Assembly (NCBI GenBank): GCA_905178155.1
Contig: CAJINV010000001.1
Span: 12,635,136-12,699,135, forward strand
DNA length: 64,000 nucleotides
Reading direction: 5' to 3'
DNA from: Amoebophrya sp. A120
Lineage: Eukaryota > Protista > Dinoflagellata
Part shown: positions 1 through 64,000 of the stretch, in pieces
Position numbering within the stretch: position 1 is the first letter of the stretch
How the letters are laid out: every line of letters begins with the position of its first letter
Notes under the pieces: generated by a model
The model's input: only the letters and a program-made list of their open reading frames with translations
Databases searched by the model: none
Told to the model about the DNA's origin: nothing
Translations under genes and position numbers: made by a program

Positions 1-10
1 GCAGAACGAT

Positions 11-3000
11 ATGCAGCCCAAGGTGGACGAAAGTATAAACAAAAATCCGAAGCAAGCGCATAATCAGCAGCACACCAGTCCTGCCCGAACGCAAGGCTTT
101 TTGAACACGGCGAAGCAGTTGGAAATCAGAGAAAAGACGCCCTACAGTAAAGGTGGAAAGAACAATGCCAAGGCTGCGAGGCGCATGGGGGAGCAGAGGG
201 TAGGCAGCGGAACGGGAAGCGAATCCATCGTCCGGACTGGATCGTTCGCGACGGCCGTCGATGCCGAATCCGACATGGAACACGAGAGCGCCGAGGAACA
301 CGCGAGCCCGGAACTGGGCAGGAAGGAAAAAAATAACAGTACTAAAATCGTCCCGCCGCAGAAGAAACCCAATAAGAAGCAACCTGCAGTTCTTGGCGAT
401 AGTGGCATTAACAGTAGCAGTGAGGACAGAGACTACTCCTCGAGTAGCAGTCCAGGTAGCGAGAGCTGCAACAGCAAGTCTTACAACAACAGTAGTTCTT
501 CCTACAGTACTAGCGGGAAGAATCGATACAACAATTATGACAATTGTAGCAGCGACGTCTTCAGCAAATCGCACCGGAAGATGACCCGCGCGGAGCAGGC
601 AGCAGAGGCGATGAAGGAGCACCAGGTGGTCACTTGCGCGGACGCCAGTCCGGAGCACGAGGTTTCATCCCGAAGTTTGGTGCCGCCCTGGCAAAAAGAG
701 GAGGGTGAGCCGCTGTGGGAACTGCGGGAGGTATAATTAGCTGCGGAGGTTTCGACGCTTATTCGACTGCTTCTACTTTTCGTGGCCAAGTTCCTTTGGT
801 CGTGGTCCTTATTCGCATCAGGTTACTTTCGCTTTCAGTAATATGTCCGCTTTTGTCTCTACTAAAGAAACTGTCTATGACTTGTCTCAGGTGGTGATCA
901 CGGCTTCGGCTGGGAATAAGCTAGCTTGGATCGCGCGGCCCAAGATCAAAGAGAAAAAGAAGAACCCCGTGAAAATAATCTTGGCAGACCACAGCGTTTT
1001 CAAGGTAATATAAGGCACTTCCGATATTACCAGGATGAGGTGAAACTGAATGAACGACCTACGACCACGGATGTTGAAGAGATTCATATATCAACATGAC
1101 TATGCCTTTGTTTTGGAAAACAAGCTAGAACAAGAAGATCCGGTGAGAAAAAAAATCACTCCTAGGTGCAAGTCGCGGAGCTGATCCAGGGCCGGTGCGC
1201 GCACATGGTCTTGTACCCGAATCCGAAGGAGAAAACCTGGGACGAGAAGGAAGATCGCAAGAAGGCGAGACGCAACGAGAGGTGGAACTCCCGAACCCGT
1301 GGCTCGGGTTCGGATGAACAAGGCACCAGTAATTCGGAACAGGAAAACAAAGCAGCGGAAGAACTTCCCATTGTGGGAGAAGAGCAAGAGGACTACACTG
1401 GAAAAATTCAGTCGCCCATTACTGTGACTGCGGTAAACAAGGAGTCGCAGCAGGTACAATCGCCCGGGGAAGCAGCAGCTGCTGGTGCTGCAGCGAGCTC
1501 TAGTACGCCGGACAAGAAGCTGAAAAAGGATGAAAACTGTGAAGATGATTCCTACACGTACTCGTCTAAAATGTTGGGCGCCCCCACCAGCACGCCGTTG
1601 AAAGAGGAGCCGCCGGTGGCGCTGTTCTACATCGAGGGCCGGTCGGATAACATCCAGAAAGCGCTCGAGGGTTTAGCGCGCTATCGCCAGTGCCACATCG
1701 AGTGCGTTGAGATCACAGAACACGTGTTTCAGCAGATTCGTTGGTCGCGAAGTACTGACATTTAGTACAACCGTTTGAGGCCGTTTCTAGAATAAAGAAA
1801 AATTTAGAATCTGCTAGAATCACATATGGATTGTTCTGTGCGTGGTTGTGTTTCATCGCGGACTTGTAAAATTCTGCCGTGAATCATTCTGCTGTTCGAC
1901 GAAAGAAACAAGTTTATTGTTTAAAATATCACCTCAATCAGTGTCGAACCCGCCGGGGTTTCTGGCCCAAGTGGTTTCGGAGAGCGGTATCGCCCAGGCG
2001 CTTTTGCTGACGCAGGAAGGCACGCGGGCGAGGCGAATCCAGCTGAAGGGCACGCGCGACGAGTTGGACCGAGCGCACAAGTTTATCAAAAAGTCCCTGC
2101 CGGAATTCACTGGCCCCTCGGAACATGCGAGTTCCGGAACGAGCGCCGCGCCTGCCTGGGTGGCGGCTGCACCGCCGGCACCACAAACCGGTTCGTACCG
2201 TGGCTGGAATAATGGGGGACACCACCACAACCAAATGCACTACAACACCGGATCTGCTGGAGCGAATAAGGCAGGGCAACTTGTGCAGTATCACCAAGGT
2301 GCAGCTCCGTGGTCTTCTAGTTCGAGTGGGACCAGCACGACGACCAAGCAACCTACGGCTCGGTCGTCCTCGCTCTCGAAAGTAGACGACGCTGGTGCGA
2401 ACAAGCTTCTCTCTTCCGCTGCCAGTGTTCCCAACAACAAACCCTTCAGTTTCCCAGCGCCCCCACCCGCGGTTCCCACCGCGGCGCCGAGTAGTTGGGG
2501 CAACAGCGAGCGCGAACACTACTGGCTTTCCTTGACGCATACATGGAGCGGGCACACGGCGCGGCTCTCGCTCTACAAGAATCGCTCGTCGCCGCATCGT
2601 ATCAACTGTAAAAATGTCTGGGTCTGGAAGAACCTAAACTTGTGATGCTGTCTCTGGATTCGAAAAAGATTTGTATTGCATGACCAGTAAGAGGAGTAGT
2701 TTTGTGCTCCGCGGAGATGGCATTTGTCATGCGGAATAGGCATGAGGAAGCGCTCCAAAAATCTGTGATGCTACGGCATGCATCACAGACATCATGGGTC
2801 ATGGAAAATATGCATGACAAATCTAGAAATCTTCCAGACCCAGACATTTTTACATTTGATACATCGGCTCTCCGCAGCAGCCGCGAGAGCAGCCATGAAC
2901 GGAGGAACAGCTTCGGGCTCGTTCTACGAACAACCTGGTAGTAGTGCCTTGTACGACAGGCACAACGTTGCAGGTGCCCACGAAAACCAATACTATGACT

Positions 3001-6000
3001 TGCGGAGCAGCGCGCCGACTACAAAGGACTACCCGGCTAGTAAGCAACAAGCGGACCCCCTCCCGTCGAAGCGGAACAGCTCGCTACCGGTCCCGCCTCC
3101 GCCGCCGCTGCGGCGCCAGCTGCGGGACCAGAGCTTTTCGTCGTTCGCCGATGTGGAGGAGTACGATCCGCGGCAGTCATCCTACGCAGACTTCGCGAAG
3201 AAACACTCGTCGTGCAGCTACTCCTCCTTCGCGTCGGCCGACTCCGGCCCGGCTTCGGCGGGCTACCACGAGTTCGTGGAAGGTGTCTCCTGGCACCCTA
3301 CCAGGGGTGCGAGTCAGCAGAGTGGAACTTCTGCGGAGCAGGAAGCGGCGGAGGCGGCGTGGAAAAGTACGCTGGGTGGAGGAGCAGTTGGACCTTCCTC
3401 AGGCACTTCAGGGAACAATCCAAATTCAGGCAGTACAAATGAGAATGCACTGTGGAACAATTACTGGGCCCCCCCGGGGGAGCTCCATCGGCACTTCGAA
3501 GAGATACCGGAGGAGGACGAAAACGATCAGACCCCCGCAATTCTGTATGAAAACACCGCAGAAAACACGCCGCAGAACATCCACGAGATCGCTGCCTTCA
3601 ATCTTCAAAAGGCCACTACGGGACACTTGTTCCCCGGGGTTTTTGCAGCGGCCCCACCCCCGCCACCCATCGCGGACGGCGTCGAACTGCCACCGTTTGA
3701 CCAGCTTACTCCAGAGGAACAAGACGGGATCATTCGGGAAATCTCGGGCATGCAGGGGGTCATTCCCGGAACGTCGGAGATGTTCGACACGCGACTGTTC
3801 CGCATGCTGGCAGATGTTGGAAGTGGTCGCAATAAATCATCTTCCGGAAGATTAGAGCGGCAAACCTCGTCCCAGAAAAATGCGAAGAAAGAGCAGCAGG
3901 ACACGCTGCAACTGCTGGTCTCCGAGACGGGCGAGGCGATGTCGGGCACCGGAGCCATGATTCCGGCGCCGCCGCCAGATTCCGTGATTCCCGCCGACCA
4001 CCAGCTGCATCAGCCCGAACTTCCTTTGAACGCACTGGCGGTGACCGACAACGAGTCCAACTCGCTGCAGATGGCGTCCCGCACGGGTTCCCGAAATGCA
4101 CACTTTCATATTCCAGGAGACGGGACCGGTACGGGCACGCACCGGAGCTTCCACACCGGCGGCGACTCGTTCTACCAGAGCCCCGAGCACGCGGCGCTGC
4201 TGTTTGACCAGACGCCGACTTATCAACTGGACGGAGCCGGGGCGCAGCTGCTGGGTGCTGGAGGACCTGCGGGAACAGCAAGCAGTGCGAACTTGTCGCT
4301 GGATCTCTCCAGTCTGGCGGCGCTCGCTTCGACCAGCTACGGCCAGAGTCTGAACAGTTTAAACCTGGGTTTCCCGGGCGCCGGCGGCGCGATACCCGGG
4401 ATGACACAGCTCCTGCCGCATCCTCTGGCCGGGGCGGTGCAGCCGGTCGGTCTTGGGCCTTCGTCCTCCGCGTTCGTGACTCCGGCCAGCACGATGCTGC
4501 AGCACGGCATATCAAGTGTAAAAATGTCTGGATCTGGAAACTTGTGATGCTGTGTGGCATATCATGAGGAGGCCACAATTGCTGGCTCAGCATGACAAGT
4601 TTCTGAGCTTCTAGGTGTTGCCTATTCTGCATGACAAACTACGTTTCTGCATGACAGAAAAGTCGGGCTCTTTGGTAATGTGCATGACAGATTTAAGAGT
4701 CATGCCAGACAAGCGTGACAAACTTGCATTCTTCCAGACCCAGACATTTTTACATTTGATACGGCATGATGTTCAACAACTGGGCCGCCGCACCGGGTGG
4801 CGTTCCGCCCACTGTACAGCCCGTCGGCACCGCGCCAGGAACGGAGCAGCAGCCCTTTGTGCCCTTTTTCCAGTCGTCGCACTCGCTCCAGCGATACAGC
4901 AACGCGCAGTTTTCATGGCTGGAAGAGCTGCTCGCCCGGTACCCGTCCCGCGCCATGTTGTTCCTCCGCGGGGCCGAGCCCTCGGGGGACTGTCTTAACG
5001 CAATCGTCTACCTGTTGCTCGCGCTGCCGCCCTTCGTCAAGCTCGTCACTGGTCTCTGGGCTGCGCAGAGCTACGCAAAACTGTCGGGGGGCGCGGAGAC
5101 AAGTTTGACTCTTTTTTGATCAGTCGGACGCGTTGCGGTGTGATCGTTGTGATTGATATCTAGTATCTGCACTAGGAAGTACAAGTAGTAGTGCCAGCGC
5201 TACAGTGCAAGGATTGTTCGAGGAGCTCCGTTTTCTACAAGAGCGAAAACCTTTGCAGATACTTCTGCGAGCGCGATCACGGCCCTAGTCAAGGCTTTCG
5301 AGTATTTTACAGACACCAATCCGCCCGCGTGCATGGACCTGAAAAGCGTATTCGCGGACGTGCTTGCGCTGTGGAAAGCCGGGCAGAATGAACCGACAGA
5401 GGAGCAAGGTACAACTGAGTACTTGTTAATTTTGGGGCGCTTATTGCTTTCTGCTTCCTAGGCTTGGGCTTCCTCACTTTTATTTGCTGAAGATGAGAAG
5501 TCTCGTCCTCGTTATATGTCGTAATTGGAACAAATTAACAGACCTCGGCGAGGATGGCCAAAAGTCTTCCCAATCCTCTGCGCGCACCATCGTCGGGCCA
5601 GAGGAGCGTGGCTTGCTTGCGAAGAAGAGCGACAACGGCGAGGAAAACGCAGAGGAGGAAGCAATGGCGGACACACCGTCCAGCGCAACGAATATGCGAT
5701 TTCTGAGCTTTCTCTTGGACCGGTTACATCAGGAATGCGGCAGCTGCGCACACCAGGGTCTCGCTGGTGCGCCGCAGCACCAGGCACCCTCGAGCTTTTT
5801 GGAGCAAGACCTGCAAGCGACGGAGCACGCCATTCACAGCCTTTTCGGGGTTGTGTGCCCCTCCGGTCGGTCCTTTCTCGGGTTGAACATCTTTGTCCCC
5901 ACCATGAACCACGTCACGAACCGCAGTTTTGCAGTTCCCTTCGAACGCTTGCTGCGCCTCGAGATGGGCATGGGTGAGGAAGAGGAAGTACTCCAGGCGC

Positions 6001-9000
6001 CGGCCATGTATGGGAGTGTCAGGATTGAAATAATTGTCAAAGTTGAATATAGTTTGTCATGCATAAAATGCGACACAGAGACTGACTCTATTGCAGAGGA
6101 CGCAAGGGAGGCTGATTCTAGTGCTGGTAAGGGTCAAGAATTGGGTTGCTGACTAGCATGACAGGGAGGAGTCATCTTGCCCTAAATAGCATGACAGACT
6201 TGCTTCAGAGGCCAGGAAAATTTGTCATGCGCCGATTGGAAAGTGTGGGTCCAACTGGTATGGATTTTATGCATTGCAAATTATTTCAACTTTGTTAATT
6301 TCAATCCTGACAGTTCCATACCATGCTTGTGGCCAGTATCCACCGAGAAAATCAAGGAGATCGTAATTTTAGTTTTGCACTTTATTGTGGCGTTTATTTC
6401 CACTTGCACATGAGCAGCAGCCAGCAGGGAGCGTCGTAAAAACAATCATCAAAATTATCCCGATTTAGTTTTATCAGTCTACTACTATCAGGTGTTGCTT
6501 ACGGTACGTACGTACAACTGCCGGAGCAGCTGGGGAGCGCCGTGCGGTACGATTTGTGCGCTGTGTTGGTCGCGGAAGAGGAAGTTGACCAGGTGCCCGC
6601 ACAGCAGGAAAGTATTACCTCCGGTTCGAAGGGCCAGCGGAGCGAGGACTCGGCGTACGACCAGGTTTCCGACAACTCCTCGCAGAAAGCGAACAGTCAC
6701 AAGCGCGCGAAAATCGAGCCTGGCAACTCTCTTGTGATCAACCGGCCGTCCCCGAAGCAGGCGGAAGCCGGCGACGCGCCCACGCGGTCGACGATGGCGG
6801 CGCACTCGTGCAAGAGCAAGATTTATCAAATGCAAAAATGTCTGGGTCTGGAAGAGTCATGCTGTTTTTGCATGACACAGAAGGTCTGGCATGGAACGTC
6901 TAGCATCACAGGTTTCGAGAAGCTTCCGCAATGCCGAATCCGCATGACAAATCCCCCACTTTGGTCACAGAAAGTGGGTAGCTTTTGCTACCTATGCATG
7001 AGAGATTTTTCAGTGTTCTGAAATGCGCATCACGAGTTTGTATTCTTCCAGACCCAGACATATTTGCAATTTATAAGATTTCCGTATCGACCACGACGGG
7101 GAGCCAGAAGACCGGCGGTCGCTGTGAGTTCCACATCAGCCCGGGGAGCTCCATCGGCCGCGAGCGCACGGGAAGCGGAGGGAACGTCAGTACCGGCAGC
7201 AGCAACCAGGGTGTATCAAACGCAAAAATGTCTGGGTCTGGAAGAATGCAACTTGTAACGTGTATTTCAGAACACAGAAAAGTCTCTTATGCCTACGTAG
7301 CAAAAGCTGCCCACTTTCTGTCAGCAAAATAGGGGACTTGTCATGCGGATTCGGCATTGCGGAAGCTTCTCGAAACCTGTGATGCTAGAGCTTCCATGCC
7401 AGACCTTCTGCGTCATGCAAAAACAGCACGACTCTTCCAGACCCAGACGTTTTTACATTTGATAGGGTGTCGCGCGGTACTACCACAGCCAAGCGGGGAC
7501 GACGAACAACGCACCTACAGGGGAGCACGACCAGACCACTTCTTCCAACAATCAGACCTCGAACTCAAACTCCACGTCCGCCGGAACTTCATTTGACGGG
7601 TTGAGTCGCGCTGCACACCCGCTCTCGATGTCCGTAGACACAGCGTTCCCGCGCGGCACTTCTAGTCGTGTAAACGACAGCACGAGTGTCGTTGTGGTGC
7701 GGCAAAACCAACACGGGAACAACCACGGGTCTAATGCAAGCAGCGACTCGGGCGGAGAGACTGTTGATGGTCGGAGGGATCATAATACTTCCTCGTCCAC
7801 CAGCAGTGTTGCGGCAAGCCTGGACGGCACGGGGTCCGAGGGGACGGCCGTTTCCGCGCCCGCGGTGTTGGACGAGACGCACATGAAGGCTGGATTGATG
7901 GATGCGGACCAGGAGTTGGTGAACTACTTGACGCTGCAGAATTATGGGAGTGTCAGGATCGAAATCGACAAAGTCGAAAAATTTGCCATGCGTAAAATGT
8001 AGGGCACTGAAGGCCTGTAATGGGGAGCAGGCAAATGAGACCGATTGTAAGCCTGTGTAGGGGTATGCAATGTGCTGCCAGCGTAGCATGACAGGAGCAG
8101 TCCTCTTTGCCCAAACAGCATCACAAACTGGATTTTGGTGCTCCCGAAATTTGTCATGCGCCACTTGAAAGCTGGGGCTTCAACTGGTATCGATTTTGTG
8201 CATCACAAATGTTTCGCGTATACTCAAGCCATTGTTACCTCCCTAAAATGAAAAATAAGCCAACAAATAGATGACAGGCGGCCGCGCGTATGGACACCCG
8301 AGCTCCCGCTCTCCCTCCGGTCCAGACGCGATCCGAACTACGCTCGGCGGGACACCAATTGCGTTCACTACCAAGATGTGGATGCCTCTCGGAGAGCTGG
8401 AGAAGCGGGCAAGGGGTTGTCCTGATCGTTGTCATGTGATCTGTCATGCCTGCTGCTCCTTTGCATGCCCCGCCGCAGTCTTCCTCTGCGCTTGGCGAAA
8501 GGGCGAGTCTGTTTCTAATACTGGTTCACTAAGCCGAGGCTTTTCCGGCTCTTTGTTGAGGCGAAGTTTTCGCCTCCGAACGTGGCCTATAGTCACTCCC
8601 TGACTGCGACAGCCGGAATTAGTGGAAAGCGGCTCCGAGTGGCAATTCGATAAGAGGCGCGTAAACAGAAGACGCTCCTCTCCAAATCCGAACTTCCGAT
8701 AAGGACCAGCGACTGCACGGCTCGCCTTGGTCCCTTGCTACGGCCGCGATTCTATGGATACGAGCATAAGGGAAAGCGGAGAGGGGAAACAGTGCCAATC
8801 CCTGCACACAGCTCGCCTTGCTCCCATGACATTGCGGCTGTTTCTCAGCTCCTGACTACGCCGCTGCGCGACTACTTAATCGACATGTGGTATCTTGGTA
8901 AGAAATAGGTAAGTTATTATCTCATAGTGTTGCTTCTGCGTGAGTCTCTACCAAAAAATATTAATGACCTCGATTTAGCTCTGGAATAAACTCTTCAAAT

Positions 9001-11851
9001 AAAATATAAATCAAAGTTCTCGCGTCCCCCCCAGTCCCAATTCACAGAAAGGGCCTCAAGTTTTCAAATCCCACAAATATGTCTTGTAGTCACACTGCGT
9101 GGAAGCTCTAAAACGCCCTTGCTGTAGATCTTCGAGATCTTCATACGGCTTGGGTCTGTCAGCTTCCATATATTAAAAAAAAAAATTTCATAGTATAGCA
9201 GGTCGCTGGGGGTCTGTGTGATTCAGTCACGGACTTCCTGTCTGCTTCTATTACAGTTGTGAGCGCAAAGTATGGTTGAAAAATATATAAGTGCCCGGGG
9301 ATGAAGAAATACTCGCGATGTTTTCGCGGTTCTGACCCTATGCCGTTCCAGCACCTGCGGAGGCTTGCCTCCAAAGCTACGCTGGACAATGGCAATGTCG
9401 GTGCGGTTGTTTTAGCATCACAAATGTTTCGATTTTGTCAATTTCGATTCTGACACTTCCATAAGAATCTGTTCAAGGTCGCTTCGGACAGCAACCTCGC
9501 CGAGGGGTACGGCCCGGCGCGGTCGGGGCTGTTTCCCTTCCCCGAAGACGACAACCCGGGCGATGGTATGCACTGCCAAATGCGGTCTTTGTCGGCGGAC
9601 CAAGCGAACAGTACCGGAGCGCATATTGCGAGCAGCTTTGAAACCACCCCTGAGCCGGAGGTGCGGTCGGAAACCAGCGAGGAGCACTTCGCGGCATTCA
9701 CGACGGCAGACTGCTCGCAGAACGTGCAGATGGGAAAGTCCCCGGAGCTGAATTACAGTTCAGCTGCTAAAGGTGCACGGCGGGGGCCAGGGGGCTCTCC
9801 CGGCTGGGTCGCGCAGTGCGAAAAGAACAAGCGTGAAGAAGAATTCCTTGTTGACGGCAACAACGGCAAGCGACCTGCCTCCGCGGCGGACAACATTACG
9901 ACGTCCAACACAGCCGGCCGCGGAGGTTTCGTGCTGAAGATGTCGAGCGGCTTCTCGTCGATCCGGGACCGCAAGGGAACTGTCGACACGGAGTTTTCGG
10001 CTGGGGACATGACCCCCAGTTCCGCTTTCCCAATCCCTCCCGCGTTCAGCTTCCGCAGCGTGTCCAGCCAGAGCGCCGAGGCGGCGTCCGGCAGCCGCGA
10101 CCCGTTCCCGGACGTCAGCGGTGCTTACCTGTTCCGCTCGGTCACCGACGGGGCGATGCCCGACGAGAACTCCGCCGTCGCTTTCTGGACCGCCCCCTCG
10201 GTCGAGGAACAAATAACCGCCCGTACCGGCTCGGCCGGCGCGGCTTTCATGACGCACGCGGTCGCGGCCCGGAGTCGCAAGGCCGCCGCGTCCAGCGCGA
10301 ATGCAAACACGGGGAGCGGCTGGAACAACTCTAGTACCATCGAGGGGGGTATGGATTGCAAATATCCCTGGATGTCTGGAAGAATACGAACTTGTGATGC
10401 GCATTTTAGAACACAGAACAATCTCTCATGCACGGGCAGCAAAAGCTGCCCACTTGCTGTCACCAAAATGGGGGACTTCTCATGCGGGTTCGGCATTGCG
10501 GAAGCTTCTCGAAACCTGTGATGCTAGAGTTTCCATGCCAGCCCTTCTGTGTCATGCAAAAACAGCATGAACCTTCCAGACCCAGACACTTTTGCATTTG
10601 ATAGGGGGTCCTCAGGATTCAGCTCCCTCTACCGGGATGAGCAGCGCGCACGGGCTATCAAATGCAAAAATGTCTGGATCTGGAAGATTACCAGTTTTGT
10701 TATGCATATTTTGAATGACCCATGATGTGTGTGATGCATGCCCTAGCGTCACAGATCTTTAGAGGACTTTGTGATGCCTCTGCCGCATGAGAAATGCCTT
10801 CTCCGCGTAGCACAAACTGGAGTCCTCTTGCTAGTTCTGCAATACCAATTTTTTCAGATTCCTGAGACAGCATTGCAAATTTAGAATCTTCCAGACCCAG
10901 ACATATTTGCATTTGATACGGACCGTCCAGCGGCCAATCGGCGTCGATGTCTTCCAGTGGCCAGTCCAGCAGTATTACAGTGAAAAGTGCCCCCCACCCC
11001 CAAAGTTGCAAAAATTTGTGATGCGAAGTTTCCAAATAAAACCTTTTTGTCATGCATGAAAGGAATATCATGAATCTTTCTGATGCAGATTCTAGTGTTG
11101 TTTCGCATCGCTTGCATGACAAGCACCGCTCTTGCTGGGATCTTTTGCAATACAAATTTTTGCTATTCACGATCGGAAATCTGTGATGCTGATACATGCA
11201 AGAGGGCGAATGTTTCATTTGGAAAGGTTTGCAATACAGATGCTTTCAAGTTCGGGGGTGGGGGCATTTTTCATTGTAATAAGCAGCAGCTCCTGTTCGC
11301 AGACCGGAGGTGGCAGTAAAACTACTATCAAAGCCGGAATAAATGACCAGGACCACGAAGATCAGGGTCGAGGCGGCCTGACGAGGAAAACGATTGGCAA
11401 CAACGCCTCGAGCACCTCGACCTTTTCCACAACCGCAGGCTCTCAGTTGACCTCGCGTACGCCAACCGGCGGGTCGTCACAGACGCTGCCGTCAAGCTGC
11501 ACAGGATCATCCGCGGCGACACAGCGGATGAGCACAGGGAATCTTCAAAACGGCAGTTCGGTAACTACCTCAGGCTCCAACAACTCGCTCGCGGCCCACG
11601 TTATTCAGGAAAACAACAAGCAATCGGCTCATCAAGCCACATTTCACACATCGTCTTCGGAGTCCAGTCTATTTCCGGTGCATGAAGAGATGCTGCCGGA
11701 CAGTAGTTCCTACGCAGTGTACGTGAGCCACGGAGGCTTGTGGTTTTACTGCAAGGATCACGTCGTCCGACCAACTACAATCGCCGAAGTCTTGCGTCGG
11801 CGCGACGCTGTGCAGGCCTTAGCGTACTTTTTTTGCCGTTTGCTTCGTTGA
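11..11851 (+). CDS. Giant multi-exon protein: low-complexity N-terminus, KH-like segments and a split, probably inactive ubiquitin-specific protease (C19/USP-like) domain; may start upstream of the window
   Basis: ORFs join through GT-AG introns (731-890, 1005-1165, ~1740-1941, 6363-6491, and two less certain ones near 5100-5540) and 9 introners. USP-like boxes occur in order: GDCLNAIVYLLLALPPF, FLSFLLDRLHQEC, APAMLVASIHR, YDLCAVLV, SSYAVYVSHGGLWFYCKDHVV..AYFFCR. KH-like segments: FYIEGRSDNIQKALEGL and SESGIAQ..RIQLKGTRDELDRAHKFI. Confidence 0.6.
2600..2861. mobile_element. Introner E1, TIR family A (TATCAAATGYAAAAATGTCTGGGTCTGGAAG)
   Basis: ~31-bp TIRs; TSD CATCG at 2595-2599 and 2862-2866; removal gives SSPH-R-LSAAAA, joining ORFs 1842 and 2778. 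Confidence 0.95.
4510..4761. mobile_element. Introner E2, family A (near-identical to E15)
   Basis: TIRs; TSD CGGCA; removal gives LQHG-MMFNNW. Confidence 0.95.
6009..6320. mobile_element. Introner E3, TIR family B (TATGGGAGTGTCAGGATTGAAA)
   Basis: TIRs; TSD CCATG; removal gives QAPAM-LVASIHR. Confidence 0.92.
6824..7075. mobile_element. Introner E4, family A (reverse orientation of E5/E7/E20 subtype)
   Basis: TIRs; TSD AGATT; removal gives KSKI-SVSTTT. Confidence 0.95.
7214..7464. mobile_element. Introner E5, family A
   Basis: TIRs; TSD GGGTG; removal gives SNQG-V-ARYYHS, in frame with ORF 7601. Confidence 0.95.
7943..9463. mobile_element. Introner E6, family B, enlarged by a nested 1.2-kb insertion
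   Basis: ~49-bp TIRs; TSD AGAAT at 7938-7942 and 9464-9468; removal gives LTLQN-LFKVASD, in frame with ORF 9568; body resembles E3. Confidence 0.92.
8217..9414. mobile_element. Nested insertion of unknown class inside E6
   Basis: Flanked by a perfect 17-bp direct repeat GCATCACAAATGTTTCG (8200-8216, 9415-9431); removal leaves a 306-bp element similar to the 312-bp E3. Confidence 0.8.
10350..10603. mobile_element. Introner E7, family A with degenerate left TIR
   Basis: TSD GGGGG; body similar to E5/E20; removal gives TIEG-G-PQDSAP. Confidence 0.9.
10656..10918. mobile_element. Introner E8, family A (reverse orientation of E1 subtype)
   Basis: TIRs; imperfect TSD CGGGC/CGGAC; removal gives SAHG-P-SSGQS. 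Confidence 0.92.
10973..11281. mobile_element. Introner E9, TIR family C (TATTACAGTGAAAAGTGCCCCC)
   Basis: TIRs; TSD AGCAG; removal joins QSS-S-SSCSQTGG, in frame with ORF 11132. Confidence 0.9.
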
Positions 11852-12379
11852 AAATAAATGGTTTGACCCGTCTGACGCTAGGTCGGGTCTAGATTATCTG
11901 ACGCCTGCTGGGAAGTCAGTGAATTCGTCCAGCTTCCTGAAATTTCATCAAAATGACAACAAGGTATGTGCACTCTACCTGCGGATTGTAGACGCTGCCG
12001 CTCCTTCATCATCCCGTTCTCGGCACTGGAACAGAGAAGTTGCGGTCCTCGAGGGCGAAAAGACGCAGGCTCGACGCAGGTCCGAACTTCGAAGCTCTTT
12101 TTCATTTCTGGAAATTTTGCTTAATCCTCTTATTATCTGTTTGCACTCGGATAAATGAAATAAGAAATCTTCAGGTTTATGTTGACAACTTTCTCAAACT
12201 CAAACAGAATTGATATTGAATTAACTCCAGCGAAAAATCATTTGATATGCACATTTTGCTTTTAGCTGTTACTCTTGTACCTTGCTGTACTGTTCTTCTG
12301 TAATGGGCTTCTACACGACGACCCATGTTCGAAATTTCGAAAGCTAGATGTATCCGACCTCGTTAGGCGTAACGAGGTA

Positions 12380-13800
12380 TGAAATTTTCACTCTACTGTG
12401 TAAGATTAAGTACACTACGGCGTATACTTTCGGAATACGAAAATTACGTTGGTTACACTTGCTACCAAGCCCGCTTTGTGGAAATCAATGGCAGGTGGGG
12501 TAGTGCATCGGTCGCGTTTCTCATGGCAGATCATCGTAGTTCTTTTCAGTTTTGGAAAGGCAGTATCGATTTTGCAACCGGTACGGCTGGACAGGTGTCG
12601 AGGCGGGTTTTTGGAAGCCGCTTGACATCTCTCAATAAAAGATTGCCAAAACCTAAACGGATATTTCTTTTCGATTGTTGTATACGAGCTAATCATTTAT
12701 CTAATGAGCTATATCCACCTTATAACTTTACTGACATACTGGTACTGCAAGAACATCATGTATCAAAAATTATTTGCGGGCTATTCTCTGGATGGGACGT
12801 ACACGGGGCGGACTGCAATCCGCTGCAGCGCTGCTTTCAAGCACGATTTGCGAAAAGCTGGTGGGCTTGGTGTGCAGCGGCAGATAGGCCGACCCCATGA
12901 CAGCCGTTCAAACGAACCAATGTTAGGCGTGAAAATCAATTTGACACATCAGAGGAACAAGGATGCAGCTGAGTCCCCTAGTATTCACTATGCAGCTCGA
13001 CAAGATGAACAAACTTACGTGACAGTTACACTACTTCCTTGTTATCTGGCGACAATTCGACCTTGCACTGCTGGCCCGTGTGCTGCAGTGAAGGTCACTT
13101 TACTTCTTTTTTTGCTTCTACTTATGACAGTTCGTCAATGAAGTCACTAATGGAACTAGAAACAACCTCCTCCCTGGTTGCAGCTACCAGAACATTATCA
13201 TCAGACTTCGGTAGCCGCAGCCTCGATCAGCGGCTGATATAAGTATGTGTTTTCTTGCTACGTTCACGTATGATGCTCGAATTCGAAAGCAAATGAGATG
13301 GCGGTGTCTTTCACGGTACGAGTGAGACAAAGAAATGTGTGTCTGGACAGGAACTTAATCGTCGCATGGCTGCTATTAAACATCAAAGAGAACAACTGAC
13401 GGGTTTGCTATCCACACCGCGTGGCACCCGTGCTTTAAATTTAATACCTACCGGACTACTTTATTCAACCCAAGAAGAAAAGAATTTGAAACTAAATGGT
13501 CATGACCTTATACTAAGTGAATGAAAGAGTTGGTGGACATTAGAACAAGTGACAATGACTGGCTACCACGATATTAGTGATTTGGTTGTCTTCGACATTT
13601 AGTCAGAAAAACAAAGTATGGTGGATTTGCCCCGTTTTCCGCAGAGTCACTTCTCGATGTTCTACAGTTACCTACTGACTGGGCGAAAAAGACCATAGCC
13701 CTCCGACAGGGTGCGTATGAAATACTAGAGATGAACAAACACTAAGTACCTTTGGATACGTGAAAAGATCTCGAAAAGAACCGTAAGGCAATGGTGCGGT
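12380..13800 (+). pseudogene. Possible heavily decayed Ty1/copia-type pol (RT and RNase H) relic
   Basis: Frameshifted fragments in copia order: FDCCI..YNFTDILV (cf. DPCLY..YVDDILV), MLGVKI (cf. FLGIEI), ADISMC (cf. RPDIS), LPTDWAKKTIALRQG..KH plus TKYLWIREKI (cf. copia RNase H end). Judged by eye; many stops. Confidence 0.4.
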
Positions 13801-14345
13801 TTTGGTTGCGATCACTCCCGCCGCCACAGGAATTGCGTTGTGATTGATGAATACCTAAGTCGGAAGAGCTAAAGGCCCGTTGGAAAGCGAAAGAGCACAG
13901 GAACTGGATCCATTTTTTACTTTTTTCAACTTGAAGTGGTTATTTGCGTGCTAGACCTGTCTTTGCACCGAACTTTCTCTCGAATCGAAAACCAGGCTAG
14001 TTGCTTGATCCAATGATCAAGCTGAAATTTTCATAATCGTAACTAGTGTGACTCATGCCTTTGTCGTTACACGAGAGTCACATTTTTGTGCTGCTAGAGC
14101 GTTTTTTTTGTCGGCAGATTCTTTTGAAACTGCGCGGCCTTCGGTGAAATTTCGTTTCATATTTGTCCGATCCATCAATTTTTTGTTTTTGTAAATAGCC
14201 TCCATTTTACTTAGGTGAGTTTGTAAGATGATGTTGTTGATGTGGTAGTAGCGTTCGCTAGACTTATTTGTGGATATTTCTTTCGACAGCCGCTCTGTAC
14301 GCGTGTAAATAACTTTTTCTCTTGCGGAGAGAAGAGCAGCCAATC

Positions 14346-17300
14346 ATGATGTCTGCAGGGGCGACTAGAACTGCAACCAAGTTGCTTGTCTTTTTCCTGT
14401 GCGGCTGTGGCTCGCAAGTTGATCAGGTCAGCGGGAGAATGATTTTGGACGGTGCGTTGCAAGACGTGGACATGACCGGGACGACGAGCCAAGATCTGGT
14501 AGTAGCACCAGTCATCGATGGTGTTTATCACCGTGACTCGTCTCGAAGAGGTAGAGGTGTCCACCGAGCAGGCCGGCTCTCAGAATCTTCAGACGCGACA
14601 GCGCGTGGATTGGAGCAGGATGCTGGTGCGTCGGCTTTCGGCCGCGGCAGTACGGATGCTTGTGATCCTGCTCCTGCTGACGAAGAGAAAATGGTAGATC
14701 ATGATGTCGACCAGCCGCAAGACCGAAGGCGGCCGTTCGTACACTCCTCTTCCTCCCAGTATTTTCGCCGAGAGCGACTACCAAGTGAAGAGAAGTACTC
14801 CCAACAAGCACTTGATGACACTTGCAGCATCGCGGGCCAGTACAAACCGCTGGGCGGCACCACTTGTGAAGACCTGGCAACGACGAAGGTTCCAGACTTT
14901 CTCTTGTTGAGCGAACCACAACAAGCATCAAGTCCGTCGAGCGGTAGAAGCGCTAGCGAGACGGGTGAAGCGAGTGCACCCTGTTGCAGGAGGATGGTCA
15001 ACCCGCTACTTGGCTGCGTCGGACACCAGCTCAGTGATGTATCCGCCCGCGAAGAATGTATTCATTCGCTGGTCAAAACGCATCAAGTCCCGCCTCCCAA
15101 TTCTTACCGGCTCGTTGCGCTGGGGAATGCCCTGATCACCGACCTTGTCCCCTCCGTTCTTTATGGTGCCGCAGCAGCCGGAGCGGCTTCCTACGTCGCG
15201 GATCAAGCAATTACTCGCTTTGAAAAAGTCCAACCGTACTTAGCAAGCACGGTGGGGTTTCTGGCGACTCAAACTACTTCGGGGAGAAGTCTCAGACAGG
15301 TATGTACTGATTGAAGCATTGTATTGATGAAATCGATCCAGCAATAGAACCGACATCTATGTTTTTTTCGATGAGAACGCGTGCAAGTACTTCCAATGAC
15401 CCACACGGCGGCGCTCTTTGTTGATCTCACAGTAAAAATAATACACATTCTTCAGTTCGCAATGTTGGCCGGAGGAGCGGTCGCAACAGCTTTCGTGATC
15501 TCTCCTCTCTGTCGCGCGTGTGTTCCCGCTCTTGCGAAGTACTTCGGCGCGGCGGGCGCTGCAGAGGTTGGTAAATGGGTCATGGGGGGTGGAGCCCTTG
15601 CGACGGAGGCCTTTTCCCAGTTTTTCGGAAATGTTCAGGACGACATGACCGCCAAGAGAGCGGAAGCAACAACGAACGAGCTCTCCGAGGCGCTGGTCAA
15701 ATTTTTGAGGAGTTTGGAGCCCACGCTTCTGAAAGCCGCTGGCGTGGCGGCCGGCGCGAAGCATCTGTGGCGCAGCCCTGGCACCGCGTTCTCTCGGACT
15801 TGCGCCGCGTGGCACAACGTCGTAAGCCCGCCGGAAGTTCTCCGACAAACGTGGTCCGTGACAAGACAAAAAGAGCGGAGACATCGAGAATTATTGAAGA
15901 TGGGAAAGAATGATCCTCCCTCCAGTAGAACTACAACGCGTGGTGCGTCGTGCGCGTCTTCGGGGTCGTTCGCTGCTCGCATCGCGCGCGGTTGCGCCCG
16001 GCGTCGCCGCAGCAAGAAACAGGTGGACGCATCCGACGTTGCGGACGAGCTAATCGAACAGATGAGCAACATGACCGTTTCCGCCCCCACTGTCGTGCCA
16101 GGCACACAACAGCAACCTCCGGCGCCGCAAGAAGTCGCTGATGCAGCGGAAGAGTCTCTGGTGCCGATGAAAGAGCAGGCCCCTGCTTCGCGAAATGAAC
16201 CTGCCTTGGTGGAGGCAAAAACAGTGGAAAGCAGAGACATGGTTAACAGTGCAAGAGGTCGACTAGGCGGGAACGCGCAGAGACGCGGCCCCAGCCCTGA
16301 CTCCGGTTCCACTACGGCCGGGGACGAACTGTCGGATGGTGCATCGATTGGTACCTCGCCATCGCGCAGTGTCAGCCCGATGCCGCGACGTGCGGGGGAT
16401 GGAGAGGAGGCGCGGCAGCTGCATCTGCGGCCACTGTCGGGCGTACGCGAAGCTACAGGGAGGTCCTCTGGGTCGCCTCTCGGAGCGGGTGTCCTGACGC
16501 CAAACTTCGGCGCGATCGCCAGTGGGATGGAAAGCCCGGGGCAAAACGTTGGTTCGTCGCCGTTCTCTTTTGGAAGAGAACCAATCGACGTTCAAAGCCG
16601 TGTGCTGGAACAGGGGGGTGGTAGCATTCCTGCCGACGCAGAGGCAGACACGGAAATGCGCGATCGTGAAGTAGAAGACCCGCCGCGCGCCGACCCTGAT
16701 GAATCTCCGCTGCGCCAAATATTAGAACCCTCCAGCACAACTGGCACGGTTTCGGTGAACACGGAGGACGCGCCGATGGTTGGCCCAGAGGACCCCGCGG
16801 ATCTTGCTGATGGTGAAGACAACGCGTTGGATGGTGAAATCGAGCAGCGGGAGCAGCAGTCGCCGCAGTCGCACGCCGTCAGCGGGGACCTGCTTCGTCG
16901 GACACCTCCCAGCATGGATGACGATAATGCACCAGTTAGTCGCCCTCGCGCATGGAGGGAAGTAGATCACCAGGACGAAAGCGACAGCGAAGTAGAGGAT
17001 CATCCGGGGTCCTCGAATTCTGAAACAGAGGACGAGGAGATCGAAGAGGATTTTTCGGCCTCGTCAAACGGATCTCCTGCAACAGACGATGAAGACGAGG
17101 ACAACCACAACCACAACTTCAACCTTGCGTTTTTGCCCGAGGTGGAGCGGGCGGCACTGAAAATCGCGGGTTTCGTGTCGCTTTCAACGCCCGGCCGCGT
17201 GATCACGCGCGCGGCGCACTTGCGGGTCGCAGACGCGGTGCGCGTACTGCTCCGCCCCGAGGAACAATACCACCAACGACCCGGCAGCAGGAACGAGCCG

Positions 17301-17891
17301 ACCTGGCTGAAGCTCAACCAGCCGGTCACCGTTGCCCCGGAGCAGAACGGTTTATTTGGGCCGGGGACAGCACGTCGTGGGCGCGGCGCTGGTGAGGACA
17401 CGTCTGCTGATGGTGCAGTAGTATTTGGTTCGCGCACGACGGCACGAGCTCAGCCGCAAGTAGCATCCGGGGCGCCAATGAGAGGACTCTCATCTCCGCC
17501 TCTCTTTGCACCGCCGGCAGCCGCAGCAGAGTACGGGCCAGTGGTGCTGTACCCAGTCGTAGCCGATGTCGAGGAAGAGGATCCGACGACGGGAGAACGA
17601 ATGGTGCTACCGCGGCCGGTGGAGGCGGCCGAGGGCGGCTACATCTACACAGTGACCACCTACCAGAATCTGCAACTCCTTTTGTCTCAACGGTGTGACG
17701 CCGGCAGTAGCTGCTACAGCATGCAAACGCATTATCTGATGTACCTCCTGGCCTCCCACGCCCTCGCCAACGGCGGGCAGGAAGAACTGAGCGACTATCA
17801 CCTCCTGGTGCGGTGCAGGCTCATGCAGTTTTTTCAAGGCCAAGGAATGCTGCCGTGGCGCGCGTTTGGTGGTCCCGCTCCGCCAGGATAA
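14346..17891 (+). CDS. Hypothetical protein, 2 exons, with hydrophobic segments and acidic low-complexity regions
   Basis: ORFs 14322 and 15381 joined in phase by GT-AG intron 15300-15455; no recognisable domain. Confidence 0.65.
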
Positions 17892-19195
17892 ACGTGTAGG
17901 GACTACTAGGCACTACTGCTCTTCTGAGGCGTTACGTCGTCCACTGTTGATACATGTAAATGTTTAGGGAAGCGACCCTCTTATGATAGATCTTCACGAC
18001 GTAGGCCGAATACTAGCGATATCGCTTAGACTGAGATATGTCAAGAAAAGCAGCGCTGTGCCACGAAATGTTTTGAATGGCAGATACGATAAATTCGTAG
18101 ATGCAGACGCAGATTCATTCACTAGAAAACATTTTTAGCAGCTGCCGGAGTCGTTTCCGTTGCAGTAGAAACTTTTGACTTTCAGTTATCGACTTATCAC
18201 TTGCCGGAGACGCGAGGATGACGATGAACTACAACATTTTGATAATCTGGGTCGCAGAAAATGTCTACTAATACGAGAGAATGTCTAGCAAAATCTGTAT
18301 GATCTGTACCTGTACAATTTTTGATATAGGGGCGACGTCAATTGCGGTGTAGGTATACCGCGGAGCAATACAGATGATGAAGCTTTGCCCACAGACATCA
18401 ACATCTTTCTACTCACTGCCAAGGAGCTGCGTGTGCCCCTGGAGGTAGTGGTCATCCTGTTTTTAAGGCTATCGAAGATATTTGTTCGCTAAAGGCTACC
18501 AGTTGATAGTTGGTTATTGTTTTCTTCTTGCGTAAATGCAACTTTTTCACCAGTGTCTTCCCGTTTCTAATGTAGGTCAGAGGCGCATGCATGCACTTGC
18601 ATTCCCAGACCGTTTTAAGACTTTCGCGTGGTTGAGGCTCCATTTGTTTCTGTGAAAACGAAACTGTACGTACTACTTTCGTTGTCTGCCTTGGAAAACA
18701 TACAAAACCAATACAGTAAAATCACGTCTCTGCGAAAAATGCAAACTGATTTTTCCCTTTCCGCGACCTTGGCGAGGTTCAATAGGAATCTTCTGTGACT
18801 TACAGGGACATGCTTTGGCGCAATCCCGTCAGAGGCAAGATTCTTCACATCTAGTTCTCAAGCCGATAAGATGTTCATATCTCAACAGGAAGGGTTTCTT
18901 TATTCGGCACAAGAAATGCGATACTCCGAAAAGAATCGCGGCGTTGGCTTTTCCTTTACGAATCCATTTCGATAATTTCCCTAGCACACAGGACGAAGGC
19001 TACACCCAGATATGCATGACCGTCTCGTTTTTCCTTTTTCCCAGGTAGGTATAGAAAGTTGAGCGAGCTGCACAACGCCTTCCTAGCCCATTTAAGTTCC
19101 AGGCTGCGTCGTCGGAGTAAGCACAAGTAGTAGAAATAAGACCCACGTTCACGTTGCGCTGTATTCTGACAAGAACCTCCCTACATCTAAGAAAT

Positions 19196-20761
19196 ATGTT
19201 TGGAAGTAATCCCAGCGGTATTCTACAACCAGGCAGGACCGCGAGCTCTTCTTCCAGCGCGAATAACGCGACCCGATCCGGGTTGTTTGCCTACCAAGAT
19301 TCTTTACAGCAAGGAAACATCAATGTGCAGCCACCGGTAGCGAATCGAAGAGTCCTGTCGCCGAGCAAGGTAGACGAGGCCCGGCCGCCGGGCACGAAAG
19401 TGGCCCAGACGTTCGCCACGCGGTTGTTTGACAACATTCAGCGCGAGAATGTGAAGTGGGACAATGACAAAATGTGGCGGCAATACCAGGGCAAGAAGGA
19501 GATGGAGGAAAGACGGAAGCACGGGCGGAGTAATTCTTCCTCGGATGAGGAACGCAATCCGCATGAACGGGACCGTCAGAAGCAAATCGCCAGCAAACTC
19601 GGGTTGACAGCACTTTTGGGTGGGAGTCCGGAACAAGGGGAGTCGGCAGTGAATAATCTTCATCTTCCGGGTAGTAGTTCTAATCCCCACGTCGACCAGG
19701 CGGTGAAAAGTAGTAGTAGCAGGCAAAATAAGTCCGCGCAGCTCGGCCCCCCGCCTTCACTGCGGGGCGCGACACCGAAAAGTGGAGGCGGAAGTAGTAA
19801 AGCCGCTGGCGCACCATTTTCGAACACGGGCAACAAGCACCAAAATGGAACAGGGCATAAAGATGTGGTAAGCAAGAAACGACGGAAATCGCAGAAGAAA
19901 GCGTCGGACCGCGAGTCCTCGTCGGACAACGGCACTGCCTCGGACGGGAGAGCGAAAAAACGCCGACGGAAAGAAGGGCACAATAACAACGAGAACGGAA
20001 AAATAAAGGCCGTCGGAATTATTCAGCCAGGAACAAGCAGCGGAACAAGGACAACAAGGGTAATAGAGCCAGCACAAGAACATCAAATCCGCCTGCGCGG
20101 CCGGGGCCACGCTGCTGTCCGGCTGAAAAGACGAAGTATATCGCATTCCGATGACTTCCAGAAGGTGGAGCAAAACGACGAGAATGCACTGCCTCCTAGC
20201 ATTGTGCCGCCAGTAGAGCGCACTGGGGCCTCGTGGAAGAAAGCAAAAAAGCGACATGTTGCTGAGGAGCGCGAAGATGAGGTTCCAGCAGACAATTTCT
20301 CTTCGGAGGAGGAGCCGCAGCGCGGACGAAAGCTCGAGAAGGAGGTAAAGAAGAGCGGAGTAAATCGCGGGAAGATGAAAAAACGGCGGTCGTCAAAAAA
20401 AGACAAGAAGTCAAGATCGCCAGTCCACGTCAAGAAAAGGAGGCGAGAGCAGATGGAAGAAATCCAATCCTCCTCCTCGTCCAGCAGGAGCAGCGACGGA
20501 AATCATCGCGGTCGCGATGTTGCGCACAACCACCAGTCCAGAAAAAGCAAGAAATCGCCGAAGAAGAAAGGCCGGAAAAAGTCCTCCTCGCCCAAGAAAA
20601 AGAAGACCTCCCGCCGAAGAGACCGAGACGCATCTTCATCTTCGGCGGGTTCAGAGCAGCAGCAACAGCAGCAGCCTCTCCCTCAGCATCATCACTATGC
20701 GACAGCGGTACTTCCGCTGCGGTATGTGGCTCCACCTATGCCTCCTACGAATTTCCAGTGA
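19196..20761 (+). CDS. Hypothetical Lys/Arg/Ser-rich low-complexity protein, probably nuclear
   Basis: Single ORF of >500 aa with many basic clusters; upstream exons not excluded. Confidence 0.65.
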   Translation: MFGSNPSGILQPGRTASSSSSANNATRSGLFAYQDSLQQGNINVQPPVANRRVLSPSKVDEARPPGTKVAQTFATRLFDNIQRENVKWDNDKMWRQYQGKKEMEERRKHGRSNSSSDEERNPHERDRQKQIASKLGLTALLGGSPEQGESAVNNLHLPGSSSNPHVDQAVKSSSSRQNKSAQLGPPPSLRGATPKSGGGSSKAAGAPFSNTGNKHQNGTGHKDVVSKKRRKSQKKASDRESSSDNGTASDGRAKKRRRKEGHNNNENGKIKAVGIIQPGTSSGTRTTRVIEPAQEHQIRLRGRGHAAVRLKRRSISHSDDFQKVEQNDENALPPSIVPPVERTGASWKKAKKRHVAEEREDEVPADNFSSEEEPQRGRKLEKEVKKSGVNRGKMKKRRSSKKDKKSRSPVHVKKRRREQMEEIQSSSSSSRSSDGNHRGRDVAHNHQSRKSKKSPKKKGRKKSSSPKKKKTSRRRDRDASSSSAGSEQQQQQQPLPQHHHYATAVLPLRYVAPPMPPTNFQ

Positions 20762-21426
20762 GAATATACTGAAAAGAAGCATACAACTTTTTAGCATCCT
20801 ACATTTTGCAGCCTGAAATGTCGTGTGTTGTGTGCATTTCAGTTTGGCCAGAGAAATGTTTAGAATTACAGATTGGGCGATATTGTAGCGATTTTGAGAA
20901 AGGAATGAGTGTTCTTCAGCCGGATTTTACGGCACTGGAGCAGACGTAGCTTGTGTGTCGGTAGTATTGCCCTTTGCTCAACATGCTAAATTTGTGTGGA
21001 CGCAACACAACGCGAAAAAGAACCAAGATCTCCGTACGCTTTTCATCCCCGAGTCGGTCTTCAACTTCATAGCTCATTTTTGATCGCCCCAAGAAATCTC
21101 GATCCAAATTTTGAAAGCGGTGATCTGTATTTCGCTATGTTCAGAGAGTACCAGCGGCATGAAATAGGATCTGTCGAGAACAAAAAGAGGAAGGAAATGC
21201 ACAGATCCTCCTTTTCGCAGGTCTTCATTTTGGAAAAGCAAAACTGAATTCGGAAAGTAATCTGTGCTTTTATGCTGTAGGCTGTACTAATGAATACACT
21301 TCTTGTTTGCTTTATTGCAGTGACGAAAAGGAAAACTTCGTTGCAAATACTTAGCGAGCATTTCGCCTCTTAGAAGAAAGCTTCTAGAAATTCTTTCAAC
21401 ATTTCGACGAAACAAAAATCGTGAAA

Positions 21427-24232
21427 ATGGCTGGTTTTCGCAAGAAGAATCAGAACAAGAAGAACGCCAAGGGTCTGAAGACCGCCGGCGAAGGTCCTCA
21501 GCACCAAAGCGAGCAGAAACCTGCTGATTCTGCGGGCCAGAAAAGCGCCGGTTACGAGTTGAAAAACCCACTGAAGGGGTACAACAAAGTGGTCGAACAG
21601 CAGAACAAACCCTTCGAAGCCTACTACCGCGCGCAGAACATTTGCGAGAATGAGGAAGAATTCCAGGTCTTCATGCAGCACTGCCGGAAAGGTCTTCCGA
21701 GCGGCATGCGTGTCAACGGAACTCTGGGGAAGCATGGAAGAAATTTGTGGAACCAGTTTCAGTCTTTGCTGGAGCTTCCGGAAAACAAGGAGTTGACACC
21801 AGCATACAGTGAGGTTGTTGCAAAAATGAAGGAGGAAAATTATAACGGGAACGAGCAAACAGCGGCCACCGCGGAATCGTGGATGCTCCGCCCGAAGCCA
21901 CTGGCCTGGTACCCCCGGGAACTGGCGTACCAGTTTGACTTTTTGGATGCCAGGCAGATCAAGAAGGACAAGAAATTCAAGCAGTTGAAGGAGTTTTTGA
22001 TGAACCGCGAGCAGTACGGTGCGCTGCAACGACAGGAGACCGTTTCCATGATTCCGCCGCATCTGTTGCGGATCCAGCCGGACGACCTCGTGTTGGACAT
22101 GTGTGCGGCGCCGGGCAGCAAGACCTGTCAAATGCTCGAGCAAATGCACTGGGAGGCTTGCGAGAATGGTATTGTATGTGTGTTGCGATAATTAATGAAT
22201 GCGAGTAGTATAATAATTCCGAATCCACCGATGGTAGATGATGTGGCAACTTTCATTTGATCTTCTTCTTTCCGATAAAATCAAGCGCCCGATATCAAGT
22301 TTTCGAAAGCCACTACGTCTTTCTACTCGACATCATAAAAACACCACCACAGCCCGTGGCCCCGGCGAATTTTCAATCGGGAAAGGCGGCGTTCTGGCGA
22401 ACGATGTGGAGTGGAAGCGCGCCAACATGCTGACCCACCAGGTGCAGCGGATCGGCTCGTCGGGTGTTGCGGTGTTGAATACGGACGCGCAGTTCTTCCC
22501 CAAGATGAAGCAAGCCGATGGCACGGTCATCCAGTTCGACAAGGTGCTCTGCGACGTGCCGTGCAGCGGAGACGGCACCATCCGGAAGACGCCGAACATT
22601 TGGCGCACCTGGACGCTGTCCGACGGTCTGGGGTTGCACTTTCGCCAGCTCGCGATTCTGTGGCGCGGCCTAGACGTGTTGAAAGTTGGGGGGCGGCTGG
22701 TTTACTCCACGTGCTCCTTGAACCCGATGGAAAACGAGTCTGTCATCAACGCGTGCCTGGAAAAATGCAACGGATCTGTGAAACTCGTGGAAGACAGCGA
22801 CTTGCTGGAGTCCAGTGGGAAGCTAGTCGCCAAGAAGGGGTTGACGACCTGGAAGGTGCCGCATCCGAAGCTTGCAACTACTAAAAAGAAGAACGACAAG
22901 GAAGGTACTAGCACTTCTGCAGATCAGGCTGCGACTACAACAGAGAAACCAAATGAAGCGGCTGATGCGGGTGGTGCAAAAGTAGAAGCCGAATCACCCG
23001 AAGCAGAAAACTTGGTTTCCTTCTTCGACAGTTACGGGGACGTGCCGACGATCTATAAGGAGAGCAACAAGATTCGGAAAACAATGTTTCCGCCGGAGAA
23101 GGGGAATAAGGAGTTGGAAAAAACCAGGCGTTTTTTGCCGCATTTGATGAACACCGGTGGGTTTTTTGTCGCGATTCTGGAGAAGACCGCGGAGTTGCCG
23201 AGACAGTTGGAACGGGTGAAGAAGCAGGAGTTGTGGCACGAAATGCAAAAAGAGAAACAAGCAGGAGCTGCGAGTGACAATGGCACCCCAGTTGCAGCAG
23301 CAGCAGCAGCAGTCGAGAAGAACAAAACTGAAGATGCGACATCGAAAACTGTCGACACGACAACTTCGCCATTAGCGACCCCCGAGACCACGAAGACCAG
23401 TAGCGACGCCGAGCCGCCGACGAAACGCGCGCGAACGGAATCGGAACAAGCGAAGCAGGAGGTGGAAACAAATACAAAGTCGCAAAATCATGACTCTGCA
23501 GCTACGGCTGAATCAGAAAATAAAGCGCCACCCGCACAGAAACAAGAGAACCCAGAGGACCACTTTTACCCGATCGACGACGAAGACTGGGCGTCGATTT
23601 GCAACTACTACGGATTCCCGGACGCCGCGCGAAGCCACTTCTACAAGCGTCCGCAGGTTCACGGCGACCACAAAATTTACGGCATTTCCGAGAAGCTCCG
23701 CGACGTGGTGAAGTGCTGCCAAAACACGGGTAGTACGAAGGTGGTTTCCTGCGGTGTGCGCTGCTTTCAGATGCTCAACAGCTTCGGGGGGAGCTGCACC
23801 TGGCGAATTACGCAGCAGGGATTGCTGTTTCTGCTCAAACTCGGATTGCATGCACAACGAATCCTCGAGGTAGAGCCCGCAATCATCGACGAAATCCTGG
23901 AAAAGCGCGAAATTCCGACCTCGACGGTTTTGGAGCGGAAGGAAGAGTTTTTCCAACAACCGGTTTTGACCGAAACGGAAAAGTTCGTGCGGGCCGAAGC
24001 GTTGTTGAAGTCGGAAAAGGAGGAAGCGGAGGATGGTGCGGGTGTAGAGAAGAAGAAGATTCCGGTCGTCGGACAAGGAAGTTACGTACTGCACTGCGCG
24101 AAGTACGAGCTGCACATTTGCGTTTTGGTGTCGCGAAACTTTTTCACTCTGTACGTGGACAAGCAAGAGGCTAAGGCCCTGGCGGCTTGCCTGAAGGTCG
24201 GACCGGATCTCAAGGTCGAGATGGGACTGTAA
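21427..24232 (+). CDS. NSUN2: tRNA (cytosine-5)-methyltransferase, NSUN2/Trm4 family
   Basis: Motifs RQETVSMIPP, VLDMCAAPGSKT, LAND, FDKVLCDVPCSGDGT, VYSTCSLNPMENE, NTGGFFVA; in-phase GT-AG intron 22169-22352. Confidence 0.93.
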
Positions 24233-24937
24233 GTCCCGGTCAAAACGGGGGATCATGTTTTCCTTTTTGACTGAATTGAATGGCAACTCACGATACGTCA
24301 GATCTTACTCGCAACGCAAAGCTCAATATCGCTCGACTTATTTCGATGAAAAGTGAATGTTTTGACCGTGCTGGTGACAGTGGCTGAGCCTGAGAGATCG
24401 AGCATCCTGTGTTCCAAAAGTGCAGTACTGAAAAGGAAAAGATTTTTGGAAGTAGTGCAGAAGTCGGTGAGGACAATCGGTTAAAGTTTCATTTCTGGGC
24501 CACTTAGAAGTATTGTATGTAACCGGGATAAACACAATTCTTGACAGGAGAATGCGAATGGCACGAAGTCCTTCACGTCTGATCCACAATTTTACCACCA
24601 GGAATACAGGAACTCAATCGCGGGTCGCCCCCACGATTTTTTCGCTTCGTTCCCTCTAGGAATTTCAAGTTTGAAGTCGATACTTCACCTTACTTACGCA
24701 GACATCGCCTTTCGTTTCGAGTTCGACGTCGACTCCCTCTTTCTGTATGTTTCGCTCCATTTGATTTTTACATCTCGATCGGCATCGGTTTCTTCTGCGA
24801 AAATGTCGGTAGTTACAATGGAATTCGAGTATGTATCCGATGCCTCTTTGATCAACGATCATTGATTTTGGCAACTTGCAGCTCGGACCCCTCCTACCTC
24901 TTCAGAATTGAATAAGATAGCGGTACTAGATTCCAAA

Positions 24938-27900
24938 ATGGAGGCGAAGCCGTCAAATTTAAAAGACGTGGAGCCGAGCGAGGGGACCGCAGCTCTGAAG
25001 CTTGCGCCCTTCGCAAGTCCACCGGGGAAGACTGCACTACATCTCGGAAACTTGTTTACCGAAGAGCAGAACCTGGAGATCGCGAGGCTGGGGAAGAATC
25101 TGAGGAAGAAGTGTGTCAAGTCCACTCTCCAGGAGATGCAACAATTTTTGGATCAAGTTCAGGAGGAACACGGCGAAAGGTTTCTCTTCGCAGTCCTCCA
25201 AGCCGGTAATCGTAATGCGAAGCAGGCAATTCACTTCGCGTCGCAGCTCGCGAGCCATGTGGAGGTCTTGCGGCACCTAATCCAACGTCGTGCAAACGTA
25301 AATGCGTGCACCGTGCGGGGACACACGCCATTGCTGTACTTGAAATTCGTTTTTTTCAATGCTCCCCAAAGAAATTTGAATTTGTTTAAAAAAGAATTTT
25401 GCCGTCGTGCACGTTGGACGATGATAAACCCAAACTTTTTTCCCTCCTTCGCACAGGTTCGCCGCCGGACGGGGTCGGTCGGAGCACGTGCATCTGCTGC
25501 TCGACTGTCGTGCGAGTCCTCTAGTCCGCACGGTCTGCGGTGATACTGCCGCGGGGATGGCGGTCGGGCGCGTGGATGCGCAGACGCTCCAACGTCTTCG
25601 CACCGCGGAGGAGCAGGGGGTCCGCCCAAGATTGGCCGACAGTCCCTTGCCGTATCAGTCGCCGATTCTTCTTGTCGATGATGTGTTCGGCGGAACAAAC
25701 AAGCAGGATGACGACCAAACCGATGCTGTAAATTCGGGACGTGCATCAAATCCTGACGACGCATCTGAAGCCGCCGATTTTCTTCTGGCTCAGAACCATC
25801 CAGACGTGATCCGTCGCCCGCGGACCGACTCTTCGTTCGACTACAGCGGCGATTCGAATTTGCACCCGCGCACGAAGGGGAAGAAGAAAAAAGGGCCTGC
25901 GGACAAAAGAGCTATGCTGATTCAGAACAAAGGAGTATCCTGAGTAAAAACGTACCCACACCAGAGTCAGGATGGGGATTTTGCAACACAAACCTAGGAG
26001 CTTTGTGAGTCACGCATGACAAGTTGCGCGATGCAGTGTAGTGCAGGTTAGCAAGTGCAGCCGCGTCACAGATTCGTCTGCTCATCCTGTTCACACCATC
26101 ACAAATTCCAAAACACGACTGGAAATGGCTCTCATGGGGATGCGCATTACAAGTCTTCCTGTCTTTGCAAGTCTGCAATACAACTCTGGTGTGGGTACGT
26201 TTTTACTCAGGATAAGGAGCTGCTGCCAGGAAGAACTCGGACTCCGACACTTCGACTTCTACCACGGGCGGCACCGGCTCCGCGCGTAGTAGCAACGACC
26301 TGGAGCAGGTAGAGCAGCAGAGTCAGGAAAGCGGAGATTTGTCGCCAGCAATGTCATTTGCTCCTGCGCCAAGAAGGGACCAAGAGAGTCAGGAAGCTGC
26401 GAGGGTAGAGAAGCCAGGGTTCTTGTCGCCGCGTGAAAATGAACTACTACCCACATCGCAGGCCGCAGAGCGAATCGAGAGCAAGGCCGACGACGTCGAC
26501 GCGCAGAGCAAGGCCAATCTCCACAGCTACCTGCTACGTGAAGCGACTTCCACGCCAAAAAAGAACACCGCCGCACCAGCAGCATCTACAACTAGGTTGG
26601 ATGATGATCTTTCGTCCGGGGAGCGAATGCGGGGAGATACTACTCGCGAGGACGTCGAGGTCGAGCAGCCGATCGACAGGGAGGAGGTAGAGGAGCTCGT
26701 TATGGGCACCGTAGACAGCAGCAAGTACTTGGACTTTCGGTGCGACCCGGATGCTATTGCAGCGCAAAAGGAACACATTGTGCAGTGCAAGCACTGCCGG
26801 AAAAATCCGTCCAACTGGCGTCACCTTTTCGGGGACGACGAGGCAGGATTTGCGGCGTTGGTTTGCAAACTAGCCCAGTACAACAAAGCGGAGAACTATC
26901 CGGAAGAAAGTGCGGATGTGATCGTCGGAATCAACGCGACGAGGGGTCAACATCAGGACAATTTCTTCATCAATAGTCGTCGCACCGCGGCCGATTCGGA
27001 CATGCCAGACACGGTATCTCAAGAGACGTTCTTCAGCTCTTTTTGTGCGACAACTACGACTTCTGAGGACATGCGGTCCATCGCGATAAAGTTCCTTCGG
27101 GACTTTTACGCCGTCGACACAAGACCTTTCGCGATGGTGATGCAACGGTTCGCGAAAACGCTGGGCGAGGCAGTGCGACGACTCATGGATCGTGCTAGCC
27201 CCGCGGTCTCTGCGTCTGAAAAGGCTGCAGAGCCAATTTTTATCTACATGTCGGCTTTTTTTCAAGAGCCCAACTTTCTCAAGAATCACCCCGAAGACCG
27301 AAAGTGCGTTCGTGTCTGCTGTGCTGCCGCGTTGGAAGCTTTGAGGCACGCGATTGTTCCGCGTGCTGTCTCATCGCCGACGAAAGGAGCGTCATTCGGC
27401 GAAGACACGGGAAACGCGGAGGATGGTCAGCTCAAGAGTGAAGCAAGGGTTGAGGAGGTCTCATCTACACCCTCCGGATTGGGAACTGTCGACGATGCGC
27501 CGTCCGGCGAATGCTTTTACACCGCACCTCTGCGGGGCGACATTCCGTGGTGGGTGGCTAGGATGCAGGACAAGGAAAGGTCTGCGATCGACGGGCCGAT
27601 CTGTTTGCCAGTGGGTCGTGACAAGACAACTGAATCAGGAGCAGGAAAGCAGACACACGTTAATGAGAAGATGAACAAAGCAAGGAAAGAATACACGACG
27701 CCCCGCTTCGCCGCAGTTTCGCTCGCTGAAGTGCATAAGCGCTGCGACTGCGCTGCTACTGCACTGGAGGTACTCGGAATTCTGCAGCTGGAAGCGCGTC
27801 CGAGCACTGCTGAAGACGATGGCGCTGCAATGGAGAAAATCTGGAGCGATTTTTTGCTGGCGGAGCGCTCCTCAGCCGATCAAAACCGCTGCCGTCGCTG

Positions 27901-29275
27901 GTTGCGATGCTTGGAACTCGTCTGCGGTAGTTCTACGACAACTTCTGCAGAAGTTGAGGCAAAGTTGAAAACTGTCGTTTCCCTTGCTGTACAGTCGGGG
28001 TTGGTGCCACAGCTTTTACGAAGTGCAAAGCTCAATGGCGAGCACGCCTGGCACGAGCGGCTGCGCGAAATGCTGGAGACGGCTGAAGAAAATAATGACG
28101 CAGGTGATCATGATCCTGATGCAGGTCCGCGTGTCCTGGATCGGAGGAAAGCAGCGGCCAAGCAGCGGAGACAGCAGCGGCGCCATGAACAAGCAGCGAG
28201 GAGAGAAGAGGAAGATGAATTTGAAGCAGCTGCGAACCGAGCCGGCAATAATGAGAGTGAAGACGAGGAGTACAATTCTGAGGAAAAAATGATCGACGAT
28301 GCTGGTGCACAGGAAAGCAACCGGATCCCGCACGCGCGGTTGGAAGGTCCCATTACCTGGATCGATACAACCGCCGGGCTCGAAGAGATGCAGGGCCTGC
28401 TGAGAAGACAGTACGAAGCATCTTCATCACGCAAAGTCCATGTCGGGCTTGACACAGAGTGGGGATACAGTAAGTCGGGAACAGCCACGAAGTGCTGCAT
28501 GATGACGCTGCAGGTGTCTTTTCTCGACGCAGGGAATAGTAGCAGTAGTGGGTCCTCAGGATCATGGCACAACTACGTTATTGACACGAGCCCGGACGCC
28601 GCATTGAGAAGCGACGAGTACTCCCGTGCCTTGGAAGAGTTTCTCGTCACTGATCTCATGCATCCGTCCTGCCTGCCATTAGGTTTCAGTTTCGGCCACG
28701 ACATACCGAAAATAGCAGCTCTGCTGCAGTGGTTACGAAGTGGTAACACAAATAGTAGACCTGCTGCGGCCAGCACCGAGGAAAAGGACAAACTGGACGT
28801 AGATGTTTTTGTGTGCAGATTCCGCCAGCAAGTGCTCGATGTCCAATATCACACAGAAAAGAGCTGGCAGGGCATATTTGTAATGCAAAAATATATACAC
28901 AAAAATCTGCATTGCATATCCGAAACAGCATGCTATGGGGCCACCCATGACAAATTCTTGTGTGTGTTTGTTTTTGCATCACAGATATGCCCTGCCAGCT
29001 TTTTTCTCTGGGATATCCAGCAGATCTACACGCAATGGCAGGAGAAATCGCAGCGATTGATGCAGAAAAACGTCAAGCGTGGAGCGACGCCCGGGTTGCG
29101 TGCAGTGACCGCCGCCTTGCTCGGGCAGGACTTGAGCAAGAAGGAACAGCGGTCGGACTGGGCACTGCGGCCTTTGACATCGCGGCAGTTGCAGTATGCA
29201 GCGCTTGACGCACAAGTACTGGTGCGGTTAGCGGATATCATACTCAGCAGCTCCTCCAACAAAGCAGATCACTGA
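24938..29275 (+). CDS. Ankyrin-repeat plus DEDDy 3'-5' exonuclease (EXD3/Mut-7-like) protein
   Basis: Ankyrin: AIHFASQ..HVEVLRHLIQRRANVNACTVRGHTPLLFAA across intron 25336-25456. Exonuclease: VGLDTEW, GFSFGHDI, GLRAVTAALLGQDLSKKEQRSDWALRPLTSRQLQYAALDA. Introners E10 and E11 removed. Confidence 0.8.
25936..26214. mobile_element. Introner E10, TIR family D
   Basis: Perfect 32-bp TIR TATCCTGAGTAAAAACGTACCCACACCAGAGT; TSD AGGAG; removal joins ORFs 25488 and 26339. Confidence 0.95.
28847..29015. mobile_element. Introner E11, TIR family E; in frame and stop-free
   Basis: Long imperfect TIRs (~60 bp); TSD TCCAA/TCCAG; element plus TSD is 174 nt; removal gives VLDVQ-QIYTQW. Confidence 0.88.
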
Positions 29276-29783
29276 GGGCGGTGTTGAGATGCGTGGAATT
29301 TTTTCAAATTAGCAGAACTTTGTGAATCAAAATGTACCTCATTTTGCACAAGAACTAATGTACCCTTTTCGGAATTTCTACTTCATGAAGCCGAAGTCTC
29401 TACTTTTGGTGCGAATGACGCTGACATTTTTTGTAGAATTTTTGATCTATGTTCTTTTGGATTCAGGTTTTTGCGCATATGGGTCGACCGGCGACCGAAA
29501 ACCCTCCTGCCTCTTAGGCAGCAGAAAGTGCACGAGTTCATCTTTCGTGTTGTTCTTTACGACTGCGGCACATATAGAGAGGCGTTGTTATCCCCCTTTT
29601 TGCAGAGAGAAGAGCGCGCTTCAAAGAAAGCACCATGAGAGACCTTTCAAGTGGACGCTGCCGTCTTACAAAGACAATCGTGCTACTGTACGATCGTATA
29701 AGTAGAAGTTGGAGTCCTAATGCATTTCCCCATCACAAACACAATCACAAACTTCTCAGACACAACCTTTTTTAGAATAAATC

Positions 29784-30856
29784 ATGCCCGAAACGAGTTT
29801 TCTGGCCGCGAAGGCCACGGCCACTGCCCGGAAAACCGCGAGCGCTGACGCCAATGCGGCAAGTCTTCAGGAACTAGCAGGCTTCGGCATCGGTGCGGCA
29901 AGCGCGGCGGTTGATACTCAACCGTCTGTCCACACGGCATGGCAGCTCTGGCAGGATGGAAAACTGTCGAAGAAGCAGTTCGTCGACGCGTTAGGAGGCG
30001 AGTTGCCGCTGAACACCCTGAAATTGCTCAATCAAGTCGACTGCACATACGCCGAGTTTGTCAAGTCTTTTGGTAAGAAATGAAAAAAATCGATGTTTGA
30101 GCCTTTCTAAGCGTTGCAAACAAAGACCAACTCCAGCTTCTTGCGATGAATTATTTGTTTCCATCTTTCTAGTAAAAAAAAAGAAAAACGAACTACACCA
30201 GGTCGAGAAAATTCGTTCGCGTCTCAGCGCGCAGGCGGCCGCACGCAGTATCGCGACTCGGCGGGTGCGTTAATTTCGGATAATTCAGCTCCGGCCCCAG
30301 CGGTGAGAGTGATCGAAGAAACCGCAAATTACCGCCGTGCCAGTTCCGATGTATCCCGCATGGCCGAGAGGAGTGCGACCTTCAAGGTGCGCAAAGCAAA
30401 CGACGTCTCGCGAAATAACCCGCTGATTGGTGGCAGTGCGCTAGTTGCAGACGAGGCAAATCTGTCCGAGCAGGAGGCGCACATGCAGAGCGCGGTATTT
30501 TATCACGGTTTCGAACAGGACAAAAATTCTCTCTGGGATGTAGATCTTGTGACGTTTTTTGATGAAAGTGCCACACTTTGTATAATGAATCACACAAGCG
30601 CCAAAACCAAACTCAGATCCGCATGTTTCTAGACGGCGAGTTAAAATCGACGGAAATGGGGGAGTTTGTTTGCTCCCTACGCAACTACACGTACAACCCG
30701 CGGCAAGCAACGAGTGGTATGCCGCTCAAAGTGCACACTTTACTGGAAAGGCATCAAGTGAATGGGCCGTTCGGCTTCCGGTACTTGGCACAAACTTTCC
30801 GCGATATCCTGCTTGAGACAGAGCCGGCACCGGCAGCGCCAACAACGGAGGCTTGA
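29784..30856 (+). CDS. Hypothetical small multi-exon protein
   Basis: ORF pieces 29784, 30303 and 30578 separated by AT-rich GT-AG introns (e.g. donor at 30495); exon structure only partly resolved. Confidence 0.5.
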
Positions 30857-31428
30857 AATTTTGTTTTAGGATTTCCGATTATGTGTAGTTCAAAGCCGCT
30901 GGTGTGGTCTGCAGACGAAATCTGAGTACACTAGCCAATATACAAGATGCGCTAAAACTACGGAACGACTGGTATCTCTAATCAAAATGGTTGTCAAACA
31001 ATTTCATAAAGAAGAAGAACATCTTCAGCGCCTCAGCATTTGCTTTCCCGATATTCAATTCTATTCTCATTGATGTACTTCTACAGCAGGAGGATCCTCC
31101 TGAAATTTGGCTGTGACGTTTCGCAGCCCAGGTAGTGTGGTCGAGTTCTTTTCTCGTCTGCTTCGAAAAGATTTTTCTGGCTCGAGGAGTTGAGCGGTAT
31201 GACTATGAGCGAATGTATTGCATTGAGCGCGAAAAGTGCCAAGAAGCATACAGTCTTGAGAATTTTCAGAAATTCGCAAAATTTTTGAGTACTATGCAGA
31301 ACGCAAAGGAGAGTCGGCTGGCAGTCTTATGAACTCAAACTAAACTTTAGTTTTGGGAAAAATCGAGAGAGCAAAATTATCCTTCGATTGAGTGAGTGCG
31401 ACCGGAATTTTATCAGAAGGCGGGCAAA

Positions 31429-34287
31429 ATGGCGGTGAAACAGCCATGCGGTCCGGCTGCGACGTTGATGCTCAACGATGCGCTGACCAGGATCATTTAC
31501 CGCGATGGCAGTCGGGGTCTGCGCCACGAGAAGGAGCAGGGCTTGGCGCCGATGGGAACCGAATCGGTTTTCGGTGATTTTCCCACAGGCTACGGGTCGG
31601 TGAAGAAGAAACCCTACTACGAAAAGCCGCAAAAGTTCGTCAAGACCACCGATGGTAACAAACCACCGCCCCGCGCGGGTGCCACCGACCGACGACCCGT
31701 GAGCCTCACCGAGTTCCGCCGATTCTACGATCGAGGAGACCTGCCAATCCAAATTTTCCATGGCGCAGCAGGCGGCAAAATCGCGTGGAAGGTATGATAC
31801 TTTTTTCAGGACAAGGGGGTGTATTGTACAACTTTAAGTGGCTGCTGTACTTAAGTAGGTACCTGCGCCCGTCGAAGATCTTCTTCGGTATTTAGGACGT
31901 GCTCGTACTGATAGCACCAAAGAGGCCTCGATATCGGGATGCGAATTACTATAGCATGATGTGAAAAATACAAACTGAACAGGTCGAAATTGAGAAGCTG
32001 GATTACCACCACTACCTGCCGTATCGCCAGAAAAAACTGTTTCACTGTAAACTTGTAATGGCAGGAAATGAAATGCATTTCACAACTGTTTGTCTTGCTA
32101 CGCATGCAAGACAGTGGATTTTCAGCTGTGTTTTCCCTTAGGAACCTTGCATGGCAAATTTTCTCTGTCATGTAGAACAAACTTGTGATGCAAAACCTGC
32201 AAAATCTTTACAGTGAAGCATCTTTTTCGTACGATATGCCGATTTTCGTGGACGGCCTCCGCGAACGGGAAGATCCCTACCGATTTCTGGCGGTGCAAGG
32301 CGTGTACGACATGCTCGAGAAGGGCGGATCGAAGATCTTACCGGTAGTGCCGCAGTTGATCATCCCAATCAAAACGGCCTTGAACACACGGTGTGAGGAG
32401 ATCGTGTGCACAACGATCAAGGTCCTCATCCAGCTCGTGCTTTCCGCGGACATGATCGGGGAAGCGCTCGTGCCGTACAGAATTGGATTGCGAAATTGCT
32501 TCTACTCCGCAGGTCTATCTTCATGCGTCTAAAAAAAAAAGAGGAAACAAGAATTTGTGAATCCGCCCGTCGTTTTCGATAAAATTGAAAAACACAAAAC
32601 GTCTCAGGTACTACCGTCAGATTCTGCCAATTTTCAACATCTTCAAGAACCACCAGAAGAACCAGGGGGACCAGATGGACTACGGACAGCGGAAGCGTTT
32701 GAATCTCGGCGAGCTGGTCAATGAAGCTTTGGTATTGAGAGGAAAAATCCCCCCTCCCCATATCGAAAAGGTATCTTTCCGAAAATTTCTGTTGCTGATT
32801 TGTGGCCACGAATCACATTTGTCTTGCAAGAAGACAAGGGCAGAAGCTTCCGCCCCATTATGGAAGCGATTTGTCATGCTGTTGGGCCTAAAGGTCAGCC
32901 GTTTGCAATGCTGACCAACTAGATCCATACGCCCCTCCCTAGCCTGGGGATCTGGCCGTAATGCCTTCCTGCAATACAGTTCTGATTTGTGTACGCAAAT
33001 CCAGCATCACAGATTCAGCTCCGCGAAGACCATCAACTAAAGGGAACCCCATACAACACCAGACCTAGGTGGAGCGTTCGTTCATCGCTGAAGCTTTAGA
33101 ATAAAAATGTACCAAGCAGCGACATAGAATAACATTGTACCTAATGAGCTGCGTTGCTGCCTAGTCCCCTGGTAATAGTAAACTCAAAAAATGAAAACAT
33201 CGACCTGGTATTTCTATTTTCTCACGGACCCCTTCCTCAGACCAATTTTCGTGCGAAAGAAGAAAAATCGTCACTCGTGAAATCGTAAGCGTTGCATTCG
33301 AATCGTAGACAGGCTCGTAGTTGTTCCTTCGTTCTCGAAACAGGTGGTGCTTGGTTGCTTTCGGTCTTTTTCCCAAAAAAGAAAAACCATCAACAGGGAC
33401 AGGGTGAAACTGAGGAAGGAGGAAGAGGATGATGTAAAGAATAGAGTGCAGATTTTCCTCTAAGCTGTGTGGCGTTTACAAGTGTAAGAAGACAGATTTC
33501 CAAGGATTTTGTAGGAAAGTACACTAATATTGAAATGCTAGCACTACAGAAGCGAAGGGTCTTCTAGTCTTACTTATCAATGTCGTATTGCACTGATAGT
33601 TTCCTTCTTTATCCACGGACTTTTACTGTGTTTACTCTCAAAGGAATTGATGCTAAATATCCGGACTGTAGAATGTGATTGTAGATGTTGATACATGGAT
33701 TACAAGATGTATGGGCAAGGTGTCACTGCGTAACTCTCCGCCACGTTGGCGAGTGAAAAGCTCGTTGCTACTGCCTCGGCCGAAATGGATAGAAAGTGAA
33801 AAGATTGTGGATGGAGATGCAGATCGCGGTTTGCAAATGTGGACGCAGGTCGGGAATGGCGAAGAGGAAATGAAGAGGAGGGGAGCAGCAGCATTTATCC
33901 AAAAGGTAGGGCCTAAGGCCACGGGAACGCCGAGCACACCCGCGCACTTCTTCGTGAATCGCCCACCGCTTTTTGTGTGTCGAATCGAAAAAGAAAAATA
34001 ACAAAAAAAAAATCAAAAAGAAAAGTAAAACAATTAAAAGAAAAATCAAAAAAAATCAAAAGAAAAATCAACAAAATCAAAAGAAAAATCAAAAGAAAAA
34101 ATCAAATCGACGCGCCAGAAGCCTAGCAAAAAAAAAAAAATCCAGCATCACAGATTTCCTCTTTGATATGGGGAGGGGGGATTTTTCCTTTTCATATTTG
34201 GAAATTTTTGAGACCCACGGTGGGGAGGACGCTTTCATTAACATCAAATACATGATTCCGTCCTACGAGTCCTGCGTGCTGTCGTAG
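31429..34287 (+). CDS. PACRG: Parkin co-regulated gene protein (axonemal inner junction), copy 1
   Basis: [85 protein letters not shown]; introns 31792-31982 and 32475-32607, plus E12 and E13. Confidence 0.95.
32022..32236. mobile_element. Introner E12, TIR family F
   Basis: Imperfect TIRs (TATCG..AAAAA..TTCACTGTAAA); TSD TGCCG; removal gives HHYLP-IFVDG; site is empty in paralog 2. Confidence 0.92.
33016..34140 (+). mobile_element. Nested 5'-truncated non-LTR retroelement-like insertion, possibly RLE clade
   Basis: TSD (AAA)TCCAGCATCACAGATT at 32997-33015 and 34138-34156; A13 tail at 34128-34140; frameshifted motifs [23 protein letters not shown] and [10 protein letters not shown]. Confidence 0.7.
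33988..34106 (+). repeat. A-rich degenerate tandem repeat (AAAATCAAAAG-like)
   Basis: Repeated aaaatcaaaaga(a) units just upstream of the poly(A) tail. Confidence 0.85.
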
Positions 34288-35326
34288 CTGTTGAAGTAGA
34301 TGCATGCAATTTTTACTTCGACATCAAAACGGTGAATCAGACATTGACATCTTGACTTTAACTTTACTTTCTTACCTCGTCAAACTTAACTGCACGGACT
34401 GGAATCAGAATCGGATTCATTGGGAAACATTTTACTGCTAGCGATGAGCGAATCGAACCTATGAGCGCCAACTTCTATAGGAGGCTGCGTGCTGACCAAT
34501 CGACAGCTTACACTAGGCAGACCTGGCGCCGAAAAATTTCAAGGTCTGCTAAGGTGGGGGGAACAAGAGCCATTTGCTTCTTTTTTTAAGAATGACAGAC
34601 CCTCGAAGACAAAGCCAGCGTCTCGAGGAAGAGAATCGTGTCAAAGTAACTTGAGATAAGTTTTATTCGAACTTCTTTCCACAATTTATCTAGAATATTC
34701 TCCAGTTTTTCACACCACTAACAGTACGAAAAAAAAAACTACTCGTAGTAAACGACACCTACAACAAAACGCTTTTGTAACTTTTGAAAACGCGGCTTCC
34801 AAGTTGAAGCAATAATTTGATTCAGCAGGATGAATGAAGTTTTAACTACAGATACACAACTAGAGGGGTGTCTGGCCAATGATTCTTGCATGGTCGTAGC
34901 ATCCTCCTCAGCGTATATTGTTGTGCGCTGCACAGTTTCAGTTTTCGGATACATGCGCAAGTAGTCGTTGTGGGAGCTCGTCGAGTTGAGACGGTGTTGA
35001 CTGCTTGTCCGTAGTGCACAGAAGGGATTTGTAAACGTCGTAGGTTAGAAATCGTCGAAGTTCAACACTACAACTCTAATTTTATCGTCGGGACCTTTTT
35101 TTCGTCAGCTCTGTCTCTGTGGGTGCGCACTTTCGTCGATTGCCTTTCATCACACACTTGAGCTCTCGTTTCTAAGTACTAGCATCTACTCGAAATACTA
35201 CAAATTTAAACCCCACTGTTCATTTTCAGTTCAGTAGCAGACCACAGGCACCAGTGGAGTGGCGCTTTTTTTTCTGGGTTCTTTGGGCTGGGAAAAATCG
35301 AGTAAATCTTCGCAGTAGAACGAATC

Positions 35327-37422
35327 ATGGCGATGATGAAACAGAGCTGCGGGCCAGCGGCAACGCTATCAAATGTAAAAATGTCTGGGTCTGGAAAATT
35401 GCAACTTGTAATGCTAATTCTGGATCGTGCCAAAATCTGTCCTGCATGAATGCCAAAAGCTGTCCACTTTTGACCAAGTTGAGAGGAAGTTTCTCATGCA
35501 GAATAGGCATGATAGGGATCTCACAGAATCTGTCATGTTAGGCCCTGCATTACAGAGATCATGGGTCATGAGAAATATGCATGACAAATCTTGCATTCTT
35601 CCAGACCCAGACATTTTTGCACTTGATAAACGCTGATGCTGAACGATGCTCTGAACAAAATTGTGTACCGGGACGGAATATCAAATGTAAAAATGTCTGG
35701 GTCTGGAAACTTGTGATGCTGTGTGGCGTATGGTATCATGAGGAGGCGGCAATTGCTGGCTCAGCATGACAAGTTTCTGAGCTTCTAGGTGTTGCCTATT
35801 CTGCATGACAAACTACGTTTCTGCATGACAGAAAAGTGGGGCTCTTTGGTAATGTGCATGACAGATTTAAGAGTCATGCCAGACAAGCATGACAAACCTG
35901 GCAATCTTCCAGACCCAGACATTTTTACATTTGATACGGAAGCAAGGGCTTGAAGCTGGAGAAGGAAAAAGGATTGGTCCCCATGGGTGCGGAGTCGCCG
36001 TTCGGCAACTTTCCACCAGGGTGAGATAATTGATGAAAAATACCATTTCTGACACTTTCAGGCAGCCTCGTTGCTGCGAAAGAGGAATCTTTATACATGC
36101 ATCGCTGCAAAAGAATCTCTGTGAAAATCCATGGGAGGACATCAAGCGAAAAAAAAATCCAAACAGGTACGGCTCAACGAAGCACAAGGTCAGGGCTGTG
36201 GGCGAGAAGGCACAGAAGTTTATCGCCACTACCGACGGAAACAAGCCGCCGCCGCGTGCAGGCGCGACCGACCGACGCCCGGTTGCCGCGACTGAGTTCC
36301 GCCGATTCTACGACCGAGGTGACTTGCCAATCCAGATCTTCCACGGTGCGGCCGGCGGCAAAATCGCCTGGAAGGTATACCTTGCGTTTTTTGTTGTAGC
36401 TGTTTTTATTGATGCAAGCGATGGGGTGCGGACGTAGAGTATAGGATTCCAATTTTTTTAACCCGAGATAGAAGCAAGTAGACATTTCAAGCGTAAACTA
36501 TCAGGTCGAAATCGAGAAATTGGACTACCACCACTACCTCCCGATCTTCTTTGACGGCCTCCGTGAGCGGGAAGATCCCTACCGATTTCTGGCGGTACAA
36601 GGCGTCTACGACATGCTCGAGAAGGGCGGATCGAAGATCCTGCCGGTGGTGCCGCAATTGATTATCCCAATCAAGACCGCACTAAACACGCGTGTTCCGG
36701 AACTCGTGTGCACCACAATCAAAGTCTTGATCCAGCTGGTTTTGTCTGCCGACATGATTGGAGAGGCGTTAGTGCCGTAAGATTTTCGCTTGTTTTCGCT
36801 TTTTGGCTGCTGTAGTTTATTCCCCGTGCTGGTTCATGAAAAAGAAAAAGAAAACTGAGACTAACATGGTGCCACCGCAGCTGTTTTGATGCTGACGCCG
36901 CGAATAAGTACGTGAACCGTTCTTCGGCACTTCCGAAAAACAGGTACTACCGTCAGATTTTGCCGATCTTCAACATCTTCAAGATGTCCACGAAGAACCA
37001 GGGGGACCTGATGGACTACAGCCAGCGCAAGCGGCTCAACCTCGGCGAGCTGGTGAACGAGGCGTTGGAGGTATTTGAAACCCACGGTGGCGAGGTATCA
37101 AATGCAAATATGTCTGGGTCTGGAAGAATGCAGGAGTTTGCGATGCAGATTTTGCATGACCCATGAGGTCTATGATGCATGCCCTTGCATCAGAGATTTT
37201 GCAACGGTTTTCTGATGCTTATACCGCATGAGAAATGCCCTCTCCGCGTAGCACAAACTGCGCCTCTTTTGCTGTTATGCAGCACAGATTTTATGTAGAT
37301 TCCCAAAGTAGCATGACAAGTTGCATTCTTCCAGACCCAGACACTTTTGCAGTTGATACGAGGACGCTTTTATCAACATCAAGTACATGATCCCCACCTA
37401 CGAATCTTGCGTGTTGTCGTAA
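35327..37422 (+). CDS. PACRG: PACRG, copy 2 (tandem paralog)
   Basis: [20 protein letters not shown]..; same PACRG motifs as copy 1; GT-AG introns 36021-36166, 36375-36504 and 36777-36943, plus introners E14, E15 and E16. Confidence 0.95.
35367..35628. mobile_element. Introner E14, family A (same subtype as E18)
   Basis: TIRs; TSD AACGC; removal gives [12 protein letters not shown], matching paralog 1. Confidence 0.96.
35679..35936. mobile_element. Introner E15, family A (near-identical to E2)
   Basis: TIRs; TSD CGGAA; removal gives YRDG-S-KGL, matching paralog 1 YRDGSRGL. Confidence 0.96.
37096..37358. mobile_element. Introner E16, family A; readable as GT-AG intron 37095-37362
   Basis: TIRs; TSD CGAGG; removal gives [12 protein letters not shown]. 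Confidence 0.96.
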
Positions 37423-38396
37423 GTGTATTCTGGTGGTTCTTGGCATTGAATGAATAAAGTTTGAAAAGATAAGTGACTCAGCTATAATCGGATGCATGTT
37501 TGTAGCTATGCAGCCGGAGTTTACTGAAATTCTAGTGGCACTCGTACGTACTCCTGTAAATACGGTTTCACTATATGAGAATCAGACAAGTAGTATACTA
37601 AGAAAGATGACACCAGAACAGAAATGACCAACTGTAAATCTTCTTCACAAGATGCTTATCTTGTAACGGACACACTATGCAAAGTCAGACACTATGTACC
37701 CTTAAGAATAATAGTTCGAACGTATGCAATGTGATGGTTCTCTACTATGCTTGTTTCAAATAATCCTAACCTATGTTTCAAATAATCCGAATCACCAGTT
37801 TACTTTTGTATCAAAAAACTTTACTTGTTCTGTATCATGAAAAGTTAGTATGCGAGCAAAGTAGGAGTCGACGGCAGACGGATAACATTTGTGGGGACGG
37901 GGGTAGAAAATTCGAATGTTGGGCCGACGGCTGCTCTTTCGGAACAGATAAAGAATGATTTCAATTTACAGTAGCTCTTGAATCTTGGACTTAATCGATC
38001 TGAAAAAATCTCTTTCCTATACTGTTTGACTTGCTTGGACCAACCGGTATCTGTGGAAAGAGTTCGTCTGTCTTTTGTTGTTTCTCTCGGTAGGTTTTTG
38101 GAAGAACCGAGCGCAAAATTGAGGAAACAAAGTGAAGGGGAAAAAGTACGATCTGTATCTGCCCTTTCCTTGCAAAATTTGAAACGAGCTGTAAAAAAAG
38201 CAAGGGGTGTCTTCTAGGAGAGAACGAGAGGGGGCCAGACATGTGCGATGAAGTAGAGCGCTTCTAGCTACGACAGCGCGAGCCCGCTAGCCAAAATGTT
38301 GCAGGCGACACAGATGAAACAAATAGGAAATAAATCTCCCCGCCCGAAGATGAAGGGAAACAAGCGAAGATGAAGTAGAAGCTCTGATAGGGCAGA

Positions 38397-40074
38397 ATGC
38401 AAAAGATGGTAGCGGCGGTTGAAAAAGGTAAAGCCAGTGTCGGGATGGTGCAACCGCCACCGCCTGCCACGAAGCGCAGCAAGAGTTCGTCCAGGAAACC
38501 GTCTCCCGTTGGCCTCGACGCAGCAGACAAAAAAGCTGTACAACCACGACCTACAACCACTACAAATACCAATCCTCCGATGTTCATGTTTCCGCCACTG
38601 CAAATCCCGTCGGGCCTCACCTGTCCCATTTCCGGTTTGTTAATGATCGACCCGGTGATGGTGCGACCGACAGGGCACGTATACGAGTACGAGAACATAA
38701 AGCAGTACGTGCTCGCGAACCAGAAAGACTTCATCTCCGGCGAGCCCTTGTACTTGGACGACGAGGGGGAGCTGGAGTGCAAAAAGATTCCCTGGATCAA
38801 AGAAACCATTTCCAGCTGGAAGAGAAGGCCCAGCTACCGCGTCGAGGATAGGCCGAACCAGAAAAATCTGAAAGTCATGCAAGTCATGAGGTACTTGTAA
38901 TCGTAATGTACTTCTACAGTACAAGGAAGTTGCACCTCTTCTTAGTCTCGCAAAGTCTGACTGTACAAGTTGCAAGAGAGTGCATAAGTGAAAGTGTATG
39001 CACGTCCAGAAAACTGACCTCTGTTTCATCTGATCACAACGATGTAAAGATTCACTTTCAATTTCCGCGACGTCAAAACCATTCAGGTGTCTCGAGTACC
39101 ATTTGATCCAACTGAACAAGCTGCAACTGAAGGAAGAGCTGTCTAAGCATCCCGTCACCAGCTCCTCCGCTTCCACTTCTGCCAAGGTCGGTCTGGGCGA
39201 CGAATTTCTGAAGAAGCTGGAGGGCTTTCTGGAGAAGATGGAGTCCCAGCAGCAGGCGCGCATCCAGAGTACGAACGAAGTCGTGTCGCGAAACCGCAAG
39301 AAGCTTGCGGCCGCGCAAGCGCAGGCGCAGCAAGGAGGGACAGGGCCAGCGTCCTCTCGGGGAGGTCCCATGCAGTTCGACACGATTTCCACGACAGGAG
39401 CCGGGAAAAGTCGACTCGATCCCCTAAACGCCACCAGCGATCAGATCGTGTTACCGGACGTCGACCCGGCGCTCGCGTTTATGCAGGACGCCTTAAGCCA
39501 AGCTGGCGACGATGTGAAGAGCCAGTACAACGACCGCGGAAGTCCGAGAACAACTGCAACGGGGACGATGACCACCATGGGTCCGCCGCGGAAGATTCAG
39601 AAGACTGCCTCCTATGCGAAAAAGCGTGCTGCAGCCGCTGGAGCAGGAGCAATACTCCCGGTGGAAAGTAGTACCAAAACGAAAAGCCATATTAATACCG
39701 TTCCAGGTGGCCCAGGTTCTACCATCGCCGCCTCGCGGTCGTCGAGTAAGAAGCTCAGAGAGACAACGACAGGAGGAGCGCAAAGTACAATATCGGGAAC
39801 AATCATGACTCCACGAGAACACCACGAGCTGCAGCAAGCAATTCCATTGCAGCCACCGCGTCTGGCCTCTCCCCAACAACAAGTATTTTCGACGCAACAG
39901 GGAGCGCAACCACCGGGTCTGCTTTCCGCGGTGGCACCGCCACAGCCAACCCCACAGCAGTTTCAATTCTGGTTGCAGGGAAACAACAGGGCGCCTCCGC
40001 GGAACCAGGAGGAGTACGATGAAATGTACAACGAGTGCGCACAGGACCTGCAGCAGAGCATCTTGCGAAATTTT

Positions 40075-40105
<31 letters not shown>

Positions 40106-42566
40106 TGGAGCAAGCCCTGCGCTACCAGCAATTTCAGCTGCAGCAGCAACAATTTCAGCTGCAGCAGCAAATGCAGATGTCCGCAAGAGGACCGCGACCG
40201 TCTGCCGAACATCGGGTTGCCCCTGCGTCGAGTAGCAGCGCAGAGGAGGACCGTGCAGCGGCGAGCAGGATGGTTTCGAAGAAACCAGCGCCGCGTCCGA
40301 AAGGAAAGGCTGCGACTGCAGTACCAAAGCCCCCGGTAGCGTTGACGGCACGACAGAGAAGCGCGGCTTTGAAGGCTGGGACACTAGTAGAGGAGCCAGT
40401 GCAAAAATATCAGCAGCAGCCTGCTCCACCGAAGATGTTATATCAGCCGGTCGCGCAAGTTGAAGTTGACATGCCGCGGAGCAGCACTGCACCTACTTTC
40501 CCCGCGCCACCACTACCGCCAAACCGACCTGCTATAGTTCCCGCTTTGCAGCTGGGAGAACAACAAGCGAGTAGCGCTGCTGGCGCGTCCCCGCCCGCGG
40601 GTCACACAGTCCAGTCGGAGTCGCCTCTGGATCAACCGCAGCCGCAACGAACACTGCAAGTAGAGGACGCAAACCCGCCGCAGGCGAGTCCGCTGGTGGT
40701 AGCTGCAAAGCCTGTGGCCGTGGCGTCAAAACCGAAGCCAAAGCAGCAACCTGTCAAGTTGACGCGCCGACAAGCGGCGATGCTGAACCTGGACACAACT
40801 GCTAGTACTAGTGCAGGACAAGAGCAGCTCGAAGCGCCCCCCACCTCAGCGCGCTTCATGCCCCCACCGTCTCGACCACCGCCCGCGAGGGCAGGACCAC
40901 TGTCTACTGGTGGAGCGGCGAAACAAGCTGAACTTTCGCAGAACAAGCCAACCCCCGTCCTCGCGAAGGCCGTTGCAGCGGCTGCTGAGAAACTACAGAA
41001 TCCACCAGTCGCGACACTGCAGCTGGAGGGCGGTGCCATGTTTCAAAAGCCGAGTGTAGGGTATGCCTACAAAATGAGCCCGATTCTGGAAGGGGAGGAC
41101 GAAAGAAGCATGAGTTCGGAGGTGAGAGCCCAGAGCAAGGAGTCGGCCGTCGCGCCCGTCGCGCCGTCGGACGGAAGTGCGACTGGTCGGGGAAGTGCAC
41201 CAGATAGGACCGTGTCTGCTGCTGCGCCGTCAGATCGGAAGATGAAAATGCAACCGAAGCAGCGACCTTTACAACTCAACGCCCGCGCTGCCCGTCCGCA
41301 GCGAGCTGCAGCGAAGGTTGCAACAGAACTGTCGACCCGAATTCTGCTGACCGAAGAGTCCTCAAGACGTGTAACAACCACGGAGGACGAGAAAACCGGA
41401 CAGTTGTCCTCGCCATCGGGCGGTGCGGCGAAAAATCCGCAAGTGTCAGCAGCAGTTTTGCCGCAGAACCGCTTTCCATTCCAACCGAACACCCGTGGAG
41501 GTGAAATGAATGTCGTATTACCGCCCGGTGCTGCCCCACCGGAAACGTCGTCGATCATGCCACCAAGTTTCCTCGTTCCGGGTGGACATCTTCAACCTGG
41601 TTCATCTTCTTCTAGTAGCAGCGCCAGGCCGCCAGGGGCAGCTCCACCTCCACCGCCGACGTCGAAAAGGAACCAGAGCCCGAGTCCCGAGAAAAAGAAG
41701 CGCCGCAAGGAGTCCGAGATGCTGCTCTCCGAGCTCGACGAAGTGTTAAAGGACGACGGTTTGCACGAACTCCTCCAACGCGGCGAGGTCGCCCCCATCG
41801 AGGAGGAGAAGGGCACAGCGGCGGAACAAGATGCGAAAAAGTCCTCCACGGACGAAAGTTCAAACCCGGAAGGTGGCAACGACAAAAAGCGGGGCACGAC
41901 GAGCCACCGTCGGGAGGAAAAGTCCAACATTGCCGAAAAGGATTTCAACGCCAAACTGTGCGTGCCGCTGACGATAAAAATACCAAATTTGATTTTCAAG
42001 GTCCAGGGAATCGTCCGCTACCCGAAGCTCAACGGCGTCTACCACTTTGACGAAAGTATATCCAATCTCTTGTTCTGTAAGTAGGTCGTCGACCACGTGA
42101 TCGTGCATACTCGGACGTTGTTGTACTCGAACCGTTTCCAGTTTTGTTTCATTCCGCCACCTCCTCCTCTCGACTAAAAAAAAAATACTTGATGGATAAA
42201 AATTCGGATTTCTCAAATCGTTGCAAAACAGGTCGTAAGACGGAGGTCTCTCCGTTTTTCCGTAACAACAACAGTAGCGGCGTGTTTTTTCTGATGTGCA
42301 TCGGGCAGAATTGGGCGGCGACGTTTAGCGAGACGAAGTACCTGGACTTGAGGAGTCCCGAAAAATGCGCCAGGAACGATTTCCACCCGCTGGTCGCGAA
42401 CCCCCGGGGCGGATCTTTTATCGAAGGCAACCACGATGACCATCCGGGGGGCGACGCTGCCGCCTGGGCTGATCAGTACGCCAACGAAAACATTCGGGTC
42501 GAATACTGCGACAAAACCGTACACCCTTGGGAGTTCCGTCCCATACTCTGGGCACCGCACCTCTAG
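38397..42566 (+). CDS. U-box domain protein (putative E3 ligase) with long Q/P-rich low-complexity region
   Basis: PSGLTCPISGLLMIDPVMVRPTGHVYEYENIKQYV..DFISGEPL; in-phase introns 38891-39086 and 42077-42231. Confidence 0.8.
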
Positions 42567-43589
42567 CGAGCTGCCTTGGGTCCGATAATTGACTACAATA
42601 CCGAGAAGGCGTCAACAGATGAAAGAATGGTGTGTAAGAAAGAATACAGTATAGCTGGTCATTAGCGTTTATTACGTTCTTGACCAGGTCGTGTAGCGAG
42701 AAACAGAAATAAGAGAATGAGAACAAAACTGACAGACTAAAGGACCGGTGGAGATTTTTATTCGAAGAAAACACAGGTTTGGAATCTTCAAGTCGAAGGT
42801 TTATTAGACTCAGTCGCGGAAGAAGAGACTAGCTTAAGAAGCAGGTAGTTGTGTCGTGAACGTTTCAGAACTCATCCATACATGTTTCAACTCGTGAATA
42901 ATCGTGGTCCAGATACGACAAGCGCGTATTTTTTTTTGTGAAAAACAGTTTCGGTTTTTCTACATCGAGCAGGTCTACAGCATAGAAGTCCATGTTGGCT
43001 GTAAGCTAGCATGGTCGGCGCACCCTGCATCGAGTTTGAGATTGATTGGGCGCTGCGGGGATGCTTCTTCACTCATAGATGCGTGGTCGTGTTCAAGTAC
43101 TTCTCGCTGTTTACGCAGTCCGGTATGCGGCGGATGCTGTGTGAGATGAAAGAGTTGAGTTGATGCGACGGCAACTCTGTCGCAGCACACGAGAGGCCAC
43201 AGCTCTCAAGCAGGTTTCAGTACCGTTTTTTGTGATGAAATGGTACTACTTAGAGGTGCGGCTGCAATTTTGACTCGAAAATAAGAGATGCACCAAATAA
43301 ACCATACGTGCTTGTTAGGCAACGGAAATGAGAAAATGAGCAGCAAAACGCCTGTACTAGTCGGAAATGAAAATAGCCGTCTACATAAATACACCTCGCT
43401 GGTACTAGTGGGGGCATGGGTGCGCCAGGTAAAGATGTCTGCCCTTGCGGGGCGGCAGCACCGATTGACGCGCCTTGGTCCGTGAAGGCGATTATTAGAA
43501 CCAAACACAAAGAACAGTGCTGCGCCCCAGTCGTGCCGGGGTTCTTTATCCGTCTGCTGTAAAGAAAGGGTTGCAGCCGTCGCGGTAGT

Positions 43590-46500
43590 ATGGTGCAGTG
43601 GAGTTGGCATGAGCTGCTGTCGGCGGGCGGGCAGGCGCTGGGCGGGATGTTTCTTGCGGAGGACGCGTCAGCCAAGAAGCCCGACAAGTACGACATCCGG
43701 TCCGTGGAGGCCGGGACGCTGCTCATTGGCGCGGGGATAGCTTTCACGACTATCTTTTACCTTTCACACAACAAAGATCACGACCTCCGCCGCCACTTCT
43801 GGAGGATCTCCAGCACCACAGTATTTTATCACTTTACAGTGGTCCTCGTAAGTTGAAGCTCTTGTGATGCTAGTTGTAACTGTAAGCACCGCCTGCACCT
43901 TCTAGCATTGTGATGAGGCTGGGAAAGTCGGCGTGAAGATGAGCACAATAAAAGCTTCGACAATTTAATTTTATACAATTGCAGGTTGTGATTTTCCTCG
44001 CGCTGCAGATTTTCCACTTAGTGAACGACCCGATTATCGAAATTTTGGTCAGCCCCCCGAAGGGGAAACCGCCCAAGCGAACCTACAAAACCCCAGCACC
44101 CCGCCCGGTGTTGCCGGACCAGGGTCTCACCGCACGGGATTTGTACGGCCGCAATGTTGGCGACGTTGGCAGCAACGAGCCCCGGGATAATGTCCCTCCG
44201 ATGCCGGAGGAGCCCCTGCCCGACCGCGCGGCTGCAGGAGGCTCGACTCTGCCCGACGCGAACGCAGCCACTCTGCCGACAGGTGGTAACACTTACGGCG
44301 CAGCAGAGCAGCAGCCTGGAGGTGGTACCTCCGCAACGGGCCAAGGTGGCACGCTAGATGGTGAACAAGGTGGCATTGTCGATGTAAGAAATCTTGAAGG
44401 CCGGGAGATGTTGTGGAAATCTCGCCGTGGCGATCCACAGTTTCTGCCGGAGGCCGAGAAGGCGAATCAGAAGTCCACGGAAGAGGTAGCCGCAAAGCAA
44501 GGAGCTGAGGAGGACAAAAAGGAAGGTCCAGCTCCTGCCGTCCTGGAACAGCATAAAACCCCACTTGCTGGCGCGAGCAGTGCTGCTAGTAGTCCGCAGG
44601 CAGCAGTCGCAAATACCGCGCCGTCGTCTGCTCCGCAATTGAGTCAGCCGCAGGTGGCAAGTAGTAGTGAGCAAGATCCTGCTGCAGGAACTCCTCCCGT
44701 AGCGCCAAAAACTGAAGAGGACGCCACGCCAACTCCTCAGGAGCAAGCCATAAACGAAGCGGCACCGACAAAAAGTTTGGAAATGAGTATTGGTGAAGGT
44801 GTGGCTCCTGGCACGAGTAAAAAGGACACAGAAGCGACGATGGTGCAGCGTAGCCGACCCGGTAATCCCGCACAGCTAGGGGCGCGAATAGCTCTCTCCG
44901 ATAGCATAAGCCCGGTGGTAAAAGGAGCAGATCCTGTAAACAGCACGAAAGAAAAATTGGACGCGGCCACGAAAAGCGCGCCGCTGGTTCCAGCTCCATC
45001 GGGCACACCGCAAGCGCTTCTAGCTACTGCACCCGCGGCGCAACAGCAGCAGCTCCCTAATGCGATACCTGCCGCGGGTGAAAAACAAAAAGCAAACATC
45101 AAGAAGGACCTGCTAACGCCCGCTTCGCTGCAGACCACAGTGGCGGTAGCGCAAGCACTGCTGGAAAAAGAGAAGATGATAGAGAGTATCAACTCCCAGC
45201 TGGGGATAGAAAAAGGCACCACACAAACGACGCCGGTAAAAAGTGCATCGACATCATCTTCGGTTGAGTCGCAGAAGAACAGTTTACCAGGATCACCTCC
45301 CGCGATCCACAATCAGGGACCGGCAGCTACTTCTGAAACAGCATCAACAATCTCTTCCGCTGAGGACGCGGTTGCGAAATCGGTTTTGCTCGATTACCTT
45401 GAAAAGATAATGGACCAACAGCAAGACACTGCCAAACAGTCTCCCGCCCCGCCACTTTTCGCAAGTGGTACAAATAAAGTCCCTGCGTCAATCAGCGTGA
45501 CGCAGCACAGGGCGTCGAACAACAACGCACTATCCTTTTTGCAACTTGAAAGCGGGAAAGGCAGTAGCAGTTTGGAAGCAGAGCAAGAGCTGGAAGCTGC
45601 TGCACGTTTGGAGTCCGAGCGTAGCAACGCTGCGTTCAAATTCCAGTATCATCCAAGGGTTGCATCGACAAGAAAAGCATCACTTAGCCGCCCAGGAAAT
45701 GAAGACAGCAAAAATGTCGACAACTACCCACTCCAGCAGGTTACCTCTTCGGCTCTCGACGATGAAGGTTTGTCGAGCATGAGTGGCAGAGGTTCTACTG
45801 CTCCTGCAAAAGAACAAAGTGGAGTACTAGCGGTGACACAACCCGAGGACGAAGTAGACGAGATAGATGACGCGGAGCTAACTTCATCAAGGACTGCGCC
45901 TGCAACTTCATTCCTCGACAAACAGGAAGTAGCGAATCAGTACGAAGAAGATCTGCCGGGGGACGAAGAAGCTGTTGGAACTACACAAGGGCTTGTTTCA
46001 TCCGGCCACGTAGAAACCATCCCCGCGTCGTCCTCGTACTACACTTCGACGCCGCAAAATGAGGAGCTGGATGAGGGGGTGAAGTACGGTAAAGAGGTTA
46101 CGAACTATTACAGGAGCTCTTTCAGTGACAATGAGAGTGAAGATCCGGAAGTAGCAGGGGAGGAGCTCGTACAGGATGCAGCCGTAGAAGGACCTACTGT
46201 GCAGGAAGCCGTTGCTACGGAACAGGTTGTACCTGAAGAGCAAGGAGAAGGGGGCAAAGTAGCTCCGATAGAGCAGGAACACAAGGACGCCCATGAAGAA
46301 GTGACGAAAGCGAAGTCACCTTCATCACACCAACTACAAACCCACAGTGTGGTGTCTTTTTTCCAGAACTGGCTGCCAGGAGTTTTCGAGTGGTCTGACG
46401 GTGAAGTTGTATCTGGTGCGTCACAAGAACAATTCCCAGCGGAGGAGCAACTACATGCTCGGACGTTTGCGGAACTGAAACTGATTCAGATCTTACAGGG

Positions 46501-48586
46501 CGACCCACTTTCAGAAGGCCGGATCACCACCGCCGTGGTGATTCTGCAGTTCATTCTCTACCTCTTGTGGCTGTTCCTGTTGAACTTCTACATTGTGCTG
46601 GTGGAGGGCGGATGGCTGGCGTGGGGCGGCCAGGGGGACCAGTACACGTCGCTGGAGCGAACGCAGCAGAAAACGGTGGTCGTTGCGTGGTCAACGTTGC
46701 TCGGCTACATTGCGCTGTTTTCCATCATCCACGCCTTTTCCTCCCTGCAGACCGTGACGAACCATCTGGGTTTGTCCTTCGCGCTTTGTTTCGTCTGTCC
46801 TGTGGTGCTGGTCACGTTGTGGGAGGCGGCGCGGTACTGCCGCGCCAACATGACGCAGGCGGCGAAAAACGGAATCATCAACACGATCCTGAACCGCGCC
46901 AATCCCACCCCGGTCTTGAACGACACCGCGCTGCAGGGCAGTTCGTTTGAGGAGCAGGTGGAGTGGGAAAACCAGGTCAGCGATTTGCAAGCGGAAAACC
47001 TCGGCGTGGCTACCTCCTTCCTGTTAGTTCAGTCGATCCAATTCGCGGTGGTAGGGAAATTGCCTGACTTCCACGGCTATCTTGTGCAAAAGTATCGTAC
47101 TCGTTGTAATGGCAGGCATGCATTACAAGCCTAACTTTCTACCTTGTTCAGCATGACAAATCGCATTTTTGTTCTTCGGGAAATTTGTGATGCGATTTAC
47201 ACTAGTACCATAATTTTGCAATGCATAACGGGCAGCAAAAACCGCAGGAGGGGAAAGTGTACTTTCAACCGAGTCCGCAGCACATCCCGGTGATGACTGC
47301 CATTGTGATCGGCACCGCGTTGGTTGCGGATTTACTCGTCAGGTTTTTACACCGGAGGTTGAAGGAAGTGCCTCCCTTCAGCTTCCAGGCGCGGCTGTTC
47401 CATCTCGTGATTGTCATCCTGTGCATGAGCTTCGCCTGGGAGCTCTTACTCGTTCTTCGGTGGTTCGTCGCCGAATCGTGCGACAATATTTCCAATAACA
47501 TGATTTTCAAAATCATCGTCGCGACCTTTGTGACCATCTTCGGCATGCTCATGATCGTGATCCTGGACGCGATCGAGGATTGGCTCCGGCCTGTGAGGCA
47601 AATTCTCTTTGTCGAAACGTCCGTCGACCCGCCGGGGCAAACCCAAATCACCCGGCCGGGCCAGGAGACGGCCAGCTCCGTGGACGATAGCATGGCGCCA
47701 CTCGGCAGTCCGCAACTGACAACCCAGAATTTGGAAAAAATGATTCTCTGTGTCGGCATCGTCGTTGGGTTCGCGTGGAATCACGCCTTCGAGGTACAGA
47801 TATGTTGTACTTTTTATTGAGGTTTAGGTTTGATGATGTCCTTATATTCGAGTCACCGGCGGTGTAATATCAAAGAAAGAGACTCCCTCACACTCACTCT
47901 TGAAAATCGTGTGTTTTTTGTAATCCTCTTCTCAATTTTTCCTAGGTCGGCATGGAGGCCATTAACCAGGAGGTGGACGGGCAATTTGGCACTGTGTGGG
48001 GAGCCAAGCACAACATCCACATCATGATGATGATCATCCGTATGAATTGCAAAAATGTCTGGGTCTGGAAGATTGGAACTTGTCATGCTAAAGTCAAATC
48101 ATGCAAAAATCTGTGTTGCATGACTGCCAAAAGCTGTCCTCTTTCGACCAAGCTGGGAGGGAGTTTCTCATGCAGGATAGGCATGACAGAGACCTCATAG
48201 ACTCCGTCATGCTAGGTCCTGCATTCCGAACCTCATGGGGCATGGAAAATATGCATGAGAAGTTTGCATTCTTCCAGACCCAGACATGTTTGCAGTTCAT
48301 AATCCGCGGCCTGCTGATCGCCTTAGTTTTGCCAGCGTGGCGATACCACATCCTGCCGCAGGTGGTCAAACACCGGGACGAATACCTGGCCGGGCGGGTA
48401 CTGGAGGACATCCAGGAGGAATCCGTTGCCGCCCAGCTAATCGGCGACGACGCGGCCGAGCGGTTCGAGCTGTGGAAGCAGCAAAAGCAGGAAAAACCGA
48501 TCTGGAAGTGCATTTGGGCCTGCTACTTCTTCAGCATCGCAGTCTTCATCGGCTTTGTGGGAACGCTGTACTTGAACTCGCCATGA
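43590..48586 (+). CDS. Multi-pass membrane protein with a large hydrophilic insertion; function unknown
   Basis: Many hydrophobic helices at N- and C-terminal ends; introns 43821-43984 and ~47794-47945, plus E17 and E18. Confidence 0.7.
47078..47227. mobile_element. Introner E17, TIR family H (short, degenerate)
   Basis: Imperfect ~35-bp TIRs; TSD ACGGC/ACGGG; removal gives PDFHG-QQKPQE; contains several shared motifs. Confidence 0.8.
48041..48301. mobile_element. Introner E18, family A
   Basis: TIRs (variant TATGAA..TTCATA); TSD ATCCG; removal gives MII-R-GLLIAL. Confidence 0.95.
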
Positions 48587-49839
48587 GGGGAGGGTCAATT
48601 GGGGGGACAAACCAATTTGCTTCTGAAGCAAAGAAGTGTTTGGTGTCTCGATTTCACATCAGAGAGAGACAGAGCAGTTTCCATGGAGGACTGCGAAGAT
48701 GGATTTTTCATGACAGTAAAAGAATTTTCAACTAGTAGAATACAGCTTTTTCGATTTAAATCAATACAACAGCGTCGCGCAACATGTAAGGAGAAAAGCC
48801 GCGATCTCGTTTCGTGAGCTTGTTTCGTGTACAATTGTCTCCTCCACTAGTTAGAATTCCCAGAAACTACACTATTGCGGTACTTAGAAGCAATTCCGTT
48901 TCAGTTTTTTGAACTCAGGCAAGAACTACAAAAGATTACTATCTGTTGCTGTTTTTTATGCAGGAGCAAAAAGGAAAATCTACAAGAGCAACAATTTCAG
49001 GGCAGAGCGTCAACCTGAGGGTGCGCTCAGGTTGATGCGCGTAGACGCAAAAGCGCTAGCACGCATGAAGTCATTAGGAAGAAGAGGAAGAAGAACAAGA
49101 ATATATCAGACTGAAATGCTTTGTACGTGTAGGCAATTTAATGAAGCTTAAGCACATCGTTGTAAAAATGTCCAAGAAATTTCATACATGAGTCAATGAG
49201 ATAGAGAAAGAGGAAGACAACCCAGCCAAGAGAACTCTGGCTCCACCTGTATGCGGCTGTCCGGCAGACACGATTTTCGTTTTTTCACACCTGCAATATG
49301 TGTTCAGACAATGCATAGCGTCGCTAAAAGATAGACTCAAAACAAATTGAAGGCAACAGGTTGCGAAGAAGCACCTTCGTACTTCTCGTTCGGTAAAATA
49401 TACCAGATTATCGGTGCGTCGGTATCGCCAAAAGCTACATCGGCCGTTCGTGTGATTTATTTTCATGGAATTTCGTTCACTTCTGCAACTTGCCTCAACT
49501 TTTTTTTCGTCTTGCCGGACCAGATCGCTATTCCGCCTATCGTCATAAAATTTTCTCCATTGCCGTGCATTTTACCTCGTGGGTTTTGGATTTACGATTT
49601 CAAGTCGTGCAACTACTACGTCATCGTACAAAACGCACATCAAAACCGTTTGTCGTTCAAATTCAAACCGGATTATTTTTATACTTGGACAATCAAAAAA
49701 GAAAAAGAAAAACACAAACACTCGTAAGTACGCGTACCAACGCATGCAACTACATCTCCACGACTGATGTACCCATCTTCACAACAGGCAGTTTTTTTTT
49801 GAAAAAAAAGGGGATTGATAGATACAGTGTAGGAAAGTC

Positions 49840-52800
49840 ATGCCTCGGGACAACATCGTAATCCTGCTCGGCCCCCCGGGGTCCGGGAAGGGAACGGTTT
49901 CTCCCGCGATCGTCGATGCGCTCGGAATCCCGCAGCTGTCGACCGGTGACATGCTCCGCGCCGCCGTCGCCGCGGGGACCGAAACGGGGCTGAGAGCGAA
50001 GGATCTCATGGCACAAGGAGCATTGGTGCCGGACGAGTTGGTCATCGGTACAGTTTTTTTACCAACATTTTGGTTTCTCTTTCTGTTCAACGTGGCACAA
50101 GTGGCAAGATCGATAAATGCTTCTAATGTAACGCTTCGCCGCTACTTGAGGTGATGATAGATGACCACAAAAATGAACATTGTAGCACAGAGGTATTACC
50201 CAACATTTTTTACATATCCATCGTTCCGACCCTTTCACGACTACAACAGCGATCATCCAGGAGCGCATTCAGGAGGCGGACTGCGCGGAAGGTTTTCTGC
50301 TCGACGGCTTTCCCCGCACGGTGGCCCAGGCGCAGGCACTGGACGCGGTTTTGTCGAAGGAGGGCGAGATGGTTACCAAGGTGGTGGAATTGAACGTCCC
50401 GGATGAGGTTTTGACCGACCGCATTTGCGGGCGGTGGATCCACAAGGCGAGCGGCCGCAGTTACCACGTCAAAAACAAGCCCCCCAAGATATGACCCGCT
50501 CAGACGTTACAATCTCAACTGTTACAATAGAATGTGGATTTTGTGATGCAAGAAGTGCATGATCTAGCCAACTCGCACAGGATTGCGCATGACAAGTTCT
50601 AAAGTGCCGACCCGCACTAGAATCTCGCGAAACTTGTAATGCGAAAAGCGCAATACTGTGTGCGTTCCTCATGCTCTTCATGCAAGGCTAATTCCAAATT
50701 CTAGTGTAACGTTTGAGATTGTAACACCTGAGCAGGTTATACCAGAGCTACGACGGCAGCAGCGAGCCCACGGCAGAGAACATGTATCTATCTTTTCTTT
50801 GGTCGTGTGATATTATGTGGTGAGAACTTTCTTTTGTGCATACTGCTGCACATAGTCTGTCAGCGTCAAAGCTACTACTCAATCACCCCGACGATCGTTT
50901 CTTGGTTTCTGATGATAGAAGCCAGGGTCGTGCTGTCGAGAAAATAAGCCGCCAAAACCCCTATAAACCAGGCTCGACGACGAGACCGGCGAGGCTTTGT
51001 ACCAGCGGGCGGACGATACCAAGGACGCGCTCCCCAAGCGGTTGGAGGGCTACCACAACGAAACCGAGCCGATTCTGGAGTACTACGGTGAGAACGTGTG
51101 CGTGCGCGTGGACTGCAACCGCGACATGGACGCCATCACGCAGGAGATTCTGTCCATCCTGGTCTTGAACAAGGGTGACACGGGGGTCACCACGGCTATG
51201 AAGGACATGCTGATGGCCTTGACACACTTGTCCGAACTCATGGAGCACATGCCGGAGGACATCCAGCAGTGGTGCAACTCCGACGAATTCGATGACGCGA
51301 TCAACGAATACTTTGACGTATATTTGAAGGACTAGACATCACAAGTTTTGTTTTAGGGGTTTAGGATTTAGGGTTCATCGTTCCGTAACCGTAGAAGAGA
51401 CAATGAAAGAAAGCAAAACTGGATGCCACAGTAAGCAAGTAAAAAAAATATTTCACATCCTCGTTCTTTTTTCATCTCCCCAGGGCCTGGACACCAACAA
51501 GTCGGGCAGCTTGGAGGCGGACGAACTGTATGAGCTAGCTGGGGAGTCCCTCGACGGCATGCTCCGCATTCAGAACGAGGGAGACGATCCCTTCTTCCAG
51601 CCGAAGGTGGGCCCCGCGGAGATGCGCCGCTTCATGGACATCTTCGACCAAGACAAGAACGGCGCGCTGGACCGGGACGAGTTCCGGGACTTCATCAAAT
51701 TTTCCATCTGCCGCTCCTGGATCGAGGACCAGTATCTGGAGGAGGGCTACTACAACGAGAGCGAAACACCGCTCATGAACAGCTCCGAGGAGGCGGAAGT
51801 TGCAGAAGGTATTTTTGTAGTAAATAGCGACAGTTTATTATCTTGGATGGAGGAGTTGATTTTGATTTTGATTGGATCATGACTTGACGACATACTGCAT
51901 TCTTGCAGAATAACGCTAGCAGGAAGCGTATTTCTATTTTCTATTTGAAAAGCGACTTCACCAACAACCATTGATCAGGCGAACAAGTTATGGACGAAAC
52001 CCTTGCCAAGCTTGAGGAGGGCCCGAACAACGTGAACTTCTTGCTCCGGCAGCTGAGCCCGGAAATGCGGGCGGAGATCGAGTCAGAAGAGTTCGCACAC
52101 ATGCGGCGATTGGAATTCCAGAGCCTGGATGACGACGAGTCCGGCACTCTGGAAATCAACGAGCTTTTCCCCCTCATCGAAGCCATTGCCGACGTGCACC
52201 CCTGGAGCATCACGTATTCATATTGCGACTTTCAGTACCTCTGTGGTTGACAGACTCTTTTACTTATCTATCATCTTCTGGCCAAAGATAACAGTAGGAG
52301 GAGGCGGTGCCTCCGGTTTGAGTTACATACAACAATGTTTTGTTCTGTTGATTTCCTTGTTTCTTCGGTCCTCATCATTTGGAAATCGACATTTAGTTTT
52401 ATGAACGTGAACCTTTTTTTTTCTGCACAGCTACGAGCACTGCGCGCGGTTTCTGGAGCTCTTTGACGAGAACGGGGATGGTGTGCTGCAATTTGGCGAG
52501 TACTTGAAGCTGGTGCAGTACGTGATCGCCATCGCGACTGTGGAATACGAGAACGAGAACAAGGCGGCCAACGCCGGCGCCGCGGAGAAGCTGGCTCAGA
52601 TGGAGGAAGAAAACGCGCGCCTGAAATCTAAGCTGGACAAGACCAACCAGGAAAAGTGCGAACTGCAGCGACAACTGAACAAAACGCTGAAGGGCGCCAT
52701 CAAGGAGAGCAACCTGGAGATGCAGAAGGAAAAGAAGTGGAGAACCAAGCTCGAGGGAAAATACAGCGTATTGATTCATCGGATAAAGTTTTCATGTTGA

Positions 52801-53089
52801 AGATATTTTTTGTCGGAGGTCACACTTACGAACAGTTTTTTCCGCGGGATTTCTCAATTTGATTCTGCATCGCGATGCAATCTTAGCATGTACTAACTTG
52901 AGCGCTGCCGTGCATGTACTATCGCGGATGAAAATATGAAAACAGGTGCTGCTGAAAGACTACCGGGCGGTGATGCGCGTTGCACGGGAGCAACGGGTCA
53001 CCATCAGTGTGAAAAGCAACAAGCTGGCGCAGCTCCCACCGGTCACCAAGACCACTGCCTGTGTGCGTGTTGCGCGCAAGTTGCAGTAA
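49840..53089 (+). CDS. Adenylate kinase fused to EF-hand repeats and a C-terminal coiled coil
   Basis: [55 protein letters not shown]; EF loops [36 protein letters not shown]; several GT-AG introns plus E19. Confidence 0.88.
50490..50741. mobile_element. Introner E19, TIR family I
   Basis: ~44-bp TIRs TATGACCCGCTCAGACGTTACAATCTCAA; TSD CAAGA/CCAGA; removal gives KPPK-S-YDG in the AK lid. Confidence 0.9.
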
Positions 53090-53439
53090 GCCAAGCGACG
53101 TCTTCGAACGCTTCCTTTAGACTTGATTACGCATTTTGTTTGCTCTCTCGCTTACCAGGGGTCCGTCAGACCATCTTAAATGCACATAAGTAATCATGCA
53201 GCAAACTTTTCATCCAGATTCAGACTCAAGTAAATTATACCTCCCACAGGTCAACATCAACAAAACCTGGAAATGTCTAGAATGCAAATGAATCTGTATT
53301 ACCATCTCCACTGTAAAATGTTATACCCGGCGACAAGCAGCAGCATTAGCAGCAGTTTCGTACGCGGACAAAAGTATTCCCCACGATTGATTGTGGCACA
53401 CGCTTTCGAGACGAACCCAAAGAGGCACGCAGAGTTTGC

Positions 53440-54040
53440 GTCCCGCGGATCTGGCATCCGCTTTCCGCACGTGCTGCACATAAGAACGCTATTGGCTGCG
53501 TGCTTTGTATGTAAGATGAGTGTCGTTATTCATACCCAAGCGGCACAATCTCTCCCGAACCCTTCTACTCTATGATTGGAAAAATTCTATGCTATCAGCG
53601 TACGCTAGCATTGCGGTTTGATTCATCCACTTGTTAAGCAAATAGCTTTCAGTTTCACATGAACCTTTCTGAAAGGTTTCGTCCTAATTTTACTTTTACT
53701 AGTCTCTAGCATGTCTGTAGCGCGCGACGCTCAGGTTTCAATAGATGTCATACTCGCATGATCTTTCTGGGAAACGCATTTCGCAATGTGCTTTTGAAAA
53801 TCGCATCGGGAAATGGAAGAAGCTAATGCATAAAAGCAACGCAGCACCCGATAGCTTTGTCTTTGTCGACGAAGTCGCGTGGGGAATTTCACAATTTGAA
53901 GCCAGGGTGTTCGGAGGGGTAGGCCCTTATGTAAAAAAAATCGATGCAAACAAGAGATCTTTTTGGGCCTATAGGTGTGCAATGGAGCTCTTTAGGATAG
54001 ATGCCATGCGCTATTTTTCGACGATAGGCGCTCAATGAGT
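53440..54040 (+). pseudogene. Possible decayed MutS-family ATPase fragment
   Basis: SHDLSG..AFE..SFVFVDEVAWGISQFEA resembles MutS DDL..STF..E..SLVLIDELGRGTS; upstream frames are broken. Confidence 0.3.
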
Positions 54041-55920
54041 ACACTATCAAGATTTTACATAGAAAGCAGCCATCCAGGCGTGCATCGACAGGAAGATTCA
54101 TTTTGCTCGCTGCCGATTCACAAGATCTATCACATAAGCACGTTTGCAAGCGAGCGGTCAGTCTCACGTTCGTACCGCGATCACAAGTTCCATACTTGAA
54201 TTTTTATTGCGTTTATGTGTGATGTGTTTGTTTGCGGATGAAGTACTAGTAGGAGCTGACACTGGAAACAAAATTTTGACGCTAAAAACCAAAGACAGTC
54301 ACGCCGAGTCTGTAGTTCAGTTTTTTTTTTTTTTGAAAATGTATGACATGTGGTTCGGCCTTTTCCGCCACGAGTATGAAATAATTCTAGACATGTTTAT
54401 GATTCAGTAATCTAACTCTCGACAACCTAAAAAGTTGTGCGTATTCGTAAAATTGTAAAGAATCATCTGGAAGAAAAGTCGCGACACGCTAGAGCAAGAA
54501 GCAGCAGCATACTGTCAATGGTGTCCTCAAACCTCTTGAATGATTCTGTATTGTGTACGTATTTTGCTGTTGCTCTACAGTCGCTTTTTCTGTGCCTTTC
54601 TACGTGTGCATTTTGCTGTTGACGACGGATTAGTTTTCTGGCCCATTGCGAGGATTTTCCTAATTCGCTTCATGCGAGAAAATTCGCCGCCGGTTTTTGA
54701 TAAGTCGTTTTCACAGGCGCTTCTTGCGCTTGCCAAAAGAAAGGAAAACAAAGAATATGCGCACAAAGGTGTTGCAGGTGCTCCATGTGGATGAAGGATA
54801 TCTTGTTTACTACTCAATGATCTATTCATCTGGTGTCAGGTGCTAGAAGTTAGAGACCGTAGTAAGTTGTTGATGAAGTCAAGCACAAGCTTCTAGTTTT
54901 GAACTCACCTTTTTCCTCGACGAATGCGAACTGCGTACCGGTGTGTGACATCTGTGGCGTTTGCGCTGGGTTTCACTGGACGAGGTTCGTATTGGAATCT
55001 TTGGCGAATTTCACTTACACCGTGAATGATACTGCGCAAACTGGAGGCTTGATTTTCATCATCTTCGGGCTGCTGGCTTTTCCCGCTGAGACTAGGTAGA
55101 TTGAGTTTTTACTGACGAATATCCAACAAAAAAAGATTGTGAGCACGTAACTTTGTTGCCAATGGTTGCGTCTATGATGCGGGTCTTGCATGGTAGGGTC
55201 CATTCAGGGAGTGCGTTTTCACGTACTATCTGCGCATGAGTCATGCCATGCAGATTTGTAATGCCGTTCCGCAAAGATATAAAAAAACAAAGTTACATCT
55301 ACAATGTTTTTTTCTTGCATAACGAATGACCCGTGGTCATATCCGCCGGTTGCTGACGAAGGTCGAACGACTTAGACATGACGGTTTGCAGACTGAAAAA
55401 CGAACACAATACTGCTGAAGAGAAAGTAATTGTAGCTAAAAACTAGAAATACAGTTACAGAGATAGCTCCTGCTTTTCACACTTTTCGTTCTACCGGTTT
55501 CCATTTCTGTTTCATTCTTTCCAACGCTTTCACTTATTCATGAAATAAACGTGTACATTTAAATTCATTTCAACTATGATTTCACAGCAGATGCGAAGAT
55601 TTCTGCTGCGTTAATTTTTTTTTATTGAGCCGCCTCACTTAGCCTTGAACAAAGACCAAGCACCTGCCTTATTTTACGATCGAGTAGCACAGCAGGCACT
55701 TGTTGTTTCTTGGTGTCTGTTGTGCTGCCGTGGTAGTTTCACGCGAGTGTACATATCAGTCTCTTCCTGCTAGCATTAAGTGAGTAGTAGGCCTTTGATT
55801 TACTTAAAAGAAGCGAACACTTGCTGGCTGCTATTCCCACTTCGAGTCCCCTTTCTTCGACCGAGTCCGCCACTTGTGGGCATCGTCAAGGAGAAAACGG
55901 TGGAAGAAAAGTTTTCCGAG

Positions 55921-58900
55921 ATGAAGCCGCGGGAGACTTCCACAGATACGCGCCACACCAGCGATGGCAGCAGCGAACGCAGTAAGTCCTCTTCCGCAGG
56001 AGTAGTATTTTTGTCTGCAACTGCATTTGATTTTGATGCAATTCTGCATATTGCTGTCAATCCTGTTTCAGCGAGTGTAGATAGAGCTAGATAGTTACCA
56101 GCTAACACCACGACCACAAAATTCATTGGCAACAGGTCCGGATGTGGCCACCAATACGAGTCAAGAAACGCCATCTCCTACCTTGCAACAGAAAAAGGGA
56201 TCAGCCTCTGTGGACGAAAAAAGTGAGAATACAATGAGGTCGGCAGAAAACCACGCGGCGAGGGCTACCCCGTCTACCCCGGGCGCTGCGGGACAAAAGA
56301 ACTCTAACCCCCTGCTCCCGGCGTCTCCTGGAGGAAACTGGTATGCAAGCAGTTACCTGCAAATATCAATACGATCTGATTGGAAACCGATAGATACCGA
56401 GATTTCGGACGCTGACTCAAGTACACTCTGCTTTATCTGATGTACGAACTTGGGCAACGTGTCTACAGACGCCCGGTCTTTGAACTTGTAGTTGCACAAG
56501 TGGTGCTGGTCCTCGTTATTGGTATTCGTCATATTGACTTTTAGTTTTAGCTTATGCATAGTCCTCCATTATGACAAAATAGGGCGACGCGCTGTGCAGC
56601 GGGAGTGGGACCTGCCTCAGCTGTGGGACCTTCCTCGCCCGCGGTACCGAGTCCGCCGCCGACGTACGCCGCAATGCTGAAGAATAGCACTGGAGGCAAG
56701 GGCAGTGGTGTTTTTGCCGTCTCTCCGGCCAAGAGCGCACATAGTACCTACACAACGCCGCTGAAGACAAATATGGCTACCGCCACTCCAAAGAAAAGCG
56801 CGTCAGCTTCTACCACGCCAACGAAGAGCGCCGCGACAACGCCTGTCACGAAGACGAGCGGAAAAAGCCAGAAAACTCCACTTTCGTCTACCAAGAGCAG
56901 TGCGGCCACAACAACCCAGGCAACCCCGAGCAGCACTACAAGCCGCGCACCCAAACAAGGCAAAACCCCAACGACCAAGCAGCCACAAAACAATAGTGTA
57001 GCCAGTTGTTCGGCCACCTCAAAAGCCTTGCCGAAAGACGGTAGTGCTTCGGGTCCGTTGCCACAGAACGAGGAGAAGCTACAGACGGGCGCTGAGCAGC
57101 AGAACGAGCCGCGACTACAGCAGGAGAAACTAGTTCCTGGAGAAATACAATCTGCGAAGGCACAAAGTGAGAAACCTGCTGCAGCTGCACCTGTAAGTGT
57201 GTACGACGGTTTAGAAGCGTTACCGTCCCCCGTGCAACCGATCGGGGAGTGCGAAAGTAGGGTGTCCACTCTGAGCAGCCAGAGTAGAAAGGACGAAGAA
57301 CATGCAGTAACTGCCAACGAGGGCATAGTTTCGTCTGGAGGATCAAATGAAACCGCTGCCGGACCAGGAGCTGCAGCCACTGGAACAACGCGTGGTGGCA
57401 GCAAGGCTGGCACGACCGACAGCAAAAATTTATCGTCGCAAGAAAACAACAGCACCACTGCTGCTGCTGGAGCAGCAGAAAGCAGTGCAGAGAGCTCTGA
57501 GCCATTACCTGTCGCTACGGGGGGACAAGTTCTTGCAAAGGAAGATACTCGAGGACAAGCGGTGGATAAAGGATCTATCCATAGTACAAAGGCTGCACAA
57601 GTCCATCAACAGCAGGGAGAAACGATTCAAATTCCCTCTCAGTCACCACCCGCAACTGAACAGCCCCTGGCCGTTAAGGCCATTGCAGTACGACAGGACG
57701 CGAAGGGTTGTAGTACCTCCGCCCCGACGAATCCGCCACGACAATCGCAGACGAGCAGCGCCGCCACTGCCGGCATCCCGTGTGCAGAAAGTGCTACTCC
57801 ACAACAAAGTAATCCTAATGGCCCAACAGCGCCGACGAGGATCTCGCAGAGCAATCTACAGCAACAGCTTCCCGTGGGAGGAAAGACTGAAGCCGGTGCA
57901 GCAACAGGGAACAAGGGAAGTAGCATGGGACCTACAGCTGGAACTGCAGCTGTCGCAAAGAATGGGGGCAAGCCAACCACAGGCAAGTACTTCAATACCT
58001 ACCCCGCACCGCACTACAGCAACTACTACGGCAAGAATAATAGCAACATGATGAACATCAACATGAATAACAGTCATGTAGGCAATAGTGGGTTAGCAGG
58101 TGGTGCAGCTACCGGTAAGGGACTACACAACGGTGGTGCGACACCGCGCCATGGCACTGGTGCGCAGCAACATCTCCCAGGACAGCATCAAAGTAGTGCG
58201 CCAGCAGCACACCCTCATGGGAACAACAGTTCCTACAACCAACAGCAGCATCAAACCGCGCACAGCCAGCGGGGAGGGAACACGACCACGGGAGGTAATC
58301 ATGCTACTGCTACTAATGCACCACATCATGGCGTCGATCCATCTCTGCAAGGCAGCAATAATCCCGCCGGGGGAGGAGCTTCTCCCTCTCCACACAATCT
58401 GTTCGGATCGTCCTTTCCTTCGAGCTTTTCCGGATTTCACCGTCCGCACCACCCGCCACACATTGGTTTCGGAGACACGTCGCTCAACAAGAAGGACATC
58501 GTGGGTCAAATTCGCATGTTCAACCCGACCAAGGGTTGGGGCTTCATTGTCTGCGCCGACTACAACGGCGACATCTTTCTTCATACAAAGCACATCGTTC
58601 GCCCGCAGCGCATTAACGGCCAGTTCGTAGACAGTCCGCAGTTGGCGCTTGAGTATAAAGTTTCGCTTTGCCTCGCTGTAGATAGTAGGGTGACTCCATC
58701 GAGGACTCCCCGGGAAGTTCCTATGGCGGTATTTAAATCATTAAAGTGGCACCAGATGTCCTGAAATGATGTATCTAAGTACATAAAATAAATCAACAGC
58801 TACATCGGGCATTTCAATCATTCTTCTGCGTCTGAGCACCGGTGCATGGTCCGGTTCGACCTGGATTTTAGTAACGAGCGGCCGCAGGCGCTGAACGTCC

Positions 58901-61678
58901 GGTTGCAGTTGGAAAATTTTCACTTGATGGCGGCCGGCAAGACCGACCCCGTGACGGTGGCCCGTGCGGAGCTGCTCGCGAACGCGGTTGCAAGCGCAAA
59001 TGGGGGGCCAAGCGCGCGTCGAAAGCCGTTCTACGAGCAGTGGTCGAAAAATCATGCTTTTGCCGCGGCGCACCAGGCGGTGAATGCGGCCGCGGGCCTG
59101 AATCTGCAGAACGCGGCGGGGACAGCGGCAGCAGCATCGGCGCTGACCATGCCGGGCGTAGCAGCCGGTCATCTGGGCGGTTCCGTCAGTGCGGCGGCCG
59201 CTGCGGGCGCAGCCGCGGCGGCGGCCGGCGCGGGGAATCCGTTCGGTGCGAGTTCCGCGAATCCCTACGCAACCCCGGCCGGCATGGCGGCCCTGAATCG
59301 CGCGGCGGCAGCCGGGCAGCTGTGCGCAGCCGCGGCGGCGGGACAAACCCCGTTGGGTTCTTCCCCCTACAATGCCTTCGCAGCGGCCGCTGCGGCCGCG
59401 GCACGGACTCCGCATCCGAGCACCACTCCCGCGAACGCGTTTGCGTCGATTTTGTCTCAACAACCTCCTGCTGGTTCAGCCGCCTCCGCCCAATCCAGTG
59501 CCAACCCCTACGCTTCCTTCAGTGCCGCCTCTCCGCTGTCCGCAACCAATCCCTACGGCCAGCATGCATCCGCTTTGGCGGGTTTTCAACCGCCTGGCGC
59601 GGCAGGAGCAGGCGCCGCCGCGTCCTTCTCCGGGCTGGCCGGTGCCGCCACGGACCCGTTGACCGGTGTGCCGCTGTTTACTGGGGCAACCGATCCACTG
59701 ACCGGAGTGCCAACGGGGACTGAACACGACTACACCGCCAATCCGTGGGCCGCTGCCGCGGGTATTCCGGGCTTCGATGCAACGGGCGCTGCAGGGGCGG
59801 ACCAGTGGGCGCACCTGGACATGAGTATGTGGAATCCGGTACTATGTCTTGTCTTAATCATATCACTTCGTTCATGATCGCACCGCTTCTTTCCAGAAAG
59901 TTGTTTAGCGTGGATAAATCCATTCGGGTTCTTCGCATATGTCCATAATGACAATCCGAAACCTACGAGGAAAACAAGACGACGAACTCTACACCACAGA
60001 CCGCCGGCTTCGACCTGCTATTCAATCCGTTTTTGAATCCAGTCTCTACTACGGAACACTATGGCTTTTCGTCAACGAGCGACGGGACTCAAAACATTGA
60101 CTTCGCATCGCTGGATGCCACTGCTGCGGCAGCTGTCGGCTTAAGTACTCCTTTAGGGAAGATTTTCATTTTGTGTAAACTTACTTATTTTGAATTTGAT
60201 GAGGTGAGTTCTTTTCGAGGAAGACGAAAGCGAAGCGTCATTTGTTGGTGCAGGGTTCAGGAAAGAAAAAGCGACGATGGATTATGCCGGGAGTCGAAAG
60301 GAATTCAAAAACAAAATCATCTCAGCCGACGCCGCTAGCGGCCTCCCGGACGTTGCTGGCACAGCTGGTCAAGATTCTCGATTTGGGGCGAAAACAGCGG
60401 CAGGAAATCAAGCGTTTGCATTCAATAAGGTACAGCTTCTACCTGCAGCTACGAGGCTGGAACAAGTGGGATGCTGTTGAGAATGAGGATCATGATTTAT
60501 TTCTTCGTATGGCATCAAAGAAGCCAAAAATTCGGTAGTTGATGCAGTAGAAAATCGGCACGACTTGTTCTTCAATTGATCCAGGTGGCTTCTGGGCTCT
60601 TCAATCCGACGTCCAAGCTAGAGAATTCGTGCGACAAGAAAACGACGCTGACGGGCTCTCCCGTATCAAATGTAAAAATGTCTGGGTCTGGAAGATTCCA
60701 AACTTGTAATGCGCATTTTAGAACACAGAAAAATCTCTCATGCATAGGTAGCAAAAGCTGCCCACTTTCTGTCACCAAAGTGGGGGATTTCTCATGCGGG
60801 TGCGGCATTGCGGAAGCTTCTCGAAACCTGTGATGCTAGAGCTTCCATGCCAGACCTTCTGTGTCATGCAAAAACCGCATGACTCTTCCAGACCCAGACA
60901 TTTTTGCATTTGATATCCCGATACGGTGAACAACTGCAGTCTGTTGTCCAGTCCCGACCGGAGCGGATCGCCGGAGAGTAGCGTGTACGGGGCGGGGTCC
61001 AGCATCGACGGCAACGGCATCGCGCCCACGCCGCCCCACGGCAGCGGTGTGGGAATGTTAAACCAGCCCGCCGGCGCGGGTAGTTCTACTTTGGCGACCG
61101 GGCGGAACCAGTCCGCTGCTACAACTGCGCTCAGTGCGGCGGGGGCTACTGGCACGCCCAATATGGCTTCCATCGGAGCAGGTAGTTCTTCCACTACAGC
61201 GACGTCGAGTCATGATCCAGCTGTAGCCGCTACTTCGGTAACCAGCAGGGTGTCGAGTGCAACAACGTCGCACTCCGGCACCACTGCTGCTACTGCAGGA
61301 TCAAGTACTAGTGCAAATCCCACCACCCCAGCGAAGGTGATACCACCCGCCCCGGCGCAGCAACAGCTCTCGTCGGGACTTCTGCACAACGTGACTTCTG
61401 CGCCCGTGACTGGGAATAATGCCATGCAAACCCCAGGGGGAAGTGTCGGAATGGTCGGCACTTCTTCCGCTCTGGACCTAGCCAGGCAACCGAGCCTGAC
61501 GATGCAGGACCCGGGTGTGCCAGTGTGGTCCGCGTCGGCAGGCTCGTTTCCAGTACTGCTTGGTACCACGCCAGGGTTGCTTGGTGCCGCGCCGCAGCTC
61601 GCTTTTCCGGACGGTTCGGTGGGACCCTACGATCATGTCTATGGAACGTATGGTGCAGGGTCGCTGGGTGGAGCGTGA
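55921..61678 (+). CDS. Large low-complexity protein with a cold-shock domain
   Basis: GQIRMFNPTKGWGFI..DIFLHTKHI plus VRFDLDFSNERPQALNV; multiple exons including E20; start and some junctions are uncertain. Confidence 0.7.
60664..60915. mobile_element. Introner E20, family A
   Basis: TIRs; TSD TCCCG; removal gives TGSP-D-TVNNC. Confidence 0.95.
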
Positions 61679-63114
61679 TACGGTATTTAGGTGCAGGGTG
61701 CCAAGTACTTTGTTTCCTCCAAAGTAAGATGGGCTGAAGATGAATCGTATCAAACCTCTAAGTACCGAGGAGAAGAAGTGGAGCTTTCTAGGTTCTGATG
61801 ACATGCTTGAGCATGTTGCTTTGATGTGTAACCGTAAGTCTATGCAGCATCGAGGTTCTTTACCAAAAAAAACAACAGGACACGGCGCGGCGAGCTCGAA
61901 CGCAAATTGAGACCACACTTGAGAATACAGGACCTGCAGCCCGGCATGCTTTACTGTGGTGCAACAATGAACGGAGTGACGAAATGCCAGCAAGAGCTTC
62001 TGTAGTTTCTCACATCTGCTACTTTCTTGACTTGTAGCCGTAGCGGTTTAGTGTAATGAAATGGAAGCGCTAAAGACAAGAACGAAGGTCGGGACGCTGT
62101 TCTTCACGCCATCGAAATATTTTATGATTTTTGTACACTACAGTTGCTACAGAGCTCACTCACCGCTAGTACACTCACGTTCCACGATCGACTTCGAAAA
62201 TTTTGTCTTCCACCTTGTGTTTATTTTACGGTGCCCCGACATCAAAATTGCCCTAGCTAGTACTTTTCAAGTAATGTTGTATTGTTTTAGATGAGATTTC
62301 CGAATCTTTCTTCAAGAAAAAAATTGTTTAGTGTTATTGGACAAGGCTACGAAAAAATAAGAAACGTAGAAGTAAAACGATTAGCATACGTTCCACAAAG
62401 TGCGGAGCCTTGCGTAGGAATCAGTGAGAAAGTTCCTATTCTCGGACTCTGAAGGATAAGTGCAGCATCTTTACAGACGGGAATGGGAGGGAAAAAAGAC
62501 AACTTCAGCTTCGCAGTAAGTACAATGAAAACGACACTACACAACAGCAAATAGCTACGTGCTTTGTGGAAGATGGATTCACGACGAGCAATTGAATATT
62601 TTGTAGAACTTCGCAGATATTTTCTATTGCAAGTTCCGATCGATGCCTGAAGCAATTTTTCTGTTTCATGCAAATAACGCTACGTATTGCAAACCTTTTC
62701 ATTTTCTTTTTCAACAGGTTTTGTGGTTCTGATACATTTTTCGAAATAAAACTTTTCAATCTGTTTTTCCCATACAAAATCCAAACCGCGTCTCTGGCCA
62801 CGCCAAATTTTCCGCCGACTATCCTCACACATTGAGCCGGTAAAGGGTGCACCAGTTGTTCTCAGGTAATCGGCGCAAGGAAAATCACAACATTGTTCGA
62901 GCTTTTTTTCGCTTTCACGGCTTTTGTGCGTCGTGTATCGGTCCAGCACGAGAAAAAAATATCTTGAGCGTGTTGCTTTTGCTTGGCTGCCCTGGTTTTA
63001 AGACTTTTTGCCACCGCGGCACGACGCAAACAAATTTACTTTCATCTCGTGGTCCTGTCTAAAAATAAGAAGTGAAAGATCGAACGAGGGGGTTTTCATC
63101 AGGAGACGTAAAAG

Positions 63115-63685
63115 ATGGCGGACCAGTACGTGGCTGACAAAGCCAAAGCGGTCGGCCCCGGTGCCGTGGGTGGCCTGCTGTCGGATCTGAAAATGATGGC
63201 AGCTTTCGAGAGCGCAGCGCAGTGGGACGAGGCAAAGTTGATGGACAAGGCTTTCTCCGCTTTATCTTGGGAGGACCCGCTTGTTGCGTCGGCATTGCCA
63301 AAGTAAGTACTAAAGAGCAGATTCACTTTTTGTATCAAGATCATGCTTCCCCTCCCGCGCTGCAGTAGCAGCACTCCTAGCTAAGAAGTACATTCGTAGT
63401 TGTGTAGTCTGTTGTGCCAAGAAACAAAACGCAACAAATGCAACGTGGCTACTAGGCTACATTTAATCCTAACATGATTTATTCTATTCGTGCACGTGTA
63501 ACAGGTACCTTGCGTCCTCGGGGGCGACCCGATCACGGGTCGACTACGCCTTCAACGCCCTGGTGCCAAAGCCACCCAGCGTGACGGACGGAAAGCAAGC
63601 TATGATGCACACCTGGCTCAAGGCACGGCTCTTCGCAATCGACTCGCAGCAGCCCTTCGAGCTCAGTCCCTACGGCAGCAGTTGA
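63115..63685 (+). CDS. Small hypothetical protein (~120 aa), 2 exons
   Basis: MADQYVADK..ALPK joined via GT-AG intron 63303-63504 to YLASSG..PYGSS*. Confidence 0.75.
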
Positions 63686-64000
63686 GTAGTCACTTGGACG
63701 GTGGTGCTGCTAGTGATGTTTGCAGGTCGTGATTTTAGCGTTTTGTGATGCGAGGGCCAGCAATGGTTTTGCAGCCTGGACTCGTGTTAACCGTGATCGA
63801 ACTGGAAATAGCTTCCTTGAAAGGCCTGTGCACTGATGAACTATATTACAAGTTCCGTTTGAATACTTCCGAGCGCCGAAGCGTAACGGTGGCCTTGTGA
63901 ATCAGGGGCTCGGGAACGCTGGTCCGGTCGGAGGTTCGATGGAAAGTCTGTTTGTGCCATGCATCGCATGCGGACAGGAGAGATCTTAGGTTTTTACGGC

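Follow-up and report, generated by a model that had tools for sequence, protein, structure and literature searches.

A shared, regularly spaced internal motif in Amoebophrya sp. A120 introners as a putative binding site for one mobilising protein

Here, we propose that a short internal motif common to the introners of Amoebophrya sp. A120 is probably the DNA-binding site of one shared putative transposase, or transposase partner, that copies all families; with one shared site, a single enzyme could serve them all. This is based on the concentration of the motif within elements, its regular spacing, and its conservation in bodies that otherwise cannot be aligned. The A120 introners, their ends and their target-site duplication (TSD) are already known, whereas the shared motif, its spacing and its conservation are new relative to the searched parts of the two papers concerned (PMC7789003; PMC12130899), which do not mention them. 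The motif strings are likewise absent from the supplement text searched, and a literal literature search for GCATGACA gave unrelated titles among the matches listed.

Elements and their motif

The window (the whole 64,000-nucleotide stretch analysed) holds 19 intact and two interrupted copies of known A120 introners, which are non-coding, 110-350 bp long, and bounded by TAT...ATA ends and a 5-bp TSD (exact in 15 of the 19, one mismatch in the other 4). The scan of the window tolerated one mismatch in TAT/ATA and sought only 5-bp TSDs; the finder used on loci of a related metagenome assembly made TAT obligatory. In both sets the inverted repeat (IR) begins with TAT, about 7 variable nt and then at least 3 A, and the cross-family tip logo gives A at 0.81-0.89 for positions 11-13. 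A 527-aa stretch encoded in the window is 100% identical to an Amoebophrya sp. A120 protein (54% to A25). The elements are repeated in the genome, the summed depth of their bins in run X1 being hundreds to thousands times the flanks' ~28, a figure that is not a copy number. In the parts of the published descriptions searched (PMC7789003; PMC12130899), A120 introners are alike in organism, TAT + 7 nt + AAA IR, 5-bp repeat and non-canonical removal, and listed family lengths (~107, 149, 209, 252-262, 278, 305 and 320 bp) fit those of the window and metagenome. The 5-bp TSD also lies within the 3-5 nt border direct repeat by which A120 introners were published.

Elements of the window (no strand assigned to any element; skips are those of RNA contigs)
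2600..2861: E1, family A; TSD CATCG; RNA removal not bridged; strict motif sites at 2640-2648 (-), 2724-2732 (-), 2763-2771 (-), 2780-2788 (+) and 2812-2820 (+)
4510..4761: E2, family A; TSD CGGCA; 5 strict sites; skip of 257 nt (element + one TSD)
6009..6320: E3, family B; TSD CCATG; 4 strict sites; skip of 317 nt
6824..7075: E4, family A; sites on + strand only; skip of 257 nt
7214..7464: E5, family A, of E4's subfamily in inverted orientation; sites on - strand only; skip of 256 nt
7943..9463: interrupted family B element; TSD AGAAT; ~1.2-kb unique insert; skip of 1,526 nt
10350..10603: E6, family A; sites on - strand only; skip of 259 nt
10656..10918: E7, family A; base 4 differs between TSD copies; RNA joint 10654 to 10923
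10973..11281: E8, family C; 4 strict sites; skip of 314 nt
25936..26214: E9, family D; sites on + strand only
28847..29015: E10, family E; base 5 differs between TSD copies
32022..32236: E11, group F/I; inside a gene with a tandem paralog near 36530, which by eye lacks an insertion at the E11 site
32733..34196: interrupted family D element; TSD TTTGG; ~1.1-kb unique insert with A-rich tail
35367..35628: E12, family A; 3 strict sites
35679..35936: E13, family A; 6 strict sites
37096..37358: E14, family A; 1 strict and 7 relaxed sites
47078..47227: E15, group G; 150 bp; 3 strict sites
48041..48301: E16, family A
50490..50741: E17, family H; 3 strict sites
55120..55321: E18, group F/I; 1 strict site
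60664..60915: E19, family A

The strict motif is GCATBACAR and the relaxed form permits one mismatch; the refined consensus is GCAWNACAR, often followed by RTY. The window contains 62 strict sites against 3.5 expected (maximum 10 in 100 shuffles). The 19 intact elements, 4,718 bp in total, account for 51 of these, against 0.53 from per-element shuffles (maximum 3 of 200), with 8 more in element-derived parts of the two interrupted copies. The comparison with other DNA suggested by the first-pass annotation bears this out, as the remaining ~57.6 kb holds only 3, the chance level, and the low-GC intron and intergenic tiles (19.3 kb) hold 1. The annotation was also right about the five sites in E1, about the use of either orientation (26 +, 25 -) and about the presence of the motif in all nine blast-defined groups. 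Its figure of roughly 4-8 copies per element is approached only when one mismatch is allowed (2-8, median 6), strict counts being 1-6. The top enriched 7-mers, with one representative per group, are CATGACA/CATTACA/CATCACA; an unconstrained EM run ended on a diffuse motif and was set aside.

In the metagenome assembly, 198 elements chosen without the search pattern contain 553 sites, a density of 11.3/kb; the masked flanks (269 kb) have 0.28/kb. At least one motif is found in 194 of the 198, a count that includes a motif-free group N candidate with a weak TIR (a probable false call, omitted from spacing counts). Seven of 133 loci, from other assemblies, lack a TAT...ATA element and were excluded. 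Viral contigs matched neither the three-motif pattern nor the family A TIR, and 9 spacing-aware pattern matches in prokaryote genomes were rejected as chance or tandem repeats, none having a convincing TIR and TSD.

Families, spacing and conservation

How independent are the families that share the motif? Their number is 7-9, because E11, E15 and E18 merge into one single-linkage group once metagenome copies are added. The first-pass annotation had called the families not alignable by eye, and between families local alignment medians (18-32) are barely above a motif-preserving null (17-24), against 30-246 within families. This does not extend to E12 and E19 (our numbering), which align with E1 because 11 of the 19 elements form one alignable family (65-94% identity). 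Introners also cluster: gaps between neighbours are at most 175 bp in 96 of 190 cases (null 46), and 81 of these 96 join different families. A long match of locus L095 to 35414-35936, considered as an orthologous locus, proved to be two adjoining elements with an unrelated spacer.

The spacing statistics called for by the annotation show a same-strand pair at 31-33 bp in 73 of 100 subfamily consensi, against a null mean of 13 (maximum 21), although these counts are not independent because family A supplies 32 of 105 consensi. Nine of the 10 families show this spacing. Between copies on opposite strands the distance is ~16, 34 or 48 bp, and from the tip to the outermost copy it is 36-37 or 44-48 bp, two modes about one helical turn apart. 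When all same-strand distances are pooled, the Rayleigh statistic peaks at 10.4 bp, where R is 0.42 (0.14-0.15 at both 9.5 and 11.5); adjacent-site periodicity is broad (R 0.38-0.51 across 9.5-13 bp), and in family A a 39-bp spacing, seen in 15 cases, is out of helical phase.

Within subfamilies, shared variants affect 1.7% of the core and 9.2% of the body. Internal branches of the trees carry 12 core changes against 90 expected and terminal branches 66 against 207, so that the core/body rate is 0.13 on inherited lineages and 0.32 on terminal branches, with constraint strongest where changes are inherited. In the two largest subfamilies, shared changes amount to 0% of the core against 8.5% of the body in one and to 5.5% against 19.4% in the other, while single-copy changes in the core come close to those in the body, at ratios of 0.79 and 1.06. 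This pattern, rare shared and near-normal single-copy core changes, points to a filter acting when a copy is copied. Selection after insertion may also act, because the core is constrained on terminal branches, in three of the four smaller subfamilies (single-copy core/body ratios of 0.28-0.41; 0.68 in the fourth) and in A0, where columns without shared variants give single-copy values of 0.009 for core and 0.019 for body. Across families it is the sequence itself, beyond complementarity, that is kept. Together with the shared spacing, this conservation supports, at the level of sequence, the annotation's proposal of a common binding site across families that do not align.

The interrupted copies bear on the site as well. 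The insert of the family B element is bounded by a 17-bp direct repeat (8200, 9415) and that of the family D element by a 19-bp one (32997, 34138), both repeats including the motif. The family D insert is absent from other genomic copies (joint 33009 to 34162), and neither insert has a match elsewhere in the DNA compared. As 3 of 5 interrupting inserts duplicate a motif copy, interrupted copies retain a site near the end.

Removal from RNA and alternative explanations

The annotation had envisaged either a transposase or a host factor marking elements for removal; the transposase half fits best. Between 2000 and 11600, contigs that also join GT-AG introns pass over 8 of 9 elements, each time leaving out the element + 5 nt (joints from one sample, the RNA status of the runs being presumed), and the long skip of the interrupted family B copy recurs in three RNA runs of that one sample. 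E7 RNA keeps base 4 of the left TSD. RNA contig pieces begin at 26214 for E9, suggesting its removal, and stop at 28841 in two runs for E10. Run X5 shows no joints in 2000-11600, and raw-read run X9 (2026) has 13 reads only.

Might the motif act in RNA, either as a splicing signal recognised by a protein or through short stems that give the intron a fold suited to removal? Predicted folding pairs a fraction of 0.73 of motif bases and 0.60 of body bases; the fraction of motif bases pairing with a second motif copy is 0.37. Hairpins could form between opposite-strand copies at a distance of 16 nt, and U1 snRNA is undetectable in A120 according to the portions searched of Farhat et al. 2021 (PMC7789003). 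However, the motif has no strand bias, its sequence is kept beyond what pairing would require, E4 (+ sites only) and E5 and E6 (- sites only) are each precisely removed, and the interrupted ~1.5-kb copy is cut as precisely as 250-nt elements. An RNA-level removal mark is disfavoured because the one-strand-only elements and the copy with the 1.2-kb insert are still precisely cut, and we regard an RNA role as decidedly unlikely. We give still less credence to the motif having no function, whether as a remnant of common descent or as a by-product of mutation. The large family A, the tip and TSD length common to all families, and the slight excess of between-family scores over the null would suit a remnant, but the core is far less variable than the body within subfamilies, and the spacing is kept even where bodies can no longer be aligned. 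Common ancestry itself is compatible with a shared mobilising protein too.

A less improbable alternative, though one we hold only tentatively, is that the paired motif is recognised by a host sequence-specific DNA-binding protein acting in chromatin or transcription, and that elements with the motif spread because this protein licenses their copying or recruits removal machinery during transcription. Such a factor is possible because motif pairs also occur beyond recognisable elements. The masked background has 81 strict sites against 17 expected. In 7 cases it holds two same-strand sites separated by 32-33 bp where no TIR can be recognised; the 30-34 bp range collects 11 distances, against 1.5 for each 5-bp bin outside it. 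Several pairs are flanked by GTAY and AG, like ordinary introns as far as their sequence suggests. The constraint on terminal branches and the near-end site kept by interrupted copies also suit a host factor, as does the search for a mobiliser: among 137 stop-to-stop ORFs of at least 200 aa from the window and metagenome loci, covering ~0.47 Mb of the ~115 Mb genome (under 1%), there is no transposase or integrase Pfam family and no hAT transposase with a BED domain, and the searched parts of Farhat et al. 2021 report no transposase in A120 and argue against general transposase mobilisation (PMC7789003). Against a host factor, non-element DNA of the window has few strict sites, the five GT-AG introns with RNA joints have none (three lack even a relaxed site, two have one each), and the pairs in the background could be the remains of old elements. 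In addition, constraint is strongest on inherited lineages, and the fixed tip distance is easier to account for if the binding protein cuts the tip as well.

A putative mobilising protein and its relatives

In light of these comparisons, how might a shared transposase or partner work? A multimeric protein would bind sites on one helix face, in register with the tip. The families may all derive, as non-autonomous elements, from a single transposon lineage, or may share its enzyme, and the family-specific inner inverted repeat would serve mainly as a pairing stem. RNA removal would be set by the ends, not by strand-specific reading of the motif, and the cut may fall between TSD bases 4 and 5, in which case the donor would read N-T-A-T. 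In an unlikely, far-reaching version, one protein reads a 16/32-bp GCAWNACAR lattice in thousands of unrelated introners, mobilises all of them, steers insertions beside old ones regardless of family, and has in part been recruited by the host to label them, at the DNA level, so that they are removed at N-TAT donors in a cell lacking detectable U1, the pair persisting in ordinary introns descended from old elements.

By analogy, the motif copies are best read as Hermes-like subterminal DNA-binding sites for one mobilising protein. The TSD of hAT elements is usually 8 bp, with subgroups of 5-6 bp. The A120 TSD of 5 bp, and RNA skips of element + 5, do not match the usual 8 bp, and the rigid subterminal spacing would be an anatomical resemblance to hAT. 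In Hermes, a hAT element whose sites are bound by a BED domain, short repeats in two orientations inside the TIR are rigidly placed to the tip, and the parts of that study searched describe a need for rigid positions relative to one another and the TIR (PMC10368747). Hermes sites are, however, 4 bp long, in one element with a known enzyme, whereas the A120 site is 9 bp and spans families with differing inner TIRs. Another candidate mobiliser class is A120 fam38, an integrase-related TIR element. In the portions of PMC12130899 searched (sd07 table), it has Copia-related homology, a 5-bp TSD and TA/TA termini, and the window introners share the 5-bp TSD and TA termini; the text describes standard Ginger termini and TSDs as absent. 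Compared by description only, fam38 differs in its length of 808-810 bp and its Copia/Gypsy-related ORFs. The MITE-derived introns of Fritillaria and euglenids are likewise bounded by TIR and TSD with non-GT-AG ends; their described signals lie at the ends, and an internal spaced array is not mentioned in the sections searched (PMC11282704).

For A120, ~30,000 introners in 1,954 families are recorded, with no mobiliser reported and with spread and removal stated as open, in the searched parts of PMC7789003. The paired motif provides a defined DNA bait for pull-down of the putative shared protein. The motif array could serve to recognise the autonomous element, and the pair to follow old elements as they become ordinary introns. 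A conserved site at fixed spacing in nearly all families would cut this 1,954-family diversity to one recognition code.

Introner elements and a motif common to their bodies

Scanning the window for inverted ends bordered by a 5-bp direct repeat yielded 19 intact elements (E1 to E19, numbered along it), 150-312 bp long and every one of the form TAT...ATA. According to Farhat et al. (PMC7789003), the inverted repeats of A120 introners read TAT, then seven variable bases, then AAA, and by that description our elements are the introner elements of those authors and hence already known. Two more copies are interrupted by inserts:

window 7943-9463, insert-interrupted element
window 32733-34196, insert-interrupted element

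A 527-aa stretch at 22349-23929 is 100% identical to an Amoebophrya sp. A120 protein and 54% identical to an A25 protein. Domain matches are to an NSUN2-type RNA methyltransferase (21388-24229), a 3'-5' exonuclease (26216-29272) and a cold-shock domain (56575-58761), in genes that seem co-oriented on the + strand. Introners lie at differing positions in tandem paralogous genes (31430-34290 and 35330-37420), so that these putatively PACRG-like genes provide empty-site controls for E11 and E14.

The motif GCATBACAR has 62 strict matches in the window against 3.5 expected. Of these, 51 lie inside the 19 elements, where per-element shuffles give 0.53; the total is 59 with the element-derived parts of the two interrupted copies, and only 3 occur across the other 57.6 kb. 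Single strict copies in apparent ordinary introns (43862 and 63743) are the sole ones outside elements and inserts. All five sites that the first-pass annotation had read in E1 (2641, 2725, 2764, 2780 and 2812) were recovered, and de novo 7-mer counting in nine representatives bore the motif out, ranking CATGACA, CATTACA and CATCACA top. The annotation's figure of roughly 4-8 copies per element was too high for strict matches (1-6); allowing one mismatch gives 2-8 (0.56 expected). The further claim that the bodies are otherwise not alignable applies to eight elements, which do not align to each other within the window, and fails for the eleven mutually alignable elements of family A, the largest group. 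E11, E15 and E18 become linked once metagenome copies are included.

Metagenome contigs scanned with a three-motif pattern gave 133 loci, 126 of them from one assembly with the same families at 72-97% identity. Flanks from that assembly yielded 297 elements, which together with the window's form 11 single-linkage groups. At least one strict site is present in 194 of the 198 metagenome elements not matching the search pattern, at a density of 11.3 per kb versus 0.28 per kb in masked flanks (269 kb). With terminal inverted repeats (TIRs) trimmed and up to 6 consensi per group, median alignment scores are 18-32 between groups, 17-24 under a null keeping motifs in place, and 30-246 within groups, which shows that the motif is common to bodies no longer alignable.

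Placement and conservation of the motif

Across 105 subfamily consensi, 32 of them from family A, neighbouring sites on the same strand are 31-33 bp apart in 93 of 208 cases, and distances between neighbours on opposite strands have maxima at 16-17, 34 and 48 bp. A 31-33 bp pair is present in 73 of 100 testable consensi (null mean 13) and in nine of ten families; in family K, the shortest, the paired sites are 35 bp apart. The outermost site has its centre 36-37 or 44-48 bp away from the element's tip and as its commonest form, read inward, TTGTNATGC (142 of 206 ends), and weak sites occupy the 16-bp positions between strong ones. The period of all same-strand distances peaks at 10.4 bp (R 0.42). 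These spacing results are tempered by the weight of family A among the consensi, by that family's 39-bp spacing, which does not fit the phase, and by the fact that a single peak makes up most of the signal in adjacent distances.

Among unselected copies of 12 subfamilies, shared changes stand at 1.7% in the conserved bases (core) and 9.2% in the body, single-copy changes at 2.1% and 5.0% respectively, and the variable fifth base changes like the body. In the two largest subfamilies shared core changes are strongly depleted and single-copy core changes are near the body rate, with ratios of 0.79 (resting on just three sites of subfamily A0 that lie outside the search pattern) and 1.06. Further estimators give a less clear-cut picture. 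The A0 core/body ratio is about 0.47 when restricted to columns without shared variants, and four smaller subfamilies give single-copy ratios of 0.28-0.68. Tree parsimony puts the core/body value at 0.13 for internal branches and at 0.32 for terminal ones; on the latter, body counts are probably too high owing to the poor resolution of the trees, and unsampled copying is included as well. The motif is functional, and the filter on its core is strongest along lineages later copied onward; some selection after insertion is possible.

Five elements, from the window and metagenome loci, are interrupted by unique inserts:

window 8200-9431, insert
window 32997-34156, insert
L009 3374-3738, insert
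L002 632-1465, insert
L018 3223-4370, insert

Three are bordered by a 13-19 bp direct repeat with all or 8 of 9 motif bases, and in the other two the break, by eye, adjoins a motif site. One has an A-rich tail and another a trinucleotide-repeat tail, like retroposed sequence. Judging by these five cases, a small number, other insertions may be drawn preferentially to the motif.

Removal of the elements from RNA

E2, E3, E4, E5, E6, E7, E8 and the interrupted 7943-9463 copy are skipped in contigs from sequencing runs presumed to be RNA (X3, X4 and X6 being one sample), each as the element plus 5 nt; these contigs also join GT-AG introns, and none bridged E1. One intron skipped in X3 and X5 is read through in run X1. 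E4 and E5 belong to the same subfamily in opposite orientations, and the motif lies on the + strand only in E4 and the - strand only in E5 and E6, under a relaxed pattern as well. Since all three are removed, a single-stranded RNA reading of the motif is unlikely, unless very degenerate sites suffice.

Two elements with mismatched 5-bp target duplications (TSDs) together locate the cut in RNA after TSD base 4 and ahead of base 5, which makes the donor N-T-A-T: left base 4 of E7 (10651-10923) is retained in RNA, and contig pieces stop at 28841 before E10 (28842-29020), implying that its right base 5 is kept. Donor counts for the A120 family fam2 (GT 2611, CT 1800, AT 1526 and TT 744 of 9,716; PMC12130899, supplementary table sd07) agree. 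By eye, this donor resembles the GTAT/GTAC starts common among the window's ordinary introns. The left inner arm of an element resembles its right one more closely than arms resemble each other between subfamilies (e.g. 0.78 vs 0.57 and 0.76 vs 0.50), a likeness partly built in by the finder's demand for arm similarity; it fits a pairing role or inter-arm conversion.

A probable shared mobilising protein or a possible host factor

In our analysis the motif copies most likely serve as subterminal DNA-binding sites for one mobilising protein common to the families. Hermes, as described in PMC10368747, is a precedent for the positioned subterminal repeats proposed here, its repeats requiring precise placement with respect to each other and the TIR. 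No transposase families were found among 137 long ORFs of the window and the metagenome loci, and Farhat et al. (PMC7789003) likewise found none in A120. The sole candidate mobiliser class found is the A120 family fam38, with a 5-bp TSD, TA/TA termini and Copia-related homology (PMC12130899). Inter-element gaps of at most 175 bp number 96 of 190 (46 expected), 81 of them joining different families. Such clustering is compatible with one factor serving the families or with open target sites they have in common, and could alternatively be caused by tolerant exon regions. Clusters at 30-170 bp, mostly cross-family, are seen in metagenome loci and in the window (E4-E5, E6-E7-E8 and E12-E13).

The rival account, that a host factor binds the motif, we consider less likely and yet retain, because the core is constrained on terminal branches as well and because the masked background holds 81 strict sites against 17 expected, including seven pairs at 32-33 bp without a recognisable TIR:

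L016 2351-2383
L053 5144-5177
L034 4849-4881
L034 1444-1477
L069 1648-1680
L009 4076-4109
L060 3097-3130

Several fall between GTAY and AG, within apparent short GT-AG introns predicted from sequence. The pairs would be either relics of old elements or host-factor sites, and those in apparent introns possibly reflect old elements becoming ordinary introns.

We found no internal motif or spacing in the searched text of PMC7789003 (including supplement text), in that of PMC12130899 with 13 of 14 supplements and all 58 A120 rows of sd07, or in text portions of PMC9860276, PMC11282704 and PMC12005148. The motif of A120 introners is a real, apparently undescribed property of elements that are themselves known, and its kind is familiar from TIR transposons.

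Follow-up and report, generated by a model that had tools for sequence, protein, structure and literature searches.

Nested insertions at a shared introner motif in Amoebophrya sp. A120 suggest sequence-selective, non-autonomous retroelements

CRE and SLACS are RLE-type, target-specific non-LTR elements, and RLE-type R2 elements carry a 5' HDV-like self-cleaving ribozyme. Target-primed reverse transcription (TPRT) leaves a signature in which the tail-side junction is fixed and the far junction is variable. According to the available accounts, R2 and Utopia are likewise RLE-type, target-specific non-LTR elements, with 20-bp target site duplications (TSDs) in the reptile Utopia families, and the known targets comprise rRNA, SL, tRNA, and U2 genes, transposons, microsatellites, and telomeres (PMC4640811). 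The Xenopus laevis non-LTR retrotransposon Tx1L, a member of the APE-encoding Tx1 clade (PMC4640811, PMC4494074), inserts into the non-autonomous piggyBac element Tx1D (PMC4494074, PMC1950540, PMC6719617), and Tourist MITEs insert into other Tourist elements (PMC6719617). In Amoebophrya sp. A120, introner elements are described as having inverted repeats that start with TAT, seven variable bases, and at least three A's, together with border direct repeats (PMC7789003). Three A120 introner families of a 2025 dataset gave LINE peptide hits, though they are classed as TIR DNA elements or unknown (PMC12130899). As far as their text goes, these A120 accounts describe no shared internal motif and no nested targeted inserts (PMC7789003, PMC12130899), and no prior report of introner-targeting retroelements was found in the literature, mostly open-access and including part of the PMC12130899 supplements. 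The A120 intron analysis kept introns of 40–1000 bp (PMC7789003, PMC12130899), so the two introners described below would drop out of it.

The window considered here is a 64,000-nt stretch of the A120 genome (contig CAJINV010000001.1, positions 12,635,136 to 12,699,135). Two of its introners, E6 and E13, hold long inserts, and the relevant features are as follows.

7943..9463, no strand assigned: introner E6 (family B), with TAT...ATA terminal inverted repeats (TIRs) and a 5-bp TSD; 306 nt without its insert; within a plus-strand reading frame
8200..8216, plus strand: left copy of the 17-nt duplication; the motif stands at its start, in register 0..+17 or +1..+17
8217..9414, no strand assigned: insert 1 (in E6), 1198 nt, with neither a tail nor a long ORF
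9415..9431, plus strand: right copy of the 17-nt duplication, at the inner end of the right TIR
32733..34196, plus strand: introner E13 (family G), with a 5-bp TSD; 323 nt without its insert; inside a PACRG copy, in its last coding exon; spliced out
32997..33015, plus strand: left copy of the 19-nt duplication, which spans -7..+12 relative to the G of the motif
33016..34137, plus strand: insert 2 (in E13), 1122 nt, non-coding, with a 3' A-rich array and poly(A) tail; the body is close to single-copy
33037..33184, plus strand: 5' part of insert 2 (limits deduced from contig ends), with a diverged relative at another place in the genome (contig depth 51, vs. ~25 for the flanks)
33846..33979, plus strand: bin with a 3' segment of insert 2 that is common to many other loci; mean summed depth 397 vs. 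~25, which is not a copy number
34138..34156, plus strand: right copy of the 19-nt duplication, directly 3' of the poly(A) tail
36030..37421, plus strand: PACRG paralog with no introner at the E13 site, serving as an empty-exon control

Both hosts are A120-type Amoebophrya introners (TAT...ATA, 5-bp TSD) and fit the published description as given there (PMC7789003, PMC12130899). E13 and most introners of the window have TAT-N7-AAA termini; family B has the TAT termini and 5-bp TSD, but not the A-stretch. E13, insert included, was removed exactly in RNA-like contigs from both of two runs (X3 and X4; joint 32727 to 34197, 1469 nt skipped), where the RNA status of the contigs is the tool's guess and the same contigs also skip canonical introns; a raw-read RNA run (X9) gave 1 read and is uninformative. 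The identification of the hosts as introners is supported, and E13 is still spliced with its insert aboard. Skipping E6 in silico left 159 codons open upstream and at least 200 downstream, while E6 itself contained 16–21 stops per plus-strand frame, and its removal from mRNA is predicted from this reading-frame evidence.

Exact direct repeats flank both inserts (17 nt in E6, 19 nt in E13), both contain GCATCACA, and the duplicated stretch is single in insert-free relatives of both host families, a result to which 47 genomic contigs contributed. The second copies lie 33–49 nt (E6) and 41–59 nt (E13) from the right termini, and the outer TIRs and TSDs are undamaged. The E13 insert ends at 34137 if the three A's are taken as duplicated; otherwise it ends at 34140. 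Its A-rich array (33994–34106) lies upstream of the poly(A) tail, and insert 1 is tail-less on both strands. No similarity between the two inserts was found, and they appear to represent two different classes in two different registers. The sequence-only reading of this DNA had described each insert as lying between duplicated copies at the inner end of the 3' TIR, 33–59 nt from the terminus, unrelated to the other and sparing the outer TIR and TSD, and it was right on all of these points. It made no mention of the poly(A) tail and A-rich array of insert 2 or of the tail-less state of insert 1.

Within the 21 window introners (inserts removed), GCATCACA occurred 21 times in 5,347 nt, compared to 2 occurrences in 56,297 nt outside. 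The chance of finding it was p=0.069 inside a random 17-mer of E6 and p=0.039 inside a random 19-mer from E13. For a pair of random windows, the chance of a common 8-nt word was p ~0.017 (a post-hoc value), and the window pair alone is therefore suggestive rather than decisive. Once the data had been seen, the motif was broadened to GCAT(C/G)ACA. This form showed raw counts of 991 inside introner-like DNA vs. 63 outside, the outside being 3x larger, which is a ~16-fold difference by raw count. There are ~5.4 copies per introner. Small indels fell on the motif in 7 of 39 cases vs. 14.9 expected, indicating that they avoid it.

An independent test set of 10 two-junction inserts came from a second assembly that contains the same families of introners, although the insert events were few and were curated by eye by a curator who was not blind to the motif. 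Six of the 10 overlapped GCAT(C/G)ACA with at most one mismatch (2.14 expected, P=0.0074), 5 overlapped it exactly (1.04 expected, P=0.0013), and every insert with a duplication of at least 8 nt overlapped the motif (6/6; 1.60 expected, P=0.0003). Adding an 11th, off-motif event, with its nulls rounded up, gave P ~0.015 and ~0.003. Four inserts missed the motif (L025, L067, L071, L145), as did L138/L139 and the one-junction cases L026, L010, and L119. Duplication lengths, those of the window inserts included, were 17, 19, 19, 21, 13, 16, and 8 nt. The proposal that retroelements hit a shared introner motif held in part: the enrichment and both registers recurred in the second assembly, but 4/10 inserts lay elsewhere. 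The proposed core, GCATCACA(A/G)AT, was not reproduced; the exact GCATCACA of the window duplications was present in none of the independent duplications, and the target is better written GCAT(C/G)ACA. Nor is the target confined to the TIR, since 3 events used internal motif copies. Scanning for poly(A) plus a duplication yielded 2 real cases, both on the motif within introners, and 0 cases in 287.5 kb of other DNA. Much of that scanned DNA is likely coding, so the absence there may reflect selection. Tails, either poly(A) or a short tandem repeat, were present in insert 2, L074, L050, L047, L113, L025, L067, L071, and L138, and absent from insert 1, L007, L048, and L072. One further case, L093, is locally templated filler and not a retroelement, yet has an 18-nt duplication of the motif.

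The junctions on the motif fell into recurring registers. In the poly(A) class (insert 2, L074, L050), the tail side joins 4–7 nt upstream of the motif, with register -7 in 3/3 and a 19-nt duplication ending at +12 in 2/2 measurable cases (small n). L074 has the geometry of the E13 insert (-7..+12, 19 nt) in another host family, and L050 has the same tail-side junction as insert 2. The +1 class joins at the motif start with duplications of 8–21 nt, and this register was seen in 2/2 of the homologous L007/L048 family and in tandem-tailed L047 (again, small n). Insert 1 probably belongs here. L007 shows homology to L048 (70%, with 3' ends beating 300/300 shuffles). Both are tail-less, lie in the same orientation, and join at +1 of different motif copies; their duplications measure 13 vs. 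21 nt with one end fixed, and L048 retains both ends of the L007 family. The prior for a given register is 0.011 per strand-position. In family A, 84/630 runs of at least 4 A's lie 5–9 nt before the motif (0.133), which gives the two poly(A) hits a conservative p ~0.02. The sequence-only reading had named further copies at random sites as evidence against targeting; the L007/L048 family passes this check, with both copies on the motif.

Searches for coding capacity gave no matches. Among 91 ORFs, drawn from insert 2 and the locus inserts (14 inserts or flanks of junctions in all), none had an RT, APE, or RLE domain, an RT/endonuclease motif scan of the window and loci gave nothing convincing, and an RT followed by a zinc knuckle and restriction-like endonuclease (the R2/CRE/NeSL/Utopia layout) was not found in window and locus ORFs. 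A Pfam search of the inserts returned nothing. Insert 1, L007, L048, and L072 contained no TIR, ORF, or tail. With a strict, home-made, unvalidated descriptor, HDV-like ribozymes numbered 0 across 13 inserts or flanks, and there was no near-threshold Rfam match. Two hammerhead-core word hits were seen in the ribozyme scan of inserts and flanks. No tRNA or Rfam hit within the window pointed to a SINE-type tRNA-, 7SL-, or 5S-derived head, a 23-nt pattern of insert 2's shared 3' segment had 0 matches in metagenome contigs, and a TIR pattern had 0 matches in viral contigs. With no APE/RT ORF2 domain, the inserts are at most non-autonomous passengers. The earlier assignment to the RLE clade was not upheld: neither an RT nor an endonuclease turned up in these searches, and Tx1L, the nearest precedent, comes from a clade that encodes an APE. 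Several candidates were discarded: a 22-nt stretch of resemblance between insert 2 and the insert of L074 (not significant vs. shuffles), a word resembling a spliced leader close to where insert 1 begins (judged chance, with no exact match to the SL sequence), the long elements L065, L146, and L067:2491-3521 (separate introners that had been paired), and L087, L058, L062, and L025:4338 (chimeric or other subfamilies).

We lean, by a slight balance, toward several families of non-autonomous non-LTR retroelements inserting at the introner motif by TPRT. A sequence-selective nick would be made at or beside GCAT(C/G)ACA, which is common to introner families, and the elements would then probably be copied in by TPRT, coming to rest inside introns removed by splicing, as shown for E13. 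What is observed are the duplications and tails, the enrichment on the motif, the recurrence of registers and orientation, and the splicing of E13; from these we infer TPRT, an endonuclease encoded by the elements, and a partner that is autonomous.

The same pattern could arise from loosely specific retrotransposition combined with the density of the motif and survivor bias. In that case, poly(A) elements would prime at A-runs and those with (ATG)n/(CATT)n tails at CAT microhomologies, both beside the motif, and intron insertions alone would survive. The abundance of the motif, the 13% of family-A runs of at least 4 A's that sit 5–9 nt before it, and the (ATG)n inserts L025, L067, and L138/L139, which lie off the motif and two of which join at CATG outside it, all fit this account. 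It leaves unexplained why a tail-less homologous pair should join at +1 at separate copies of the motif, why inserts in two host families should share the +12 far junction, and why the enrichment exceeds host-specific nulls, and we consider it unlikely. A motif-binding protein (introner transposase or host factor) that nicks or tethers diverse retroelements, so that they need no specific endonuclease of their own, would accommodate unrelated families using different registers on one motif, the non-retro filler L093, and a repeated motif nearly confined to introners. Small indels near the motif are depleted rather than enriched, however, and the registers differ by family instead of being common to all, which makes such tethering distinctly unlikely in our estimation. 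It is very improbable that the tail-less inserts, insert 1 among them, were captured during break repair or represent a DNA mobile element of unknown type that generates long duplications. They have no tail, TIR, or ORF, as such an origin would allow, but one end of the duplication is fixed while its length differs (13 vs. 21 nt), L048 has both ends of the L007 family, and the other classes carry poly(A) and tandem tails.

Read as site-selective retroelements, the inserts resemble Tx1L in Tx1D in that a retroelement occupies a specific sequence inside another transposon, at a site called low-harm. In the published descriptions, Tx1L is autonomous, with a characterised endonuclease and one target family, whereas the inserts here are non-coding passengers of several unrelated families and registers, and their target is a short motif across introner families, within coding genes, that is spliced out. 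A multicopy target with a fixed 3' and a variable 5' junction recalls R2 and Utopia as reported, but no RLE domain or 5' HDV-like ribozyme was found in these inserts. The preference of transposon for transposon is shared with Tourist, for which the accounts give a DNA transposon mechanism, unlike the long duplications with tails seen here.

Retroelement targeting of a DNA transposon is known from Tx1L in Tx1D. What appears to be new is a multi-family introner target that is spliced out. If true, introners join the known safe-haven targets of site-specific retroelements, several families converge on one 8-nt motif, and new programmable-insertion enzymes are predicted in an alveolate. Nested inserts could also explain the LINE homology inside TIR elements of the three A120 introner families. 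More tentatively, and with somewhat less than even confidence, several site-specific retrotransposon lineages may have independently evolved recognition of an introner cis-motif, with tens of thousands of spliced-out introners as the target, the retroelement in introner in gene forming a third tier of parasitism, and GCAT(C/G)ACA being the functional core of these non-canonical introns. Because the motif is ~16-fold commoner inside introner-like DNA and is avoided by small indels, it is a testable candidate for a signal mobilising or splicing them.

Twenty-one short elements bounded by TAT...ATA inverted repeats, with flanking repeats of 5 bp (4–5 positions matching), were retained from 26 candidate rows in the window, and their termini match the description of A120 introners in excerpts of PMC7789003. 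The introners E6 (7943–9463) and E13 (32733–34196) are ~1.2 kb longer than their relatives, and exact repeats surround the extra DNA:

Starts 8200 and 9415, forward strand: 17-nt repeat around the extra DNA of E6
Starts 32997 and 34138, forward strand: 19-nt repeat around the extra DNA of E13

Both repeats hold GCATCACA, the shared core proposed in the sequence-only reading. The repeated stretch is single in insert-free relatives (47 contigs among the comparisons); the repeats around the inserts are therefore genuine duplications of the host's own sequence. GCATCACA is an introner feature in the window (21 copies in 5.3 kb inside vs. 2 in 56 kb outside), and a window-based chance estimate for an 8-mer common to two random windows of different introners was p ~0.017. 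Insert 1 (in E6) and insert 2 (in E13) lack a long ORF, and sequence comparison found no relatedness between them. At its 3′ end, insert 2 has an A-rich array followed by a poly(A) tail; no tail was found on insert 1. Depth in a genomic run was near single-copy over most of insert 2 (33.9 vs. about 25 for its body); a diverged relative covered its 5′ 150 nt, and a 3′ segment of it was common to many loci.

Metagenome contigs were scanned with a family-A TIR 20-mer, yielding at least 151 loci that total 365 kb, of which 80 had long flanks. Among the matches listed, all loci came from one assembly with introners up to 96.8% identical to those of the window, which is therefore from the same or a close species; its insertion events lie at loci other than the window's. 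The 250 distinct TIR+TSD elements among the matches listed included seven of ≥380 nt, four with real inserts. A split-alignment survey retained 11 of 70 candidate rows (two in the window); those pairing separate introners, or with gaps consisting of introner DNA, were rejected by eye. L067 and L138/L139 came in through open-edge surveys, where family-A ends were paired (300), too near an edge (33) or orphans (41), mostly TIR indels.

The occurrence of such inserts on the motif is real and was reproduced at independent loci, in small numbers and with inserts curated by eye, not blind to the motif. Exact GCATCACA was in none of the independent duplications, and the motif was widened to GCAT(C/G)ACA after the data were seen. 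Six of ten independent two-junction inserts overlapped this form when ≤1 mismatch was allowed (P = 0.0074 against 2.14 expected), and five of ten overlapped exact copies (P = 0.0013 against 1.04 expected); four were off the motif (L025, L067, L071, L145). Counting L138/L139, also off motif, gives P of about 0.015 and 0.003. All six independent inserts with duplications ≥8 nt were on the motif (P = 0.0003). One of the six matches, L093, is a 45-nt locally templated filler, without which the count is 5/9 (P = 0.016); this filler (L093:227–271), whose 18-nt flanking duplication has the motif at its end, resembles a product of templated break repair. A tail-anchored scan covered 94.5 kb of introner-like DNA and 287.5 kb of other DNA and returned three rows. 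Two were real poly(A) inserts, each lying on the motif, and the third was a false pairing. The one-junction inserts L026, L010 and L119 were off motif; at L026:2983–3715, GC-rich foreign sequence with internal repeats interrupts a family-A introner at position 67.

GCAT(C/G)ACA with (A/G)(A/G)T after it recurs on both strands in nearly all introner families of the window and the metagenome loci and is rare outside introners; the count is ~5.4 per element when one mismatch is permitted. It is a candidate transposase or splicing signal. Small indels in introners avoid it (7/39 near the motif vs. 14.9 expected), a shortfall that speaks against the motif being a general hot spot for breaks.

Counted from the motif G, the 17-nt duplication spans 0 to +17 and the 19-nt duplication −7 to +12, and because these registers differ, one fixed-cutting enzyme cannot account for both. 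L074, in a different host family, is poly(A)-tailed and reproduces the geometry of E13, its 19-nt duplication likewise spanning −7 to +12. L050 joins in the same way on the tail side, and its other end is past the contig edge. If poly(A) elements could use any run of A's, such a junction would arise by chance at 0.046 (exact, runs ≥3) to 0.133 (runs ≥4, within 2 nt) per event. The homologous, tail-less L007 (976 nt) and L048 (339 nt) lie in the same orientation and both join at +1, at different internal motif copies, with duplications of 21 and 13 nt. The +1 junction recurs in L047, which is (CATT)n-tailed, and insert 1 would fit this class if read on the + strand. L113, a relative of L047, has its junction inside an antisense copy with one mismatch, and microhomology of the tail could have contributed there. 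L047:684–903 and L113:1–268 form a second homologous insert family, with ~45 nt common at the 3′ end followed by (CATT)n or (TCAAT)n. Of the motif copies struck, six were subterminal (44–52 nt from an end) and three internal; thus the motif, not TIR position, is the common factor.

Target-primed reverse transcription (TPRT) characteristically leaves tails, duplications that are long and vary in length, and a junction that stays fixed on the tail side, and this combination points to TPRT here. Sequence-selective TPRT at the motif by several families is the explanation we favor, by no means firmly. Loose TPRT, with motif density and selection shaping what is seen, is rather unlikely. The short (ATG)n-tailed inserts that lie off motif within introners (L025:2864–3046, L067:243–379, L138/L139) have hardly any duplication or none, and look like a class of retroelements that is loosely targeted and primes on CAT. 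A motif-binding protein that nicks or tethers is a still more doubtful source, and non-retro capture is very improbable.

Under sequence-selective TPRT, the inserts would be passengers of autonomous elements located outside the DNA examined. They encode nothing recognisable (91 ORFs, insert 1 left out, gave one weak, irrelevant Pfam match), Rfam, tRNA and HDV-like searches gave no match, and nothing identified the suggested RLE as the endonuclease type. Non-LTR retrotransposons are reported in A120 in excerpts of PMC7789003, and supplement rows of PMC12130899 list three A120 families, classed as TIR DNA or unknown, with LINE peptide matches.

The hosts are introns: E6 probably so by its reading frame (once it is skipped, 159 codons are open upstream of it and ≥200 downstream), and E13 by contigs from two runs that are presumably RNA. 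As the sequence-only reading anticipated, the stretch missing from these contigs is exactly E13 and one of its 5-nt repeats (1469 nt), and canonical introns are likewise skipped. E13 interrupts the final coding exon of a PACRG gene; the paralog at 36.0–37.4 kb is uninterrupted at this site. The tandem paralogs (31400–34290 and 35330–37420) carry different introner sets:

32022–32236: introner, PACRG copy 1
32733–34196: E13, PACRG copy 1
35367–35628: introner, PACRG copy 2
35679–35936: introner, PACRG copy 2
37096–37358: introner, PACRG copy 2

Given these different sets, every one of the introners was likely acquired after the gene had duplicated. Elsewhere in the window, a 169-nt introner-like element (28847–29015; length plus TSD a multiple of 3) is stop-free within ORF 26216–29275, which ends in a 3′-5′ exonuclease match, and could be translated if retained. 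Pfam matches also mark an NSUN2-like RNA methyltransferase (22238–24232) and a cold-shock-domain protein (56575–58764).

Transposons are a listed target class in PMC4640811, and Tx1L inserts into the non-autonomous DNA transposon Tx1D (excerpts of PMC4494074, PMC1950540 and PMC6719617), a direct precedent for a retroelement within a DNA transposon. By analogy, the inserts would work like Tx1L in Tx1D, a likeness of action and not a claim of clade membership. Literature searches, at listing level, met no prior report, and what appears new is the combination of a spliced-out introner target, a motif found across introner families, and several insert families that each use their own register.
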